Assembly: GCA_012026655.1 (NCBI GenBank)
Contig: JAAILG010001416.1
Coordinates: 1 to 64,000, forward strand
DNA from: Hydrolagus affinis
Lineage: Eukaryota
Length of the DNA stretch: 64,000 nt
Direction of reading: 5' to 3'
In this document: in pieces, positions 1 to 64,000 of the stretch
Position numbering within the stretch: position 1 is the first letter of the stretch
Layout: every line of letters begins with the position of its first letter
Notes under the pieces: generated by a model
Databases searched by the model: none
The model's input: only the letters and a program-made list of their open reading frames with translations
What the model was told of the DNA's origin: nothing
Made by a program: the position numbers and the translations under genes

Positions 1-214
1 TTCTTCCCTTTCCTCTTTCAAGGCTGGTTTGAAGACTTTCCTCTTCGACCGTGCCTTTTGTTCCCCCCCGAATTTTTCGACCTCCCCTACGTGTTTCACC
101 CCTTCCCGAACACTCCCCTCCCAGCTCGGGTCACACGCCTCCTGTGCAGCGCCTTGGGACGTCCTCCCGACGTGAAAGGCGCTTTACAAGTTTAAGTTGT
201 TGTTGTTGTTGTTG
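1..214 (+). mobile_element. L2-clade LINE 3' end with (GTT)n tail, young family
   Basis: Nearly identical to 45397-45610. Ends gcgccttgggacgtcctcccgacgtgaaaggcgct followed by (gtt)n. Confidence 0.85.
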
Positions 215-474
215 AAGACGCTGTATCAAATGCAAGGATGATTATTATTTCAATCCACGACTGTGTGTGGGACACTGCTGTGCACAAATGGCTGCCGCGT
301 TTCACCCAAATATATACAGTGAATTCACTTTGCAGTATATTCTGTGAAGAGCTTTGATACGTCTAAAAGACGTGAAAAGCGCTGGATCAAATGAAAGGAT
401 GATTAAATAGCTTTCTTTCATGTCATGAGGATGCCTCAGTGCTTCACCAAGCTGGGGGTGCAGGATGTCGAGGA

Positions 475-635
475 AGAACATACAATAAGAACATAAGAAT
501 AAGGAGCAGAAGTAGGGCATTCGGCCACTCGAGCCTGCCCCGCCATTCAACAAGATCATGGCTGATCTTCTAATCTAACTCCACCTGCCCGCCTTATCCC
601 ATATCCCTTAATCCCTTTATCCAGAAGAAATCTAG
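475..635 (-). mobile_element. CR1-clade LINE 3' end
   Basis: aagaacataagaa...ggccattc...agatcatggctgatct tail, nearly identical to 46230-46385. Confidence 0.8.
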
Positions 636-1444
636 GTTTAGTGGGTGCAGGAGGGGGAGGTGACCAAAAGTGGGCTCAACAAGAAAGGTTTAAAGGTAAG
701 CAGAGTGGGAGGCAAACAATTTAAGCAGAGGGTCTCCGGGCTAAAGTTCCAGGGAGCAGGGGGCAGAATGGCCCTCAATAACTGGTTAAACTCCCCAGCT
801 TGCATTTTAGGTTCCCATACCTTGGATCTCGCCAACCTGGATCTAATACTTTCTGGAATTAAGAAAGCATGGTGTCTCTCTGGGCATATTCCACCCCAAA
901 CACATGGAAATGTCCATATGTAAGTGACATGCATATGTGGAGCTCTGTCAGGTTTGGATACTCGAGCACAGTGATGGGTTTCCAGATGTGTCACCCAGCT
1001 AACTAAAACTAGTGAATGGTAGGATATTAGGCATGTTTTTGCTTTGCACAACCAATATTAAATGTCTTAGATTCAGCAGAGGCATTTTTAAGACTTCAAA
1101 CTACTCGGTCAATTTTCTTAGGGGCCTGTCACTGACGGTAAGTTTAATAAGTGTGCACGTGCAATTTTATTTTATGCAAAAATTTATTCAAAAATTTACT
1201 GCTCTGCCGGGCTGGGGAGAGCTCTGGTTTTCGCTATACAGGTATTTAACAAAAGGCAAGAGCACAGCACAGCACACTGAAATCCTCCCATTTCGATGAT
1301 TTTTTGCATTACTTTGGAGGCCCCCAGTTAAAAACGCCTCTTAAGATTCAGGCAAATGAAATGTGTGTTTGACATAATTTTGCAACATTGTGGCTTATGA
1401 TGTAAAAAATATCCCACAAGAGCCTGGTTGTCGTGAGCACAATA

Positions 1445-2508
1445 AAGGTAAGCCTCGATTTACGACGCTTCGATTTTATGACATTTCGATTGAAGGACCA
1501 TGATTTTTTAACACCCTTTGATCGATATACGACACTTGGATTTGTTTTTCGGACCAAAAATGTTTTTGCGCGTGCGCAGTACATATTTTGAAAATGCCGG
1601 TCACATTTTCGCTCTTCCTTTTTGTCCATATGCACAGTCCATAATGTATTCGCGGGTAAATCCAAGCGTTTGAACTGGCCAATAGCATGTCGCCTTGTCA
1701 TTGTTTATAAACCAGCTGATTTTGAAGCTTCATTGCCCCATGTCAGTATTACAGTAATTTCCTTACACTCCGGAGCAACTTCGAGTGATTTACAGCCTCT
1801 ACCGCATGCCTACCATGCAGGGGAAGAGACAGCAATAAGTGAAATAAGCAGTGATGATACCGCTAGTGGCCAGAAACCCCGCAAAATACCACTTTAAATA
1901 CCAAATTGGAGGTGATAAAGCGCATCGATTCTGGTGAAAAAAATACGGACATCGGGAGGGCTTTAGGACTAGTTAGATCGACGGGGGTTACTATAAAACA
2001 GAATAAGGACAATATACTGGCAAGTTCAAGGTATGTTACAGCTACAGGTGCAAGCAGATTAGCAAAACGTAGGAGTGATGTGATGGAAAACATGGAAAGA
2101 ATGCTGAGTGTCTGGATTGAGGATCAGAACCAGTGTAATATACCACTCAACACCCTGGTTATCCAAGAGAAGGCAAAATCATTGTTTAGGGAGTTAAATG
2201 ATCAGGAAGGAGAAGAGTCAACAGCACCGTCTTTCAGTGCTGGCAGAGGGTAGTTTCAAAGGTTTAAAAGACAACATGGGCTCTACAACATCAAGATGAG
2301 TGGGGAAGCTGCAAGTGCTGACACTGTTGCTGCACAAGAATATCCTGCTGAGTTATTTAATGGGTTTAAGGTCTGAAAATTTTGTGAAAAGAACGCATCT
2401 CTGGTTATATAATGGGACTGCATAGGAAATCGTTTTTCGATTTAGGACGTTTCGATATACATACAGTTTTTCAGGAACGCAACCCCATTGTAAATAGAGG
2501 TTGACCTG
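1445..2508 (+). mobile_element. Tigger/pogo-family DNA transposon, internally deleted, non-autonomous
   Basis: Imperfect ~20-bp TIRs (aaggtaagcctcgatttacg / tgtaaatagaggttgacctg), each flanked by TA. Contains a transposase N-terminal fragment. Confidence 0.85.
1870..2356 (+). pseudogene. Tigger/TIGD1-like transposase fragment (CENP-B N-terminal HTH plus Tc5 HTH), no DDE domain
   Basis: KLEVIKRIDSGEKNTDIGRALGL...MERMLSVWIEDQNQ...IQEKAKSLF...FSAGRG*FQRFKRQHGLYNIKMSGEAASADTVAAQEYP. The conserved W of GWF is replaced by TAG at 2251-2253, and there is an upstream frameshift. Confidence 0.85.
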
Positions 2509-2518
2509 TATACAGGTA

Positions 2519-3020
2519 CAGTAAACAAGTACAGTTTATCCGACACCCGCAGGACCTGGCCAATGCCGGTTAAAGCGCCTGCCGGGTATTCGGGCGGCCC
2601 GCTGTCAAAAACCCACCACAAAAAAAAAAAGTTCTTTTAACACACACCATACACACCAGACTAAGTAATAACAGATAATAAAAGAATATTGTATTGCTCC
2701 TTATTGTTAAAACTACTCTCTTGCGCTTCTCACCTTTACTGGTTGAGATTTATAGTCCAGCGATTCTTTTTAAAATGGAGGACGCCAAGCAGGTGAAAAA
2801 AACAGCAGTGCAACTTTAAAGACTTATTAGCGGCAAACCGATAAACCTAGACTACTAGCGGCAAACCGAAATCCTGTACCTGCGCAATAATGACTCACAA
2901 ATGCTCCACCACTATTGTTCCGGATAAGTTCTGGTTTATCAAATGGGGACTTTTTTTGGGGGCGTGCCGGTTATACGGAAGTGCCGGTTCATCGAGTCAC
3001 GGATAAACGGGCTTCTATTG
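2519..3020. mobile_element. Tc1/mariner-pogo superfamily MITE
   Basis: TA-flanked TIRs (cagtaaa...gtttatccg / cggataaacgggcttctattg). Its first ~170 bp recur at 12632. Confidence 0.75.
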
Positions 3021-3099
3021 TATTAATAATATTTGTTGAATTTGATAATAGCGCCTTTATCATGTCATAGAAACGCCTGAAAGTGCTTCAAAGGATTTA

Positions 3100-3440
3100 C
3101 TGGAGTCCTGTAGCATAGTGGTTAGTGCACAAGTGAGAGAACCTGGGTTCAATTTCCAGGCTTAAGCAAGTTTCCTTACTCCACATGCCTCGGTTTACAT
3201 AGCAGTAAATATGGACAATTGACGGATGACTTTTCTGGGGGTAATAATCCCTTCCAAATAAATACATATAATAATAGTAAATTGGTCACTCAGTCCATGA
3301 CTGTTTGTGGCATACTACTGTATTACTATGGAATTCGCCGCTGTGTTTTGCCTACAAAATATACAGTAACTACACTTTACAATGTTTTCTATGAAGCGCT
3401 TTGAGGTGTCTCAACGCCATGATAGAGCACTAATAATAAT
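3100..3440 (+). mobile_element. tRNA-headed SINE with Deu-like core and L2-type tail
   Basis: Head ggagtcctgtagcatagtggttag...gggttcaattt (A/B boxes), core ggtcactcagtccatgactgtttgtgg, tail gaagcgctttgag. Confidence 0.8.
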
Positions 3441-5104
3441 AAAAAATAATAATCCTTGCATTCGATATAGCGCTTTTCACATCTTATCGGCATGTCAAAG
3501 CGCTTCACAGAATATATTGTAAAGTGAATTGACTGCATATTTGTGGGCGAAACACTATTATTATTACTGTAAATTGGATTGATTATTTTGTAGGAAATTT
3601 TTGCTGAGGTAACTGAGAGGTGACGAAAAGCTAGAAAATGCTCAGTCTTCATTTTTGTTTGTTTAATAGCACATAAATTGTTCTTTTAATAACATACAAA
3701 TATGTGCTTTTGTGAGCAAAATGTATTTTAAAACCTCATTGAAAGACAACATTCAATCAAACCTTGGTAGAGGTAAGTGCCCAGATCTGGGAATGAAAGG
3801 GTTAATTTAGGGTGCAAATAGATGAAGAGAATCGACAGGAAATTTTAAAACTCATTTATATTAACATATTAATGAGGAAATTCAATAATACAAGTGTTTA
3901 CCTGCTGGCAAAAAATTGCAGAAGAGTTGTGGATGCTAATATGCTATCAGTTATCAAAATAACATAAAATTCTGCTAGGTTTTCAAAAATTCAAAGCATG
4001 TCTCTGCACTGTTCTGAATTTAGTGTGTCCTCTATGTCAAATGAGCAAAAAGAAAATTGATGGACAGTAGCATTGAAATGCATAATTTGACAAACCATCT
4101 CAGTAAAGCCATGATAGTGTGCAGCATTGCATGATCTTAAAGAGAAAAACAAACAGCAGAGAGAGCTCAGTTCTCGGACAAATCTAATGCAGGCACTGAG
4201 CTGTTTAAAAAAAACTCTGATCCATATTTTAAATATAAAGAAACAAATTGTCTATATCTTTCTGCTCGATCTGTTTTTAAGTATGAACAAAATGCTATCA
4301 GTGGGAGATCTGTCAATGCATTTGGTTTGTCAATGATGATTTTGTATAAATATGGTTAGAGTAAGAAATAAAATTTGCACAGTAGAATGCGATTTCATCT
4401 GCCTTCTCAGCAGCTCCATTGCTCATGCTGTGGTGTGAAATTTTCATTTGACACAGTTTGCAGTCAGAGGCCATGAATTATGCATTGGCCTGGAGAAATC
4501 CTCAATCTCCTACTTTGTGCCACAAATGCATTTATCTAGATTCCATCTCTATTACTGGGATCAATCTCTTGATTCGGGAATATTTGATCGGATACGGTTT
4601 TAACTTCATTATTTGTTTTTGTTATTAGGTCCTTTCTGTGACGGTTACTTATTCTGTCTGTCACAGAAGAAGCTTGGATAGGGACTAGAATGCCGTGGGT
4701 TCCTTTCATTTTTTTTTATATTGCATAAACTCACGGGTATGGTTTGGTTTAAACGCGTGCATTCAAAAACACTAATCTATGTGGTTTTTATCAGAACCAC
4801 CATTTGGAGGTTTAAAGGTAATTTGTTAATTGGTAGCATTTTAGCAGTTGAATGCAGGAGGTTTCTTTTGTGTTAAGAATGGGAGGAATTTGAATTCCGA
4901 GCTGAAGTGATCAAACCAGGGACAATAACAGAAAGGAGTGCTGCATTTTCAAGATATTTCAAGTTATCATTGACCACCTAATGCACCACGACAAGTGAAA
5001 CAGAGCACTGAAACAGAGCTTTATTTAATTTAGTGAATCGCAGTCAGCAAGATGATGAATGAAATTGGTAATAACAGTGACTGTCCTGTGAAGTTTTAGA
5101 CCAT

Positions 5105-5445
5105 GGAGTCCCATAGGGGTGAAAGTTTCCTTACTCCACATGCCTCTGTTTACCTAGCAGTAAATAGGAATCCAGGGCTTAGTCAATTGGCAGGCTTCTT
5201 TTCTGGGCATTCCTTCAAATAATAATAAATTGGTAACTCAATGCATGACTGGGTGTGGGACACTGCTGTACACAATTGCCTGCTCCGTTTGGCCTGCAAA
5301 ATATACTGTCAATTCACTTTGATACTGACACTTCGCCCACAAATATACAGTCAATTCACTTTACAGTATATTCTGTGAAACGCTTTGAGAAGTCTAGAAG
5401 ACGTGAAAAGTGTTATATCAAATGCAAGGATAATTATTATTACTA
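5105..5445 (+). mobile_element. Same SINE family, degenerate head, internal duplication of the tail
   Basis: gtttccttactccacatgcc...caaatatacagtcaattcacttt occurs twice, then gcaaggataattattat. Confidence 0.75.
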
Positions 5446-6223
5446 ATGACCTGATAATACACTATATCCAGCGCTTTGGGACATCCTCCTGATGTGAAAG
5501 GCGCAATACAAGTGTAATTTTGTTGTTGTTTTGTTGGTGTCAAATGCAAAGGGTTATTATTACTGTGAGATTTGAACTTTTCCAAATAGGTTTACTTTTG
5601 TGATCTGGCTACTGCTGTTTGCAATTTTTTTTAATGTTGATCAGTTCTCAGATGATCAGTGTTTTATTTAAGTTGGTACATTTGTTTAAGTTAGTGATGT
5701 TTGCATATAGTGGGAACCTGTGCCCTCTAGCAACTGGGTTGAAACTACTCAAAATCATTTTTCTTCCAGCTGCCTTCTGTCTTGGAGATTGGCCAGCAGA
5801 ATTTCTGCCATCTCCAGTGCAGTGTAAAATTGCAGCTGGAGCAAGTCTTTTTTTTAAAAAAAATAACATTGATTCGAAGCACAGAATTTAACTTCAGTTT
5901 TCATTGATTCCCGTATTGCATTGCCTAATAATTTGGTATGAAATCCAATCTTTTCTTTTGGAAGACAGAAAACCCAGGAGTAGTAGTTGTTGGTTGGGTT
6001 TCATCAATAACTAAACTTGAAATTAAAGAGAAAAAATCACTCTTTAATAGACTTTAATTTTGAATCTGTTTTCTTCATGTTGATTTTAGCTTGCAATATC
6101 TCTTACCTCTAATTTCTGCAGTCTCCAGTGACCGCACTAATGTAGTCAATCTAATATGAAAATTGGATCCTGTTGTGTTGTTATTTGTAACAACCTTTCT
6201 AAATAAAAACATTTGTAAGTTCT

Positions 6224-6549
6224 GGAGTTCGTCGAGTCCTGTAGCTTACTGGTTGGAGCACTTGCCTTACAAGCGTGAAACCTGGGTTTGATTCCCGAAA
6301 CTTACCCTTGGGCAAGTTTCCTTACTCCACACGCCTCATGATAATCTTCCCCCACCCCACCCCTCCCCAAAAATTTTTTTGGTCACTTCAATCCACAACT
6401 CTTTGTGGGACACTGCTGTGCGCAATTGGCTGCCAAGTTTCACCCACAAATATACAATCAATTCACTTTACCATATATTCTATGAAACGCTTTGAGACAT
6501 TTAGAAGATGTGTAAAAAATGTTATATCAAATGCAAGGATTATTATTAT
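6224..6549 (+). mobile_element. Same SINE family, full length, ending just upstream of an AP3B1 acceptor
   Basis: gagtcctgtagcttactggttggagcacttgccttacaagcgtgaaacctgggtttgattcc head and (att)n tail. Confidence 0.85.
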
Positions 6550-6585
6550 GGTGACCACTTATACAGATGTTTATTTATTTAACAG

Positions 6586-6661
6586 AAAGAAGAGAAGAAA
6601 ACAGTGTTACAGATCAAGGCTTCCACTAAACAGGAAGTCTCACTGTTGGATTTGCTTGACT
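6586..6661 (+). CDS. AP3B1: AP-3 complex subunit beta-1, coding exon at the hinge end, with clathrin box
   Basis: tttaacag| acceptor and |gtaagt donor. Translates KEEKKTVLQIKASTKQEVSLLDLLD, matching recalled human beta-3A KEKKTKQDRTPLTKDVSLLDLDD. 76 nt, ends in phase 1. Confidence 0.93.
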
Positions 6662-7020
6662 GTAAGTATTGGTGCTAAAACACGAAAGGGTAATGTGTTG
6701 GAACTGGGGACTTAATAAGCAGTAGAAGGCCATACAAAATGTAATTAGTTTCTGTGAAAATGGACTATTCAACACTAATCAGTTGCAATTGATGTATCGG
6801 CAGTTATTTTGTCTAGTAACAATGCAATTTTCAGTTCCTGTATGTGTATAGTCTATTTGAAATGTATAATTTGATTCTGGTCCATTGCAATGAAATTATA
6901 GCAAGAGAGAAGACTACTGTAGGAAGCTTTGTAGCAGTATCATTTGTCTTTAGCACTTTTCTTAAGCAAGGAATGTTTGATCTTTCGTTTTTCTAATTAA
7001 TATTCCTTATTTTCTTGCAG

Positions 7021-7130
7021 TTAGCGATGTACCAGCACCAGTAGCCCTTCCCAAACCAACGGTGATCTCTCCAAGTTTAGCAGCTGAGTTAGAAGGATTA
7101 TTGCTTTCTAGTACATCTCCTGTCATTGAT
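7021..7130 (+). CDS. AP3B1: AP3B1 coding exon
   Basis: ttttcttgcag| acceptor and |gtaggt donor. (F)SDVPAPVALPKPTVISPSLAAELEGLLLSSTSPVID resembles human FNPVSTPVALPTPALSPSLMADLEGLHLSTSSSVIS. Phase 1 to 0. Confidence 0.93.
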
Positions 7131-8659
7131 GTAGGTTTTTCAATGGAATGTTAAACTTTTTTGAGTGATTGGTGAAAAAGCTTTTCAGCTCTTAAAGTGT
7201 GCGCTACTCTTCAATATATTTTCAACATTTATTTTTGTTGTTCCATAATGAAGTTTACAAATTGCAGGCTTAAGAATCGCAAAAACCCAGAATGTGTAAT
7301 TTCTTAATATACATAGAATAAATTTTATTTTGGGGGGAAAAAAGTTTGGGTGGAGAAATACTTTTAAGAATCTTCCAGCAATTTGTTGTGGATGCACTGA
7401 ATATATTGTGCAGTTAAACTATAAAATCTAATAGCCACTCCAACCCAAAAGGCCAAATATACTGGAATGATAACTACTTTAATGTGCACATCATTCCACA
7501 GAAATAACTGGATTAAATTTGTTGTACAGTTGTATAGATTGCCTTGACTGTGACCTAAGAAAGCAGTAAATTGTGTTGCTTCTGCACCATTTCAGTTGAA
7601 TTTGGGCTGTAGGAATATATTGGACAACTGATTGCTTTTGGTGCAGAATAACTGAGTATTTTCAAATTATTTTTTGATTTATTACAGCATTTATCCAAAT
7701 TGATTGCTTGACTTTCTTTGTGAAAATTTGATAAAAAGTACAGGTTTTGACAAACATGGTTTAAAAAATTAGATTAAAATAATTGGAACTGTGGTAATGG
7801 CAATGTAATATATTTTGTTTGCTTGAACAGTTCACCAAAAGTGTAAAGTAATATAGTAATTTAGCAACATGCTGGTAATCTGTTAATGTGACTTCAATGG
7901 GTTTGGTGATTCCATTCATTGTCCTCGGGATATATAAGTAATTTGTTTTTCTACATCTGCCTTGTTTATTCAATAGTCATGGTTATATTCCAAAATCTGT
8001 CTGCTGCAAATATACTGTACATATAAATTGGTGGAATGAGTTACTGGATTTGCAAGTGATCTTTCAAGTGCTTTGATCTATAACTTGGAGATTATGAAGT
8101 CAAATTATGAACTTTTTAAATAAATGGCCCTGCACTCCAAAAATCTCACATTTACAGTAATATACATTTTCATTTAAAAAGCAACTTCATGCTGTGTTGG
8201 GAGGACAGTAGTGAGATATGTGATCAAATGAGCAACAGGGCCTTGTTGATTTTAAGAGTTAAAATTTAATATTAAAGAGTACTAACAGGCAAATTGTATT
8301 TTTGCTGATGTTGAAATTGGGCTCATCCAAAATGATTATTTTCTATTTAAAGTAGTTAAATTCTTCAGATGTAAATTACATCTTTTTAATATTTTGTGTT
8401 ATAACTCTAATTTTGGACCATCCTCTAACTGCAATCCAACCAGTGATGGGCCATTTCCAAAATATAATCATGATTTGAAATGGCTGCGCCGTTTATTGTC
8501 AGAAAGTAGCTTATTTTAACTATGGAAAAATATTACAGTGTTTTTGAAAAAGGAGCAGCTGGTTGACACATTTGGCTGGTTTTAATGTTCAAGACTCAGT
8601 ACTATGGATTCATGTGCTGTTATTCAAAAAATAGTTTAAAGTAATTTGTTGCAGTTGAT

Positions 8660-10330
8660 AGTTTAATTTCAGCTTTGGTGCAAATAATTAGCCGAACTGG
8701 AAACTGGCTAATGTGGTTCCCGCATTCAAGAAGGATGACAAACCCACCCCTACCACTACAAACCCATTCGCTTGCCCCCAGTAATTGGAAAACTAATGGA
8801 ATCAATAAACGGAAGCAAAAGAGTGTATTATTAAACTAACCTAAAGAATGACAACTGACATAAAATGAACAGTGGTACATATTACATGGGCAACCTCAGA
8901 ATCTTTCCATATGGAAAGCCATATGCTCCAGTGCACCATACTGTACATGGACTTTCAAAACCTTTCATATATTACCACACATTTCACAAACTGCAACAAA
9001 ACAGCTTCATATACATATATATTTATAGATTTTGCCCATAATATATAGTCAATTCACTGTACAGTGTATTCTGTGAAGCGCTTTGAGATGCCTCAAAGAT
9101 ATGTTAACAACAACAACAAGTTTGATTTATTTAGTGCCCTCCATGCCGGATGGCATCTCAGAGCGCATCACAATAACAGATCCCGGGCCGAGCCAGGGGG
9201 AGGGGTAAAAAGGTGACCGAAGTCGAAAAGAAAGGTCTTCAGCTGAATCCTGAAGCTGGGAAGAGAGAGAACGAGGAAAAGGCAGTGAGGAAGGGAGTTC
9301 CAGAGCTTTGGGGCACAGTGGCTGAAGGCACGATCGCCGATAGTAGAGTGGAGGTTTCAGGGGACAAGGAGGAGACCAGAACTGGAGGAGTGAAGGCAAC
9401 GGGTGCTGTGTTGGGGAGAGAGGTCAGAAAGGTAGGTGGGTGCAGAGGGGTGGAGAGACATGAAAATAAGAGTGAGGATCTTGAAATCGATCCTCTCCGG
9501 GACAGGGAGCCAGTGAAGTCTGTGAAGATAAGGCGCCTATATCAAATGCAATGATTATTTTATGTTTGTGTGTGTGTATGTATAGACACACACATATACT
9601 TATACGATAAATTTATAACTAAAACCTCAGATATCAAAATGAAGAATTGGACTAGACTAAAGAGATGGTGGCAGAAGATAATCCTAAGGAGCATTAGTTT
9701 AAAATCGGTGAAGATATTGAGTGAGATTCCTCAAGGGTTCTGTACAGGTCCCCCTCCAATGCTTCATGTACATAAATGGCTTGGATTTGCAGATTGTGAA
9801 AAGTAGTCTGCAAGTAGTCGTGGTCAGGATGTATCTGAATTACTAAATACCCTCTGAGCCAGTGTCAAGAGTATAGCCACTCAGACCTAGAAACCCTGCA
9901 CAAAGAAGCAATGAGGCTGCTACTCAGCGTTATAAGGTCAAAATGAGGAACAACTAAATAATCCAGTGCTCCAATCATTATTTAAAAAGTGATTCAGCAA
10001 GGATTTTGTATAGATATACAAGATGCTTAACAAGATGGAGAAGTAAAGCTGATACAATACTCACAGATACCAAAAGGCAGCTGAAGCTGAACAAGAGGGC
10101 ACAGATTCAGTGTCCTAAATTAAAAGGGATGGACTGACACCGGGAACTATTTCTTTACATAGAGAGTAATTAACTGCTTGAATGGATTACCAAAAGGAGT
10201 GATTAAGACCAGAATAGTAGACTTATTTAAGAAGCTACCTGCTACAGAAATGGGAAGATGCGAGGATGGGTATTTGAAAAGATGGAGTCAAATGGGCTAA
10301 AAGGTGTTTCCCTTCTGAACCATTCTTGTG
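8660..10330 (+). mobile_element. Old CR1 LINE ORF2 and 3' end, interrupted at ~9000-9600
   Basis: Degenerate ANVVPAFKKD...YKPI and SEIPQG (SGVPQGS-like) RT motifs; tail atgggctaaaaggtgtttccc. Confidence 0.65.
9106..9520 (-). mobile_element. L2 LINE 3' fragment (second family), inserted in a SINE tail
   Basis: caacaacaacaagtttgatttatttagtgccctcc tail followed by reverse-strand L2 ORF2 end. The SINE tail is split into 9030-9105 and 9525-9560. Confidence 0.7.
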
Positions 10331-12631
10331 ATTAAACTGAACACATTCTTTCCTTATTTACAACAGACCCTTTCTGGGTTGCTAATTGCCAAGAAATTTT
10401 ATATTTGGATTCAGAATTGTTTTAATAGAAATAAATTGAAACAATAAATTTGCATTTATATTATTTTGATGGGAATTAAGTGCTTCTGTCTCAAGGGATG
10501 GCACACTGTTGCAGTCTGTTTTCATGGCACTGTACAAACCTGTAATAACAAGTTTGTTTTGTACCATGAATCCGGCTGCAATGTGGACCCCATTCACTGC
10601 ATATAGCACTATAGCCCACTTGCTGCAGCCAGGGTTCAAGTTAAAATGGCCGACTTGCAGGTCATTGGATTGTCACTGACATCACTTACTGCGCACGTGC
10701 AGTGTACAAGATGTTAACTGTGGAGTTCTGAATGACCTTAAGAAATTGGCCATTTATAGCTTCCTGTGATACTAAAATTTCCTACTTCAAAATAATCTGG
10801 TCATCACTGACATCACGTCCTACTTTTCACATCCACGGTAAATGGGAATTGATGTTGGCAGAAACCTGATGACACAAATGTCAGCCTTTTTTTTTTAAAG
10901 TGTGAGAACTGGCTGGCCTGCAGTGACCCGGCTGTCTACTTGCTTGCGTAATGAACGCATTCATTGCATAATGAATGAGTGAAACTCGCTTTATCACATA
11001 CAATCCATAGGATTTTATGGATCCCAGCCCACCTGCTTTACACTGAGACTGCACTGTATTTGCAAATATAATAAATAAATCAAATATGATAAATCTCTTT
11101 ATATTTCTGTACTTAAGAGTATCAGTTAGCCCTTTATGGTGCTTGTGTGGATGGGGGAAAACTTAAGTTTGTTAAGGCAGGGTAATTCAGGGTGTTCATT
11201 GCATTAGAAATGGGTGATATTTGGTGACTTTATTCTAGAGTATTTTAACTGAATCCCTCAATAACCTATTTTCATGTTTTGTGTAGAATACTATTTCATT
11301 GTTCCAATCAAACAAATTAAAATGAGCCACTTTGTCTTCAGCTAATATTCTCATTATTTTGTGAAGCAAATTGCATGTACTGATAACAATAGCAAGAATT
11401 GATAAGCATATTGGGAGGTGAAAGAAAATCACTACAGCATTTAATTATGGGCAACAACAACAAAATTATATTTGTATTGTGCAGGGATATTAGACATTTG
11501 GCTTGGATATTGAATACCTTGCCGTTCTTGAATTACCATTCAGACACCATTAATTCCTCTTGTGTATTTGGATACTAATTCTTATTTGCTCTTTCTTTGG
11601 TTTTCTCTTTTAAATGAACTCACTGCCACCGAAAGAGATTTATTTTTCACCTTTGAGACTTTTGGACTTACAGTTGTATCGTTGTGTTTTAGTCTTGTGC
11701 GTGACAGTATCTAAATGTATATTGTAATGTGCACTATGTCTAGATATATATTATAGATTTTGGGCATGCAGATTCTTAGAATATAATACTTCATTCATAG
11801 CTATTGGATGATTTCTTCAGTGTTAGCTCTTCCCTACATTCTCATTTTGGCTCGCCAATCATTTGAGAGAGTCCTAACATGGTGATGCTAGTTGGAGAAT
11901 TTGCGTTTAGTTTAATTTTTTAAGCTTTATGTAGCTATCTTACTGTTATTCTATTACCTAGGTGGAATTATCTAGATGGAATATTATTCATTGTCTACTT
12001 GAGGTTTTCTCCACCCCCCCCCCCCCACCACCTTTGTTGGGCTCTAATAATTAAAGTCAAAAGTCTGCTTCCACCTGTACCTTTGGCATTTGAAATAGGA
12101 TCACGTTTTCATTCTATTTTCTAATATAATCCTCTCCTGAAAATTTTAAAATTCTAAATATATTTTTTGCATCAAAGTCCCATGTTGCTCTTCCTGCATC
12201 TTTTCTATCACTTAAATATCCTCTGAAAGGCCAGCTACCTAAAACCATACTCCAAACATGGCCTCACTAGTGATGCGTACAAGGTTAAAATAACTTATTT
12301 TAGGTTATAGTCAAATGTCCTTGAGATGTAAGAGAGTATTCAATTAACTTTGTTGACAGCAGGTTCACATTGACTGGAACCCTTCAGTGAATGATCAATA
12401 ATCACACCCAGATCCTTTTCCTTCTCCATCTTTGCTAATAGACACTCCTTCATTGTGTACACATATTTACAGTTTCTTCTTCCAATGTGCATTACCATAA
12501 TGTACATTAAGATGCATCTGTCGCTCCTTGTACCATCTGGCTTATTGTTCCAGATTTTCTCTAATGCTGTTCATCCTCCCGATATTATTCACCTGGCCAG
12601 AGAGCTTTGTATCATCGGTGAATTGTATATA

Positions 12632-12800
12632 CAGTAAAAGCCCGTTTATCCGGCACCCTCGGGATCTGGCCAATGCCGGTTAAACCACGTGCCGGATATT
12701 CGGGCATCCAGCTGCCGAAAACCCAACACAAAAAAAATTAACTTTTTTTAAACATACCATACTAATTATAGACTAAATAATAACAGAATATTGTATGGAT
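12632..12800. mobile_element. Second, partial copy of the MITE, inserted at a TA in a CR1 fragment
   Basis: ta|cagtaaaagcccgtttatccggcaccc...ctggccaatgccggttaaa matches 2519-2690. Confidence 0.75.
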
Positions 12801-12904
12801 ACTTACCAATAAAGCAATAAATATCGATTACATTCTATAAACACAGCACACAATCACAAAGCAAACTTCTACAACGGCGGCCGGTAGTGTCTTAAAGCGG
12901 TACT

Positions 12905-13170
12905 GTCTTTTTTCTTTCTCTCCCTCCTTCCCTCTCTCTTTCACACACACATTCAAAGTCAGTCTGGCATCTCAATGGCTCCAAACCCAACCCCCCTCCA
13001 CTCCTCTAATTTTCCATCTAAATTAATCAACACCCCCTCTCTCTCCCCTCCTCTCCCCCACCTCTCTCTCCCCCTCCTACTCCTCTCTTTCTCCCCACCC
13101 CTCTTTCCCTCTCTTTACCCTCTCCCACCCTCTCTCTCCCTGCCTCTCTCTCCTTCTCCCACCCCGAACA
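12905..13170. repeat. Polypyrimidine (CT-rich) low-complexity tract
   Basis: Almost pure C/T from 13032 to 13165. Confidence 0.85.
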
Positions 13171-15542
13171 TAAACTGAAGCTGATCTTAGCTATTTGAAT
13201 GTAAATCTTTTGCAGTCTCTGCGATTTACTAAATTAGTTTTATACATCTATTATGGTCATTGAGTTTCTCTTTGCAGCTTTACATATTGACGGAAAAGAT
13301 GGATAGATAGGTTGGAAAAGAAAGATAGGTTGGGATGAAACCAGTTTCTTGGTCCTGATGAGGAGAGTGTCTTACAAGGCAATAGAACTATAAGAACTGC
13401 CATGTCTTAATAAATTGGTGAACCATCTCAATGGAGTGAATCGCCAATTCTTGATCTAAGTGGCCAAATCCGATTCCCGTCCTCTTTACATTGGTGTTGT
13501 TTCACTTTGATCTCTTGTCTCACAGCTTTACCAAACTATGAAAAAAAAATTGTCTAACTTAAGGATATGGGTTCCAACTTAAATATGTATTTAAGGAGGC
13601 CACGATCACCAGTAATAATTGTTTCATTAGATGTAGCGGCATTGGAGGATGTCTCCAAAGCGCTGCACAGGATTTATTGTAAAGTATAGTGCATGTGTTT
13701 TGTAAGCAAATCAAATTGAACAGGCAATTTGCACAAACAGCCATACAATATACTGTACCGTGAATTACTCTCCCCATATATGTTGTTTTAAATTGGCATA
13801 AATTCTATTGTTTTAGAAGCTTTAAGTTTGGCTTGTATTTAGTGGCTGAGGAATCCCCGTAATAGGTTACAGAACCTTTCTGGGGGTTGAATATTATAAT
13901 TCCCAATGTAATATTATTGTTTTAATCTTAATATATAAAAGGCAGCTGCTTGCCTATCAACGGTTATTTTCTGGTTAATGCCGAGACAGCGAATTAACCT
14001 TTAATTACGTCTGTTGAAATTGAAATGAGCTTTATACTGAGCAGATTCTTCCTCCTTTGGCTGCCCGATTGTAATGAAAATGCTGAGGCTGTTGAATACA
14101 CAGTCTCACGATCAATGAGATCTATCTATTTGAAAAAATACTAATTTGTCCTAAAAATCAATCAATCTGGGGTGGTTTTCCAGAAAAGAAGTTGTGACTG
14201 TTGCTATCAAATGCTTTAATTCTGAACCGATCTGCATAAATCCTACGTCATAGTACAAACAACAAAATCACATTTGTACAGTGGCTTTCACGTCGGGGAA
14301 ACATCTCAAACAAGCTTCTTACAAACTGGGAGATTTTTCTATGAATGAGATACATTTGTAAAATCATTGAGTGGAGTTGTTTTGAAGTGTAGATATTATG
14401 AGAACAACATAAAGGGAACAGTCTTTAACACTCAAGCTGCTGAAGGAAAAGCCATTCTTGCAATCTTATAATCCTTGCAGAACATTACAATACTCTCTTC
14501 GGCTTTTTGGGGATGATCCTGAATATTTTTTTCTTCTTCTGTTTTGGTTGTCAAATTATGCCATTTGCTGGTCATTCCAATGAAGCATTTCTGATTGTAA
14601 ATTTAAATTCTCATTCTAACTTTAAATAGAAAAGTTGGAAATGCTTAGGTCCGCATGTGAGCAAAGAGGGATACAGAGGTTGTAGATCTCTCAGATGGTT
14701 TTGTCACATGGTTCTGGATGATTGATTCAACTTAGTGTGTGATTTATTATAATGTGCTCTACCTTATGCAGAAAATAATTGAACTTGTTATTTGTTAAGC
14801 ACTAAAGTTAAATAATGAGTCCACACAAAATGGGCAGAGAGAGCAAGCAATGATCTGGTAAGCATTGCTTACAACAACTGGACAATGCAGTTAGATGGAT
14901 AATAGTTTATATTTGTGGGAATGTGCCCCTATCTGGTCAATTTTATTTTGGGATTCTTATGTCTCTTCCTGATAGCATCTGATGTTTGTTACAGCAAAGC
15001 TAGTACAGATCAACTTCCTTTAAATTATTTAGGTTAGTCCAGTGAGGATTTGATTGGGGGGGTGTGGGCGGAGGATGACACTGCACTTAGAACAGTGAGT
15101 TGTTGCAGAATGTATTAATTTTAAAAATGGAGGTTTAATCTCTCAATTCACTCCACTATAGAATCTGCTGCACAACTAAATGGTACAAACTGTTTTTCCT
15201 AAAAAGAGTAACTCACTTATATGAAAATGAGTACGTATATAGTTTTTCCAAATAAACATTTATTTTTGAGAATTAAAATGATTTGCTGGGATTTATGATG
15301 CTATTCTTTTAATGAAACATCTCAAATTCAAGAATACAGTTCACCATTTTCAGAAAATTATTACATGGTTATCACTAGTGTCTTATATTAACCCACTTAT
15401 TGTGTTTGAAAACCTACCGACCAACATGCAGTTTCTAATAACATTTTGACATTAGAAGCTCAAAGAAAATAGTATTTAAGCCCCTTTTTGGTGTGGGCAG
15501 TTGATAACTTTTCATTCATAATTAGGTCATAGTGAATCAAGA

Positions 15543-15682
15543 NNNNNNNNNNNNNNNNNNNNNNNNNNNNNNNNNNNNNNNNNNNNNNNNNNNNNNNNNN
15601 NNNNNNNNNNNNNNNNNNNNNNNNNNNNNNNNNNNNNNNNNNNNNNNNNNNNNNNNNNNNNNNNNNNNNNNNNNNNNNNNNN
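15543..15682. other. Assembly gap (140 N)
   Basis: Run of N. Confidence 1.
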
Positions 15683-16709
15683 CTCTCCAATTCCGCTTGG
15701 TTCAGCTTTAATTATGACTCAGCAGACCCGAAGAAATATTGCAGCCTGCTCTCGAAAACCCTGAACTGCCACTCACCAAAAGATTGGTTTTTAACAGGTA
15801 ATAAATGCCCTGAGGAAATGGTGCTGTGTATTCCACACATACACACGTATATACAGAGTGCATGTGTATGTTTCTCTCTCTCATGCACACTGTCTCACTA
15901 TAGACTTTTAAAATGTGTTTCAGTTAACTTTGACAAACATTTTATGTATATATTTGAACCAGTAAGGAAACTTTTATTCTAACATAAATGGTCAATTAAA
16001 ATCTCAGATCAAAGTAATCTTTTCATATCTATTTATCCCTCACTTGCTTTTAATTACGTCTAATCAACCCCTAACGAAAAGCTTCCCTCCCCAACCACTG
16101 TGTGAAATTTCCATTTTACACACCAGCTGTTTTATAGACTGAGCAAAACTGCATAATTACTAAGGTATTATCAAATTTGTACTCTGAACTTTTTGCCCAT
16201 GAGGAACTGAAATGGGCCAAACTTTATGGGTATGGTATTTAGTTAAAGTGACCTACCTAAGTTTGAAGTTCCTTCACCGAAAAACTTAGTGGTCCTTCTA
16301 TTGAAATAGATTGTTTAAATTTGCTTCTTTCTCCAAACAAAGTGCTCTATCTGAATGTTGTTGGTTAAATCGTCACTGTGAATTGAACCACTGAGATTTA
16401 GGGAATGACATCATCTACTGAGGATTAAGAAGCTAGATAATTACTGTGTGTATGTGTAATATGATAATAAGAATCTTTACATTTGATATAATGCATTATC
16501 ACATCTTTGAGGTGTCTCAAAGCGCATCACAGAATATATTGTAAAGTGAATTGACAGGCAAAATATATATAGATATTATCAACAATCAATATTGTTTATT
16601 CAAGCTCAAGTAATTTAATTCAATAAGTAATTGAAGTAACGGGATTCTGGTTGTAATGGCATTGGAGAGGCTAACATCTGACCAGGATCTGAGCTGGGCC
16701 TATAGGTGA

Positions 16710-17091
16710 AATAATAATCCTTGCTTTTGATGTTGTGTTTTATTACCTCCAAATGTCTCAAAGTGCTTCACTTTTTTTTTGCAAGTTGTAGTGACTGTTG
16801 TTGATCAATTGGCTGCTGGAGATTGTCTACAAATATACAAATATCTACGATTTGTTTGACTTTTTTTTCACCTAGGGAATTATTTCCCAAACACTGGAAC
16901 AAGTTTCCTACCCTTTACAAATATGCTATGAGAACTTTAATGTCCACCTCAACCTAGAGCTGTTTAACTTCACATCCGAAGCACAACACCACTGATGATA
17001 TAGCACTCCTCAGCACTACATTGAACTGTCACTTTAACTATGAATTTCTGACTTGTAGGCGAGAGGACTACCAACTGAGCTAGGCTGACAT
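16710..17091 (-). mobile_element. Old DeuSINE (SacSINE1/AmnSINE1-like) with tRNA head
   Basis: Reverse complement starts tgtcagcctagctcagttggtagtcctctcgcc and contains the Deu-domain motif ggacattaaagttctcatagc. Confidence 0.6.
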
Positions 17092-18867
17092 CTAAATGCA
17101 GTGATATGACCCCTAAGCTTGTTTATATTTTCCTAAATATTATACATTTCCATTCATTTCTCTTGTTTGGTTTGTGACTTGCATCTATGTCTAGTTCTGT
17201 CAGTGTTCCTCTTATATGCTTTGAGTAGCTGTCTGAATATGTGGCATGGATGCCCCTCCACTTTCTTTTTCCCTCTGTGGGAAACTATCTGGCCTCTACC
17301 TTTCATAACTGCATTGTTGAGATTGAGTCCTCGGCACATGGACAATCTTGGCCAGTGACCCATGCCCTGCTGTTCTGAAACAAACCATTGAGCACCACGT
17401 CATCCCTCTTGCCCATTGGGACTTTGAGTAAAATGGATTATTGCGCTAAGCAATGTGTACAACTTTTTCTAACATATCTTTAACTCTCTATTTAAAGAAC
17501 AGTACTGTAAATTTGTTGTATCAACTGAGTATATTATGAAAGCCTTATTTTGATTAGCCACTAGTTTAGTATCTCTTCAAAGTGACTGTATAAACACTAT
17601 ATACAATATGCCATGTTTGGTTGTTTGCAAAGTGTTTTATTCTCCTTGTTGGTGGGGTAAGATGGCTCTCTTTGGGGTTGAACTGGCTCCAAGGAGTCAT
17701 GTTTGGCGAGGGAATGTCGAGATCGAGCCTTCCCTCTGGTAGTTTCCGTAGTCCTGTTCCTCAGCCATGAGGGTCTGTAATACTCTGGGGCACTACTGTT
17801 GGCACCACAGGCAGCCTGGCTTATCGGCAGCACTTGGAAGTCACTGTGGTTAAGCAATCTTCCCGTTCAGCCCCTGTTAAGCTGCTCATGTGACAGTTTA
17901 ATTGCTCCATAAAAGAATATTAGCACTGTAGCCAAATTATATTTTGTTTTCTGACAAAATTAGTATTTTAGTACAACAACATCTTGCATTTATGTAGCAC
18001 CCTTCATGTAGACACTATCTTGAAGCGCTTATACTATGTTAATTTATTCACAGTGGACTGGTTTCACTACTTCAGATGACTGGCTCTACTGTGTCTAGTT
18101 TTACTTTGCTTATTAATTGACCTTAAACTAACAATGGGTATTTATGTGTAGGTTTCCTTTGTTGACATTACTCAGGATCTTGAATTTCAGTACTATGGGG
18201 TATGATGAAGGATTATTGGAGCAGGCTCCAGTCGTTGTCATAGTGACGCTTGAGAAGATGCATAAAGGGTTGCCTATATTGTGTAAGATAAGTTTAGAGC
18301 TGAGCAATAGTTATTGGGTGTCAGTTGCTACACTCACAGCTGCATTCAGAGTTGGTTTTTTTTCACTACCACTTTGCTGGTGACTGATGAGATGCTAATT
18401 CCATTTTTTTTAGTGTCAATGGAATATATTCCATATTGCTCATATATGACAAATATCTTGGTGATTTCACATGTGTTGTGTAATGTGTATTATAGTACAT
18501 AAAGTATTGAGCATCTGTACCCAAGCTGTCTGCTTGATACAGATGCCATCCAACTTCAGCGCTATATCATTGGCTGATTGTGTTCCCAGCTGTGATCTAT
18601 TGCCTAAGCCAACATGCCTGTTTTTCAACAGAATTTGGCTGGAACAACAACAACAACAAAAAAATGACATTTAAATAGAGCGCCTTTCATGTCGGGATGA
18701 TGTTTCAAGGTGCTGGAATCGCATTTACTGGGAACTCCAATGGTATTTGTGGCCCAAACTATAATCAGTCATCTCAGCTAACAATTTTTGATGAATAGGG
18801 AAAATTGGCATTTTTTTATATACATAGGCTAAGCTTACACCCCAGTATAGAGTTGGTGGGGTGTTGG

Positions 18868-19135
18868 ATTGTCAGAGATGCCATCCTTTGGATAGGACAT
18901 TAAACCAAGGTCCCTTCTGCCTGTTCAGGGGGACGTTAAAGATCCTGCACTATTCAAAAAGAGAAGGGAGTTTCTCCTGGTGCCTTGGCCAACAATCCGC
19001 CAAATAAAATTGGTCACTCATTCCATGGCTGCTTACGGGACTTCACTATGTGCAAACCGCCTGCTGCAATCGCCCACAAAATACACTTTACAATATATCC
19101 TGTGTAGTGTTTTGAGACATAATAAGGCGCTATAA
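18868..19135 (+). mobile_element. DeuSINE with recognisable Deu domain
   Basis: gacgttaaagatcctgcactattcaaaaagagaagggagtttctcctggtgccttggccaaca matches the recalled Deu-domain consensus. Confidence 0.7.
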
Positions 19136-19451
19136 TAATAATAATCCTTGCATTTGATATAGCGTTTTTCACATCTTATCGATGTCTCAAAGCGCGTCAT
19201 ATAATATATTGTAAAGTGAATTGACTGTATATTTTTGGGTGAAACGCAGCAGCCAATAGCGCACAGCTGCGTACCACAAACAGTTGTGGATTGAAAATGA
19301 CCAGTTTTTGTTATCGTGGTTTTTTTGGATGGATTATTATTTGGTAGTGTGGAGGAAGGAAACTTGCCCTAGGTTTCGCCCTGATCTGCCTGGATTTGAA
19401 CACAGGTCTCACGCTTGTAAGGCAAGTGCTCTAACTATTGAGCTACAGGAG
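19133..19451 (-). mobile_element. Full-length tRNA-headed SINE, tail-to-tail with the previous element
   Basis: Reverse complement of the same head, core and tail as 6224-6549. Confidence 0.85.
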
Positions 19452-20977
19452 TATATCAAATATAACGATTATTAGTGCCTTGGGACATCCTCCCAATGTG
19501 AAAGGCGCTCTATAAATGCAATTTTGTTATTATTATTGAAAGTAAGAAACAAAATTATTAGCTAATACATTCATTGTCCTTTCTATAACTAAAATATACA
19601 GAGCTGGCAGGTTGTAGATTGGATATGAACTGAATTAGCTGTGTCCACTTGGATTTAGTCTGAGCGTCCTGAGCTACCGAGAATGGGTGGGGTGGGGTGG
19701 GCTGGTGGAGGGGAGAGAGAGAACTGCCTAGGTTTACATTCCTGATCAGCAATGGGTGACTCATTGCTAGAAAAGAGCATGTGTGTTAGGCAATGATTTG
19801 ATTGGGTTATTTACCATAAGTAGAACCAAATTCACCTAAACAACGGTCAGTTGGTTGAGGTACCGGAGGCAGCACCTTCATGAGTCGGTGCCTTTATATA
19901 AAAAAAGGTGAAATAATTAAAGTGCCAATTAAAAAATGTTGGTGTAAGTATTTCATTAGCTTTTCTTTCTCCCTTTGGAAAGGAAACGCATTTTAGACGA
20001 TTAATCTTAATCAATATTGTGGGAGGGAAAAAGCCATGTGGAAGGATTCCTTTCCCTCTTTTTCTCAAAATCAGCCCACCTGCAGTAGATGAAGGTTCTG
20101 ATTAAAAAGGACATTTCAATGGATTAATGCTGCTCATTTTGTCTTTGCATAGCTCAAAGTGAATGCTGTTTAAAGGTTATGCATTACAGACCAAAATCTG
20201 TCCCTTTTGTAGTTGCAAACTTTACATACCAAACACTTCTTTCTTGTTCTCTTTTTTTGTACTTTTTGTAGCATACTTAGTCTCCTTGAGGGTTCTTTCA
20301 GAATGTCAGCAGGATTTTCAGGTCATTTGACAAAAAGGGTATGGGATTTGTATTGTGTTCAGAAGGTGACTATTTCTTGCATCAATCACCTCAGCTTTAA
20401 GTCGAAGCATAATAGACCCCCTCAATCAACATCTCCAAATGCTTTATCACTTGTTCATAAAAAGGGGTGAAAAATCTAGGATCGCCTAAGTCAAGGTTAG
20501 GTAATTTGTTCTGAATTATAGTTACATGTATAGCAGAGAAGAGTTTGCGAAAGTAGGTCTCACCATATGTCTGTTTTTGTCAACCTGTGATATGTAGTTG
20601 GAGCATATTCAGACCTTGAAAAATGACAGCATTGTTGAGATGTGATTCTGGACAAGATAAAGCAAAGATTAAGGCATCACTTATTGACAGACAAAACGAG
20701 TTAGTCAAACTGCAATGATGAACATCCCACCTTATACCTGCGAGGTCAAAATAAATAGCAGTACCTTAAGAAAATATAAGTTGACCACTGGTAAACATAG
20801 CTTTAAATTACAGCAACTTTTTTATTCTTCCAGTATTTCATTTTTATTGTCTGATATTTTCAAATTGTTCTTGTGTATGAAAGAGTTAGTAAATAATCTC
20901 AAATATATACTGTATAACACTTTATAGTTTGAAGGTTTAAAATTTATTTGGTGAAATATGAATGAAAGCCTTAGTGA

Positions 20978-21180
20978 AGTCATAGGAGTATAGGAACAGG
21001 TGTAGACTATTCAGTCCTTCAAGCCTGTTCCACCATTTAATTAGATCATGGCTGATCTGTACCCCCAACTAATCCTTTCAATTCCAATTTCCTGCTTTCT
21101 CCCCATTTCCCTTAATATCCTGACCTACCAAAAATCTATCAATCTCATCCTTGAAGGTGTGGATGGATCCAGTACATATA
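20978..21180 (-). mobile_element. CR1 3' end
   Basis: cataggagtataggaacaggtgtagactattcagtcc...agatcatggctgatct, related to 475-635. Confidence 0.7.
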
Positions 21181-21869
21181 TCCCTCGTATGCGCATCCTA
21201 TTTTACGGTTCCTGTCCTCTTGTGACCTTGTGTTTTCATAATTCTCTAGGAGAAAATGTAGGAGCAGCCGAGCTACACTTCTAAAGGCAATTAGCCACCG
21301 GTGGGGGAGTTGTTCAGTTACATTGCTCACTGCAGTCATTTCATGATTTTGTTTATCTATTGCTTAATCTTTTAATTGGGACACCTAGGTTACCATGGTT
21401 ACTCCTTACACTAAACACCGAGAGTAAATTTAGTGCCTGTGTTTTCCTCCTCTTTCAATTGGTGTGATAAGAGCAGGCTCACTATCTGCCAGACCATTAG
21501 TACAGTAATGTTGTTTTGAATTTGGCCAAATTCTGAAGTGATGGTCAGTTGCACTGTTTATCCTCAAACTATACATATTCACACATTGATAAATTATCCC
21601 TACAAAAGTGAACTGTCTTCTTTAACAGTAGTGAAACTGATTCCATTGTCTGGCCAACTTCATTGACTTTGTTTTTAAAGAGTTGCCATCCAAAATTGAC
21701 CATGGGGAGACTTGTGGCATAGTGAGGAAGCAGTTTTAGAAGGCTTAGACTCACAGCATCACTATCCAAGATGGTACACACCTTACTACAACAACAACAA
21801 CAACTTTGATTTATATAGCGCCCTCCACACCGGACGGCATCTCAGAGTGCTTAAAGCCAGCTAAGCTTA

Positions 21870-22595
21870 CTAAGCCAGCCCGGAACCGTGGCATCTTGTT
21901 TGAACCTCAACTATCCCTTTCACCTCACATCCGTGTCATGACCTGCTCTGCCTTCCCCCACCTTCGTGATATTGCCCAGCTCCACCACTGTCTTGCACCG
22001 CAGGCCGCCGAGACCCTCATACATACATTCATAACATCCAGGCTGAACTATGCAAACTCATTGCTTATTAGCCTCCCCTAACTCCTCCCTCTGTACAGGC
22101 TGTAGATCATCCAGAACTCTGCAGCCCATATCCTCTCTCGCTCTGTGACTCTATCACCCCCATCCTTCCCATCGCACAGAGGATACAGTTTAAGATCTTG
22201 GTCCCCACCTTCAAAGTCTTCCATGGCCTTGCTCCCCCTACCTCTTCAACCACCTAACCTCCTATCAACCTTCCCGCTTCCTCCGCTAGCGGGCTCCGGC
22301 TTGCTTCACGTCTCCCGCCTCACCCGCCCCACCATTGGCGTGCAAGTCTTCTGTCACTTTGCTCCCATCCTCTGGAACTCCATCCCACAGACGCTCCACC
22401 TCATTCCATCCCTACCTTCTTCAAGACCCCTCTCAAGAACCTCCTCTTCAACCATGCCTTCAACACCATCCTTTACCTCCCTCTGCCCTCCACCTTCCCC
22501 GATCCAGACCCCCATCTTGGGTCCAGAACATTGATATCCAACGCCTTGGAACATCCTCCCGGTGTGCGTTATAGAAATGTAATTTTTTTTTGTTG
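21870..22595 (+). mobile_element. L2 LINE ORF2 C-terminal fragment plus tail
   Basis: ARNRGILFEPQLSLSPHI...AAETLIHTFITSRLNYANSLL is the L2 RT C-terminal signature. Stops and frameshifts present; tail gccttggaacatctcc. Confidence 0.85.
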
Positions 22596-23077
22596 TGTAT
22601 CTAGGCTTCCAAAAGATTGTTTCAAAATTGTTGTCACTGCTACTGATGGCAAAAACTGAATTGTAAATTGGATGAAGAAAGGGAAGCAGAGGGTACTTGC
22701 TAGGAGAACCAAAGTCAAATGTAGGGATGTATTAAGCTGGTACCTCAGAGAACTGAACTGGAACCTCACCAGTTTCTTGTATACATCAATAACTTTGATT
22801 CGCAAACATAGTGCATGATAGTTAAATTTACACATGCCACCGAAATGGCTGCGGGGAGGAGTAAGGAGGCAGCAACGGGCTTCAAAAGGAGAGTTGATGA
22901 TTGGCAAATTATGGGTAATGCAGCTAAATAAAAGGAACTGCATAGAGGAAGTAAAGAATTAAATGAAGAGGATGGAACTTCCAAATGGGAAGTTGAAAGA
23001 GGTCTTGGGGTGTTAGCTGACACATGGTTTATCCGTCCAAACGGTTCGTGGCAGCAATAAACAGATCCCCAGAAGTC

Positions 23078-23214
23078 AATTCTGACGAAGGGTCGTGGAC
23101 TCGAAACGTCAACTCACTTTTCCTTTCTCCATAGTTGCCGCCTGACAAAGTTCACAGCGATTTCTGTTTTTGTTTCAGATTTCCAGCATCTGCAGTATTT
23201 TGCATTTCTTTTTC
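23078..23214 (+). mobile_element. Short Penelope-like-element-derived insert with a hammerhead motif and 11-bp TSD
   Basis: Flanked by ccccagaagtc at 23067-23077 and 23215-23225. Homologous to 57009-57143 and to the reverse complement of 53712-53840. Confidence 0.75.
23079..23115 (+). ncRNA. Minimal type-I hammerhead ribozyme motif, catalytic core intact
   Basis: CUGACGA-A-GGGUC-gug-GACUC-GAAA-CGUC: core, 5-bp stem II, loop-less palindromic stem III and a GUC cleavage triplet at 23108-23110. Stem I is weak. Confidence 0.6.
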
Positions 23215-23429
23215 CCCCAGAAGTCGTGTTTTAAGATGTACAGTGCTTTGATTAAACTGTACCTGGAGTCCTGCATACAGTTCTGGTCACTGCAACACAA
23301 AGTGGTTAGCCAGTCTCTAGAGGCAGTGAAGATGAGAGCCACAAGGATGATCACTCAGGGTTCCAGATATGACCTATGAACAATGATTAGACAGACTAGG
23401 GCTATTCAGTCTTCAAAAGAGATGCCTGG

Positions 23430-23845
23430 GAGTAGCCTGATGGTATAGTGGATAGAGCTGTAGTTAATGGAATGCGAGCTAGTTGGGTTTGAATCCTGGT
23501 CTATCCACAGATTGCTGATATTAGCTGCGATTGGAAGGGAGACTAAATTGGCTCCCCAAGGTTAGGGTAAGAGATGACCTGTCAGGATTCCTGCTCCGGG
23601 TTCCTCTTCAACATCTCCTGGTTTAGTGTAACTAGTGTAGCTGATTAGGGAGAGGACAGACTTAGCTGTATTACTTCTGTGGTTCCGGTGGCTGCCAATA
23701 GTCTCAACCAAGGTTCACACGTGGACAGCAGCTATTTGGGCGTCATATCAGAGCACAATCGCTGCCTGTAAAATAGTTCCCACCCTGGGAAGCCAGATCA
23801 GAAGCGAAGAGATTTATGATGATGGAGAGAAAAATAATTGGAAAC
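23430..23845 (+). mobile_element. Ancient unclassified tRNA-headed SINE-like element
   Basis: A/B-box-like head (tggtatagtgg...gggtttgaatcc). Motifs shared with 19620-19890 and 60050-60350 (gaggacaga, ttggg...ca, ggagagaaaaat). Confidence 0.45.
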
Positions 23846-25649
23846 AGTAAAAAGAAAATTTTGAAGTTTGAGAGAAGGGTGTATAGAATTAAAAGATTTT
23901 AAATGGATTTAAGAAAGTAAATCTAGAAAAATACTTTCAGATATGCCAAGGCAGCAACAGTAACATCCACAACAATTTGGATTTATATAGCGCTCTCCAC
24001 ACCAGGCAGCGTCTCAGAGCACAACAAGGAAAGCGCAGGTTCAGAGTTGCAACGGGTAATTTCAGGACAGACATTGGGAGTTATTGCTTTACCCAGAGGA
24101 TAATTAACAACTAGAAATGGTTACCAGAAAGGCTGAGTGCTGGACTCATTTGTTAAAGATCATTTAAGAAACAGCTCGTGCTGTAATGAGAGAAAGGTTG
24201 GTTGGTTATTGTGTAATTACGAGATCCAAAGCACCTTGATCAGATCCTCTCTTACGATGAGGTGTGGATCCAGTTGCCAGGGAGATAAAGGTGGGCTTTG
24301 GGTTGGGGTGTTGCCTTGTGTACAGGAGGAACAGGTGCATGCACACTCTGCCATGTTTGAAGAATGTTTATTACATTTCAGCAGAACAACTATTTTGATC
24401 TCAGAATCTGAGCTCTGACCTCGGATAGGTGAAACAAACTGGTTACACAGTGCAGTGTTGTTTGACACTCGAGCTAGTTTCCTGCTTGCTCTGTTGCAGG
24501 CTAATAGCTAGAGGGGCACTTTGTGGAGAGATAGTCATTTTGGGGGGGAGAAAGCTGAGGTGAAAAAACTGTGAGAATTAAAGGTGTAACATGACATTTT
24601 CAATTCTTGAAACTGTAGCACACATCTTTTGGAAAAATGCTATTTGCTATTCATGAGTTTTATATTGCAATTTTTAGTTCAATGTGTTTACCGGGCTGGA
24701 GGTGGCATAGAAATATATACAGTACTTCAAGGTTGAGATAGAACATTTAGTTGAAAATTATTGTACTAATGTATAATTGTACTCATACAGTATATGAGCA
24801 TTAATTGGTTTATTTCCATCTCTTGTGAACTCTACAGTCTAACACATATTTATCCTGGTTTGCATCAGTCAGCTGTGCTTCACTGATGGTTATTCGGATG
24901 GCTTTACGATTTATTGAATTTCATTGTGTGTTGATTCAACTCGTGTATTTGCATGAGGTTGCAATAAATGTTCTACCAAAAAAATTATATCCACTCACTA
25001 TGTTAGTACAATGCAAACAGGTCAATGTCCATTAATTTTTCCAGATATGTTAATATGCAAAAGCCTTTTTGAAAAAAATTAAGAGTATTTCCTCATCAAA
25101 ACACTTACATAGTGAGTAGATATAACTGAGGTTTCAATAAATGTGTTGCTCAGTGATATATGTTCATTACTTTTAAATGCTTCAATGGAGTAGATGGAAA
25201 TTAATGTGCACAGAGGGAGATCTGCCTTGTATCTAAGTCTCTGATTGTTTAACTAAAATACTCAGAAGTTTATGCTACAATTTTTTTCAAAAAAATTGCT
25301 GAGTAAAGTTTTATTTGACTGGTACATTGGGCATTTTTTAGTCCTTGATGCAGATGAGAGCAGTAAAACTGGGCTGTAGGCCAGCAAGGTTGATTCTGAC
25401 TAACTCAATTGTGATAAAACTTGATGTTTGCTTTTTTATGTTTACGTACCGGAGATTTGTAGTATAAGTAAAAAAAACTGAAGCCATTAGGATTCAGGAA
25501 ATTGCATTATTCAAAAATACTGTGTATTGTATAATTTACAGGTTGGCTTTTTTTGTGTTCATGAATTTTTTTGAACTCGTTCTTGAAACGTTTGTAATGT
25601 TGGTAAGGCAGTAATTTATTGCCTATCCCTGATACCTCTGCAAAGAGAG

Positions 25650-26125
25650 CTTTCTGCACCAAGCTCTGTGACCACATCATTCCCACCCTCGCCTGGCTCC
25701 ATTGACTCCCCATCCCCCAGAGGATCGAATTCAAGCTCCTCTTCCTCACTTTCAAGGCCATTCACAGCCTTGCCCCCTCCTTTCTCTCCGACCTGCTGAC
25801 TCCCTATGAACCTGCCTGCCCTCTTCGTTCAGTGGGCTCCGGTCTACTTCATGTCCCCCATCTGACCCGCCCTACCATCGGTGGACAGGCTTTCACCCTC
25901 TCTTCCCCCACACTCCATCCCACAGTCCCTTTGCCTCGCTTCCTCCCTTGCCTCCTTCAAGGCCGATCTCAAGAGCCTTCAATCATGCCTTCTGCTACCC
26001 TCCTAAACTCTCTCAATCCCCTCCCAACGCTCTTCCTCCACCCTACCCTGCCCCTACGCCTTTGTGCGGGTCCCAACCTAACTGTTCAGTGTCTTGGGAC
26101 GTCCTCCCAACGTGAAAGGAGTTCG
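25650..26125 (+). mobile_element. L2 LINE 3' fragment
   Basis: DHIIPTLAWLH*LPIPQRIEFKLLFLTFKAIHSLAP...GSGLLHVPHLTRPTIGGQAF, plus tail ttgggacgtcctcccaacgtgaaagg. Confidence 0.85.
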
Positions 26126-26229
26126 ATAATATTGACCCAATATATGATCTTCAAAAACCAAAATAGTTTTTTTTAAAGTCTTCAGACTTGATAATTTTTT
26201 TAACTAAAGTAACGAAAGGAACTGACAAG

Positions 26230-26565
26230 TTAGATGGTGGAAGGCTCTTCTCCTTGGTATAGGGATCCATTATAAGGGGATGTAGCCATAAAATCGAAAT
26301 CGATGGTTAGTACTGAGGTCAGGCGCGTTTCTTCGCATAGAGAGAGATTTGCGAAGATGTGATATGTTCTGCCTCCAAAAATTTGTATTGGTGAAACTCG
26401 TAGACATGAATATTTGAAAGAGAGCTGCACAGATACATAGGTAGTATGGTTAGTAAAGGTTATGGTGAAAGGGAGAGGCATTAGAATTTAAAAATCTGCC
26501 AAGGTCTAATAAACTGAGAGAACACAATCAATGGGCTGAGTGGCCTTATCCTGTTTCTATTTTTC
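26230..26565 (+). mobile_element. CR1 3' end
   Basis: Ends atgggctgagtggccttatcctgtttct, a typical CR1 3' terminus. Confidence 0.6.
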
Positions 26566-28276
26566 TTTGTTTCCCAAAGCATCTTAGATAAAAAAAAGAC
26601 AAGAATAAAAAGACATTGCAATCCACAAAATGATTGTGGGACATTGCTGTGCGCAATTATCTGTCGCATTTCTCCCACAAATTTACAGTCAATTAACTTT
26701 ACATTATATTCTGTGAAGCACTTTGAGGCGTCGATAAGATGCATCGATAAAGGTTACGGTATGTGTGTGTGTGTGTACACATACCGTAACCCATCCTGCT
26801 TAAACTCTCAGATTCCCCTCAACCTGGCTAGACTGATTACTTCCTTCTTGAGTAGGTTAAATAATAATAATATTCCTTGCATTTAATATAGCACCTTTTC
26901 ACATCTTCAAAGCATCTCAAAGCGCTTCAAGGAAAATACTGTAAAGTGATTTGACTGTGTATTTGTGGGCAAAATGATAAATATCTACCTGACTATTCTA
27001 TGGTTTTCTGTAGTAGTGCCACCCATAGCCGCACTTTTTTTTAAATATAAAGTGAAAATCTGCCTTTACTGGTTTGCCTACTAGTTGTATGAAAAATGAG
27101 TGGGCCAATGAACTGGTGATTATTAGTGAGGCAATGGCATCACCTCATAAAACGCAGCAACTTGCAAATAGATTTTAATTTCGTACAAGATAGACAATGT
27201 TTGAACTACTGTTTGTACTAAGTGTAAGTGACACTAAGTGCTTTGCAAACACAGCTCCTGTAAGTTACCATTACCTAAAAGTGTATATGGAGACATGGTG
27301 GAGACTTTAATTTTCAAAAATGCTTAGTTGTACACTCAGCAATATTACATCCATTTAACCCAATTTAGTTCATTTTGCTACCTGTTGTTTTTAAGCTTTT
27401 GCTTTGCTTTCAGATTATTAGAGATCTGTCTTCTTTTCTTAAAAATGGCTTTGAAACCTCCTCTGCTTTTAGAAGGTAAAGCTTAAGAGGTTCTACAATA
27501 ATAGACTTGGAAGATTCTGAGAGCAGCTGTCTCATAAATTAATTATTAGTGACAAGTTTATATTGTATAAATCTAAATGAGTTGAGAGTATGGTCCATTA
27601 CCAGCTAACTACATGAGGTATTTGTCATTTTACACTCTTCAGTTATTTTTTAGTGAAGTGTTAAAAACGTAAGACTTTTCTCTTGGATGACATTGAGAGA
27701 TGCTGTCTGATTTTAAGAGAGGTAAAGGCCCATATAAATGTTTCACTAAACCTAAGTGTTACTCATTTGACAGTTATGTGCACTGTCATTCCACGGGCTA
27801 TTTACTTATCGCAATAAACAGATGAAATATGTCAACCACTGTGGTGCCCTTTCAGTGCATCGGGCTTTTTGGACCCTGCAATTTTGCTCCTTGTAAATGT
27901 TTTGCACAGAAATGTTTTGCTACCCTCATACACTATAGAGGAACCTGGTGATGCTTTGGTCAGCTAATGCATAGGAACAGATATTACCAAGCAGGACTTC
28001 TAAGGGAATAATATATGGAGGGATCAGAATAAACATTCCTAGAGAGAATTTATGACTATAAAAATATCAATGTATTTAAATTTTTGAATAGTTCTCGTAT
28101 GTAACTACAGTACAAGGATATTTGTAGTGAAAGTGATACTTGATACTTGGGTCATTGTTAGTTTTGCATTTATTAAAAGTTTGTTTTTAACAATAAGACA
28201 TTGTGGGTTCAAGTGCTCTAGAACACTACCCCATGTGTAGGGCGCTGTATAAATACAAGTTGTTGTAAAGATATGT

Positions 28277-28652
28277 GGATTCCTATAGCTTAGTGGTTAG
28301 AGCACTCGCCTCGCAAGCAACAAGACCTGGGTTCGATTCCAATGAAGGAAACATTGGGCAACTGCTCTTACTCCACCCACGTTTACTTCGCAGTAAAGAG
28401 GAACCTGGTTGTTAGTCAATCGGCGGATCTGGGGGGTAATATTCCCTTTCTGGGGGATAATAATCCCTTCAAAATTAATAATAATAATTTCGTCATTTGA
28501 TTTACAACAGTTTGTGGTACACTGCTGTGTGCAATTGGCTGACCCGTTTTGTTACAAAAATATAGTCAATAAGTTTTGCACTATATCCTGTGAAGCGCTT
28601 TGAGACATCTTGAAGACATGATAAGGCACTGTATTAAATGCACGGTTATTAT
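28277..28652 (+). mobile_element. Full-length tRNA-headed SINE
   Basis: ggattcctatagcttagtggttagagcac...gggttcgattcc (clear A and B boxes), core and tail. Confidence 0.85.
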
Positions 28653-29543
28653 TTTTACATCTCCAAAAATCTGAAACTTTGATTTGAAAAATGTTGTTTG
28701 AATGCACAAAGAGTAACATTGAGGGCAGTTGGAATAAGGGTTTATGTATAATTTTAAACTAGTTTCTTTGGAAAATATTTTGTGCAACCAGATTATTTGG
28801 AGCAGTGCTGCAGTGTATTGTATTTCATGTATTGGTAAACACGTGTTCATTTTATAGTTTGGGATTCACAGGAAATGGGTGTAGAACAGAAGACCAGGGG
28901 CTAAAATGCTGGACTCATCTAGGTCTTGATGTTTTGATGGGAGGACTGCAGAGTTTTTATTGAAGAATTAGGTCAAATGGGCATGCTTCATCTGAACTAA
29001 TCTTGTGAATATTGTTCCACTTGTTTCAGAAAAAATAAACAGAATTGACTAACTACTTGTATCTATCCAATCAAGACAGTCTTGATTGAGGCCTGGGAGC
29101 TTGTGTCTATCTGTCATATTGAGTGAATGCATGTTGTATAGTGAAGACATGAAAGGTGCTACTATATACAAATGTAATTTTGTTGTTGTTGAAGAGACAG
29201 TCATAAAAGTAGAGATAAGAGCATTATGAACTAACAAAAATGGGCTGGTTCTAGTAATTGTAAATAATAATAATCCTTAAATTTGAGTTAGCACTTTTCA
29301 CGTCTTCTAGACACCTCAAAGCGCTTCACAGAATATACTATAAAGTGAATTGACTATATTTAATAAATGCATAATTATATACTGTAACTGGTTTGGACAA
29401 AGCAAAATAACACATAATATAGCTTACCTGAAAATACCAAACAAACATGAATTGAAGTGATAATTTAAATAAATAAATTTTGTACTATATGTGCTCTATC
29501 TTCATTTATGTAAATGTGTTTTTTTCCCCCTCACTATCTACAG

Positions 29544-29775
29544 GTTACCACTCCGGTATTTGTTCCTTCAAAATCATTCGAACTGCTCCATCGGATGTCT
29601 GGTAAAGGCCTTGGGGCTCAGTATCACTTTCCACGTCAGCCTTGCATTTACAGCTCAAAAATGGTGTCTGTTCAGATCATGCTAACTAACACCTCAGACA
29701 AAGAAATAACCAACATTGAAATGGGAGAGCGAAAACTTGCACCAGGAATGCAGATTCACGACTTCCACAAGCTAG
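29544..29775 (+). CDS. AP3B1: AP3B1 coding exon, start of the ear/appendage domain
   Basis: ctacag| acceptor and |gtattt donor. VTTPVFVPSKSFELLHRMSGKGLGAQYHFPRQPCIYSSKMVSVQIMLTNTSDKEITNIEMGERKLAPGMQIHDFHKL. LLHRMSGKG fits beta-3A rather than beta-3B. 232 nt, phase 0 to 1. Confidence 0.97.
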
Positions 29776-29822
29776 GTATTTTTTTAAAAAAGCAGGGAAC
29801 ACAAGCGTAATTTTAATATAAA

Positions 29823-30176
29823 GAATAATAATAATAATCCTTGCATTTGATATAGCGCTTTTCACATCTTATCGACGTCCCAAAGCGCTTCACAGAATAT
29901 GCTGTAAAGTGAATTGACTGTATATTTATGGGCGAATCGTGGCAGCCAATTGCGCACAGCAGCAAACACAAACAGTGTCCCCCACAAACATTCATGGATT
30001 GAAACGACCAATTTTATGATTGTGTTTTTTTTGGACAGATTATTATTAGGCATGTGGAGTAAGGTAACTTGCCCAAGGTTTCGCCCTGACCTGCCTGGAT
30101 TCGAACACAGGTCTCCCCAGCTTGGTCTCCCCAGCTTGCAAGACAAGTGCTCTAACCACTAAGCCACAGGAGCTCC
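29823..30176 (-). mobile_element. Full-length young tRNA-headed SINE
   Basis: Near-consensus reverse complement, with a 14-bp tandem duplication gtctccccagcttg in the head. Confidence 0.88.
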
Positions 30177-31637
30177 ACATTTTATATTTTGTTTCTTCAT
30201 TTTTCTGTACCAAATTTGAATTGTTTTCTAAACTTCATCCCTGGCAGCTTTCCATGTTGATGAAGTTGTTGCTAGCTGATTTCTGCATTTGTTGACTCAA
30301 CCTTATTTTTTTTCCCTCCCTCAAAAGGATCTCCTTGCTCCACTGAGTAGCTCCTTGCTGACAGTCAATAGACTATCCCCCATCTACCCCACAATTTAAT
30401 CTAAGACATATAATTTGAGTTTTGTATATTTATTGTTTTTTTTTGTTTCAGGCCTGCTTTTCTGAGATTTCTTTGCACTAGTTGTATCACCTCCTAAAGT
30501 ATAATGCCGCTCCCCTATTCTCCATTACTCCCGCACTTAAGTTGACATTGAAATGAAAGGAAATGAAGTCCTGACCAGTGGACATATGCACAATTACCGG
30601 CCTGCTGCGTTGTATGGTGCAAAACGTAATCTTTATCCATTGAAACGTGCAGAAGAACTTAATTTCCTGCAATTCAATGCAGTCTTGACCCGTCACCGCA
30701 TACCTAATTACTGGATGCAGTGACGAAGTATCGCTTGCATACTTACTGGCCGCATTCAATTACGCATGTGCAGTTGGGATTATTGATTCAATCTGATTTT
30801 GTACAATTTATACAGTTGGACTGCAACTCAGACTTTGTGTAAGTCATATTAAATGTTATGGCCCTTATGGGAGTTTTACTGTTGTATACAAGTGTTAAAT
30901 ATACTGGGGCTGTGGTGCTCTCTCATGAATCTGATATTAACCTTTTTTTCTAGCTTTTCTTCTCTTTTAGAATAAGGTGCCCCTAATCTTTGTTTGTCAT
31001 GCATCCCTTGTGAGGGTCCAGACAAGCCATCTGTCTTTTAATGAGTCCTGAAAGGTGAATAAAAATAACCGTGCCATCTGATGTCCATCCTTGTCCTTTC
31101 TAAAGACAAGTCATGGATCTGACCTACTCCCCCAATTTCATCAGAGTGGTTGGATCCAAAATGACTTTTAGCTATATATGTCTCAATGAAAAACATTAAG
31201 AGCTAGACCAATATTCTATTGTGACCAAGCTTTGTCTATTCTAGACCAAGCTTTGTGGCCGACTGTTTGAGTTGAGTCAGAATCATATCTGTAATCTGCC
31301 TTGTTCTAAATCTACTTATTTATTATTTAGTTATTTATTACTTTTATTATTTATCAATGCCTTGATAAGGTGCTATATCAAATGCAAGGATTATTTTCAA
31401 GATTACTATATCAATTGCAAGGATATATTTTTCAGTGATGTATTTGCTATTAACAGTGATAATTATCACAGCCCACCTTGCAATTGTCACCTCTTAGGAA
31501 AGTGGATTTCAAATTATGGACGTTGAAGGAGTTTCTTGTCTTTGATTCAATATTGTCTAGATTGGGGAAGCCAAGAAATTACCATATCTTCCATTTGTAC
31601 AAGTGCAAATTTTAACCTGCACTACTTTCTGTTTCAG

Positions 31638-31722
31638 ATTGCCTTAATGTTGGAGAGTCTAAGACAGTTTCAATGGGAATTGACTTCTGTGATTCCACAC
31701 AGGCTGCCAACTTCCAGTTGTG
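31638..31722 (+). CDS. AP3B1: AP3B1 coding exon
   Basis: gtttcag| acceptor and |gtaaga donor. (D)CLNVGESKTVSMGIDFCDSTQAANFQL(C) contains the conserved MGIDFCDSTQ. 85 nt, phase 1 to 2. Confidence 0.97.
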
Positions 31723-32519
31723 GTAAGAGCTCCTCATTTACTGGCTTGTCTCCTTTCTGATGAAACACACATGCAAATATTCTGTTTGAGTTCATGAACA
31801 TAAAGAGAATTAATGCAAGCGATTGAGATGGGGTTGGATTTGTTTTACTGCCTATCGTGTATTTTGTATTCACGTTAACTTTGCTTGCACACAGATTATT
31901 GTGGATGCTCTATGCAGGAGTTTGTAACACTAGTTGCAAATAACATTTTGGGCTAGTAACTAACAGTATAAGTTCTGATGCTTTGTCAATTAAAGCTGCA
32001 ATGTTTAAATTCTATATCAATGCTATATTCATACTGGAGTGTTAAGCATAACAAGGACATTATTACCTTGACGGGGTTCTTCTGCAGTACCACATGTCTA
32101 TCACTAGAGGAAGCTCTACTGTTTCTTTATCTCACTCAGGTATTTTAGTGGTATGCACTAGTACTCTGCATTTCAATAATAATCTATGCATTTGACGTAA
32201 TGTCTTTCACGTCAGGCACTTCATAGGATTTATTGTAAAGTGTAGCAACTGTATATTTTCTGGCCATATATTTAACAAACAAACTGATGTAAAATGCTAT
32301 AAGTGCGGCCTGAACAAGAATGTCTACAAGCAGATTATTCAGGGCGAAGGTTGCTGCACTGGTATTTTAGCACAATGCATGCTATTTTGGCAATTTAGGA
32401 TTGTTTCAGTGAGCTGAAAACAAATTGACATTTAATTGTTAGTCAATTTTATTATATGGTTGTATTATGTTGTATTTTTTCAGTGTTTAAATAAAGAAGT
32501 GAAAACAGCAGGAAAATAA

Positions 32520-33290
32520 GACAACAGTAACAAATTGTATTTGTATAGAGTACTCCCTTTCATATCAGGACATCATTCCATGGCACTGGACAGTCAATGG
32601 TTTGCACACAAGTTGGATATTGGAATCAAGGAAGGGTGGTCGATGAGGGGGTTAGGAGGATTACCGAACTTAAGGTCAAAGAGAAAGATCTAGAGATGGG
32701 CCTTGAAAGAGGCAAAGGGACTCTGTGATTAAGTTCCAGAGAGTGGGGGAGGCTGAAGGCTCAACTGCCACTGGTGGGGTGGGTAGGGTGAGGCCATGAA
32801 GCAGACCTGTGCCCATTGAGCGGATGGAGTAGACAGGTAGGTAAGGTTTCAGTGATCACAGAGTTAGCAAGGAGTAGGATCGTGGAGGGCTTTATAAGGA
32901 CGAGGATCTTGAACCCGATTCTGTAGGGATGGGGACGCAGTGAACCCAGGCGATGGTGGGGGTGATTAGCTTATGGAGCTTGATGCAATCTGCAGCTTGT
33001 AGAAGGAAGAGTTGGGAAGTCCAGCAAGCAGGCAGTTAGCAAAGTCAAGCCTGGACTTAATGAAAGCGTGGATGAGGGATATTCAGTGGCCTGAGGGGAG
33101 AGGTGGTAATGGAGACAAGCAACGTTGTGGAGGTGGGGGAACGATGAAAAAAGTTGTGAGGCTTAAAGGACAGTTGAGGGTCGAATAAGACACAAAGGTT
33201 CTGTACTTGCTCGGTGAGGTGGAGAGTGCATCCATTAACAGCTGTCAGCGACTGAAGTGAGGAAGCGATGACAGGAGCCAAACAGAAGGA
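32520..33290 (-). mobile_element. L2 LINE 3' fragment, old
   Basis: Reverse-strand VQNLCVLFDPQLSFKPH motif and acaacagtaacaaattgtatttgtatag tail. Confidence 0.75.
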
Positions 33291-35149
33291 ATGAAACATC
33301 AATGAAGGCATAAGGCGTGTGTGCGTAACATAACTGGTTGGTGATTCCATGTTGACCATTGCCTGCTGTATTATTAAATTAATATTGAACTGCTTTACCA
33401 GGTTGCCATGTTGGAAAGCATGTTAAATTGCATAGAATTGGGTTGTGTTGTACTTCATGGACATAAACAGAGTGGCAGTTTTCCATAGTGGAGGAGTCGG
33501 GTTGGAATGGACTCTCTCCACTGGGACAATAAGAGTTCTTTTTCCAATAAACAGCTATCCAGAGATGCACATTGTGCCAAAATATACAGTCAATTCACTT
33601 TACAGTATATTCTGAGAAAGTGCTTTGAGACATCTCAATGATGTGATAAGGCACTATATCAAATGGATGGATTATTATTATGACTATACTCTAGATCAGG
33701 ATGGTACTCAAACTCTTCTTCAGTTTCTGAAGTGATGTGGTAACAGCCTTATGTGGCACATGATCTCTTGGTGAGGGGAATTTATTTCCACTTAAAGGAA
33801 TAAACTCTCATCAGATTCCAGTGGGTGAATGCCCTGCCATTCTCAAACCTCCTGTGTCTGGTTTTTCACTGGATCCTCTTCCCGAGGGGATTGCTGACTG
33901 AGCTAGATTGAGATCTGGCATCTCAACCACCACACATTCTGACAGGCACCATAACATTTGAAAAGCTTGGTTTGGAAGAACGAGAATTCAAACAGTTGAT
34001 TCCAATATCCCTTCATCTATTGTATAATTGTGTTAAATCAGGACATTGGTACAGACATACCAGATTGCTGTGTTAGGTTATATATTGTGCTACACAGCGG
34101 ATGGGACCTTTTGAAAGCTACCACTGTCTAATCCTGGACCATATGAAGTCTAATGCTACTCCATTGAGATGGTGGTAATTGTTTGCTCCAAGTATTTGTT
34201 TGATTAAACTGAGACTTTGAACCATAGCAATGGGCATGTTTTCACCAAGGTTCCCTTCTCACTTGTCCATTGGGAAGGGGAGAATTCTGGAATGAGTGCA
34301 TAGTAAAATGATTGGTCTTGGGCTTGAGAGAACAATTTAGAGATATGGATGATACCAGAAAGGACTGAGAAATGAGGATCACATGCTTCTGTTGTAGTGG
34401 TATAATGTTGTGCTTGTTTTCTTTTGAAATAAGAACTGTAATATTCTAGAACAGTGGGAGTTCAAAAATGCTTTAAAACATTAATATCCTGTACTTGAGT
34501 CTCATCCTGTGAGCAATAACTTTAGAGTGAATTGGGAGGCTTTCATACATTTTCAATTGCATTGCAACAACCCTACCCAAATATACCAGTAGCTTAAGTA
34601 AATTATAAATCAATTCAACTACTGTAGATTGTGATTTTTTTAAAATTCCACATTGAGGGTATTAATTGTACTAATTTCTCCCATATTTGTAGGATATATA
34701 TGTTACAAATATCTATCTCCCATATTAAGTTTATTAATATTTTAACTGCTCAAATCATGTGTAGTTGTGTACTATAAGGTAGCATCAAATTACATTTTTC
34801 AAATTTAGAATTTTTCTAAATTCTGAAGAAAGTTTTTGTTTTTAAAACAAAATTCTCAGCATGGGAACTCTTTTTAATGTCCATTTTGGGAAAAGTCTAC
34901 AAAATGCAAATTTTCTACAGAAAACTATCCTTTCATCTCCTTTCACACAACTATAACCATCAGTTAATCTATAACCAATAGAAAAAACTTAAATAACTTG
35001 CAGCATTCTCATTTTTAGTTTCAAGCTAGAAATTTGGAGGGTACCTCCTTTGGTCAAACTATTAAAATAACCGTAAATTCTATTTTGAAATACCTCTGAA
35101 TACCTCTGCTCATCATGTATGTCTCCTGCTTCTTCCAAAGAAGTATTGA

Positions 35150-35490
35150 ATCTCTCAACAAATTCAATTGATCTTTTACCAGTGTAATCACAATTACTCA
35201 CCTCCTTAATTGGCCTGCCCGAAATCAGAAAATGGAAACTGATCGGCAGCGTTCCGATCAATAGATTCAGAGCGATACAAGCGAGGGCAGGGAGATGGAA
35301 GTAATAGCGAGATCAATCGGCTAGAGGTGTCAATCATTGTGCGTCGTTTCGCATGACAAACATTTTGCTTGCCTGTAGTGGGATCTCTCTTACAATGTGT
35401 GGACCACCTCAGATCTGGGAAGAAATAAATGCATAAATTCCTGAGATGGATGTCGCTGTATATAATATCAGCATCTGAAATGTTTATAAG
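35150..35490. promoter_or_regulatory. Putative conserved non-coding element or enhancer
   Basis: Repeat-free, CpG-retaining, with homeodomain TAATT, ATCAAT and reverse TGATTGACA motifs. Conservation is inferred, not measured. Confidence 0.45.
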
Positions 35491-36078
35491 ATACAGTCAT
35501 TACACTTTACAATATATACAGTGAAACACTTTGATACTTCCTCCCATTGTTAAAACTACAATACCAAATGCAAGTACACTACTGTATTATGATTATTATT
35601 ATTAACAACCCTTTATATGATCATTTTATATTTACACTGATTAACAGGATTGCACAATCTGTGTGTTCCTACCCTGTTACACAGTTTTGAATTGCATCTC
35701 ATTTAAATATTAGTGAACTGGTTCCTTGCTCGGAACTGGTGTGTGCAAATGTCACATCCAGCCCTATATTTAGAAATGACCGGTGAGATGAAAATGTAAT
35801 ATTGGACTAGTTAAAAATTATAGACAGCATTTGAAAATGACTGATTGATAGGATGAAACTATAGTTGGGGACGAGGCAAAATTATAGATACTTAAATATG
35901 AAATGTTGAAAGCAGTTCATCATTGACACATTTCAGTCTAACCAAGTAGGTTTTTCAGTTGGCATGCAAATGAGAGCAAAATGGAGCAATAACAGCTTGA
36001 TGTGGTATTAATATATACTGCACATATTAAACTTGATTGCACTTGATTCATGAGCCTTTTATTTTTAATATTTTCCAG

Positions 36079-36176
36079 CACACAAAATGATCAGTTCAGT
36101 GTCACCATCCAACCTCCAGTGGGAGAGCTGCTCCTACCAGTCACCACATCCGAGAAGGATTTCAGGAAAGAACAAG
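36079..36176 (+). CDS. AP3B1: AP3B1 coding exon
   Basis: ttttccag| acceptor and |gtgagt donor. (C)[32 protein letters not shown](G). 98 nt, phase 2 to 1. Confidence 0.97.
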
Positions 36177-39100
36177 GTGAGTCAGCTGACTTTTAATCTG
36201 ACCTCTGCTCAAACTATGTCTGATCTTTTTCTTCATTAAGTGACAATAAAACTACTGACTTCATAACCAGGTTACAATACGAGGCAGTAATTGTCTGTTA
36301 TCATCCAATTGTCGGACTAGCTACAGTTCCATCGCAGTTGGCAATAGTTGGTTTCTTTGCAATAATCTGCTCGGTCTTTTTTTTTCCCCAGGTGCAGTAA
36401 CTTGTTTTGTGGCTTCTCACAATGAATGATGTAGTTTAGGGGAATGGAATACTTTTCCACTTTTGATGCATGTGTCATTCAGCACTCCAGGTGAAGTGCA
36501 GTTTGAGTAGTAGAATAAAATCTTCTTTGCTAACCACAGATTGAATGCACCGCCTCTGCATCTTGGACAATGCACAACCATAACAATTAATTAGCAATAA
36601 ATAAGTGTAAAATATATTTGAAATTGTATTTGCCTAAACTCTGCATGTAGGTAAGATAAGACTTTTAACACAAGGCTGTGGGGTTTTAGATCCATAGGCG
36701 TGCATTCAATCTGTCACAGCTGACATTAGGACTAGTTTTTCAATCAGCCAGTTTTGTCCAGGGATCAGTTGCATTCCCCAATATGTCAGCAGGCTGGACA
36801 CTCCAGACTGCCAGATAGCATAGTGTAGGTGTTAATGGGGGGAGGGAGGAGAGAAAATGCAAATGTTTGAGATTATTTTATATCTGGGATGCATTCATTT
36901 GCCAGTTTGATATAATTTTCCTTCCATTTCCTCTTCCTGCTTGACTAATGGGAAAGCTAAAACTGTATTGCTTTGGTTTATTTTCTATGAATCTCCAGAA
37001 TTCAAGGGATGCACTGAAACAGAGGTTTAGTTTATTTCCAATGCAATTTTAGTTACTCCTACAAATAATACCAAGATTAAACTAAGCCTGGGAATGCTAC
37101 ACATTGAACAGCTTTAAATAAGAATCATAGAAACTTTGAAGGTCATTTAGCCTATAATCTGTACTGGTGTTAGCTTCTCCACTGGAGCTATCAACTCTAA
37201 TTTGCTTCCTCTGCTCTTTTGCAATAGCCTGTAATATTATTTTTCTTCAATTTGATTATCCAGTTTACTTTTAAATGCTGTTATTGATTCAAAAGCTATT
37301 TAAAGTAAAGCATTCTACATTCTAGAAGCATTTGATATGAAAAATGTCTCCCTTTTTTCTTCTGGTGTTAATCTGGCTCATTTTTGTTCCTGGCTCATTT
37401 TTCAGTGAAAACAGTATTCTCTCTCTTTTCCCTTTCAAAACCAATCATAATTGTGCTTGCAATAAACAATAGCACGCACCACACGAGCATATTGTTGCAT
37501 GTCCACCTTGAGGTACGTATGTATGAGATTCCCTTTTAAATGCTACTCTGGAATGTCGCTGACTTAAGAAGGTTTGTTTGTGTTTTGAGTTCACTTTCAT
37601 GTGGCCGTTAAATGTTGTGATTTAAGTTTAGACCAACTTTGCATTGGTCTAGAGATGCAAAGTTTAAAAGCTGGATGCTAGCATATGGAGTATCTAATGG
37701 ATCATCTCTCTAATATTACCTTTCTTGCTGTTCTTACCCTTCTGCTGACAAAAGCCTGTCTCTGTGCTTTCCACTACTTCTGCAATGACAGGTGAGTGCA
37801 TGTCCAGCTTTAGCGGCTGCTTTATTAACAACTATCCATTGCTTTATTGTTCATCTGCCTTACAAACCTAAGCGAATGTTGCTGCTAAAATTGCCTTTTC
37901 TATTTCTGTTCTCTTCCTGTGCACCTTGGGTTTGGTTACTTTTTGTTTGCTTTTGTTGTAACTGAACCATTTTCCTGATTAGTCAAACAGAACCATCAGT
38001 TCACAGAAGAAGTGCTCACTGAGAATTAAACTGAGCCTCACTGGAGTTCTTGCCAAAATTCCTTTTTCTTTTGCTATTTTCCCTGTATGGTTGTTGATTC
38101 TTTCTGTGAGTAAATGTGGCAGCTATGTGCTATGTTTAATCGACCAGAAAGGTTACTCTGAATAGGGTTTTTTGAAAAGTTATGTTTTTATGCAATATTT
38201 CTAATGCAGAGCCCCACTGAGTGGAAGTCAATCTTCCTCTGAAGGGATATGTCCAGATTTCAGATTTGATATCCAAAGAAATCGCTGATAAATTAATTTT
38301 GTCTTTCTTTGTTTTTCTTTGACCAGTTTCAACAATTATTTTGCTCACTCATTAAATCAACTCTGTGCCATGCTCCCACTTGTAAGTCATACAATTAATG
38401 CTGTTCAGTAGGAAAGCTATGTGCTAAAACAGTACTGAGATGTAAAAGATTAATATGCTATGTAGTATAAGTGCAGAGCATTCTGAGTAAGTGGGCCCTG
38501 GTTTGAAGCTGGAAATTCCTATTTACCATTCTTACTGTGTTCCAATGCATGCGGTAAATATCCTAGTCCAAACGTAACATTTATTGACAAATTAATTATT
38601 AATTTATTAGTATTCGACTCCATTACATTTACAGCTTCAGTGATTCTTTTTTCCCATTTCTTTCAAGTAAATGAGGAAAGATTGAAGCTACTCTGAGGCC
38701 AAAAATGGTCACTAAGTATTTTTAAATGAGTTGGAATTTTTAAATTTAGTCTGGAAATCACAATAAATTGTGAAATGTCTCTGCAGGAAGAAATGAATTG
38801 GGTATTGAGGGCGAGGGTGTTTTTGATGTTTAATTTATCTCTGGTCCTGTAGAGAACTGACTCAAAAAGACTGTCACGGCTAAGGTCTGATTGTCAGCAT
38901 GAGTGAATTGCAGCATTGGTAAGAACATTGTTTAACTTCACATGTCAGGGATATCAAGACTGGATAAAACATGCTGTTCAATGTGCTATAAACCACTACA
39001 GCTACATCTGTGCATATATATGTGTTTCACACAATAGTCATGGATATCAATTTAGGATTATAGTGACAACCCATCATCGTAACATTAGATAAGTTAGTTA

Positions 39101-40069
39101 TAGCATAACATTATTTGTGTTTAGTGTTGTCAAGCAATGAGGTTCAGTTTTCAAGATTACTAAATGTGTTTGAAATATCTGCTTTGGTGTTTTTTATGCA
39201 AGATAGGCATCTTACATTTCAAGTATAAAGTCTATGATTGGATGACAGTACAAACGTTAAAAGGGAATGTACAGAATAGAAACAGGTCACTCGGCCTGGC
39301 CAGTCTATGCAGTGTTTATACTCTTAGCCTCCATCCGTACTATAAGAACATATGAGCTTTTTGATCCCCGACATATTCACCATTTTGTCACCGCAGGATG
39401 GTGATCAAGTCTCCTGGGTTCACTTTTGGTAAATTCGTTGGCATTTAGCTTCTTGCATTGACTTATAGTTGGATTTCAGTATTGTATTGTTACATTATAC
39501 ACCTCAGCTCCCACTATATGTGTTTTATTTTGACAGTTCCATTGGATTAATTGTTTGATTGCAGTATTACTCACTAAACGTCAAACAGTAATACACTGTA
39601 GTTTAACCTTTGGCATCAAACTTAATTATTAATCCTGATTCTCGAGAGTAACTCACAGTGTAGCCCCAGATTTGACTTCAGCAAGGGATAGGAGAACAAT
39701 ACATTGGTCATATGTAGATGTCACTACACATTGAACCTTTGGCATTGTTTTGTTTTCAAATTGTATCGCTCAACTTTGGTCCTGATTCTGCTGAGGTTAT
39801 TTGGGAAGCACAAATTGCAAGAGCAAAACAATGAACAGTTCAAATTACATGAGGAACATATGACATTATTGGGTCTACACATGTGGAACAAAACCATCTA
39901 TGGAAGAGATGTTCAGCTGTCAAGAAAGTAACTAGACGGTGCCATCACCAGCATGCCAAGAGCATAAATCCAGTTTGAATTTTTTTTTTGGTACAACATC
40001 ATTGCAGAAGCCTGGTATTTCAAACACTACCTCATAGTAATACTGTATATCCAATTGTGATAACACCTC

Positions 40070-40330
40070 CAGGTGCTTTGGAGGATTTTACTGTAAAATG
40101 TAGGGACTTTCTATTTGAAGACAAATGGGACAGCCAATTTGCACATGGCAATGCCCAGCACACAGCCATGAAGTGTATAACCAGTTTTATCTTGGGAATT
40201 GGTGGCCAAGACCCTGAGAGAAACTGCCTTCTGTTTACAACTAGTCACATGGAATCTTTAACGTACACCTGAACAGGTGGACGGACCTGAGGTTTTGTCT
40301 CCTCCAAAAGACGACATCTGCGACAAAGCA
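40070..40330 (-). mobile_element. DeuSINE fragment
   Basis: catggaatctttaacgtacacctgaacagg is the reverse of the Deu-domain motif. Confidence 0.6.
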
Positions 40331-40716
40331 GCACAATTCAATTGCTTTCTTCCCCCGACCCTTTGGTTCTCTTGTAGAAGAGAGGGATGGAGCGATACAG
40401 CATGTTATCTTATCACATTGAAACATCTCAAAATGCTTTATAGTAATTACTGTCAAGTATATAGTCCGTTGACGTAGCCAATAGGTTCTTGCACTCAACT
40501 TATCTCCAAAGGAAATGGCCGTTGGTGTCCTGCACTGGACTGTTATCAATTCGAACTGCTAGAAACTTGATTCCAACACTTTTGCACATTGATCTGATAA
40601 GCTTCATTCTAGAAATGTAATTTTGCTGTTGTTGTTCATTATCCCTCCTAAATTGAACAAAGTTGATTTTGTAAGAGATTCTTCAAATGAAAGAAACTAG
40701 GGATGCACCTATCATC

Positions 40717-41080
40717 TAATAATAATCCTTGCATTTGATTACATGATAATTTCTGATTGCGCCTTATCACATCATCCAGATATCTGAAAGCGCTTCTCAG
40801 CATATACTGTAAAGTGAAGTGACTATATATTTTGTGGGCAAAACGGGGCGGGTACAAACAGTTGTGGATTGAGTGACCAAATTATTATTTTTATTTTGAA
40901 GGGATTATTACTCCTAAAAAAAAAAGCGATCTACCGATCGACTAACAACCAAGTTGCTACTTAACTGATAGGAGGCGTGTTGTGTGAGGAATTTGCCCAA
41001 CATTTCGCCCTGCCAGTAATCAAATGCAGGTCCTACAGCTTGCAAGACGAGTGCTCTAACCAATATGCTACAGGAATCCA
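40717..41080 (-). mobile_element. Full-length tRNA-headed SINE
   Basis: Tail taataataatccttgcatttga and head ...gtgctctaaccaatatgctacaggaatcca. Confidence 0.8.
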
Positions 41081-41234
41081 CAAACATTGATGTAAAACCT
41101 TTGAAATTTATTTATTATCGTCTAATTATCAGATAGCAGATAATTCATGGAAGATGAAAACTATTACAAAAATACTGTGCAGATCTGGAAGCACAAATGT
41201 AATCATTGGTTTGGTTCTTACTTGTCCTTTGGAA

Positions 41235-41540
41235 ACTTTAAAGATCCTACAACACTTCTTCAAAAGAGGAGTGAGTTTTTTGTGGTGTCCTGGCCAACAA
41301 TACCTAGATTAAAGAAAAATTAGTCATTAATTTGATGCTGTTTGTGATACACAAATTGGTTGCTGCATTTGCCTACAAATACAGTCATTAAATGAAAAAC
41401 TCTTGGATGCAATTTGAGACATTTTATAAGAATAATAATCCTTGCATTTCATAAAGAGCCTTATCATGTCTTCAAGACGTCTCAAATCGCTTCACAGAAT
41501 ATACTGTAAAGTGAATTGACTGTATATTTTGTGGGTGATT
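41235..41540. mobile_element. Deu fragment (+) joined tail-to-tail to a SINE tail (-)
   Basis: tttaaagatcctacaacac...ggtgtcctggccaaca, then aataataatccttgcattt...gtaaagtgaattgactg. Confidence 0.65.
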
Positions 41541-41849
41541 TCAGATATTTCGACACAATATTAAGTGCTCTGAGACATTGCCCGACGTGGAGGGCGCTTA
41601 TATAAATGCAAGTTATTATTGTATATCTAATAAATATTAATATTTATAAATGTAAAGCATTTCTTGGAAAATTGTGTTAAACTGTACTGTATCAATAAGG
41701 CTGAGCGACTAGTAAGTGATGGTCTAAATTTGGCAATGAAAATCTTTTTGGTCATTGCATTATAGGACTAGCTCTGCCACTGAATCTTAGATATGATGTG
41801 CAGAAAGGTTGTGGTAATTGAAATAAGGTGGCAACATATTCTGTCCTAA

Positions 41850-42440
41850 GTTACCTTTAAGCAGTCACATTTGATGCTCCTTAATTACAGCACATTTTTT
41901 CTTTCCAGGTTCTTTTCCACCTCAGCAATCAAGACAATACATTTGCTTACCGTGCTGCTCCTCTAAGTGTTCTTTTGCATGTAAATTAATCTTGATTCAG
42001 TTTACACTGTCATGCTGAGTGGTACAAATTGCCTATAACAATAAAACAGCACGAGTAAAAGGCAGATTGAATGTGCGCCTCACTTGATAGGATGTTACTG
42101 CGCTTTATGCCAATACATTAGCTGAAGATAATGAATCTTCTGTTCTGAAAAGCATGGTATAGTTGATTTTTAATTTTACTTCAATGGAGCAGTACCTTGT
42201 CTTTTAAAGAGCAAGTTAGGCAAACCATTAATGACAAGAGCGTTAAGGTTAAATATGAAGCAATGCATTCACTTGTCTTGAATGCTATCCATCTTTCCAT
42301 TTACAGCAGGTTGACAAAAGTACAGGCTTTGTGCAACATTTCCTTTAATTACAAGCTGAGGGAGCAGGCTTTTAACATAAACAGTTATATTAATTTATTC
42401 TGCATTTGCTCTTGAATCGAGGTTGATGGAGATGGTGTAT
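41850..42440. promoter_or_regulatory. Putative conserved non-coding element or enhancer
   Basis: Repeat-free block with repeated TTAATTAC, ATGTAAAT-type and TGACA motifs. Inference only. Confidence 0.4.
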
Positions 42441-43630
42441 GTGAGTGCATGCTTTTGCAACTATCTTGCGCCAATTTGTCTGCAACTGGGAGTTGTCTTG
42501 GCCAAAAGCGGCTTACAAACCTGGGGTTAAAAACTGGCTTGTCAAATGGTGGTGTTTATAGACTTATTCAGGTGCTATTTTTACTGTTCAGGTCAGTGAA
42601 GTAAATATCTTCCATTTTTGCTACTTTGTGTTTGCTTCGTAAACTGTGAATCCAGCAGCCTTGGCTATTACCTGAACATTTTGTAAAGTACAGTACAAAT
42701 TGTAGTTCAAATATATTTTAACTGTTTGTTTGGGTAGAGGTATGTGGAAATTGAAAATCTGCTGGCCCTCTTTTAACATTTGTTTGTTTAACATTTGTAA
42801 AGTACAGAACTGGCAGTTTATTTGTGACTTGAGCGTCTCAAAACACTTCAAGAAAGATGGGAATCGTCAAGCAGAGAGGAAAGGGGGTGGTTGAAGGGTG
42901 TTGACCAAAGTCACGGTCAAAGCGATGCATTTTAAGAGGATTTTGAAGACAATTCCTTTGGGTGAAAGAACCTGTGGCTGGTACAGCAAACAATACAATA
43001 ATTCTGAACTAGCTGGGACTGAGCTGTTTGGTTCTCAAATCGTTCTCTCTTTCACAAAAGTAAATGCAGGTTCTTGTGTGTCCATGGACATTTGAGCTAA
43101 TTGTCGTGACTGCTGCTTGTATAGACTATCATGCTTTCGGAAATGTTAATACTCCATGGTTGTAAAATCCTAAATGTAGCAGCTTAAATTTTTCGTGGCT
43201 TTAAAATCATTTTGAAAACTTAAGATCATGAGGCTCTTAGGCTTTAGTTTCTCTGCATATAATAATTTGCTAACAACTGCCCTTCCAGTTTTTATAATCC
43301 TCTCTCCATTACCCCTTTATCCCCTTCTCCCTCATGCATACATTTCTTCTTCAATACATTGATGCTTTTTAGCTTCACTTACAGATTCCAGTTAGATCCC
43401 TATTCTCGGCACCCTCTGCCTAAAGACATTCCTCCTAATTTCCCTATTAGATCTATTATATTTATGCCCTCTTATTTTGAATTGACAACAAGTGGAAACG
43501 GCCTACCAACATGCAGTTCATTGATTCCATTTAAAATCTTAAACATCTTAAAATCATGATTGTAATTACATTGAAGAGATTTATCATTTTTGAACAGCTT
43601 CTTGCAATTGTCATGTTAAGTCTTGAGTTT

Positions 43631-43692
43631 TGTGTGTGTGTATATATATATAAAAATATATACACACACACATATATATATATATATACATA
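43631..43692. repeat. Compound (TG)/(TA)/(CA) microsatellite, quasi-palindromic
   Basis: tgtgtgtgtgtatatatata...tatatacacacacacatatatatatatatataca. Confidence 0.85.
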
Positions 43693-45215
43693 CAATAGTT
43701 CCATGTGGACTTTGGAGGGGCTGAGTGATGTACAGTATAAACTGGGAGCAGAGAGACTTGCTTGATAGAAAAAGGTGATTAATGACAACTCGGGTTGCAG
43801 TGTCTCTATGGGCATTCTAATGTGTTTTCCTGGATTCTGGGTGGATATACACACATTTATCTTTACATTTGAACAGCAATAATTAAAATCTTCCAGAATT
43901 ATTAGCTTGTTGATTGACTTTTGTCACCCCTTGCTGGAATGCAGTTACAACATCTCCTTCCAACCCAAAATGCACAACCTGGTTTTACAAAAAATGGTTG
44001 TCATTATCATCTCTAAATAAACAATGACCTTTCTATTTTATCTTAAATGGGTAATGGACTCAAAAAAAATAACGTTTAGTACACAATTGCCATATTATCA
44101 TGAACGTTTAATAAGGATATTAGCCGAGTTGTATTCCAATTTATTCAATTGTCACTGTTAATTATTATGTTCTGACAATTGATTGACGTATTCCATAATT
44201 TTTCATTTAATTTTTTAAGACAATTCAAGCTATTGTATATTAGAGTATTGAATATAGATAGCTGTGCTGCTCAATGCAGTGTCTTATTTAATTATATCAT
44301 GTCTTATCTCAAAAATATGCTAGCTATTATAATTATATATAATCATATATAATGTTTTAATTATATAATGTCTTATCTCAGAGATGTGATATATCAAATG
44401 CAAGGATTATTATAATTTATTATAATGGTAGAGCCAAAGCAAATAAATTTGGGTATCAAGGTAATGTCTGACATGATTCATAGCACGCTTGTTTTCCGCC
44501 CGATGGAATAAGTCACAGCTTCAAGATATCTCCCAGCCCAACGATTCCTTACATCCACAGCCACTAGTCACCTCTCAGCCCAACTGCCTGGTCCCTTATC
44601 ATGTTTATATGGTGAGAGTAGTATAGCTCCTTGCCTTGTTGTGGCTCTATCTTGAGAGGTTTTAAGCTTCAGTTGGACTAAAACTTTTAGTTCTGTAACT
44701 TTTTGACAAAGTGAGTAGCACTTAAGCCTTGCTGTCTGGTTAATTTAGTCCTGATTTCCCAGTTTGAAGATTTTCGTGAAGGAGAAATGTTCTTGATACT
44801 GTATTATAGTAATTATGTACTGGAATGTTATGAATTTGTTGCCTACAAAATGCTGCAGTCATTGAATGTTACAGTGTATTCTGTGAAGTACGTTGAGAAC
44901 ATCCTCCAGATGTGAAAGGTGCTATATCAAATGTAAGAGTGATTTATTATTATATTTGCCTTTTCTACCTGAGAAGAAAATGTATCAAAGAAAATATGGC
45001 AACAGATTGATCTTGTTTGTAAATTATAAAAGTACTTTTTAAAATGGGTGCTTGTTTTTACATCTCTGAGATAATTTCACATAAGTTTTTATAATGCTAT
45101 TAGATAGAATTAAAGGAGAATAATTACCAAATTAGTAACATGATTCTGTGCATGAACAATTCTACTTGTTTTAAATTATGTGGGAATGCATCAAATTCTC
45201 TTTGTTATGTTATAC

Positions 45216-45315
45216 NNNNNNNNNNNNNNNNNNNNNNNNNNNNNNNNNNNNNNNNNNNNNNNNNNNNNNNNNNNNNNNNNNNNNNNNNNNNNNNNNNNNN
45301 NNNNNNNNNNNNNNN
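45216..45315. other. Assembly gap (100 N) abutting a young L2 LINE
   Basis: Run of N immediately 5' of L2 sequence. Confidence 1.
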
Positions 45316-45609
45316 CCGTCCCACCATCGGAGGCCGGGCCTTCAGTTTCTCTGCTCCCACCCTATGGAATTCTATCCCCCAATCCCTCCGTCTCGTTTCT
45401 TCCCTTTCCTCTTTCAAGGCCGGTTTGAAGACTTTCCTCTTCGACCGTGCCTTTTGTTCCACCCCGAATTCTTCGACCTCCCCTTCATGTTTCACCCCTG
45501 CCCAAACACTCCCCTCCCAGCTCGGGTCACGCGCCTCCTGTGCAGCGCCTTGGGACGTCCTCCCGACGTGAAAGGCGCTCTATAAATGTAATTTGTTGTT
45601 GTTGTTGTT
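45316..45609 (+). mobile_element. Young L2 LINE 3' end, ORF2 end intact
   Basis: RPTIGGRAFSFSAPTLWNSIPQSLRLVSSLSSFKAGLKTFLFDRAF and a (gtt)n tail. Near-identical to 1-214. Confidence 0.9.
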
Positions 45610-45826
45610 TCTTGACTGCATCTACCAGGCCTTGAAGTCTTTTCTGATATAAAAATAAATTGATGGGTTTACACTGGCTTAGCTTTTGCCTTTGCCCACA
45701 AAACACAGTCAATCCGCTTTGCAATATATCTTGTGAAATGCTTTGGGACGTCCTCCCAACATGAAAGGCACTCTACCAAATGGAAAGATTCTTATATATC
45801 TAAACCAGGAGCTTATCTATTTGCAG

Positions 45827-45965
45827 GAAAACTGACAGGAATGAATGAAAATTCCACAAGCATCACGTGCGCACCACAGAATTCCTCTCGGCAAGCAATC
45901 CTGCAGAAGCTAGTGAACGTCTCGAACCTTGGCGTTGTACCTTCGAGCCAAGATAACGTGCACAG
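45827..45965 (+). CDS. AP3B1: AP3B1 penultimate coding exon
   Basis: atttgcag| acceptor and |gtaact donor. (G)KLTGMNENSTSITCAPQNSSRQAILQKLVNVSNLGVVPSSQDNVH(R). 139 nt, phase 1 to 2. Confidence 0.97.
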
Positions 45966-46227
45966 GTAACTGGGCTTCTTATATTGGTGCATTGTATATG
46001 ATTTCAATATCATTTCTGAAAATCATAACTCTTTCCAGAATAATCTACTTGTCGGTTTAATCTACTCACTCTGGAACTCTTGTTTCGCAGTCACTCTGCC
46101 TCACCCCCTCTCTTCCTCCTTCACGTCCCAGTACCTGAGGGAATAGATAGAACTGGTAGGTTTTGCCCACAAACTATACAGGCAATTCACTTTATAGTAT
46201 ATTCTGTGAAGCACTTTGAGACGTCTC

Positions 46228-46447
46228 AACAACATAAGAACATAAGAATTAGGAGCAGGAGTAGGCCATTCGGCTCCTCAAGCCTGCCCCACCATTCAAT
46301 AAGATCATGGCTGATCTTCTAATCTAACTCCACCTGCCCGCCTTATTCCCATATCCCTTAATCCCTTTATCCACAAGAAATCTATCAATCTCAGTCTTGA
46401 ATATGTTCAAGGACTGAGCATCTACAGCCCTTTGGGGTAGAGAATTC
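46228..46447 (-). mobile_element. Young CR1 3' end inserted into a SINE tail
   Basis: The SINE tail is split: ...gcactttgagacgtct | insert | ggaagacatgaaaagcgctatatcaaatgcaag. Confidence 0.85.
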
Positions 46448-48944
46448 TGGAAGACATGAAAAGCGCTATATCAAATGCAAGTATTATTATTATTACCTGC
46501 CGGTGTCTGACCACATGAGCTCTTATATTTGATTACAATTGGGTATTAACACATTAACAAAATGGTATTTACCCTATGTTTATGTGCTGAGGCCCGCAAT
46601 TAAATAAATTCAATAATGTTGCAATTAATAAATTATGAAACATTATTAATTGTACGTTGTCTTAAAAATGGCTGAATAAATTGTCAGTTTGTATCATACA
46701 CTATAATAATAGCATAAGATTGTATAAAAGCCATAATGCTTCTCAGTTTATAATGTTGTATGATCATTGTTATACTGACTTTTATCCCAGTTATCATTTC
46801 TTAAACTTTCAATATGGATGTTATCACACACTAAATATGTGATGTCTGTCTTCAGGATATAAAACTGAAGAGAGATGTGGGATGTATTAGTGGATAGGTG
46901 GCTAAAACCATAGCACATTGTGCAATGGGATTAAAGAAAAAATTGGATTTTGAGTATATGGCTAAAAGGATACAGAACTGATATGATTATAGCTGAAATT
47001 AGCACCTCAGAATGGCCACAGTGGACAGGCTAAGGAAAAAAAGACTCAAGGAAGATCTTATTGAATTATTGAATGTCCAATTCAAAGTTCTAAAAAGCAT
47101 AGGTAAAATACACCCTTATAATATGTTTGTCATGGTTGAACAGACTGTATATGGAGGCAGATTGTCAGCAAATTCATGAGGGAATTAGATAGCTGTTTGG
47201 CAAAGAATTCAATTTGGGGATATGAGAGGTAAGGATTGTTAATTTTTAAAATTTATTCTTAACTTTGGGACCAACCAAATGAAGTGTAATGGTCTTTTCC
47301 AGTGTTCATTCCAATGTCTCTGTGATTTGTCTTCTGTCATGATCGTTTTAATTGACTCAAAGAATAAAATCATCCCAGTGTGCCTACTGTATGTTATTTT
47401 TAAAAGGACCCAAATGCATGGAAGTGCAGATGAGTGTTAAAACCTACTTGAGCATTGCATTTGAATAATATTGACATTATCTGTACCCCCTTGATTAGAC
47501 TAATGCCTTGTAATCACTCCTGGGTATCTATTAATCTCTCTTTGATCTACTGTTAAATTATCAGGTTTGGCATAGTTAGTATACATCACTGATATTTCTC
47601 ACAATTCAGAGGTAGCAAAAATATTGGTTTAGACACTTTGTTTCATTTTTGATCATGTTAAAACCATCATTTTAGTTATGATACATTGTAAGGTATTGTT
47701 TAAGCCACATCTGATGCTTTATTAAAAGCACTTGATTTTATTTTGGAATGACAGTGTTTATTTATTGGATTTTCCTCTCCGTTGAAATGTTTTGAGAAAT
47801 GTTATGCTAAGTAATTCTAAAATCTCTTCAGTTAAATACTGTAAATGTAAAAAAAAATCTGCTTTTTTTATCCCTAATTATCTGAATATTCAGCAAAGGC
47901 CATATTTGCATTTTTTTTAGTTTGTCTTCGCCCTAATGCCTCAGCAGTTTAAATCTGCCACAGCGCTGTCTTTAAGGCTTCATGGGCCGTGCTGCATTGC
48001 TGCTGTGCGGAGTATAAGTCCAGCAGCTGTTCTGGCGCTTACTGTGAAAGCCAAAAACTGCCTGTCAATTCACGTGGAAACTGCTGCAAATCTGAACAAT
48101 GGAAAGGTTAGACTACGACAAAACAAATCTCTCAGGTTAAGTCTGATAAGTGCCTCTCCTTAAACTCCCATCCAATTTTATTATGGCTTGATAAAGTGTA
48201 AGTCTATTGCAGCATGCCTAATGAGTTCGCACACTCCAACAATTAAGGAATTCTGGTCAGAGAGCTCATTTTAGAATTCCTGCTTGATTTCCTGTATCCG
48301 GACAGTTTAATCCTTAATATTCTGCACGAGAAGCCTCACGTCACGTAAGAGATAGAACCTATGAGTTGGGGATAAATCCTAAGGGTTTGGTTGGAGTGAG
48401 GTGCACTCAAAATAAAAATGATGTAAGGTCTGTAATGCCAAAGGTCTTTTGTTTTGAGTGTAACTGAACTGTGGTTTAATTATCAGTCATGTATAGTCAA
48501 TCAATCAAACCTGTTTTTTTTTTTACACAACTCTAATAAAAATAGTTCTAATATACCAGGTCTTACATTTAATTCCTGCCAGTGACTGAGGATAACAACA
48601 GCAAATTGTTAACCTCATGCAGGGTTAAAAGCAATATAGTTTACATTGATATTAATAAAGTGGCTTTGAAGAAGGGTGAAGCTTCTAATTCGGAAATTGG
48701 GGTAATTACCACATCATTGTTTTTTGTATAGAATGTGGAAGTGCTATAAAAAGGTAAAGTGGTTGGAAGTTGTAGGTGATCTTAGATTAATTGGCCAACG
48801 TGTACTTATATTGTGGTGAACTTTGAAAATTGTGATTGATAATACCATGACTGCCTGCCTGCTAATAGGTATTAGTCTTGAACTCTGAAAAACACAGAAA
48901 TTCCATTACATTAGTAAAACCTGGTCATGCTGTTAGCGTCTGAA

Positions 48945-48956
48945 CCACTAGGGGGC
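48945..48956 (+). promoter_or_regulatory. CTCF binding motif
   Basis: CCACTAGGGGGC matches the CTCF core CCAC(C/T)AG(A/G)(G/T)GGC and lies in unique AT-rich DNA. Confidence 0.6.
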
Positions 48957-51900
48957 AACACTACTTCTGTTTCTGCTGAGGGTTTTAGATTTTTAGAATT
49001 TAATTCTGTAGCAACACTGGTTTTGAAATTTATACCAGTTTTGTTCTTGTAAATGTAGTACAACTGTTCTACATTTTCCCAGGTCTAAATCATTATTTTG
49101 TAAATGGATGATATATGAATGTTTGTGTTGATGTAAATGAATAGCAACTGATTTAGTAAGAAATACAACTGAACAATTTTTTAAAAATCTTCTAAAAATC
49201 CATTCAATTGGAAATATTGACGTGTTGGTATTGTGTAAATTCATTGCAAATGAAAACACACCAATAAATGCAACTGGATGTTTTCGATAACAGGCATGGA
49301 ATTTAAGAAATGCAGATTTGGGAAACTTTGTTGGCGTATGAAGTTTGTGTAATATAGTGCTATCGTTGTTGCAAAACATAATTTGTTTGAACTAATTCTG
49401 CTCATTCCAAATTATAAGACTTCACAGCCAGCCCTATATTTGATGTTTGTATAAATGTTTTAAATCATGACATTTCTCAGCAGGTCTGGGGTAAGTTTGT
49501 TCCAGCTCTACTTAATTCTGTTGCAGACAGCACAGCCCCTTCATTACTCTGGGCTCCCTCTTTCATAAAGCTGCTCTTGTCTTGCCTGCAGCCTTTGTGT
49601 GGTTTCATTCAACATTTGTCAACTTTGGGCTAATTATTTTTGTACAACTAGGGCAGGGCAATGCATCCTGCGATCGTCTTTCTTGCTAATAGGATTGTGT
49701 CTGCTTCAGCAGTCGGTAATTGAAGGATTCATGTAAAAAAAAGTGTTGCCCGAGTAGATCATTGCCACAGCTGTTCATAGCCAACAAATAGTGCAGCGAG
49801 GGCATAGATTCACAGACAGGAGATGCTATAAACAAAATTCTTAATGTCCTTTAATGTATATTTCAGAATCTAAAAGACTCAGAAATGAATGGCTAGTTGG
49901 ACTGTAAAAAGGCTGTTTTTTAAATGATATTAGTAGAAACCCTGTGCTTTAAAGGATAACTGTTAATAAAATTTGTGCAAGAAAATATTACAGTTGGCAA
50001 GTAGTCGTATTTAATATAAAACACCAGTTCAGGTTTAGCATTGCACATAGATTTGTCAAACATGAATATGATATCTTGAGTGTTACGAAGTGAACTGTCC
50101 ACCTTTTGATGGGATAAAGCAGTTTTGTCAGTTTTTATAAATGCTGTGTTTATGGCTGCAAGTCTGATTCACTTGATGGAGCTTTACATCTTACACACTG
50201 CACCAGCATAAAGGAGGACAATATTTAACCACTTTATATACAAAAGAAGATACTAAGCATAACTTGAGAAATATAGCTATTCTGTTTTTATGTGGCTTCT
50301 AGTGGTCTGTGTATTTCTCAGAGAGGGGAAGGTAATAAAATGTTAGACTGCCAAACCATCAGGTCACCAGTTCACATCTCAGCTTTGACTGACATTCACT
50401 TGCTTGTGCTCATTGAATGAGGTTTGCCTGTTCTCAGCTGGCTTGCTGGATGAGGCACTGCACAGCATGCCCTAAAAGCTGATCTTATGTATAGGGAGAC
50501 CAGACTGTCTCAACTCCCCAACTGAAGGCAGGGATGGGGGTGAAGGGAAGGAAATGAAAGCAATGGGAGACCTTAAATGAAGGAAAAGCAGCAAAGATGT
50601 ATCTTGATCATAAATTCTCAATGTTTGCAGTTTATCCTATTCTATCATCCTGGTTTTGACATTGAGCATTTGAAGCTTAAGTCATGGCCTTGTACGTCAA
50701 TAAGAATCTTGAAGTGGAGACTTTGATAGATTACTTTCAAACTGTGTAATTACTGTAAAAGTAAAGGCATGAGTGATGTGAGTGAGCAACAACAGTTCAA
50801 AATGAAGTGCCTTGGACAAAATAAAAATTTAGACATTGGGTAATAGGATAATATGAGTACTGACTGAAAAGTATATATTACTGTTCCTTGATTTTTTTTA
50901 TTGATAAGTTTTTTTAAATATAAATTGATAGCTTGTGCACATATGGTATTTCAAAACATTGAAATGTGATCCTTTGTGCCTAAATCATCAAAGCAAATTG
51001 ATATACAAACAGTTCAATAATGTTCATTCTTGCATTTTGGTAAAGTGCCTTCTCACATCATCAAGTAATGTTAAACTTCATCGCGCATTTTTGCATTTGA
51101 AGTGATTGTATATTTGTAGGGTTAAAAATGGGTTACCGTTTATCCAGACCGGCATTTTCTTTTAAACTATTAATGTAACTTACACAATGAACTAGTCTGA
51201 GATGTTATCCTGTGTGAACAACACTTTATAAATGCAAGTAAAATAGATGTTTTGCTTATCTAAAAATAGAGACTCACTCAGTGCTTTACCATAATTATCG
51301 TTTGCAGCTAACATTAGTTTTTTCTAAGTTTAAAAAAATAGTGTTGTATTCAAACGCAATGTGTGGGTGAGTTGCAAGTTTCAAATTAAGGTAGATTTGA
51401 AGTCCAGTAAAATAAATGTGTTACAGTGAGCACATTTTGTTTATTGGGTGAGCTGGTCCAATGGTTCAAATTTTTTTTTAAAAGTCCAGAAATGGATTGA
51501 TGATGGATCAGAACTAATAATAATCCTTGCATTTGATGTAGCGCCTTATCACATCTTTCAGACGTCTCAAAGCGCATCACAGAATATACTGCAAAGTGAA
51601 TTGACTATGTTTTATGGGCAAAATAATTGTAAAATGCCCTGATCACTCGACTTCACCTTGTCACCAGCGAAACTGGTATGAGTCGAGCCTCAGGGCCATA
51701 ACCCACAAATCATTAAACTTGAATCTGTTTTTCTTAGTTGATATCACATTGTGTTGTTCTTGCGGTGGGGAAAGCATGGCTCCGGGCTGTAATGTGAATA
51801 ACTCTTAATTGAATAAAAAAGATGAGCATTATTGACAGTCATCCTCCCAGCTGGCACACTGATTTCTGCTGGATTTTAGCTTGTTCAGGAGATAAAATAA

Positions 51901-53711
51901 ATTTCTAGTGGCTGCATTAACCAGAGTAATGGAGACCTCTTGCCTGGTACATTGAGTAGATTTAATACTGTTGATAATATTCAAGCTGGGCTATAATGAG
52001 TCATTTGAAATGGAAGAGCCCAAGGAGCTGTTGTTTAACTATGGCCGTATCCTCAGTGGCTTTAAATGTAATCCTGCAGCAGATTACAGCATTAGACTGC
52101 TTTGAAATTTTGCCAAATGTTATAATAAATGAAACAAAGGTTCCTTGGTTGCAAAAAAAAAGTACCAATTTCTCTTGTTCTTGCAGATTTAGGTTTAAAT
52201 TTCAGAACAATACACAGCACGTTGCTATGGTAAACTGATCTGAAGAAAATCGCACTTCATTTAAGGAGAATCTGTTTCCTGCTTAAGTAACTAATATTCT
52301 AATTATGGCTGAAGAGAAAGTTTTTGATTATCTCCTGATAAACTCCCTCTCTTATGGTGATGATAATTAAGCATTTCCCTGAGGACTCCCACGGCACTGT
52401 ATAAGGCCCACACTAATTGTCAGACATGAGACACTGACCAGTTGGTTTGCTGTTCAATAACGGACAGCGTGCTGTCAGCCCAGTGGTGTTTTATGCTGAA
52501 GCATTGTGAGCTGTTGTCAGGGCTAACGGGGCCTATTGTGGCTAAAGATGTTGTGCAAATTGAGGCAGATGGCTCCGATTCAGACACGTGTCATTCAGAA
52601 AAGGGAAAATGAGATTGGCCCGCAGAGTGGGGTCACTGCAGGTCAGGGACTGCTCTACACTGGTTAGTGTTTTCAAAAGACCATGTGCGACAAGTTTTTT
52701 GTTTTGCAGTAACAAAAAAGTGTGATTCTCCGGTTGGGGGAGGCGGGTGGGTGGCTGTGGCCGCTGTGGTGTGCTTTCACTTGGCTCCCCCAGGGGTCTT
52801 GCTTTGCATGCAGAAAGAATTAGCAGGATTGACAGAAGTCTATTGTGGCTCAAATGGCTTTTCAGTCAATTACAATGCTGAAGAGGACAGTTTGGCTTTT
52901 AATTCCATGTAATTAACAGATTCCCAGTGTCTTGGAATTCAGTTGTGCAAGATTAGGCTCAAAGTAAAACAAAAGTTTGCTGTATTCTTCTAGCAGGTAT
53001 GCCTTACAACCAGTGTTCAGTTGAGGAATGAAGCAAAACCAAAGTTCAGATCTTTGTTTGACAGCTTCACAGAATATTTGACCAAAATCCTAATGTAATC
53101 CTCAGCTTGTATTATGTAGCCTTTATGAACAGTATTACCAATGGCGTTTGATGCATTTTCTTTGTAGATAAGCCACTTGCGTCTGGTTGAAACTCTTCTT
53201 TGCTGATCATGATCGCTCTTTCTTGTGCTATCTATTGCACTCACACCATTTGCGTCTTTTGGTTAAGCCATTATTTTTATTTTCAGTCATTGAATAGTAT
53301 TACAACCCAACATTAGTTTAAACTTTTCAGGGGAAAATATTATTGTATTGTTTTTAATTGTTGTAATTTGATGATTTTTTTTAATTAATTCCCTAGCACC
53401 GTTTATTTTCCACAACCAGAGCTGGAGTGCTCTCTCACACCTCTGTTTGTGGCAGCTGCTGAAAGATAACTTTGAATGTTTGGAGGAGATTGACCCTCCA
53501 GTGTTCGTTTCCTCTGTGTATCGATGAAGTTTGCCTTCACTTGATACCTCTGATGGCACAGCTGAAATTAGGAATACAAATGCAATGCAAAAGTATCGGA
53601 ATAAACCCACATGGTGACATTAAATTATTGCTGTTTATGAGTTGCATATTTCAAATTACAATTGTGCTAATTATTTTGAAATATTGTAAAACACAGATGT
53701 GCATTACTCCA

Positions 53712-53865
53712 AGGAAAAATACTCCAGATGCTGGAAATCTGAAATAAAAAGAGAAATTGCTGGGATCGCTCAGCAGGTCAGGCAGCATCTATGGAGAGAA
53801 GAAAGTTAACGTTTCAGGTTGATGACCTTTTGCCAGAACTACATCAGAAGTCTGATGAAAGATCA
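53712..53865 (-). mobile_element. Penelope-derived insert with a decayed hammerhead motif and a short inverted end
   Basis: Minus strand reads AGUU-CUGGCAA-AAGGUCAUCAACCU-GAAA-CGUU-AACU. Stem I is perfect and the core is mutated. An inverted ctgatgaaagatc lies at 53852. Confidence 0.7.
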
Positions 53866-54479
53866 GGAGATTAGGAATTATTGTATAAAGGTGTTAGGAA
53901 CAAATCTAGGAAACCTTAACTCAATGTCCAAGAAGCATCTGGATCAGATCAGATTAGGCCTGGAAATATCAAGGAGATAGGTACTGTCTAGTTAACCACA
54001 ATAGACTGCTGACAGGACTAATGAGACTCTGTGGATTGACCAACTCTCTACGTTTTCAACCGTGAGGCTGCAAAACATTAATATTGTGGTAATAAAACAA
54101 CTCCAATATCAGGGTAGCTTGATTATAAACTCTTGCCCCCAAAATATAAAGCAAACAAATTTAAATACAAGTAAATAATTTTAGATGTCCTTGCCCTCTT
54201 TTTTTTGCTTCTGCGTTTTGTTCCACATCTTATTTTTCATTAAATAATTTTTTAAGCATTCTGCCTAGTTTCAAATAGGTTGCTCTTTGCAGATCTAAAA
54301 ACATGATCCTTATTCATAAATTATTATCCTGTAGACTCCACAAGCTACACTTCAGAAGTCAGAAATATTACATTTATTTCTGTTTTGTAGTTTTACAGTT
54401 AACTAAGCCAAAAATATTTTAAAGGCTTTTTATTAAATAACAAATCTACAATACACAAGATCACACACTATCAACTTGA

Positions 54480-54960
54480 ATTAAAGAGTTTTAGAATAAA
54501 CATGGAGGACCTCCATATGTGGATTGGCAAATGGACGTCTTGAAGGAAGTAGAAAGTTGCTGATCTCATGGTGAAATCTATAAGTGCTTGGCATCTTGTC
54601 AAGTGAACTTGACCATGGTGCTTCAAGGGTTAATATTTTTAGCATTCCATCGGTGTGGAAGCTACACCTGAGGATTGTTGATGGTGAATGCTCACTCAAT
54701 CTATAAAAAAGTAAGATGTGAACCTGGAAATTATAGACCAGTTATCCTGACATCTGTAGTTGAGAAAGATGCTTCGGTGCTTTTTATGGGATGTAGTCAG
54801 TGTACGTGTAAAGTTAAGAATGCACAGGCTATAAAGAGTAGTCAGTATGGTGTAAGAAGCAAGTTTACTACATTCTTCGAGTCATTAAATTGGTGGAGCG
54901 GGGCAATCCAATGGAATTCATTTACCTCAAATTTCAGAATATTTAATAACACAAATTAGC
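54480..54960 (+). mobile_element. Old CR1 ORF2 fragment
   Basis: IYKKVRCEPGNYRPVILTSVV is the CR1 RT N-terminal motif. Confidence 0.75.
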
Positions 54961-55244
54961 TAGCTATGTTGAAAACCAGGTTGGCAATAGAAACAGGAGT
55001 TGGAGAGAAAGGGGCATTTGTGAGAAATATGCCTGGATTTGGGGCCCATCAGTTCAATGTTTCTATATTATTCAACTGTAGAGCGTTCACAGCTAACATT
55101 GATCCATTGCAAACTGTCTTGTGCATATTTTCCAGCTGTTGTCTGTGGTAGCAATGTCTTAAATAGCCAGAACCATTTGCTTCTCTGATTTGACCCTTCC
55201 AACCAATTTAGGCCAGTTATGATGACTGTACAATGTAGAAAACA

Positions 55245-55412
55245 ATAATTTGGTCACTCAATCCATGACTGTTTGTGGGACACTGCTGTGTGCAATTGGA
55301 TGCTGCGTTTCGCCCACAAATATACAGTCACTTCACTTCACAGTATATTCTGTGAAGCTCTTTGAGACGTCTAGAAGACATGGAAAGCGCTATATCAAAT
55401 GCAAGGATTATT
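55245..55412 (+). mobile_element. SINE core and tail, near consensus
   Basis: ggtcactcaatccatgactgtttgtgggacactgctgtg...gcaaggattatt. Confidence 0.85.
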
Positions 55413-55749
55413 AATAGCAATATATGGATTTAATTAGTTTAATCAATTTTGAACAACAATAATTTGCATTTATATTGTGCCCTTCGCACCTGGTACACTA
55501 TCGAGCACTTAGCAATGACGCAGCTTGACGCTGAGCCAGGGAGAAAGGGGGGATGACAATAGGAACTGTCACATCGGAAGGTCTCTGAACACAGAATATC
55601 GTTGCTAATTAAATAAACTGGTTGCATCATTTTTCCCATCTTGACAGTAAAAGTGATACTGGTTTTCTATGTTGCATCTATATGGAGAGTATTTTAGTGA
55701 AATTATCTTTATTAGTTTTTTTATTTTAAAAAAAACATTTGTTTTTCAG

Positions 55750-55903
55750 GTATGCAGCAAAAACTGTGAGCAGTGGGGCGTTGGTGCTGATCACAATAGA
55801 AGTGAAGGAAGGGTCGACAGTTCAGCTCAGTGTAAACACGGAAAAAACTGTGATTGGCTCAGTACTGCTTCGGGAGCTGAAATCTGTGCTGTCTCAGGAG
55901 TGA
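55750..55903 (+). CDS. AP3B1: AP3B1 terminal coding exon, up to the TGA stop
   Basis: gtttttcag| acceptor. (R)YAAKTVSSGALVLITIEVKEGSTVQLSVNTEKTVIGSVLLRELKSVLSQE* matches the recalled human C-terminus NTEKTVIGSVLLRELKPVLSQG. Confidence 0.97.
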
Positions 55904-56644
55904 CTGGATACCCCTGGAACCAGGCCAGCTGACCTCTCACTGCTATTGCCTTCATCAATACTGTAGTTATTATAGTATAACTTCCATCCAGCTGTGAAGT
56001 GAAAACTCTTTACCGACAATCTTGTCTCTGACTTTGAAATGCTGTTATCGACAATGCTGCAATCTGTATTCTTTTGCATATCATTACCAACAAAGTCCCT
56101 TGCCTAAATCTGAACTCTTGACTTTAGAGATTTCGCCAAATCATTTGTCCTGTTTTGATGTGTACCAAGGTATTCTCTGAATGAATAGATGTTGGAGAAT
56201 GTGCGTTAATATATTGCTGGAACATTATACCCTTTGTTCTACTTAAATGTACTTCTGAGATGTGTGCAGGACCTACTTTTTATCCCTTTGAGCCCTGCAG
56301 TGTTTCATGTGGTATACAAAATCTTTGACCTAAAATGTTGATATAAATGCACAAAAATAATATCTATGTGTATAGCTATTACCTTAGTTGTGTTTTGGAA
56401 GCAAAACTGGAATGTTGTTAGCTGGTAAAATCATTAATGGTGGAAAATTCGCTTGACCTTCCCAGCCGTCCAAATGAATGGAATCTGTGAATTACTGGTT
56501 GTATCCCAATTTATATTAAAAAAAAGCAGGTAATGTTCATCCAAAGAGAAATATCTGTCTTGCCAAAAAAAATCACTGAACAATACATGCTTTTACATTT
56601 ACACAATCTCCTTTTAGCCAGTTGGATCACAGGACACTCTACCC

Positions 56645-56650
56645 AATAAA
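56645..56650 (+). terminator. Candidate polyadenylation signal of AP3B1
   Basis: First AATAAA I found after the stop, about 740 nt downstream, followed by GT-rich sequence. Alternatives are ATTAAA at 56515 and AATAAA at 57967. Confidence 0.5.
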
Positions 56651-56996
56651 GCTTTGTTGGATCTGCCATCTGGCAAGTGTTGATTTCCCAATCTCACTCG
56701 AGGATTTGAGATAGGAAAGACGTAAACCCCTGTCTTTACGTAGGAGAAAGTCACTTCAAATCTGTTCTACACTTTCCAAAGGCTGGTGTGTGAGTTGACG
56801 TTTTGTAGACCTGTGAAGGGCTCACTGGACCGTGGGATGGGACATGAAAGAATACAAGAGGCAGAGCTGTCCTTCTACTCTTTTCCCCCCTCTGGTTTTG
56901 TAATGTATAGAAATCATGATCTCAGTAAGAGCTCTAAATTTCCCCCTTTCAGTATTTGCACTGACGGTAAAGCTGCAGACATGCCAAGAAGTGCTG

Positions 56997-57143
56997 AAAC
57001 AAAAACAAATTCTGATGAAGGGTCTTGGACCCGAAATCTTGACTCACTTCTCCTTTCTCCATAGATGCTATCTGACCCGCTGAATGTTCCCAATGAATTC
57101 TGTTTTTGATTCAGACTTCCAGTATCTGCAGTATTTTGCGTTT
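56997..57143 (+). mobile_element. Penelope-derived insert with a hammerhead motif and 15-bp TSD
   Basis: tgccaagaagtgctg (56982-56996) and tgccaagaaatgctg (57144-57158) flank CUGAUGA-A-GGGUC-uug-GACCC-GAAA-UCUU. Confidence 0.75.
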
Positions 57144-59170
57144 TGCCAAGAAATGCTGTTTGTTTAAACTGTCACTGCTGATTATCGGAGCTTTAATCGA
57201 TTCAAAATATCCTCTATTTGCATCATTTAATCTTATGTGTGGGGGGTGGTATTGTTTGTACTAAAATTATCATTTTGTTCTAATAGAAATCAGGAGGGGA
57301 AATATTACAAATCCTGTTGGTAGCTTCTCTACTTCAAAGTAAAAGCAGGGAGCTGGTGTTTGTCAAACAGCTTGTATGCATCTTAATCTTGATTATGTGC
57401 CAGTATCTCCAATTACTATTGTAAACCTACCGAGGATAGCCACTAACAGCACGTGGAGGTGCTTCTTATGTTGTCCGTCTCTTCCTCCTACATTTGCTTT
57501 GGAGGTAAAATGTAAAAGTGAGTTTATTAAATTTCCAAATGGTTAAACCAGTTCCCATTTCAGAAATGCTTCTTCAGTGCTGAGGAGCTAAAATTGGGTT
57601 TGGGGTGTACGCTGTAATTATTTGATGATTAGGATTCCAAACAGTATTTTTCCCTGTGTTCTTGTGTAGTTGTTACATTGGGGACTTGTGTTTGCTGGTG
57701 TACAGCTGCTTCAGTTGATTTACAGTACTGCGGCTGTGGCCAGTCATAAATAAATCCTCTTATATAGTTGTTATGAACACCTGTTAGATCATCTGTCAGC
57801 AAAGCAGTGTTCACATTTATCATGGTGCGGTAGTTATTTTACCACAATCCATTTACAGTGGACTCTGCCTCCATCACTGTATTACTATTACTGCACCATA
57901 ATCGCTCGTTTCCACTCCGTGTACAACTTGCAGATAAAAGATTTCAGTACTTGGCAAAATTTCATAAATAAAGGAGCAGTTCACTGCAGTAAAAGTTTAT
58001 TTTTGTCATCATTTGTCACACTATTATACCATAAATCAAATGGTATAGTGCTATCCGTGGCGCAGACAGCTCTGTCAGCCTAGACATGGAAATGGTCGGT
58101 TTCTCTGTAGATGAGATGGCATGTCTTTTGACTTTAACAGGCTGATGGCTTTTCTCACTCATTTGATTTTATTGGATTTAAAACCTGGAGGATTATTGAA
58201 GCTGGTGAACTATAGAGACACCTCAGAGAACATTCATGGCATGATAATTAAACCACCCTTGTTATTAGCACATTTTCCTTCGTAAACAAAGCTACTGCCT
58301 TAACAAGTCAGATTTACTCAGAATTGCTGATGGCTGATTAACCATATGCACTAGAGTGGATGTATATGTCGAAGAATGGCATTAAAAATAAAATAATAAT
58401 TCTTGCATTTGATATACCGCCTTATCATGTCTTCAAGATGTCTCAAATTGCTTCACAGAATATACTCTAAAGTGAATTGACTATATTTTGTAAGCAAAAA
58501 TTGTGCTTGATGCACAAGATAATGCGAATATTTCAAATGTTATATCTTCATATCTAACTGTGCAAAAAAATCTTTCTTTACTATACGTCTTATTCATGTT
58601 TTTGAAATCTTTTTTTTTACCCTTCATTTGTTTAACACTTTGTCATACTCAATTTACCAGCCACATTTACGACAATAGAGTTCTGCTGTATTTACTGGGT
58701 GCAATGTGAATGTACCATATTTCACTACTGATTCTCCCACGATTCATCTAGCAATCCTGCAATTGTAATATCATTGCATTTCTAGAGAACATATTGTACA
58801 CTTCACTGCAGGCAGCTGTCTATATAGCTGTTGAAGTTACTGGAGATGCATATATATCAGCTATATAGACAGTGAACTGTAGAATATTTACTTTAGGAAG
58901 GCAGAAGATGTTATTATAAGGCTCAGAATTGCTGCATGAAACGTGGCACATTTACATTGCACCTATTATATAGGCTAACATCCCCTGCTGAATCAACTCA
59001 GTTTATCAGTCCATTGACACTACTCCATAAATGTATATTTGTAAAAGTCAATGTCCTGTGCCCCCATAACCTGCTTGTAAACAAACTGTTAGCGTTGCAC
59101 ACAGAACATGCCTATAATAGAATTCTTCCAACATTTTAAAACACAGTAAACTTTTCCTGATTTTTATGTT

Positions 59171-59546
59171 AATAATAATACCCCTTGCATTTGATGTAGC
59201 ACTTATGATGTCTTAGATGTCTCCAAGCGTTTCCATAGAAAATACTTGTAAAGTAAATTGACTATTTTGTGGGTGAAATGTGGCAGCCAATTGCAAACAG
59301 TGTCCAATAAACAGTCATGGATTGAGTGACCCAATTTTTTAAATTAAAGAGATTATTACCATTGGAAAAGTGATCCACCAATCGACTAATGACTGGGTTC
59401 CTACTTACTGCTAGGTAAACGGATTGTAATGTTTATTATTCTATGTGAGGTAAGGAAACTTGCCTAACTTCTCACGCTGCCCAGGAATTTAACCAGGTCC
59501 TCTTGCTTTCGATGCAAGTGCTCCAACCAATATGCTACAGGACTCT
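59171..59546 (-). mobile_element. Full-length tRNA-headed SINE
   Basis: Reverse complement of the family consensus; head ...gtgctccaaccaatatgctacaggactc. Confidence 0.8.
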
Positions 59547-59564
59547 ACAAAAGTTGCACAGTAA

Positions 59565-59870
59565 AGCTGCTGGTTTGAGAGCGCACGGTTACATTCGACA
59601 GAAAGCTGTCGATTTCGAAGATGATGGCTGTTTCGCATTTCCGCGATTAACTCCAATTATATCAATTTGACCCCCAGAGCTATCGTAATTACTTAGCGTG
59701 TAAACGTGTTATTACTTATTGCTTCTCACCATCTCCAACAGGGCATCATACAGCTTTTATAATGGTTTAATTGAGAAAATCATTGGTTTAAACACCACTC
59801 CGGCGGGTCTGAAGGCCCATTTCTAGTTGGTTGCCTGTCAGCAAAAGACAGTCCCTGAATGGTTACTTAA
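59565..59870. promoter_or_regulatory. Putative conserved non-coding element downstream of AP3B1
   Basis: About 11 CpG in 59581-59710, several TAATT motifs and CTGTCA. Confidence 0.45.
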
Positions 59871-61769
59871 GCTTTCAGTGTTGAAGAGGTGTCGATATAT
59901 AGCATCCACACATCTTGCTTAGGGATTGTGTTTGAGAAAGCAATGCAGATTTGTGCATTATATATCAATATGCCAAGAGTGAAGAGTATCTCCAAATAAA
60001 ATGATTTTTCTGTTTTCCACCCCAATGGATGAATGAGCTTATCAGGTGAGAAGCTAAGGAAGGCAGGGGCGTTCCCACATTTGATCCCCAGGTTCTTATT
60101 GATGAGTGGAGGGCATCGTGGGGAGAGGGGAGGCATTGTTGATTGGTGTCTAGACCCTTCTGTCTGGGAATGTCGGATGAGGACAGAATCAGACCTAACC
60201 ACCCATTCCTCATGTTTGAAAAGCCTGCTGATACTCACAAGCTCAAACGTAAATAATGACCATTTGGGAAGCTATCAGACAGCGACTATACCTGGGGAAC
60301 CTCTACCTAGTCTACCCGTTCAGGAGTGAAGAGGATGGGAGAAAAATTAAGGAACAAACTCATTTTCCAGTTACATTGATTTTGCGGGCAGTAACTTTTG
60401 TACTTTAGCAGTGCAAGGCCGTTCCTGATGCTGAATAGGGAGACATTGATTGTTAGCAGTCATCATAAGTGTTCTCGTGCTGCCTACTTATTCAGAGGCT
60501 GCCTCGCCCTTGCGATAGATACGATGACAGTCTCTTATTTGAATTAACACATACATCGTTGGAGTGAAAGGAGTGCAAGGCTGCATCTTTGGAGTAATAA
60601 CCAACAGAAAAACTTGCAAAGATCCAGAATTGCTGTGCAATTGAATAGTGTTTCCAAGCTAGATAAGAGAAGATCTAGCTATGGTTGTATCTCCTGTTCA
60701 CAAGCCACTGATGTTGGCTGGATGGAATGAATTTTTGGGTGTTACCTGGGAAAAGGTTTATATCTGGTTGAGATACCTCCCTTGGTAAAATAGCTAATAA
60801 CACACTGTGATGCTAACATGAGAAATACCTGGACTGATTACTGAAGAGCTGTCAGTTCTGAACATGATTCACTTTCAAAGGGAAAGAATTGGGAGAAAAG
60901 TCAGTATATTTGCGAATATTGGGTACCAAAGCACTTTTGTTGCGGTTTGGGCCTCACAATATGGGTTTCAATATAATTAAAGAACCAATTTTGCTATTAG
61001 AAATATGTTCAATCTTTCTACTGTATAAGATGTCACCAATGTCAACTTTTCATCTCTAGAATATAAGCAATAAAATCCACATGGTTCCACCTAATGTCTA
61101 ATTATAATAATACTTGGATTTGATATGGTGCCTTATCACATCTTCAAGACGTTTCAAAGCGCTTCACAGAATATGTCAAGTGAATTTGTATATTTTGCAT
61201 GCATAACACAGCAGCCAATTGTACACAGTAGTGTCTCATTTGTGTAACTATTGAGAAACAAATGAATTTCCACTCTCTTCTGGGCTGGATATTGTAGCTG
61301 GCACAGTACTCGTTGGAAGGAGAAGATGGATCTAAAAAGACTGAAGAGATAACTTTCGAAAGATAGAACAAAGCATTTTGAATAAAAATGTATATTTTAA
61401 ACATTAAACACAAAGGAATAGATTGAATGTTCCACTGATGACCAGACATAGATTTCACATCTGAGAAAGACCTTCATGATTCACTTGTGCCTGTGAATTA
61501 TAGCTCTTTCATGTTCCTGAAATACATTTCTATCCATGCAGTATCCTGCATTTGTCATCTGTCCTATTGCTGCTTGTATCACTGAAAACCCCCCAAATTC
61601 ATACTGATTTCTCAGTTCCAGTTTTGCACATATCCTGGGTTGATGATTTTTGCATTGTTCAGTGCTTTCATTAATTTGGTGTTGAAGCTGCTCTAACCAC
61701 AAATTACTTACAGATTAGTATGATGGGGATCAATTACTCATATCTGTTTATGTCTTAGTTTGGGGCTGA

Positions 61770-62335
61770 TTCCTGCACTGAAGGAAAATCATCTGAAAAT
61801 CCTAAGTGTGTTAATGATATGGTGAAGTGCAGCTGAAGCTAATATTGAAGCCCATGATCCATCGAGTTGTCGAGCTGCTGCTATTATAGGGCAGCAATAG
61901 AGAATGGATTGTGGGTTTATCACCGCACACAGTGTGACAACTTGATTTTCTGCTTTCTCTGCAAGCAGTAGCACGACATGATGGGGCTGTTAATTTCTGC
62001 ATTTCATGGTGTCTGTCAGGGTGCTCAGAAAGAGAAAGAGCGGTTTAGGGAAAGGGAATGGAGCATGTCCCAGCTACGGAAGCACCTGTCTGCTCTGATG
62101 GCAGAGAGCACTTCTCATTAGTGTGCAGGTCTCTAACTGCAGCCAGGGACTGACAGAATGGCGTTACCAGCACACACGCTGACAAGCACAGGGAGATCTG
62201 CGGCAGCAGGTCCCATTGTTGCCCTTGATGAGCATGTCATTAATGGAAATGGAAGTTGTTGTGGGACACATCAGTATTCAAATAGCTTGCCCTTTATTCT
62301 CCATTCTGGTGGCTGTGTCGTTACTGATTTTTAAC
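61770..62335. promoter_or_regulatory. Putative conserved non-coding element downstream of AP3B1
   Basis: Repeat-free, GC-balanced block with several TGACAG/CTGTCA motifs and CATTAATG. Confidence 0.4.
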
Positions 62336-62827
62336 GTGTATCTCCCCCCACCTCCTCCCCCGCCCCACCACCACCCCTTAAGGGGAAGGGGAAGGGGCTG
62401 AAAGATTTTTGAGCCTAGATTTATGCTGGCTATTAATCTTTTGTATTGCCCTTTAACAATATTGCTCCGCAGCACTTGTGTGACTGTGCGCTTCTCTATC
62501 CATCCGGTATATAGTAGTTCATGCAGACTGATATTTTTATGTGCATAAGCCATTTTTCAAGGCCACGGTACATATATAAAATGACAGGTAAACCCTTTGG
62601 ATCTGATTTCTTAACTGATCCCTGCATCATACTCTTCCTGTTTTCTGCATCCCATACGAGCTTTGAAGAAATGTATCTTGTGTTGATACCACGCGTGTGT
62701 ACATGACAGGAGTAGCTCCTCCTGATCTTTGTAACTCAGCTGTTGTGGTGTATTGTAAGACAGGTTCCCTACAAAATGTGAGAAATACTGTATTGACATT
62801 CTCCATGTTGATATTGCTCACATATAA

Positions 62828-63063
62828 TAAGCGAGAGACCTGGGTTCGATTCCCGGCAGGGCGAAATCTTGGGAAAGTTTCCTTACTCCACACGGCTGAA
62901 TCCCTCATGAAAAAAAAAGGATAATAAATTGGTCATTTTCAATCCATGACTGTTCGTGGATCACTGCCGTGCACAATTCACTGCTGTGTTTTGCCCACAA
63001 ATTTACACTTTAATGTATATTCTGTGAAGCGCTTTGAGATGTTTGGAAGATTATTATTATTAT
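62828..63063 (+). mobile_element. tRNA-headed SINE, 5'-truncated
   Basis: gagacctgggttcgattccc B box, core and (att)n tail. Confidence 0.8.
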
Positions 63064-64000
63064 TGTAACATAATCATTCAGGGAGTGCACTCGCAGCTCC
63101 GTACAGAATATCGCTACTTTGATCTTGTTTTCATCTCTTCCTCTCTTGTCCCCACTCCATCCACATCAATTGCATCCAACCATCACATTCCGAACTCATC
63201 AGACTGTGAGGATGCATTGGGTGTTCTTATAAGAAAAATAATAATAATAATAATCCTTGTATTTGATATAGCACCTTATCATATTGTTGAGTCGTCTCAA
63301 AGCACTTCACAGAATAAGCTAAAGTTTGTTTTCTGCGCTTAACAGCCATTTGGCAGCTAATTTAGGTCAATTTAATGTTTGATATTTGATATTTGTTACA
63401 TTAAATGTATTCGGGTTAAATGAAACTGGACCCTTCCTCTGTCACCCAACAATGTTCTCCATGGTGACACCATGAAGCTAAGTATTAGAGTTGGGGCAGT
63501 GGCGGCTTGTCCAGCGCCTTGGCATGTCCTCCTGACGTGAAAGGACGTGGGAGAGAGGCCAAAGCATTGCACATGTATATAGGGATCATTGCTGTGGTAA
63601 CAAGACAGCCTGGTTAGGCAAACTCAGATTGCCTTAGCTGACAAAAAGGTCACTAGTTGACACTGTTATCATTAATGGATTTTTCCCTTCAACCAGTCGG
63701 ACACTGCTTTTCTGACTGGACAGAATAAAGTGTACCACTGAACAGTGACAAATTCCACAAACTGATTCAGAAATATTAACCACAGGAACATCTTGACTGA
63801 TCTCGCCATTGAGAAATGGTATCACAGGAAGGGTGGTGGGATTAGGTTCATCTGCATGCAGTATTTCCTTTACTTGGGAAATCTGTGACTAAAGGGCAGA
63901 GTCTCACGACTGTTAGCATCAAACTAACAGATTGTTGGCTTTTTGAATTCACTACCACAAAGTGTATTGAGGCTGAAGCAAAATAATTTGTTTAAAATGG

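Follow-up and report, generated by a model that had tools for sequence, protein, structure and literature searches.

The window, i.e. the whole 64,000-nucleotide stretch of the Hydrolagus affinis contig JAAILG010001416.1 analysed here, carries a 137-bp insert (23078-23214, + strand) that is very probably the end of an abundant Neptune-type Penelope-like retroelement (PLE). It likely arose as a short run-off cDNA and is likely inert within its AP3B1 host intron. The 5' ends of its relatives are informative. When positions are counted from C3 of the hammerhead core, 86 of the 114 sampled copies that reach the interval -7..+1 end within it, and only 5 of the 140 that reach the bin containing the cleavage site (+25..+33) end there, implying that the inserts were likely made as run-off cDNAs from uncleaved RNA whose 5' end lies immediately upstream of the ribozyme. 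The locus itself is minor, since the motif has been described and the genome contains thousands of decaying copies of it; the family is modestly useful for reconstructing the insertion of Penelope-like elements. The avoidance of the cleavage site by the 5' ends agrees, in genomic copies, with an in vitro result in which the template was uncleaved. The boundary formed by these ends predicts the start site of the element to within three bases, which bears on the role of PLE hammerheads.

The insert is bracketed by an exact 11-nt direct repeat (23067-23077 and 23215-23225, both +), confirming the earlier claim of an 11-bp target-site duplication around a 137-bp insert with the core 4 nt inside. 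The 5' strand of stem I occupies 23078-23081, which is also the usual 5' boundary of the family, and is followed on the same strand by the CUGANGA core with an extra unpaired A before stem II (23082-23089, C3 at 23082), a 5-bp stem II with a 3-nt loop (23090-23102), GAAA with the palindromic ACGU and H17 (23103-23110), and the 3' strand of stem I (23111-23114). ACGU lies at 23106-23109 with no loop III, H17 is C at 23110, and the NUH triplet GUC ends at 23110; cleavage would be predicted between 23110 and 23111. The minimal type-I hammerhead with an intact core and a loop-less ACGU stem III is therefore borne out at 23082-23110. Stem II pairs in 5/5 positions, one family G-C pair being G-U here, and both G10.1-C11.1 and the preceding unpaired nucleotide are present. 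Stem I had been suspected to be weak, and it does pair at three of four positions (U-A, U-A, A×C, A-U, the mismatch being internal, with A at 23079 where most copies have G), compared with 4/4 in the family majority. Downstream, the insert has a 6-nt internal deletion near 23147 and an optional tail of ~35 nt (23173-23207, +, approximate limits) between the two 3' ends used by the family.

The window yields a single match to a strict minimal-hammerhead pattern, where 100 shuffles average 0.01. A looser pattern is near chance, with 10 window matches against a mean of 5.05, a number reached by 11 of 100 shuffles. The search with the Rfam hammerhead model that had been suggested as a check was negative: scanning 20000-26000 returned no hammerhead match even at E values up to 10. 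In the sequencing run X6, possibly connected with the assembly source, contigs span both insert junctions, which argues against an assembly artefact, and carry the hammerhead without differences. The flank differs from X6 at 6 places in 378 bases while the hammerhead is unchanged, a distance too close to the assembly for conservation to be judged.

The host intron is delimited by two + strand exons. The upstream one (7021-7130) matches positions 8-50 of the Pfam AP3B1_C profile with an E value of 0.018, weaker than the curated cut-off, and the stretch tested downstream (29544-29747) matches positions 50-116 at 1.2e-28. They represent consecutive parts of AP3B1_C and join in frame, so that the insert lies in the sense orientation within a 22.4-kb intron, which also includes one masked stretch. 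A PDB sequence search with the downstream exon gave no match. The sense placement in an AP3B1-family intron thus stands, and the gene is presumed to be AP3B1, not the paralogue AP3B2. Two stretches of the insert resemble splice acceptors in the intron's own orientation when set against the acceptor consensus: one at 23113-23134 (+), with a branch-point-like motif, a pyrimidine run and AG at 23133-23134, and another at 23161-23178 (+), with a pyrimidine run and AG at 23177-23178. For the host, cryptic splicing from these stretches may be a more probable consequence than cleavage.

The recipient of the insertion is a decayed fragment of the C-terminal part of a LINE ORF2 (23215-23434, +). The right flank of the insert corresponds to the C-terminal portion of a LINE reverse-transcriptase (RT) frame and the left flank matches patchily, while the duplicated target sequence is present only once in uninterrupted LINE relatives (14/15 bases in L179 and 13/13 in L181). 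The claim that a CR1 fragment was interrupted holds for the target and the right flank; its left side is less clear, and the fragment is presumably CR1-like. One base at window position 23229 is missing in run X6, which puts the reading frame of the LINE fragment in register across the target site.

On the evidence of its matches to family copies, the insert is a hammerhead-plus-tail piece of a protein-coding Neptune-type Penelope-like element, one among thousands in the genome. The best relatives found by DNA search, in which 40 of 1,290 candidates were scored, are 84-87% identical to the insert. Exact genome matches number 839 for the core, 1,328 for the tail, 2,146 for the middle and 4,449 for any intact minimal core with ACGU; the reversed controls for the same four patterns give 0, 0, 0 and 75, and the real matches are even across strands. 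An intact core is accordingly less notable than had been supposed: in addition to these 4,449 exact cores genome-wide, 17 of the 91 sampled copies that span the core keep it together with ACGU and NUH.

In all of 20 long copies, selected because they had sequence 5' of the hammerhead, this sequence is 210-714 nt long and leads into a GIY-YIG frame. The order in the longer loci is RT, a CX4CXXC linker, GIY-YIG, a few hundred untranslated bases, and then the same hammerhead and tail, which bears out the Penelope-like origin that had been proposed. The RT is recognised by RVT_1 in L134 (E 3.7e-7), and the endonuclease (EN) by GIY-YIG in L135 (E 1.9e-5, passing the cut-off) and L112 (E 0.002, failing it). 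These Pfam-scored domains come from the sister of two subfamilies, which is 77-82% identical to the insert; an RT frame is also found in L145, from the insert's own subfamily. Sister-subfamily copies have the hammerhead and tail in front of the coding body as well, with a likely start codon ~170 nt past C3. The arrangement with a hammerhead and tail both before and after the ORF was pieced together from different loci, none of those read holding a single complete copy.

We file the parent provisionally as Neptune-type on its linker rather than on an RT tree. Nematis, which has the same linker, is presumably ruled out for the parent by its host range. The CX4CXXC sequence between RT and EN fits the CX2-5CXXC linker described as marking Neptune and Nematis (PMC8557442). 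With the Neptune EN+ PLEs described in PMC8557442 and PMC3846280, the parent shares the order of RT and C-terminal GIY-YIG, the Cys linker, the hammerhead in the pLTR, an optional tail of 30-40 bp and an inverted, 5'-truncated partner; the TATA/Inr-like pLTR motif of the Hydrolagus family has a parallel in A. vaga Pen2a (same sources).

Two relatives lie elsewhere in the window. The nearest same-strand copy (57008-57143, +) is 33.9 kb away, ~1.1 kb past the stop codon, and has AUCU in place of ACGU. Within 56982-57160, this copy is flanked by a 15-bp duplication with one mismatch, starts at -4 and has an 11-nt inverted piece at its 5' junction. A divergent relative with 75% identity and a broken core (53716-53838, -) lies antisense in the last AP3B1-family intron.

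The ends of the family were mapped in 157 copies, all from the largest contigs: the first 90 of 1,328 tail matches and 69 of 2,146 middle matches (30, then 39), with four middle matches that overlapped tail loci skipped and two more duplicates dropped. The 3' ends are bimodal, 32/69 falling at +92..+108 and 30/69 at +126 or beyond, ~33 nt apart. The 5' boundary is hard, falling 3-5 nt before the core, and the window copy starts at -4, which is the modal 5' end. Nine-nucleotide bins other than those of the boundary and the cleavage site lose between 1 and 8 copies each. In long copies the boundary coincides with an initiator-like motif, which a TATA-like motif precedes by ~30 nt, both called against the TATA and initiator consensus sequences. 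Run X6 contributes 215 loose contig ends before 23080 with unrelated flanks, as contig ends that show neither RNA ends nor strand. An exact duplication of 8 bp or more accompanies only 9 of 39 non-inverted short copies (control, 20/760).

One body-length insertion, from the sister subfamily, starts at -3. It is found in five loci (L286, L293, L294, L296 and L300) that have the same upstream flank and is therefore counted as a single event; the shared flank implies that the insertion was multiplied afterwards, by duplication or by carriage within another repeat. This single event is the source of the body-length start, none being seen for the subfamily of the window copy.

A spliced template, with an acceptor just before stem I as in D. 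virilis, was considered and rejected since 61 short pieces have no common sequence beyond -5. It is also conceivable, if rather unlikely, that the boundary marks a site at which RT stalls or folds back at the hammerhead on a longer template, and not an RNA end. The boundary does fall on the 5' strand of stem I, many junctions are inverted head to head (42/90 copies of the tail sample and 30/69 of the middle sample have an inverted partner upstream), and a cap-derived G at the 5' junctions is not significant (18/54 against a background of 26%, p 0.14). However, RT would first meet the 3' strand of stem I and stem II, where few copies stop (5/140, 6/128 and 8/122), and the boundary persists in non-inverted copies, 39/60 of which end there against 3/73 in the cleavage-site bin. 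Copies that pass the boundary rarely stop farther upstream (1/28, 4/27 and 1/23), and the placement of the TATA-like and initiator-like motifs is likewise at odds with a stall.

The same counts bear on whether the inserts derive from RNA cleaved by the hammerhead, or cleaved and circularised, which would fit a role proposed for PLE hammerheads (PMC4209133). Linear cleaved RNA would start the inserts at +29, but the stops in that bin are like those of its neighbours, and in the absence of a peak at +29 this RNA is a poor candidate for the template; a circle would leave the stop at -4 unexplained. We regard this origin as extremely unlikely.

We think it reasonably probable instead that the element RNA starts at the 5' boundary, and that the element protein, having nicked the target, begins reverse transcription at an internal site and continues on the uncleaved RNA as far as the 5' end. 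Transcription would be driven by the TATA-like and initiator-like motifs of long copies. After nicking of the target DNA by the element protein, reverse transcription would begin ~100 or 133 nt past the core, and copying to the 5' end would yield inserts of 105-140 bp. Priming at the 5'-proximal tail would give the short inserts, and priming at the 3' copy the long inserts, which are rarer and truncated to varying degrees. Genomic copies directly show the parent, both 3' ends and the 5' boundary; the RNA start site and the run-off step are what we infer.

Experiments with the Anolis carolinensis Poseidon element PAc are closely comparable. As described in PMC11167929, two internal RT start sites bound the tail of PAc in vitro, uncleaved RNA is used, cleavage is dispensable, and the 5' end of the RNA sets the product length; the Hydrolagus family has two 3' ends that bound its tail, pointing to two such start sites and likewise to an uncleaved template. 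The two cases differ in that PAc belongs to the Poseidon clade and its ORF starts at stem II, whereas the likely start codon of the Hydrolagus element is farther downstream, and in that the PAc evidence is from in vitro reactions and ours from genomic copies. In D. virilis Penelope, a TATA-less internal promoter starts transcription well upstream of the hammerhead (PMC2377424), indicating that a start at the hammerhead edge is not universal. A pile-up of 5' ends at this edge, as seen in the Hydrolagus family, is not stated for minimal hammerheads in the accessible portion of PMC4209133. We found no statement of it in the literature, supplements being outside the scope of that search; Fig. S2 of PMC11167929, which gives genomic coverage, may show it.

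The insert had also been described as a mini-retroelement, a description superseded by its identity as the end piece of a protein-coding Neptune-type element. A separate non-autonomous family, SINE-like or retrozyme, produced from short masters would account for the fixed 5' end and the modal lengths; the same start could serve to transcribe solo pLTR copies in which the upstream motif is retained, and retrozyme monomers derived from PLEs have been described (10.64898/2026.07.22.740005). Against this, the sequence of the short copies agrees throughout with that of long coding copies at their ends, and the short copies have no upstream promoter-like motif, so that they could not restart themselves. 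Moreover, the 87 tail ends share no common downstream body, and head-to-tail arrays were not noticed in the loci read, without a dedicated search. We therefore hold a separate family to be improbable. Non-LTR retrozymes (10.64898/2026.07.22.740005) are likewise non-coding and equipped with a type I hammerhead from PLE pLTRs; they are tandem repeats with two or more consecutive hammerheads, whereas the window copy is a lone one. Retrozyme identity was rejected for the window copy, with one strict match in 64 kb, the nearest relatives 30-34 kb away and no tandem units.

As for the ribozyme itself, we think it very likely that the window copy does not cut the AP3B1 pre-mRNA, judging from its predicted pairing and surroundings. 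Of 56 positions, 4 depart from the majority of the sample, giving the A×C in stem I, the G-U in stem II, and GUC-A where the majority has GUU-G. The last change makes 5 bp of pairing with the core possible, and this pairing prevails in the predicted fold of the motif on its own: in the 37-mer, the core is predicted to pair with 23107-23111 at probabilities of 0.85-1.0, and the predicted pair probability of stem I is at most 0.01 in four contexts. Copies of the family type show a weaker form of this mispairing in predicted folds, so it is not unique to the window copy. The mismatch in stem I may stem from the source element rather than from decay, given that 13 of 91 copies have A at -3. Minimal hammerheads require a partner, and with a broken stem I and no partner nearby the window copy is probably inert.

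An active copy, which would cut the AP3B1 pre-mRNA after 23110 through a dimer formed in trans or with help from the element protein, seems very unlikely. In its favour are the presence of all core nucleotides, ACGU and the GUC triplet in the sense orientation, the lack of change in run X6, and the cleavage of the anole element hammerhead once its protein is added (PMC11167929). On the other side stand the A×C in a 4-bp stem I, the G-U in stem II and the competing pairing of the core, and the sole same-strand copy in the window is 33.9 kb off with AUCU. An intact core is common by survival alone (17/91), and PMC4209133 reports single minimal hammerheads without activity and only weak dimers. 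A wider form of the idea, in which expression of the parent element switches on intact intronic minimal hammerheads in trans, its RNA supplying the ACGU partner and its protein acting as folding chaperone, so that AP3B1 and many other pre-mRNAs would be cut, is speculative and most unlikely.

The copies give no sign that the core is preserved after insertion; it is unprotected and decays neutrally. Core changes outside CpG amount to 34/816 (4.2%) against 57/1262 (4.5%) downstream (p 0.74), and the essential G8 and G12 decay (49/180) like their unconstrained CpG counterparts, N7 and the loop G (55/181, p 0.56). The first of these comparisons drops columns +34..+36 and adds +45 and +46. An apparent conservation of the core (34/816 against 139/1320, p 8e-8) was discarded as an artefact of misaligned columns +34..+36, at which the reference copy is atypical. 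Among the 91 core-spanning copies, five keep the full stem II and the stem I G-C in addition to the core, ACGU and NUH, copies cut inside stem I being scored as broken. Covariation in the stems within the subfamily is unconvincing, the changes being mostly one-sided or pair-breaking. A genome-wide search for a subfamily with covarying stem II gave 13 matches altered on both sides of one pair, six of them to C-G, which is unconvincing since two transitions yield C-G by chance. Neither excess conservation of the core nor covariation in stem II, which the sequence-only reading had named as its computational test, was thus found among the copies.

By every sequence feature tested except stem I and covariation, the window copy counts as a minimal hammerhead from the pLTR terminus of an EN+ PLE. 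Those described in metazoan PLE pLTRs are type I, with a core-only stem III that has a palindromic 15.2-16.2, a short stem I, an unpaired nucleotide before stem II and G10.1-C11.1, and truncated elements leave thousands of dispersed single motifs, ~4,000 in coelacanth and ~9,000 in Xenopus tropicalis (PMC4209133). Compared with these the window copy is the same in kind, differing by one mismatch in stem I. Amniote intronic type I hammerheads such as that of RECK also lie in the sense strand of an intron but are canonical and conserved across species (PMC6155905), whereas the window copy is minimal and sits in a decaying repeat; its sequence shows no apparent sign of domestication.

Several minor observations accompany these results. 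In L293, L294 and L297, a short upstream frame begins after the hammerhead, crosses the tail and lies before the coding start, and a pyrimidine-rich AG is located 3 nt before the likely start codon. The truncated copies L278 and L298 begin near this AG, possibly a trace of an intron. At G000:C49:18694-18727, a minimal hammerhead core whose stem II is longer and of different sequence type probably belongs to another element family. Finally, the window has an open reading frame at 1867-2250 (+) that presumably resembles the N-terminal helix-turn-helix region of a pogo/Tigger-type transposase.

Follow-up and report, generated by a model that had tools for sequence, protein, structure and literature searches.

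Short hammerhead-bearing repeats of Hydrolagus affinis as probable inserted 5' ends of a Penelope-like retrotransposon

The ~140-bp hammerhead-headed repeats of Hydrolagus affinis are probably the inserted 5' ends (pseudo-LTR, pLTR, and 5'UTR) of a Penelope-like element (PLE) encoding a reverse transcriptase (RT) and a GIY-YIG endonuclease, deposited as run-off cDNAs primed internally by RT and extended to the 5' end of the RNA. The family itself is ordinary, as Penelope ends with minimal hammerheads are known across animals. Our search of openly accessible papers found no description of this family or of a pile-up of 5' ends at a PLE start. Extrapolating from 33 copies in 599 kb, the genome would hold ~60,000 copies, and solos outnumber body-linked copies (80/96).

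The window, 64,000 nucleotides of contig JAAILG010001416.1, contains three homologous units, which an earlier note had placed correctly at 23078-23214, 53712-53865 and 56997-57143; their pairwise identities are 73-80% (E 2e-31 to 3e-17 within the window). Both target site duplications (TSDs) that it claimed were recovered, that of unit 1 being exact and that of unit 3 having one mismatch, and no TSD lies flush with the ends of unit 2 (Table 1). The note had all units begin at the ribozyme motif; the true starts do lie just before it, while the extents given for units 2 and 3 took in short inverted stubs, which make both units miniature head-to-head insertions.

Table 1. Features of the three units in the window
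Feature	Position	Strand	Remarks
Unit 1	23078..23214	+	solo pLTR/5'UTR copy, subfamily A; start -4/-5; tailed 3' end
Unit 1, putative minimal type I hammerhead	23082..23114	+	core 23082-23088, stem II 23090-23102, GAAA 23103-23106, predicted cut after 23110; from sequence, fold and pair counts in relatives
Unit 1, optional ~32-nt PLE tail	23176..23207	+	between two 3' end sites; bimodal 3' ends in 90/96 copies
Unit 1, left TSD	23067..23077	+	11 bp exact
Unit 1, right TSD	23215..23225	+	11 bp
Unit 2	53712..53840	-	subfamily B copy; start -4; catalytic core broken; TSD not found
Unit 2, inverted stub	53851..53864	+	short piece of the element head preceding unit 2, left from a head-to-head insertion; identified by eye from subfamily B copies
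Unit 3	57010..57143	+	subfamily A copy; start ~-2; tailed 3' end
Unit 3, inverted stub	56994..57007	-	14 nt, short (tail-less) end of element; last 3 nt overlap TSD
Unit 3, left TSD	56982..56996	+	15 bp, 1 mismatch
Unit 3, right TSD	57144..57158	+	15 bp

The hammerhead motifs of all three window copies are damaged or degenerate: stem I of unit 1 carries one mismatch, unit 2 lacks CUGANGA, and unit 3, with its core (57012-57018) intact, has lost the palindrome after GAAA. Stem II, described in the earlier note as pairable in each copy, does pair as stated and folds in units 1 and 3, with folding not significantly better than that of shuffles; whole units likewise fold no better than shuffled sequences. 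Unsurprisingly for so minimal a motif, an Rfam scan returned no hammerhead at E<=1. Relatives display the parts of a minimal type I hammerhead, namely the CUGANGA core, GAAA, stems I and II, the palindrome and an unpaired base before stem II. Among 258 heads, chosen by a pattern leaning to this structure, stem II pairs in 221-250 and stem I in 180-232, and the base of stem II shows a compensatory change from G-C (167 heads) to A-U (37 heads). The core is intact in just 108 of the 258.

Several observations support, at the level of sequence, the assignment of the unit to the pLTR/5'UTR of an RT plus GIY-YIG PLE of the Neptune/Nematis type. The unit runs continuous with the end of a GIY-YIG ORF upstream and an ORF start downstream, bearing out the first option of the earlier note, that these are ends of Penelope elements: 7 of the 30 first matches extend upstream into GIY-YIG and RT coding DNA, most of 29 body loci have the unit after the ORF end, 12 of 29 loci with an ORF start have the tail directly against it, and at one locus (L245) body, unit and ORF start succeed one another. 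The same repeat is found at ORF end and ORF start, the pLTR arrangement of a partial tandem. A single ORF with RT and then a C-terminal GIY-YIG domain is indicated by motifs in decayed frames, by weak Pfam matches to own-genome frames (RVT_1, E 6.5e-4; GIY-YIG, E 9.6e-4; both under curated cut-offs) and by intact relatives, the nearest of which (52% identity, E 1e-83) have both domains in 5/6; one locus matches residues 198-883 of an intact relative with RT and GIY-YIG. Pfam gave no RT or endonuclease family in 6/9 own-genome frames (both short endonuclease frames and 4/7 longer ones), a PDB sequence search with the RT frame gave no match, and a non-exhaustive search met no intact full-length element. 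Several copies encode CX4CxxC between RT and endonuclease, within the CX2-5CxxC pattern that serves as criterion for the Neptune/Nematis clades (PMC8557442). An optional 30-40 bp tail and an inverted 5' copy, both PLE traits, are also present.

The 5' ends of the units, numbered relative to the hammerhead core, are strongly concentrated. Forty-six of 96 fall within 10 nt just before the core; 62 copies reach the window -7..+2 (picked after the data were seen), and 46 stop there where 6.1 are expected, a stop rate of 12.7% per nt, ~twelve-fold that of the flanks (1.0-1.1%). The hotspot was repeated in 14/29 copies of set A, in 15/33 blind copies and in 67/100 copies counted by hand, four samples in all. 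It is smeared over ~5 nt, blurred by microhomology. ORF-linked 5' units start at -3, -2 and +4 as well, and of the six that reach the head one begins at -127 and two others at +24 and +28; at two loci a second unit begins at ~-4 inside the ORF N-terminus. Rather than sitting on the predicted cleavage site, unit starts lie ~34 nt before it. Around that site, near +30, there is no excess of 5' ends (7 against 5.7 expected); the boundary is thus not set by the ribozyme cut. The hotspot lies on an initiator-like word ~28-30 nt behind a TATA-like box, both named for their resemblance to the general consensus; the best TATA match is in 2 subfamily B copies only, and the same upstream sequence can also be read as a 3' splice site. 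In two RNA data sets from other organisms, with libraries unsuited to the purpose (polyA single-cell reads or contigs), there was no pile-up of starts or ends. The same boundaries occur in those data sets as loose ends, with reads on both strands. An extra G stands next to the 5' end in 15/31 copies of a mixed set and 5/14 of an unbiased set; an origin by cap copying, suggestive in the former and not in the latter, was dropped.

The 3' ends fall into two classes, 45 at +90..106 and 45 at +123..136 of 96 copies, and the two sites are ~32 nt apart, the distance being the known PLE tail; the pattern agrees with the two RT starts of PMC11167929. TSDs are of variable length. Those of at least 10 bp flank 10/22 solos against 12/462 controls; in the first set, TSDs were counted in 12/30 against 19/870. 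Solos with TSDs are fresh insertions rather than recombination leftovers. The left TSD is mostly close to the unit, with 11/14 near-flank matches within 9 nt of the core and, in a second set, 7/10 within a few nt. Several of the longer gaps are, by eye, inverted stubs. An inverted partner was found at 46/88 loci, and 40 of these 46 head-to-head insertions consist of one short arm and one tailed arm.

Our model builds on the position of the unit between ORF end and start, on the single 5' hotspot and the two fixed sites of 3' ends, on the TSDs and on the unequal head-to-head arms. RT would prime internally at either of two positions, ~100 and 132 nt from the start of the RNA, and cDNA synthesis would run off the RNA 5' end, the hotspot being the presumed transcription start judging from the TATA-like box and initiator-like word. 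Each target strand may prime one arm, one at each internal site, and longer copies may stem from read-through RNA or a template jump. The hammerhead would ride along because it is placed in the first 33 nt of the RNA, and its cut does not define the unit. A solo, having neither the TATA-like box nor ORF-proximal sequence, is likely a dead end.

The strongest competitor, still unlikely in our judgement, keeps the Penelope origin and reads the hotspot either as a splice acceptor, its CAG at -5..-3 preceded by a pyrimidine tract, or as the place where a folded or protein-bound hammerhead halts RT. The tract and CAG lie exactly at the hotspot in body-linked copies, stem I begins at the hotspot too, and solo base frequencies at -5..-3 resemble those of exon ends. 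The 3' end of the D. virilis Penelope intron also maps to the 5' end of helix I (PMC4209133). Against splicing, solos joined to an upstream part of the element number 0/127, and most left TSDs, a few nt from the unit, leave no room for an exon; a structural block would be expected to halt RT before the structure, not after it.

An independent, non-autonomous retrozyme or SINE-like family, its RNA cut out by the hammerhead and amplified alone, takes in the second option of the earlier note, a retrozyme-like family bounded by its ribozyme, and is now largely refuted and very improbable. It would suit the tens of thousands of copies, the preponderance of solos, their discrete length and own TSDs, the covariation of stem II between subfamilies, and a deletion derivative (L271) with two heads and a promoter-like region. 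However, the tandem arrays that the note had suggested looking for are absent (a same-strand second unit lies within 1.5 kb at only 2/59 loci, neither an array of head-to-tail repeats with a motif per unit), units do not run from cleavage site to cleavage site, the core is intact in fewer than half of the heads, and the motif belongs to the minimal PLE type, whose monomers are inactive according to PMC4209133. Solo and ORF-linked copies occur in each of the three subfamilies, alike in majority sequence and in divergence; comparing the two per subfamily, we saw no solo-specific lineage and hence no amplification independent of the autonomous element's RNA (lowest column p 0.004 among 98 columns, a number of limited power). 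With the unit a Penelope terminus, arrays absent and subfamilies shared, a separate retrozyme family was rejected.

Equally remote is ordinary random 5' truncation, or solo pLTRs left by recombination, without any special boundary: both processes are described for PLEs (PMC8557442, PMC3846280) and 50/96 copies end outside the hotspot at a flat ~1% per nt, but the twelve-fold rate in one 10-nt window recurs in all four samples, and solos without the upstream portion of the repeat have TSDs directly abutting them. The earlier note had held that a Penelope terminus without independent amplification and with random truncation points would undo its proposal; the former is what we found, and the truncation points are not random, piling up just before the motif.

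The unit can be set beside four known systems. (i) The minimal type I hammerheads of metazoan PLEs (Cervera and de la Pena 2014, PMC4209133) share the 4-bp helix I, the lack of helix III, a palindrome following GAAA, one additional base separating position 9 from stem II, and a genomic distribution of mostly single motifs with some close opposite-strand pairs. Here, in contrast, stem II has 5 bp, copy number exceeds the 2,000-9,000 motifs given there, and there is a fixed start just before the motif, a feature that we did not find described there. (ii) EN+ PLEs of Neptune/Nematis type (Craig et al. 2021, PMC8557442; Arkhipova et al. 2013, PMC3846280) likewise have a single ORF, RT, a DKG motif, the CX4CxxC linker, a C-terminal GIY-YIG with two internal cysteines, partial tandems, an inverted 5' copy, a 30-40 bp tail at one end, TSDs, and TATA plus Inr-like words in the pLTR; their solos are put down to recombination or deletion, whereas many solos here carry their own TSDs. 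(iii) Poseidon of Anolis (PAc; Frangieh et al. 2024, PMC11167929) in vitro also uses two internal RT start sites flanking the tail and extends both target strands, the hammerhead cut being dispensable there and the template being mainly RNA that is uncut. PAc belongs to a different clade, its ORF starts in stem II rather than after the tail, and it has no strand difference in start site, unlike the short-plus-tailed genomic pairs here. (iv) Metazoan non-LTR retrozymes (PMC7229834; bioRxiv 10.64898/2026.07.22.740005) are also non-coding and PLE-related, with type I hammerheads and longer TSDs, but they are 150-450 bp tandem repeats with mostly canonical motifs and circular RNA, whereas ours are dispersed, singly or in head-to-head pairs, and their motifs are minimal.

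A bolder extension of the run-off model, to which we give little credence, is that solo stubs correspond, in Penelope elements, to the strong-stop DNA of retroviruses. RT would prime inside the 5'UTR, reach the RNA start and have to transfer to the RNA 3' end. Cutting by the hammerhead of the downstream pLTR would give that end a terminal redundancy of 33 nt (-4 to +29); cDNAs that failed to transfer would insert as solos, and a dimer priming one target strand per internal site would give the short-plus-tailed pairs. If true, the PLE hammerhead would gain a role and pLTR formation would be explained.

The value of the family lies in the extensive record that it keeps, in vivo, of how PLEs replicate. 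Its insertions, tens of thousands in number, reduce to three fixed coordinates (one 5' stop and two 3' starts) and a pairing rule of short arm with tailed arm, which together predict the RNA start and the products of in vitro reactions, and the insertion ends argue against cut RNA as the template. Annotators should be warned that abundant 140-bp hammerhead repeats are not necessarily SINEs or retrozymes. The hotspot likely marks the RNA start of the element, and so offers a way to test how Penelope-type elements copy themselves.

The three units in the window (see table) are homologous, at 73-80% identity (E 2e-31 to 3e-17 in the within-window comparison), as the earlier note had claimed, and the target site duplications (TSDs) it described are likewise present: 11 bp and exact around unit 1, and 15 bp with one mismatch around unit 3. 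Inspection of the flanks of unit 2 revealed no TSD. Units 2 and 3 each follow a short inverted stub of this element. Positions below take the C of the hammerhead core, CUGANGA, as +1. With a 4-bp stem I, the core, a single unpaired A, a 5-bp stem II and GAAA, and with a palindrome replacing stem III, the motif belongs to the minimal type I hammerheads; the predicted cut falls after +29. All three window copies are damaged, in stem I (unit 1), the core (unit 2) or the palindrome (unit 3). An Rfam scan of the window reported no hammerhead, and stem II appears in folds of units 1 and 3, without significance.

Coordinates in the window of the units and of other repeats and matches
Feature	Position (strand)	Remark
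Unit 1	23078-23214 (+)	+1 at 23082
Unit 2	53712-53840 (-)	+1 at 53836
Unit 3	57010-57143 (+)	+1 at 57012
Possible fourth copy, a very small fragment	52166-52190	25-nt match to the unit's short-end region, E 0.003
tRNA-headed SINE-like repeat, examples	6237-6549, 19135-19450, 29825-30172, 55258-55418	>20 fragments in window, far commoner than the units
Rfam tRNA matches	19386-19448, 28281-28350, 59472-59544, 6235-6303	Heads of the SINE-like repeat
LINE-like fragments	22106-22659, 25706-26176, 45316-45609, 1-213	Several copies, by eye; taken by us to resemble the 3' end of an L2/CR1-group LINE ORF
Rfam miRNA matches	43619-43707, 9555-9616	Spurious: (TA)n/(TG)n microsatellites

Seven of the first 30 matches (window copy counted) share sequence beyond the motif on its upstream side, to differing lengths. 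Farther upstream the DNA is decayed coding sequence that shows a GIY-YIG domain bearing two internal cysteines, the linker CX4CxxC, and RT motifs, DKG and YIDD among them. Pfam matches on the decayed frames were weak and below cut-offs (RVT_1, E 6.5e-4; GIY-YIG, E 9.6e-4 and 0.054; 3/7 frames), and two further frames from this DNA gave nothing. The closest intact proteins (~900 aa, at most 52% identity) carry both RT and GIY-YIG in 5/6 scanned. In a search with the ORF start as query, the unit tail adjoins it in 12 of the 29 loci examined (one of 30 was skipped). With GIY-YIG/RT coding DNA upstream and the ORF start downstream, the unit is a pseudo-LTR, serving as the repeat 3' of the ORF and as the 5'UTR, and the Penelope origin that the note gave as its first option stands. 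By its linker motif, a criterion given in PMC8557442, the parent element is apparently of Neptune/Nematis type.

Exact matches to one 21-mer from the unit number 9,039 in the genome (control, 0). In 60 blindly chosen 10-kb stretches, all from long contigs (599,300 bases), there were 33 copies, 11 of them with the exact 21-mer; extrapolated roughly, 1.11 Gb would hold ~60,000 copies or fragments. Judged by its repeats, the genome may be that of a cartilaginous fish.

Ends were surveyed from a 21-mer at +52 to +72, chosen to avoid bias, in 96 of the first 100 matches listed (88 distinct loci); long contigs and the exact match tilt this sample to younger copies. Among these matches, 3' ends fall at +90 to +106 (45, "short"), at +123 to +136 (45, "tailed") or elsewhere (6). 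The two classes are the 30-40 bp tail seen in Penelope-like elements (PLEs), a tail that has been traced to two internal RT start sites (PMC11167929). At the 5' side, 46 copies end at -7 to +2, 34 at +3 to +44 and 16 farther upstream. The stop rate per nt is 12.7% in -7 to +2, a window picked after data inspection, against 1.0% downstream and 1.1% upstream, and 46/62 copies stop within it (6.1 expected). This hotspot recurs in 14/29 matches of a motif-less query, 15/33 copies in the blind stretches and, by hand count, 67/100 pattern matches. Random truncation, which the note had set against its own proposal, therefore fails at the hotspot and describes only the flat rate outside it. Ends close to the predicted cut number 7 (5.7 expected), with no pile-up; therefore the ribozyme cut, which under the second of the note's two options set the boundaries, does not set them. 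In the published main texts searched, we found neither a fixed 5' start of PLE copies nor the present family.

Among the same matches, a TSD of at least 10 bp flanks 10/22 hotspot solos (copies free of element body) without inverted partner, versus 12/462 mixed-flank controls; the first 30 matches gave 12/30 versus 19/870. The hotspot solos are therefore separate insertions. An inverted partner is present at 46/88 loci, where the arms are short plus tailed in 40 pairs, short-short in one, tailed-tailed in none, and of other length in one arm in 5, while partnerless copies are 23 short, 17 tailed and 2 other. A tail at one end only has been described qualitatively (PMC8557442, PMC3846280).

From sequence, we infer that the hotspot is probably the 5' end of the element RNA. 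RT priming at +99 or +131 would run off this end once ~100 or 135 nt had been copied, with insertion of the resulting stub; head-to-head pairs would arise by priming from both target strands, and longer copies from read-through RNA or a template jump. In line with such an RNA end, ORF-linked units begin at -3, -2 and +4 (others at +24, +28 and -127), and at two loci (L266, L270) a second unit, seen by eye, starts from about -4 amid ORF N-terminal sequence, 250-330 nt past the first tail, an arrangement to be expected from a template jump. Body-linked copies of all three subfamilies (A, B and C) have an A/T-rich box at -33 to -27; two body-linked copies of subfamily B carry a TATAAA-like word, and body-linked copies show an initiator-like word whose A sits at -4. 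By consensus and spacing, these look promoter-like. A cap-derived extra G was not confirmed (15/31 in one set, 5/14 in another; background ~26%). Reads and contigs from other organisms (runs X20, X21 and X22, organisms H and I; run X1, organism A) show the same boundaries (-2, +98, +131, inverted joints) as loose ends, so the pattern is common to relatives. RNA data of other organisms, polyA single-cell reads or contigs, gave no site at which molecule starts or ends pile up.

The hotspot sequence also reads as a splice acceptor, and in D. virilis Penelope the intron's end falls at helix I (PMC4209133); yet solos join upstream body in 0/127 cases and TSDs lie flush with the unit, which weakens the splice reading. 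Four sense-strand pyrimidine tracts end in AG (at -5, ~+52 and ~+103, and immediately ahead of the ORF start) and look like splice acceptors, through which element ends lying in host introns could be exonised.

The retrozyme-like, non-autonomous family that the note had offered as its other option fares worse. The subfamilies are set apart by stem II and downstream sequence, and in each the majority sequence of solos is the same as, or nearly the same as, that of body-linked copies. Mean identity to one reference is 0.925 for solos (n=91) and 0.924 for body-linked copies (n=53) in A, 0.869 (n=23) and 0.871 (n=3, one probably misassigned) in B, and 0.890 (n=13) and 0.892 (n=9) in C; across the 98 columns compared in A, no column-wise p falls below 0.004. 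There is thus no separate solo lineage, and a second same-strand unit within 1.5 kb occurs at only 2/59 loci, neither of them a tandem array. According to PMC4209133, minimal hammerhead motifs are mostly single copies linked to truncated PLEs. Among 258 heads, the pair at the base of stem II changes from G-C (167) to A-U (37), and 108 retain an intact core: the parent elements were under selection, and their copies are decaying. One locus (L271, G000:C24479), seen as a single copy, has a unit, ~137 nt of ORF start, ~135 nt of body and a second unit; this internally deleted derivative, keeping two heads and the promoter-like region, is a candidate true non-autonomous Penelope.

The units are real, and they are explained as Penelope-end insertions, not as a retrozyme. 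What deserves to be kept is the fixed 5' start and the rule that a pair joins a short and a tailed arm, since both open the PLE copying cycle to testing.
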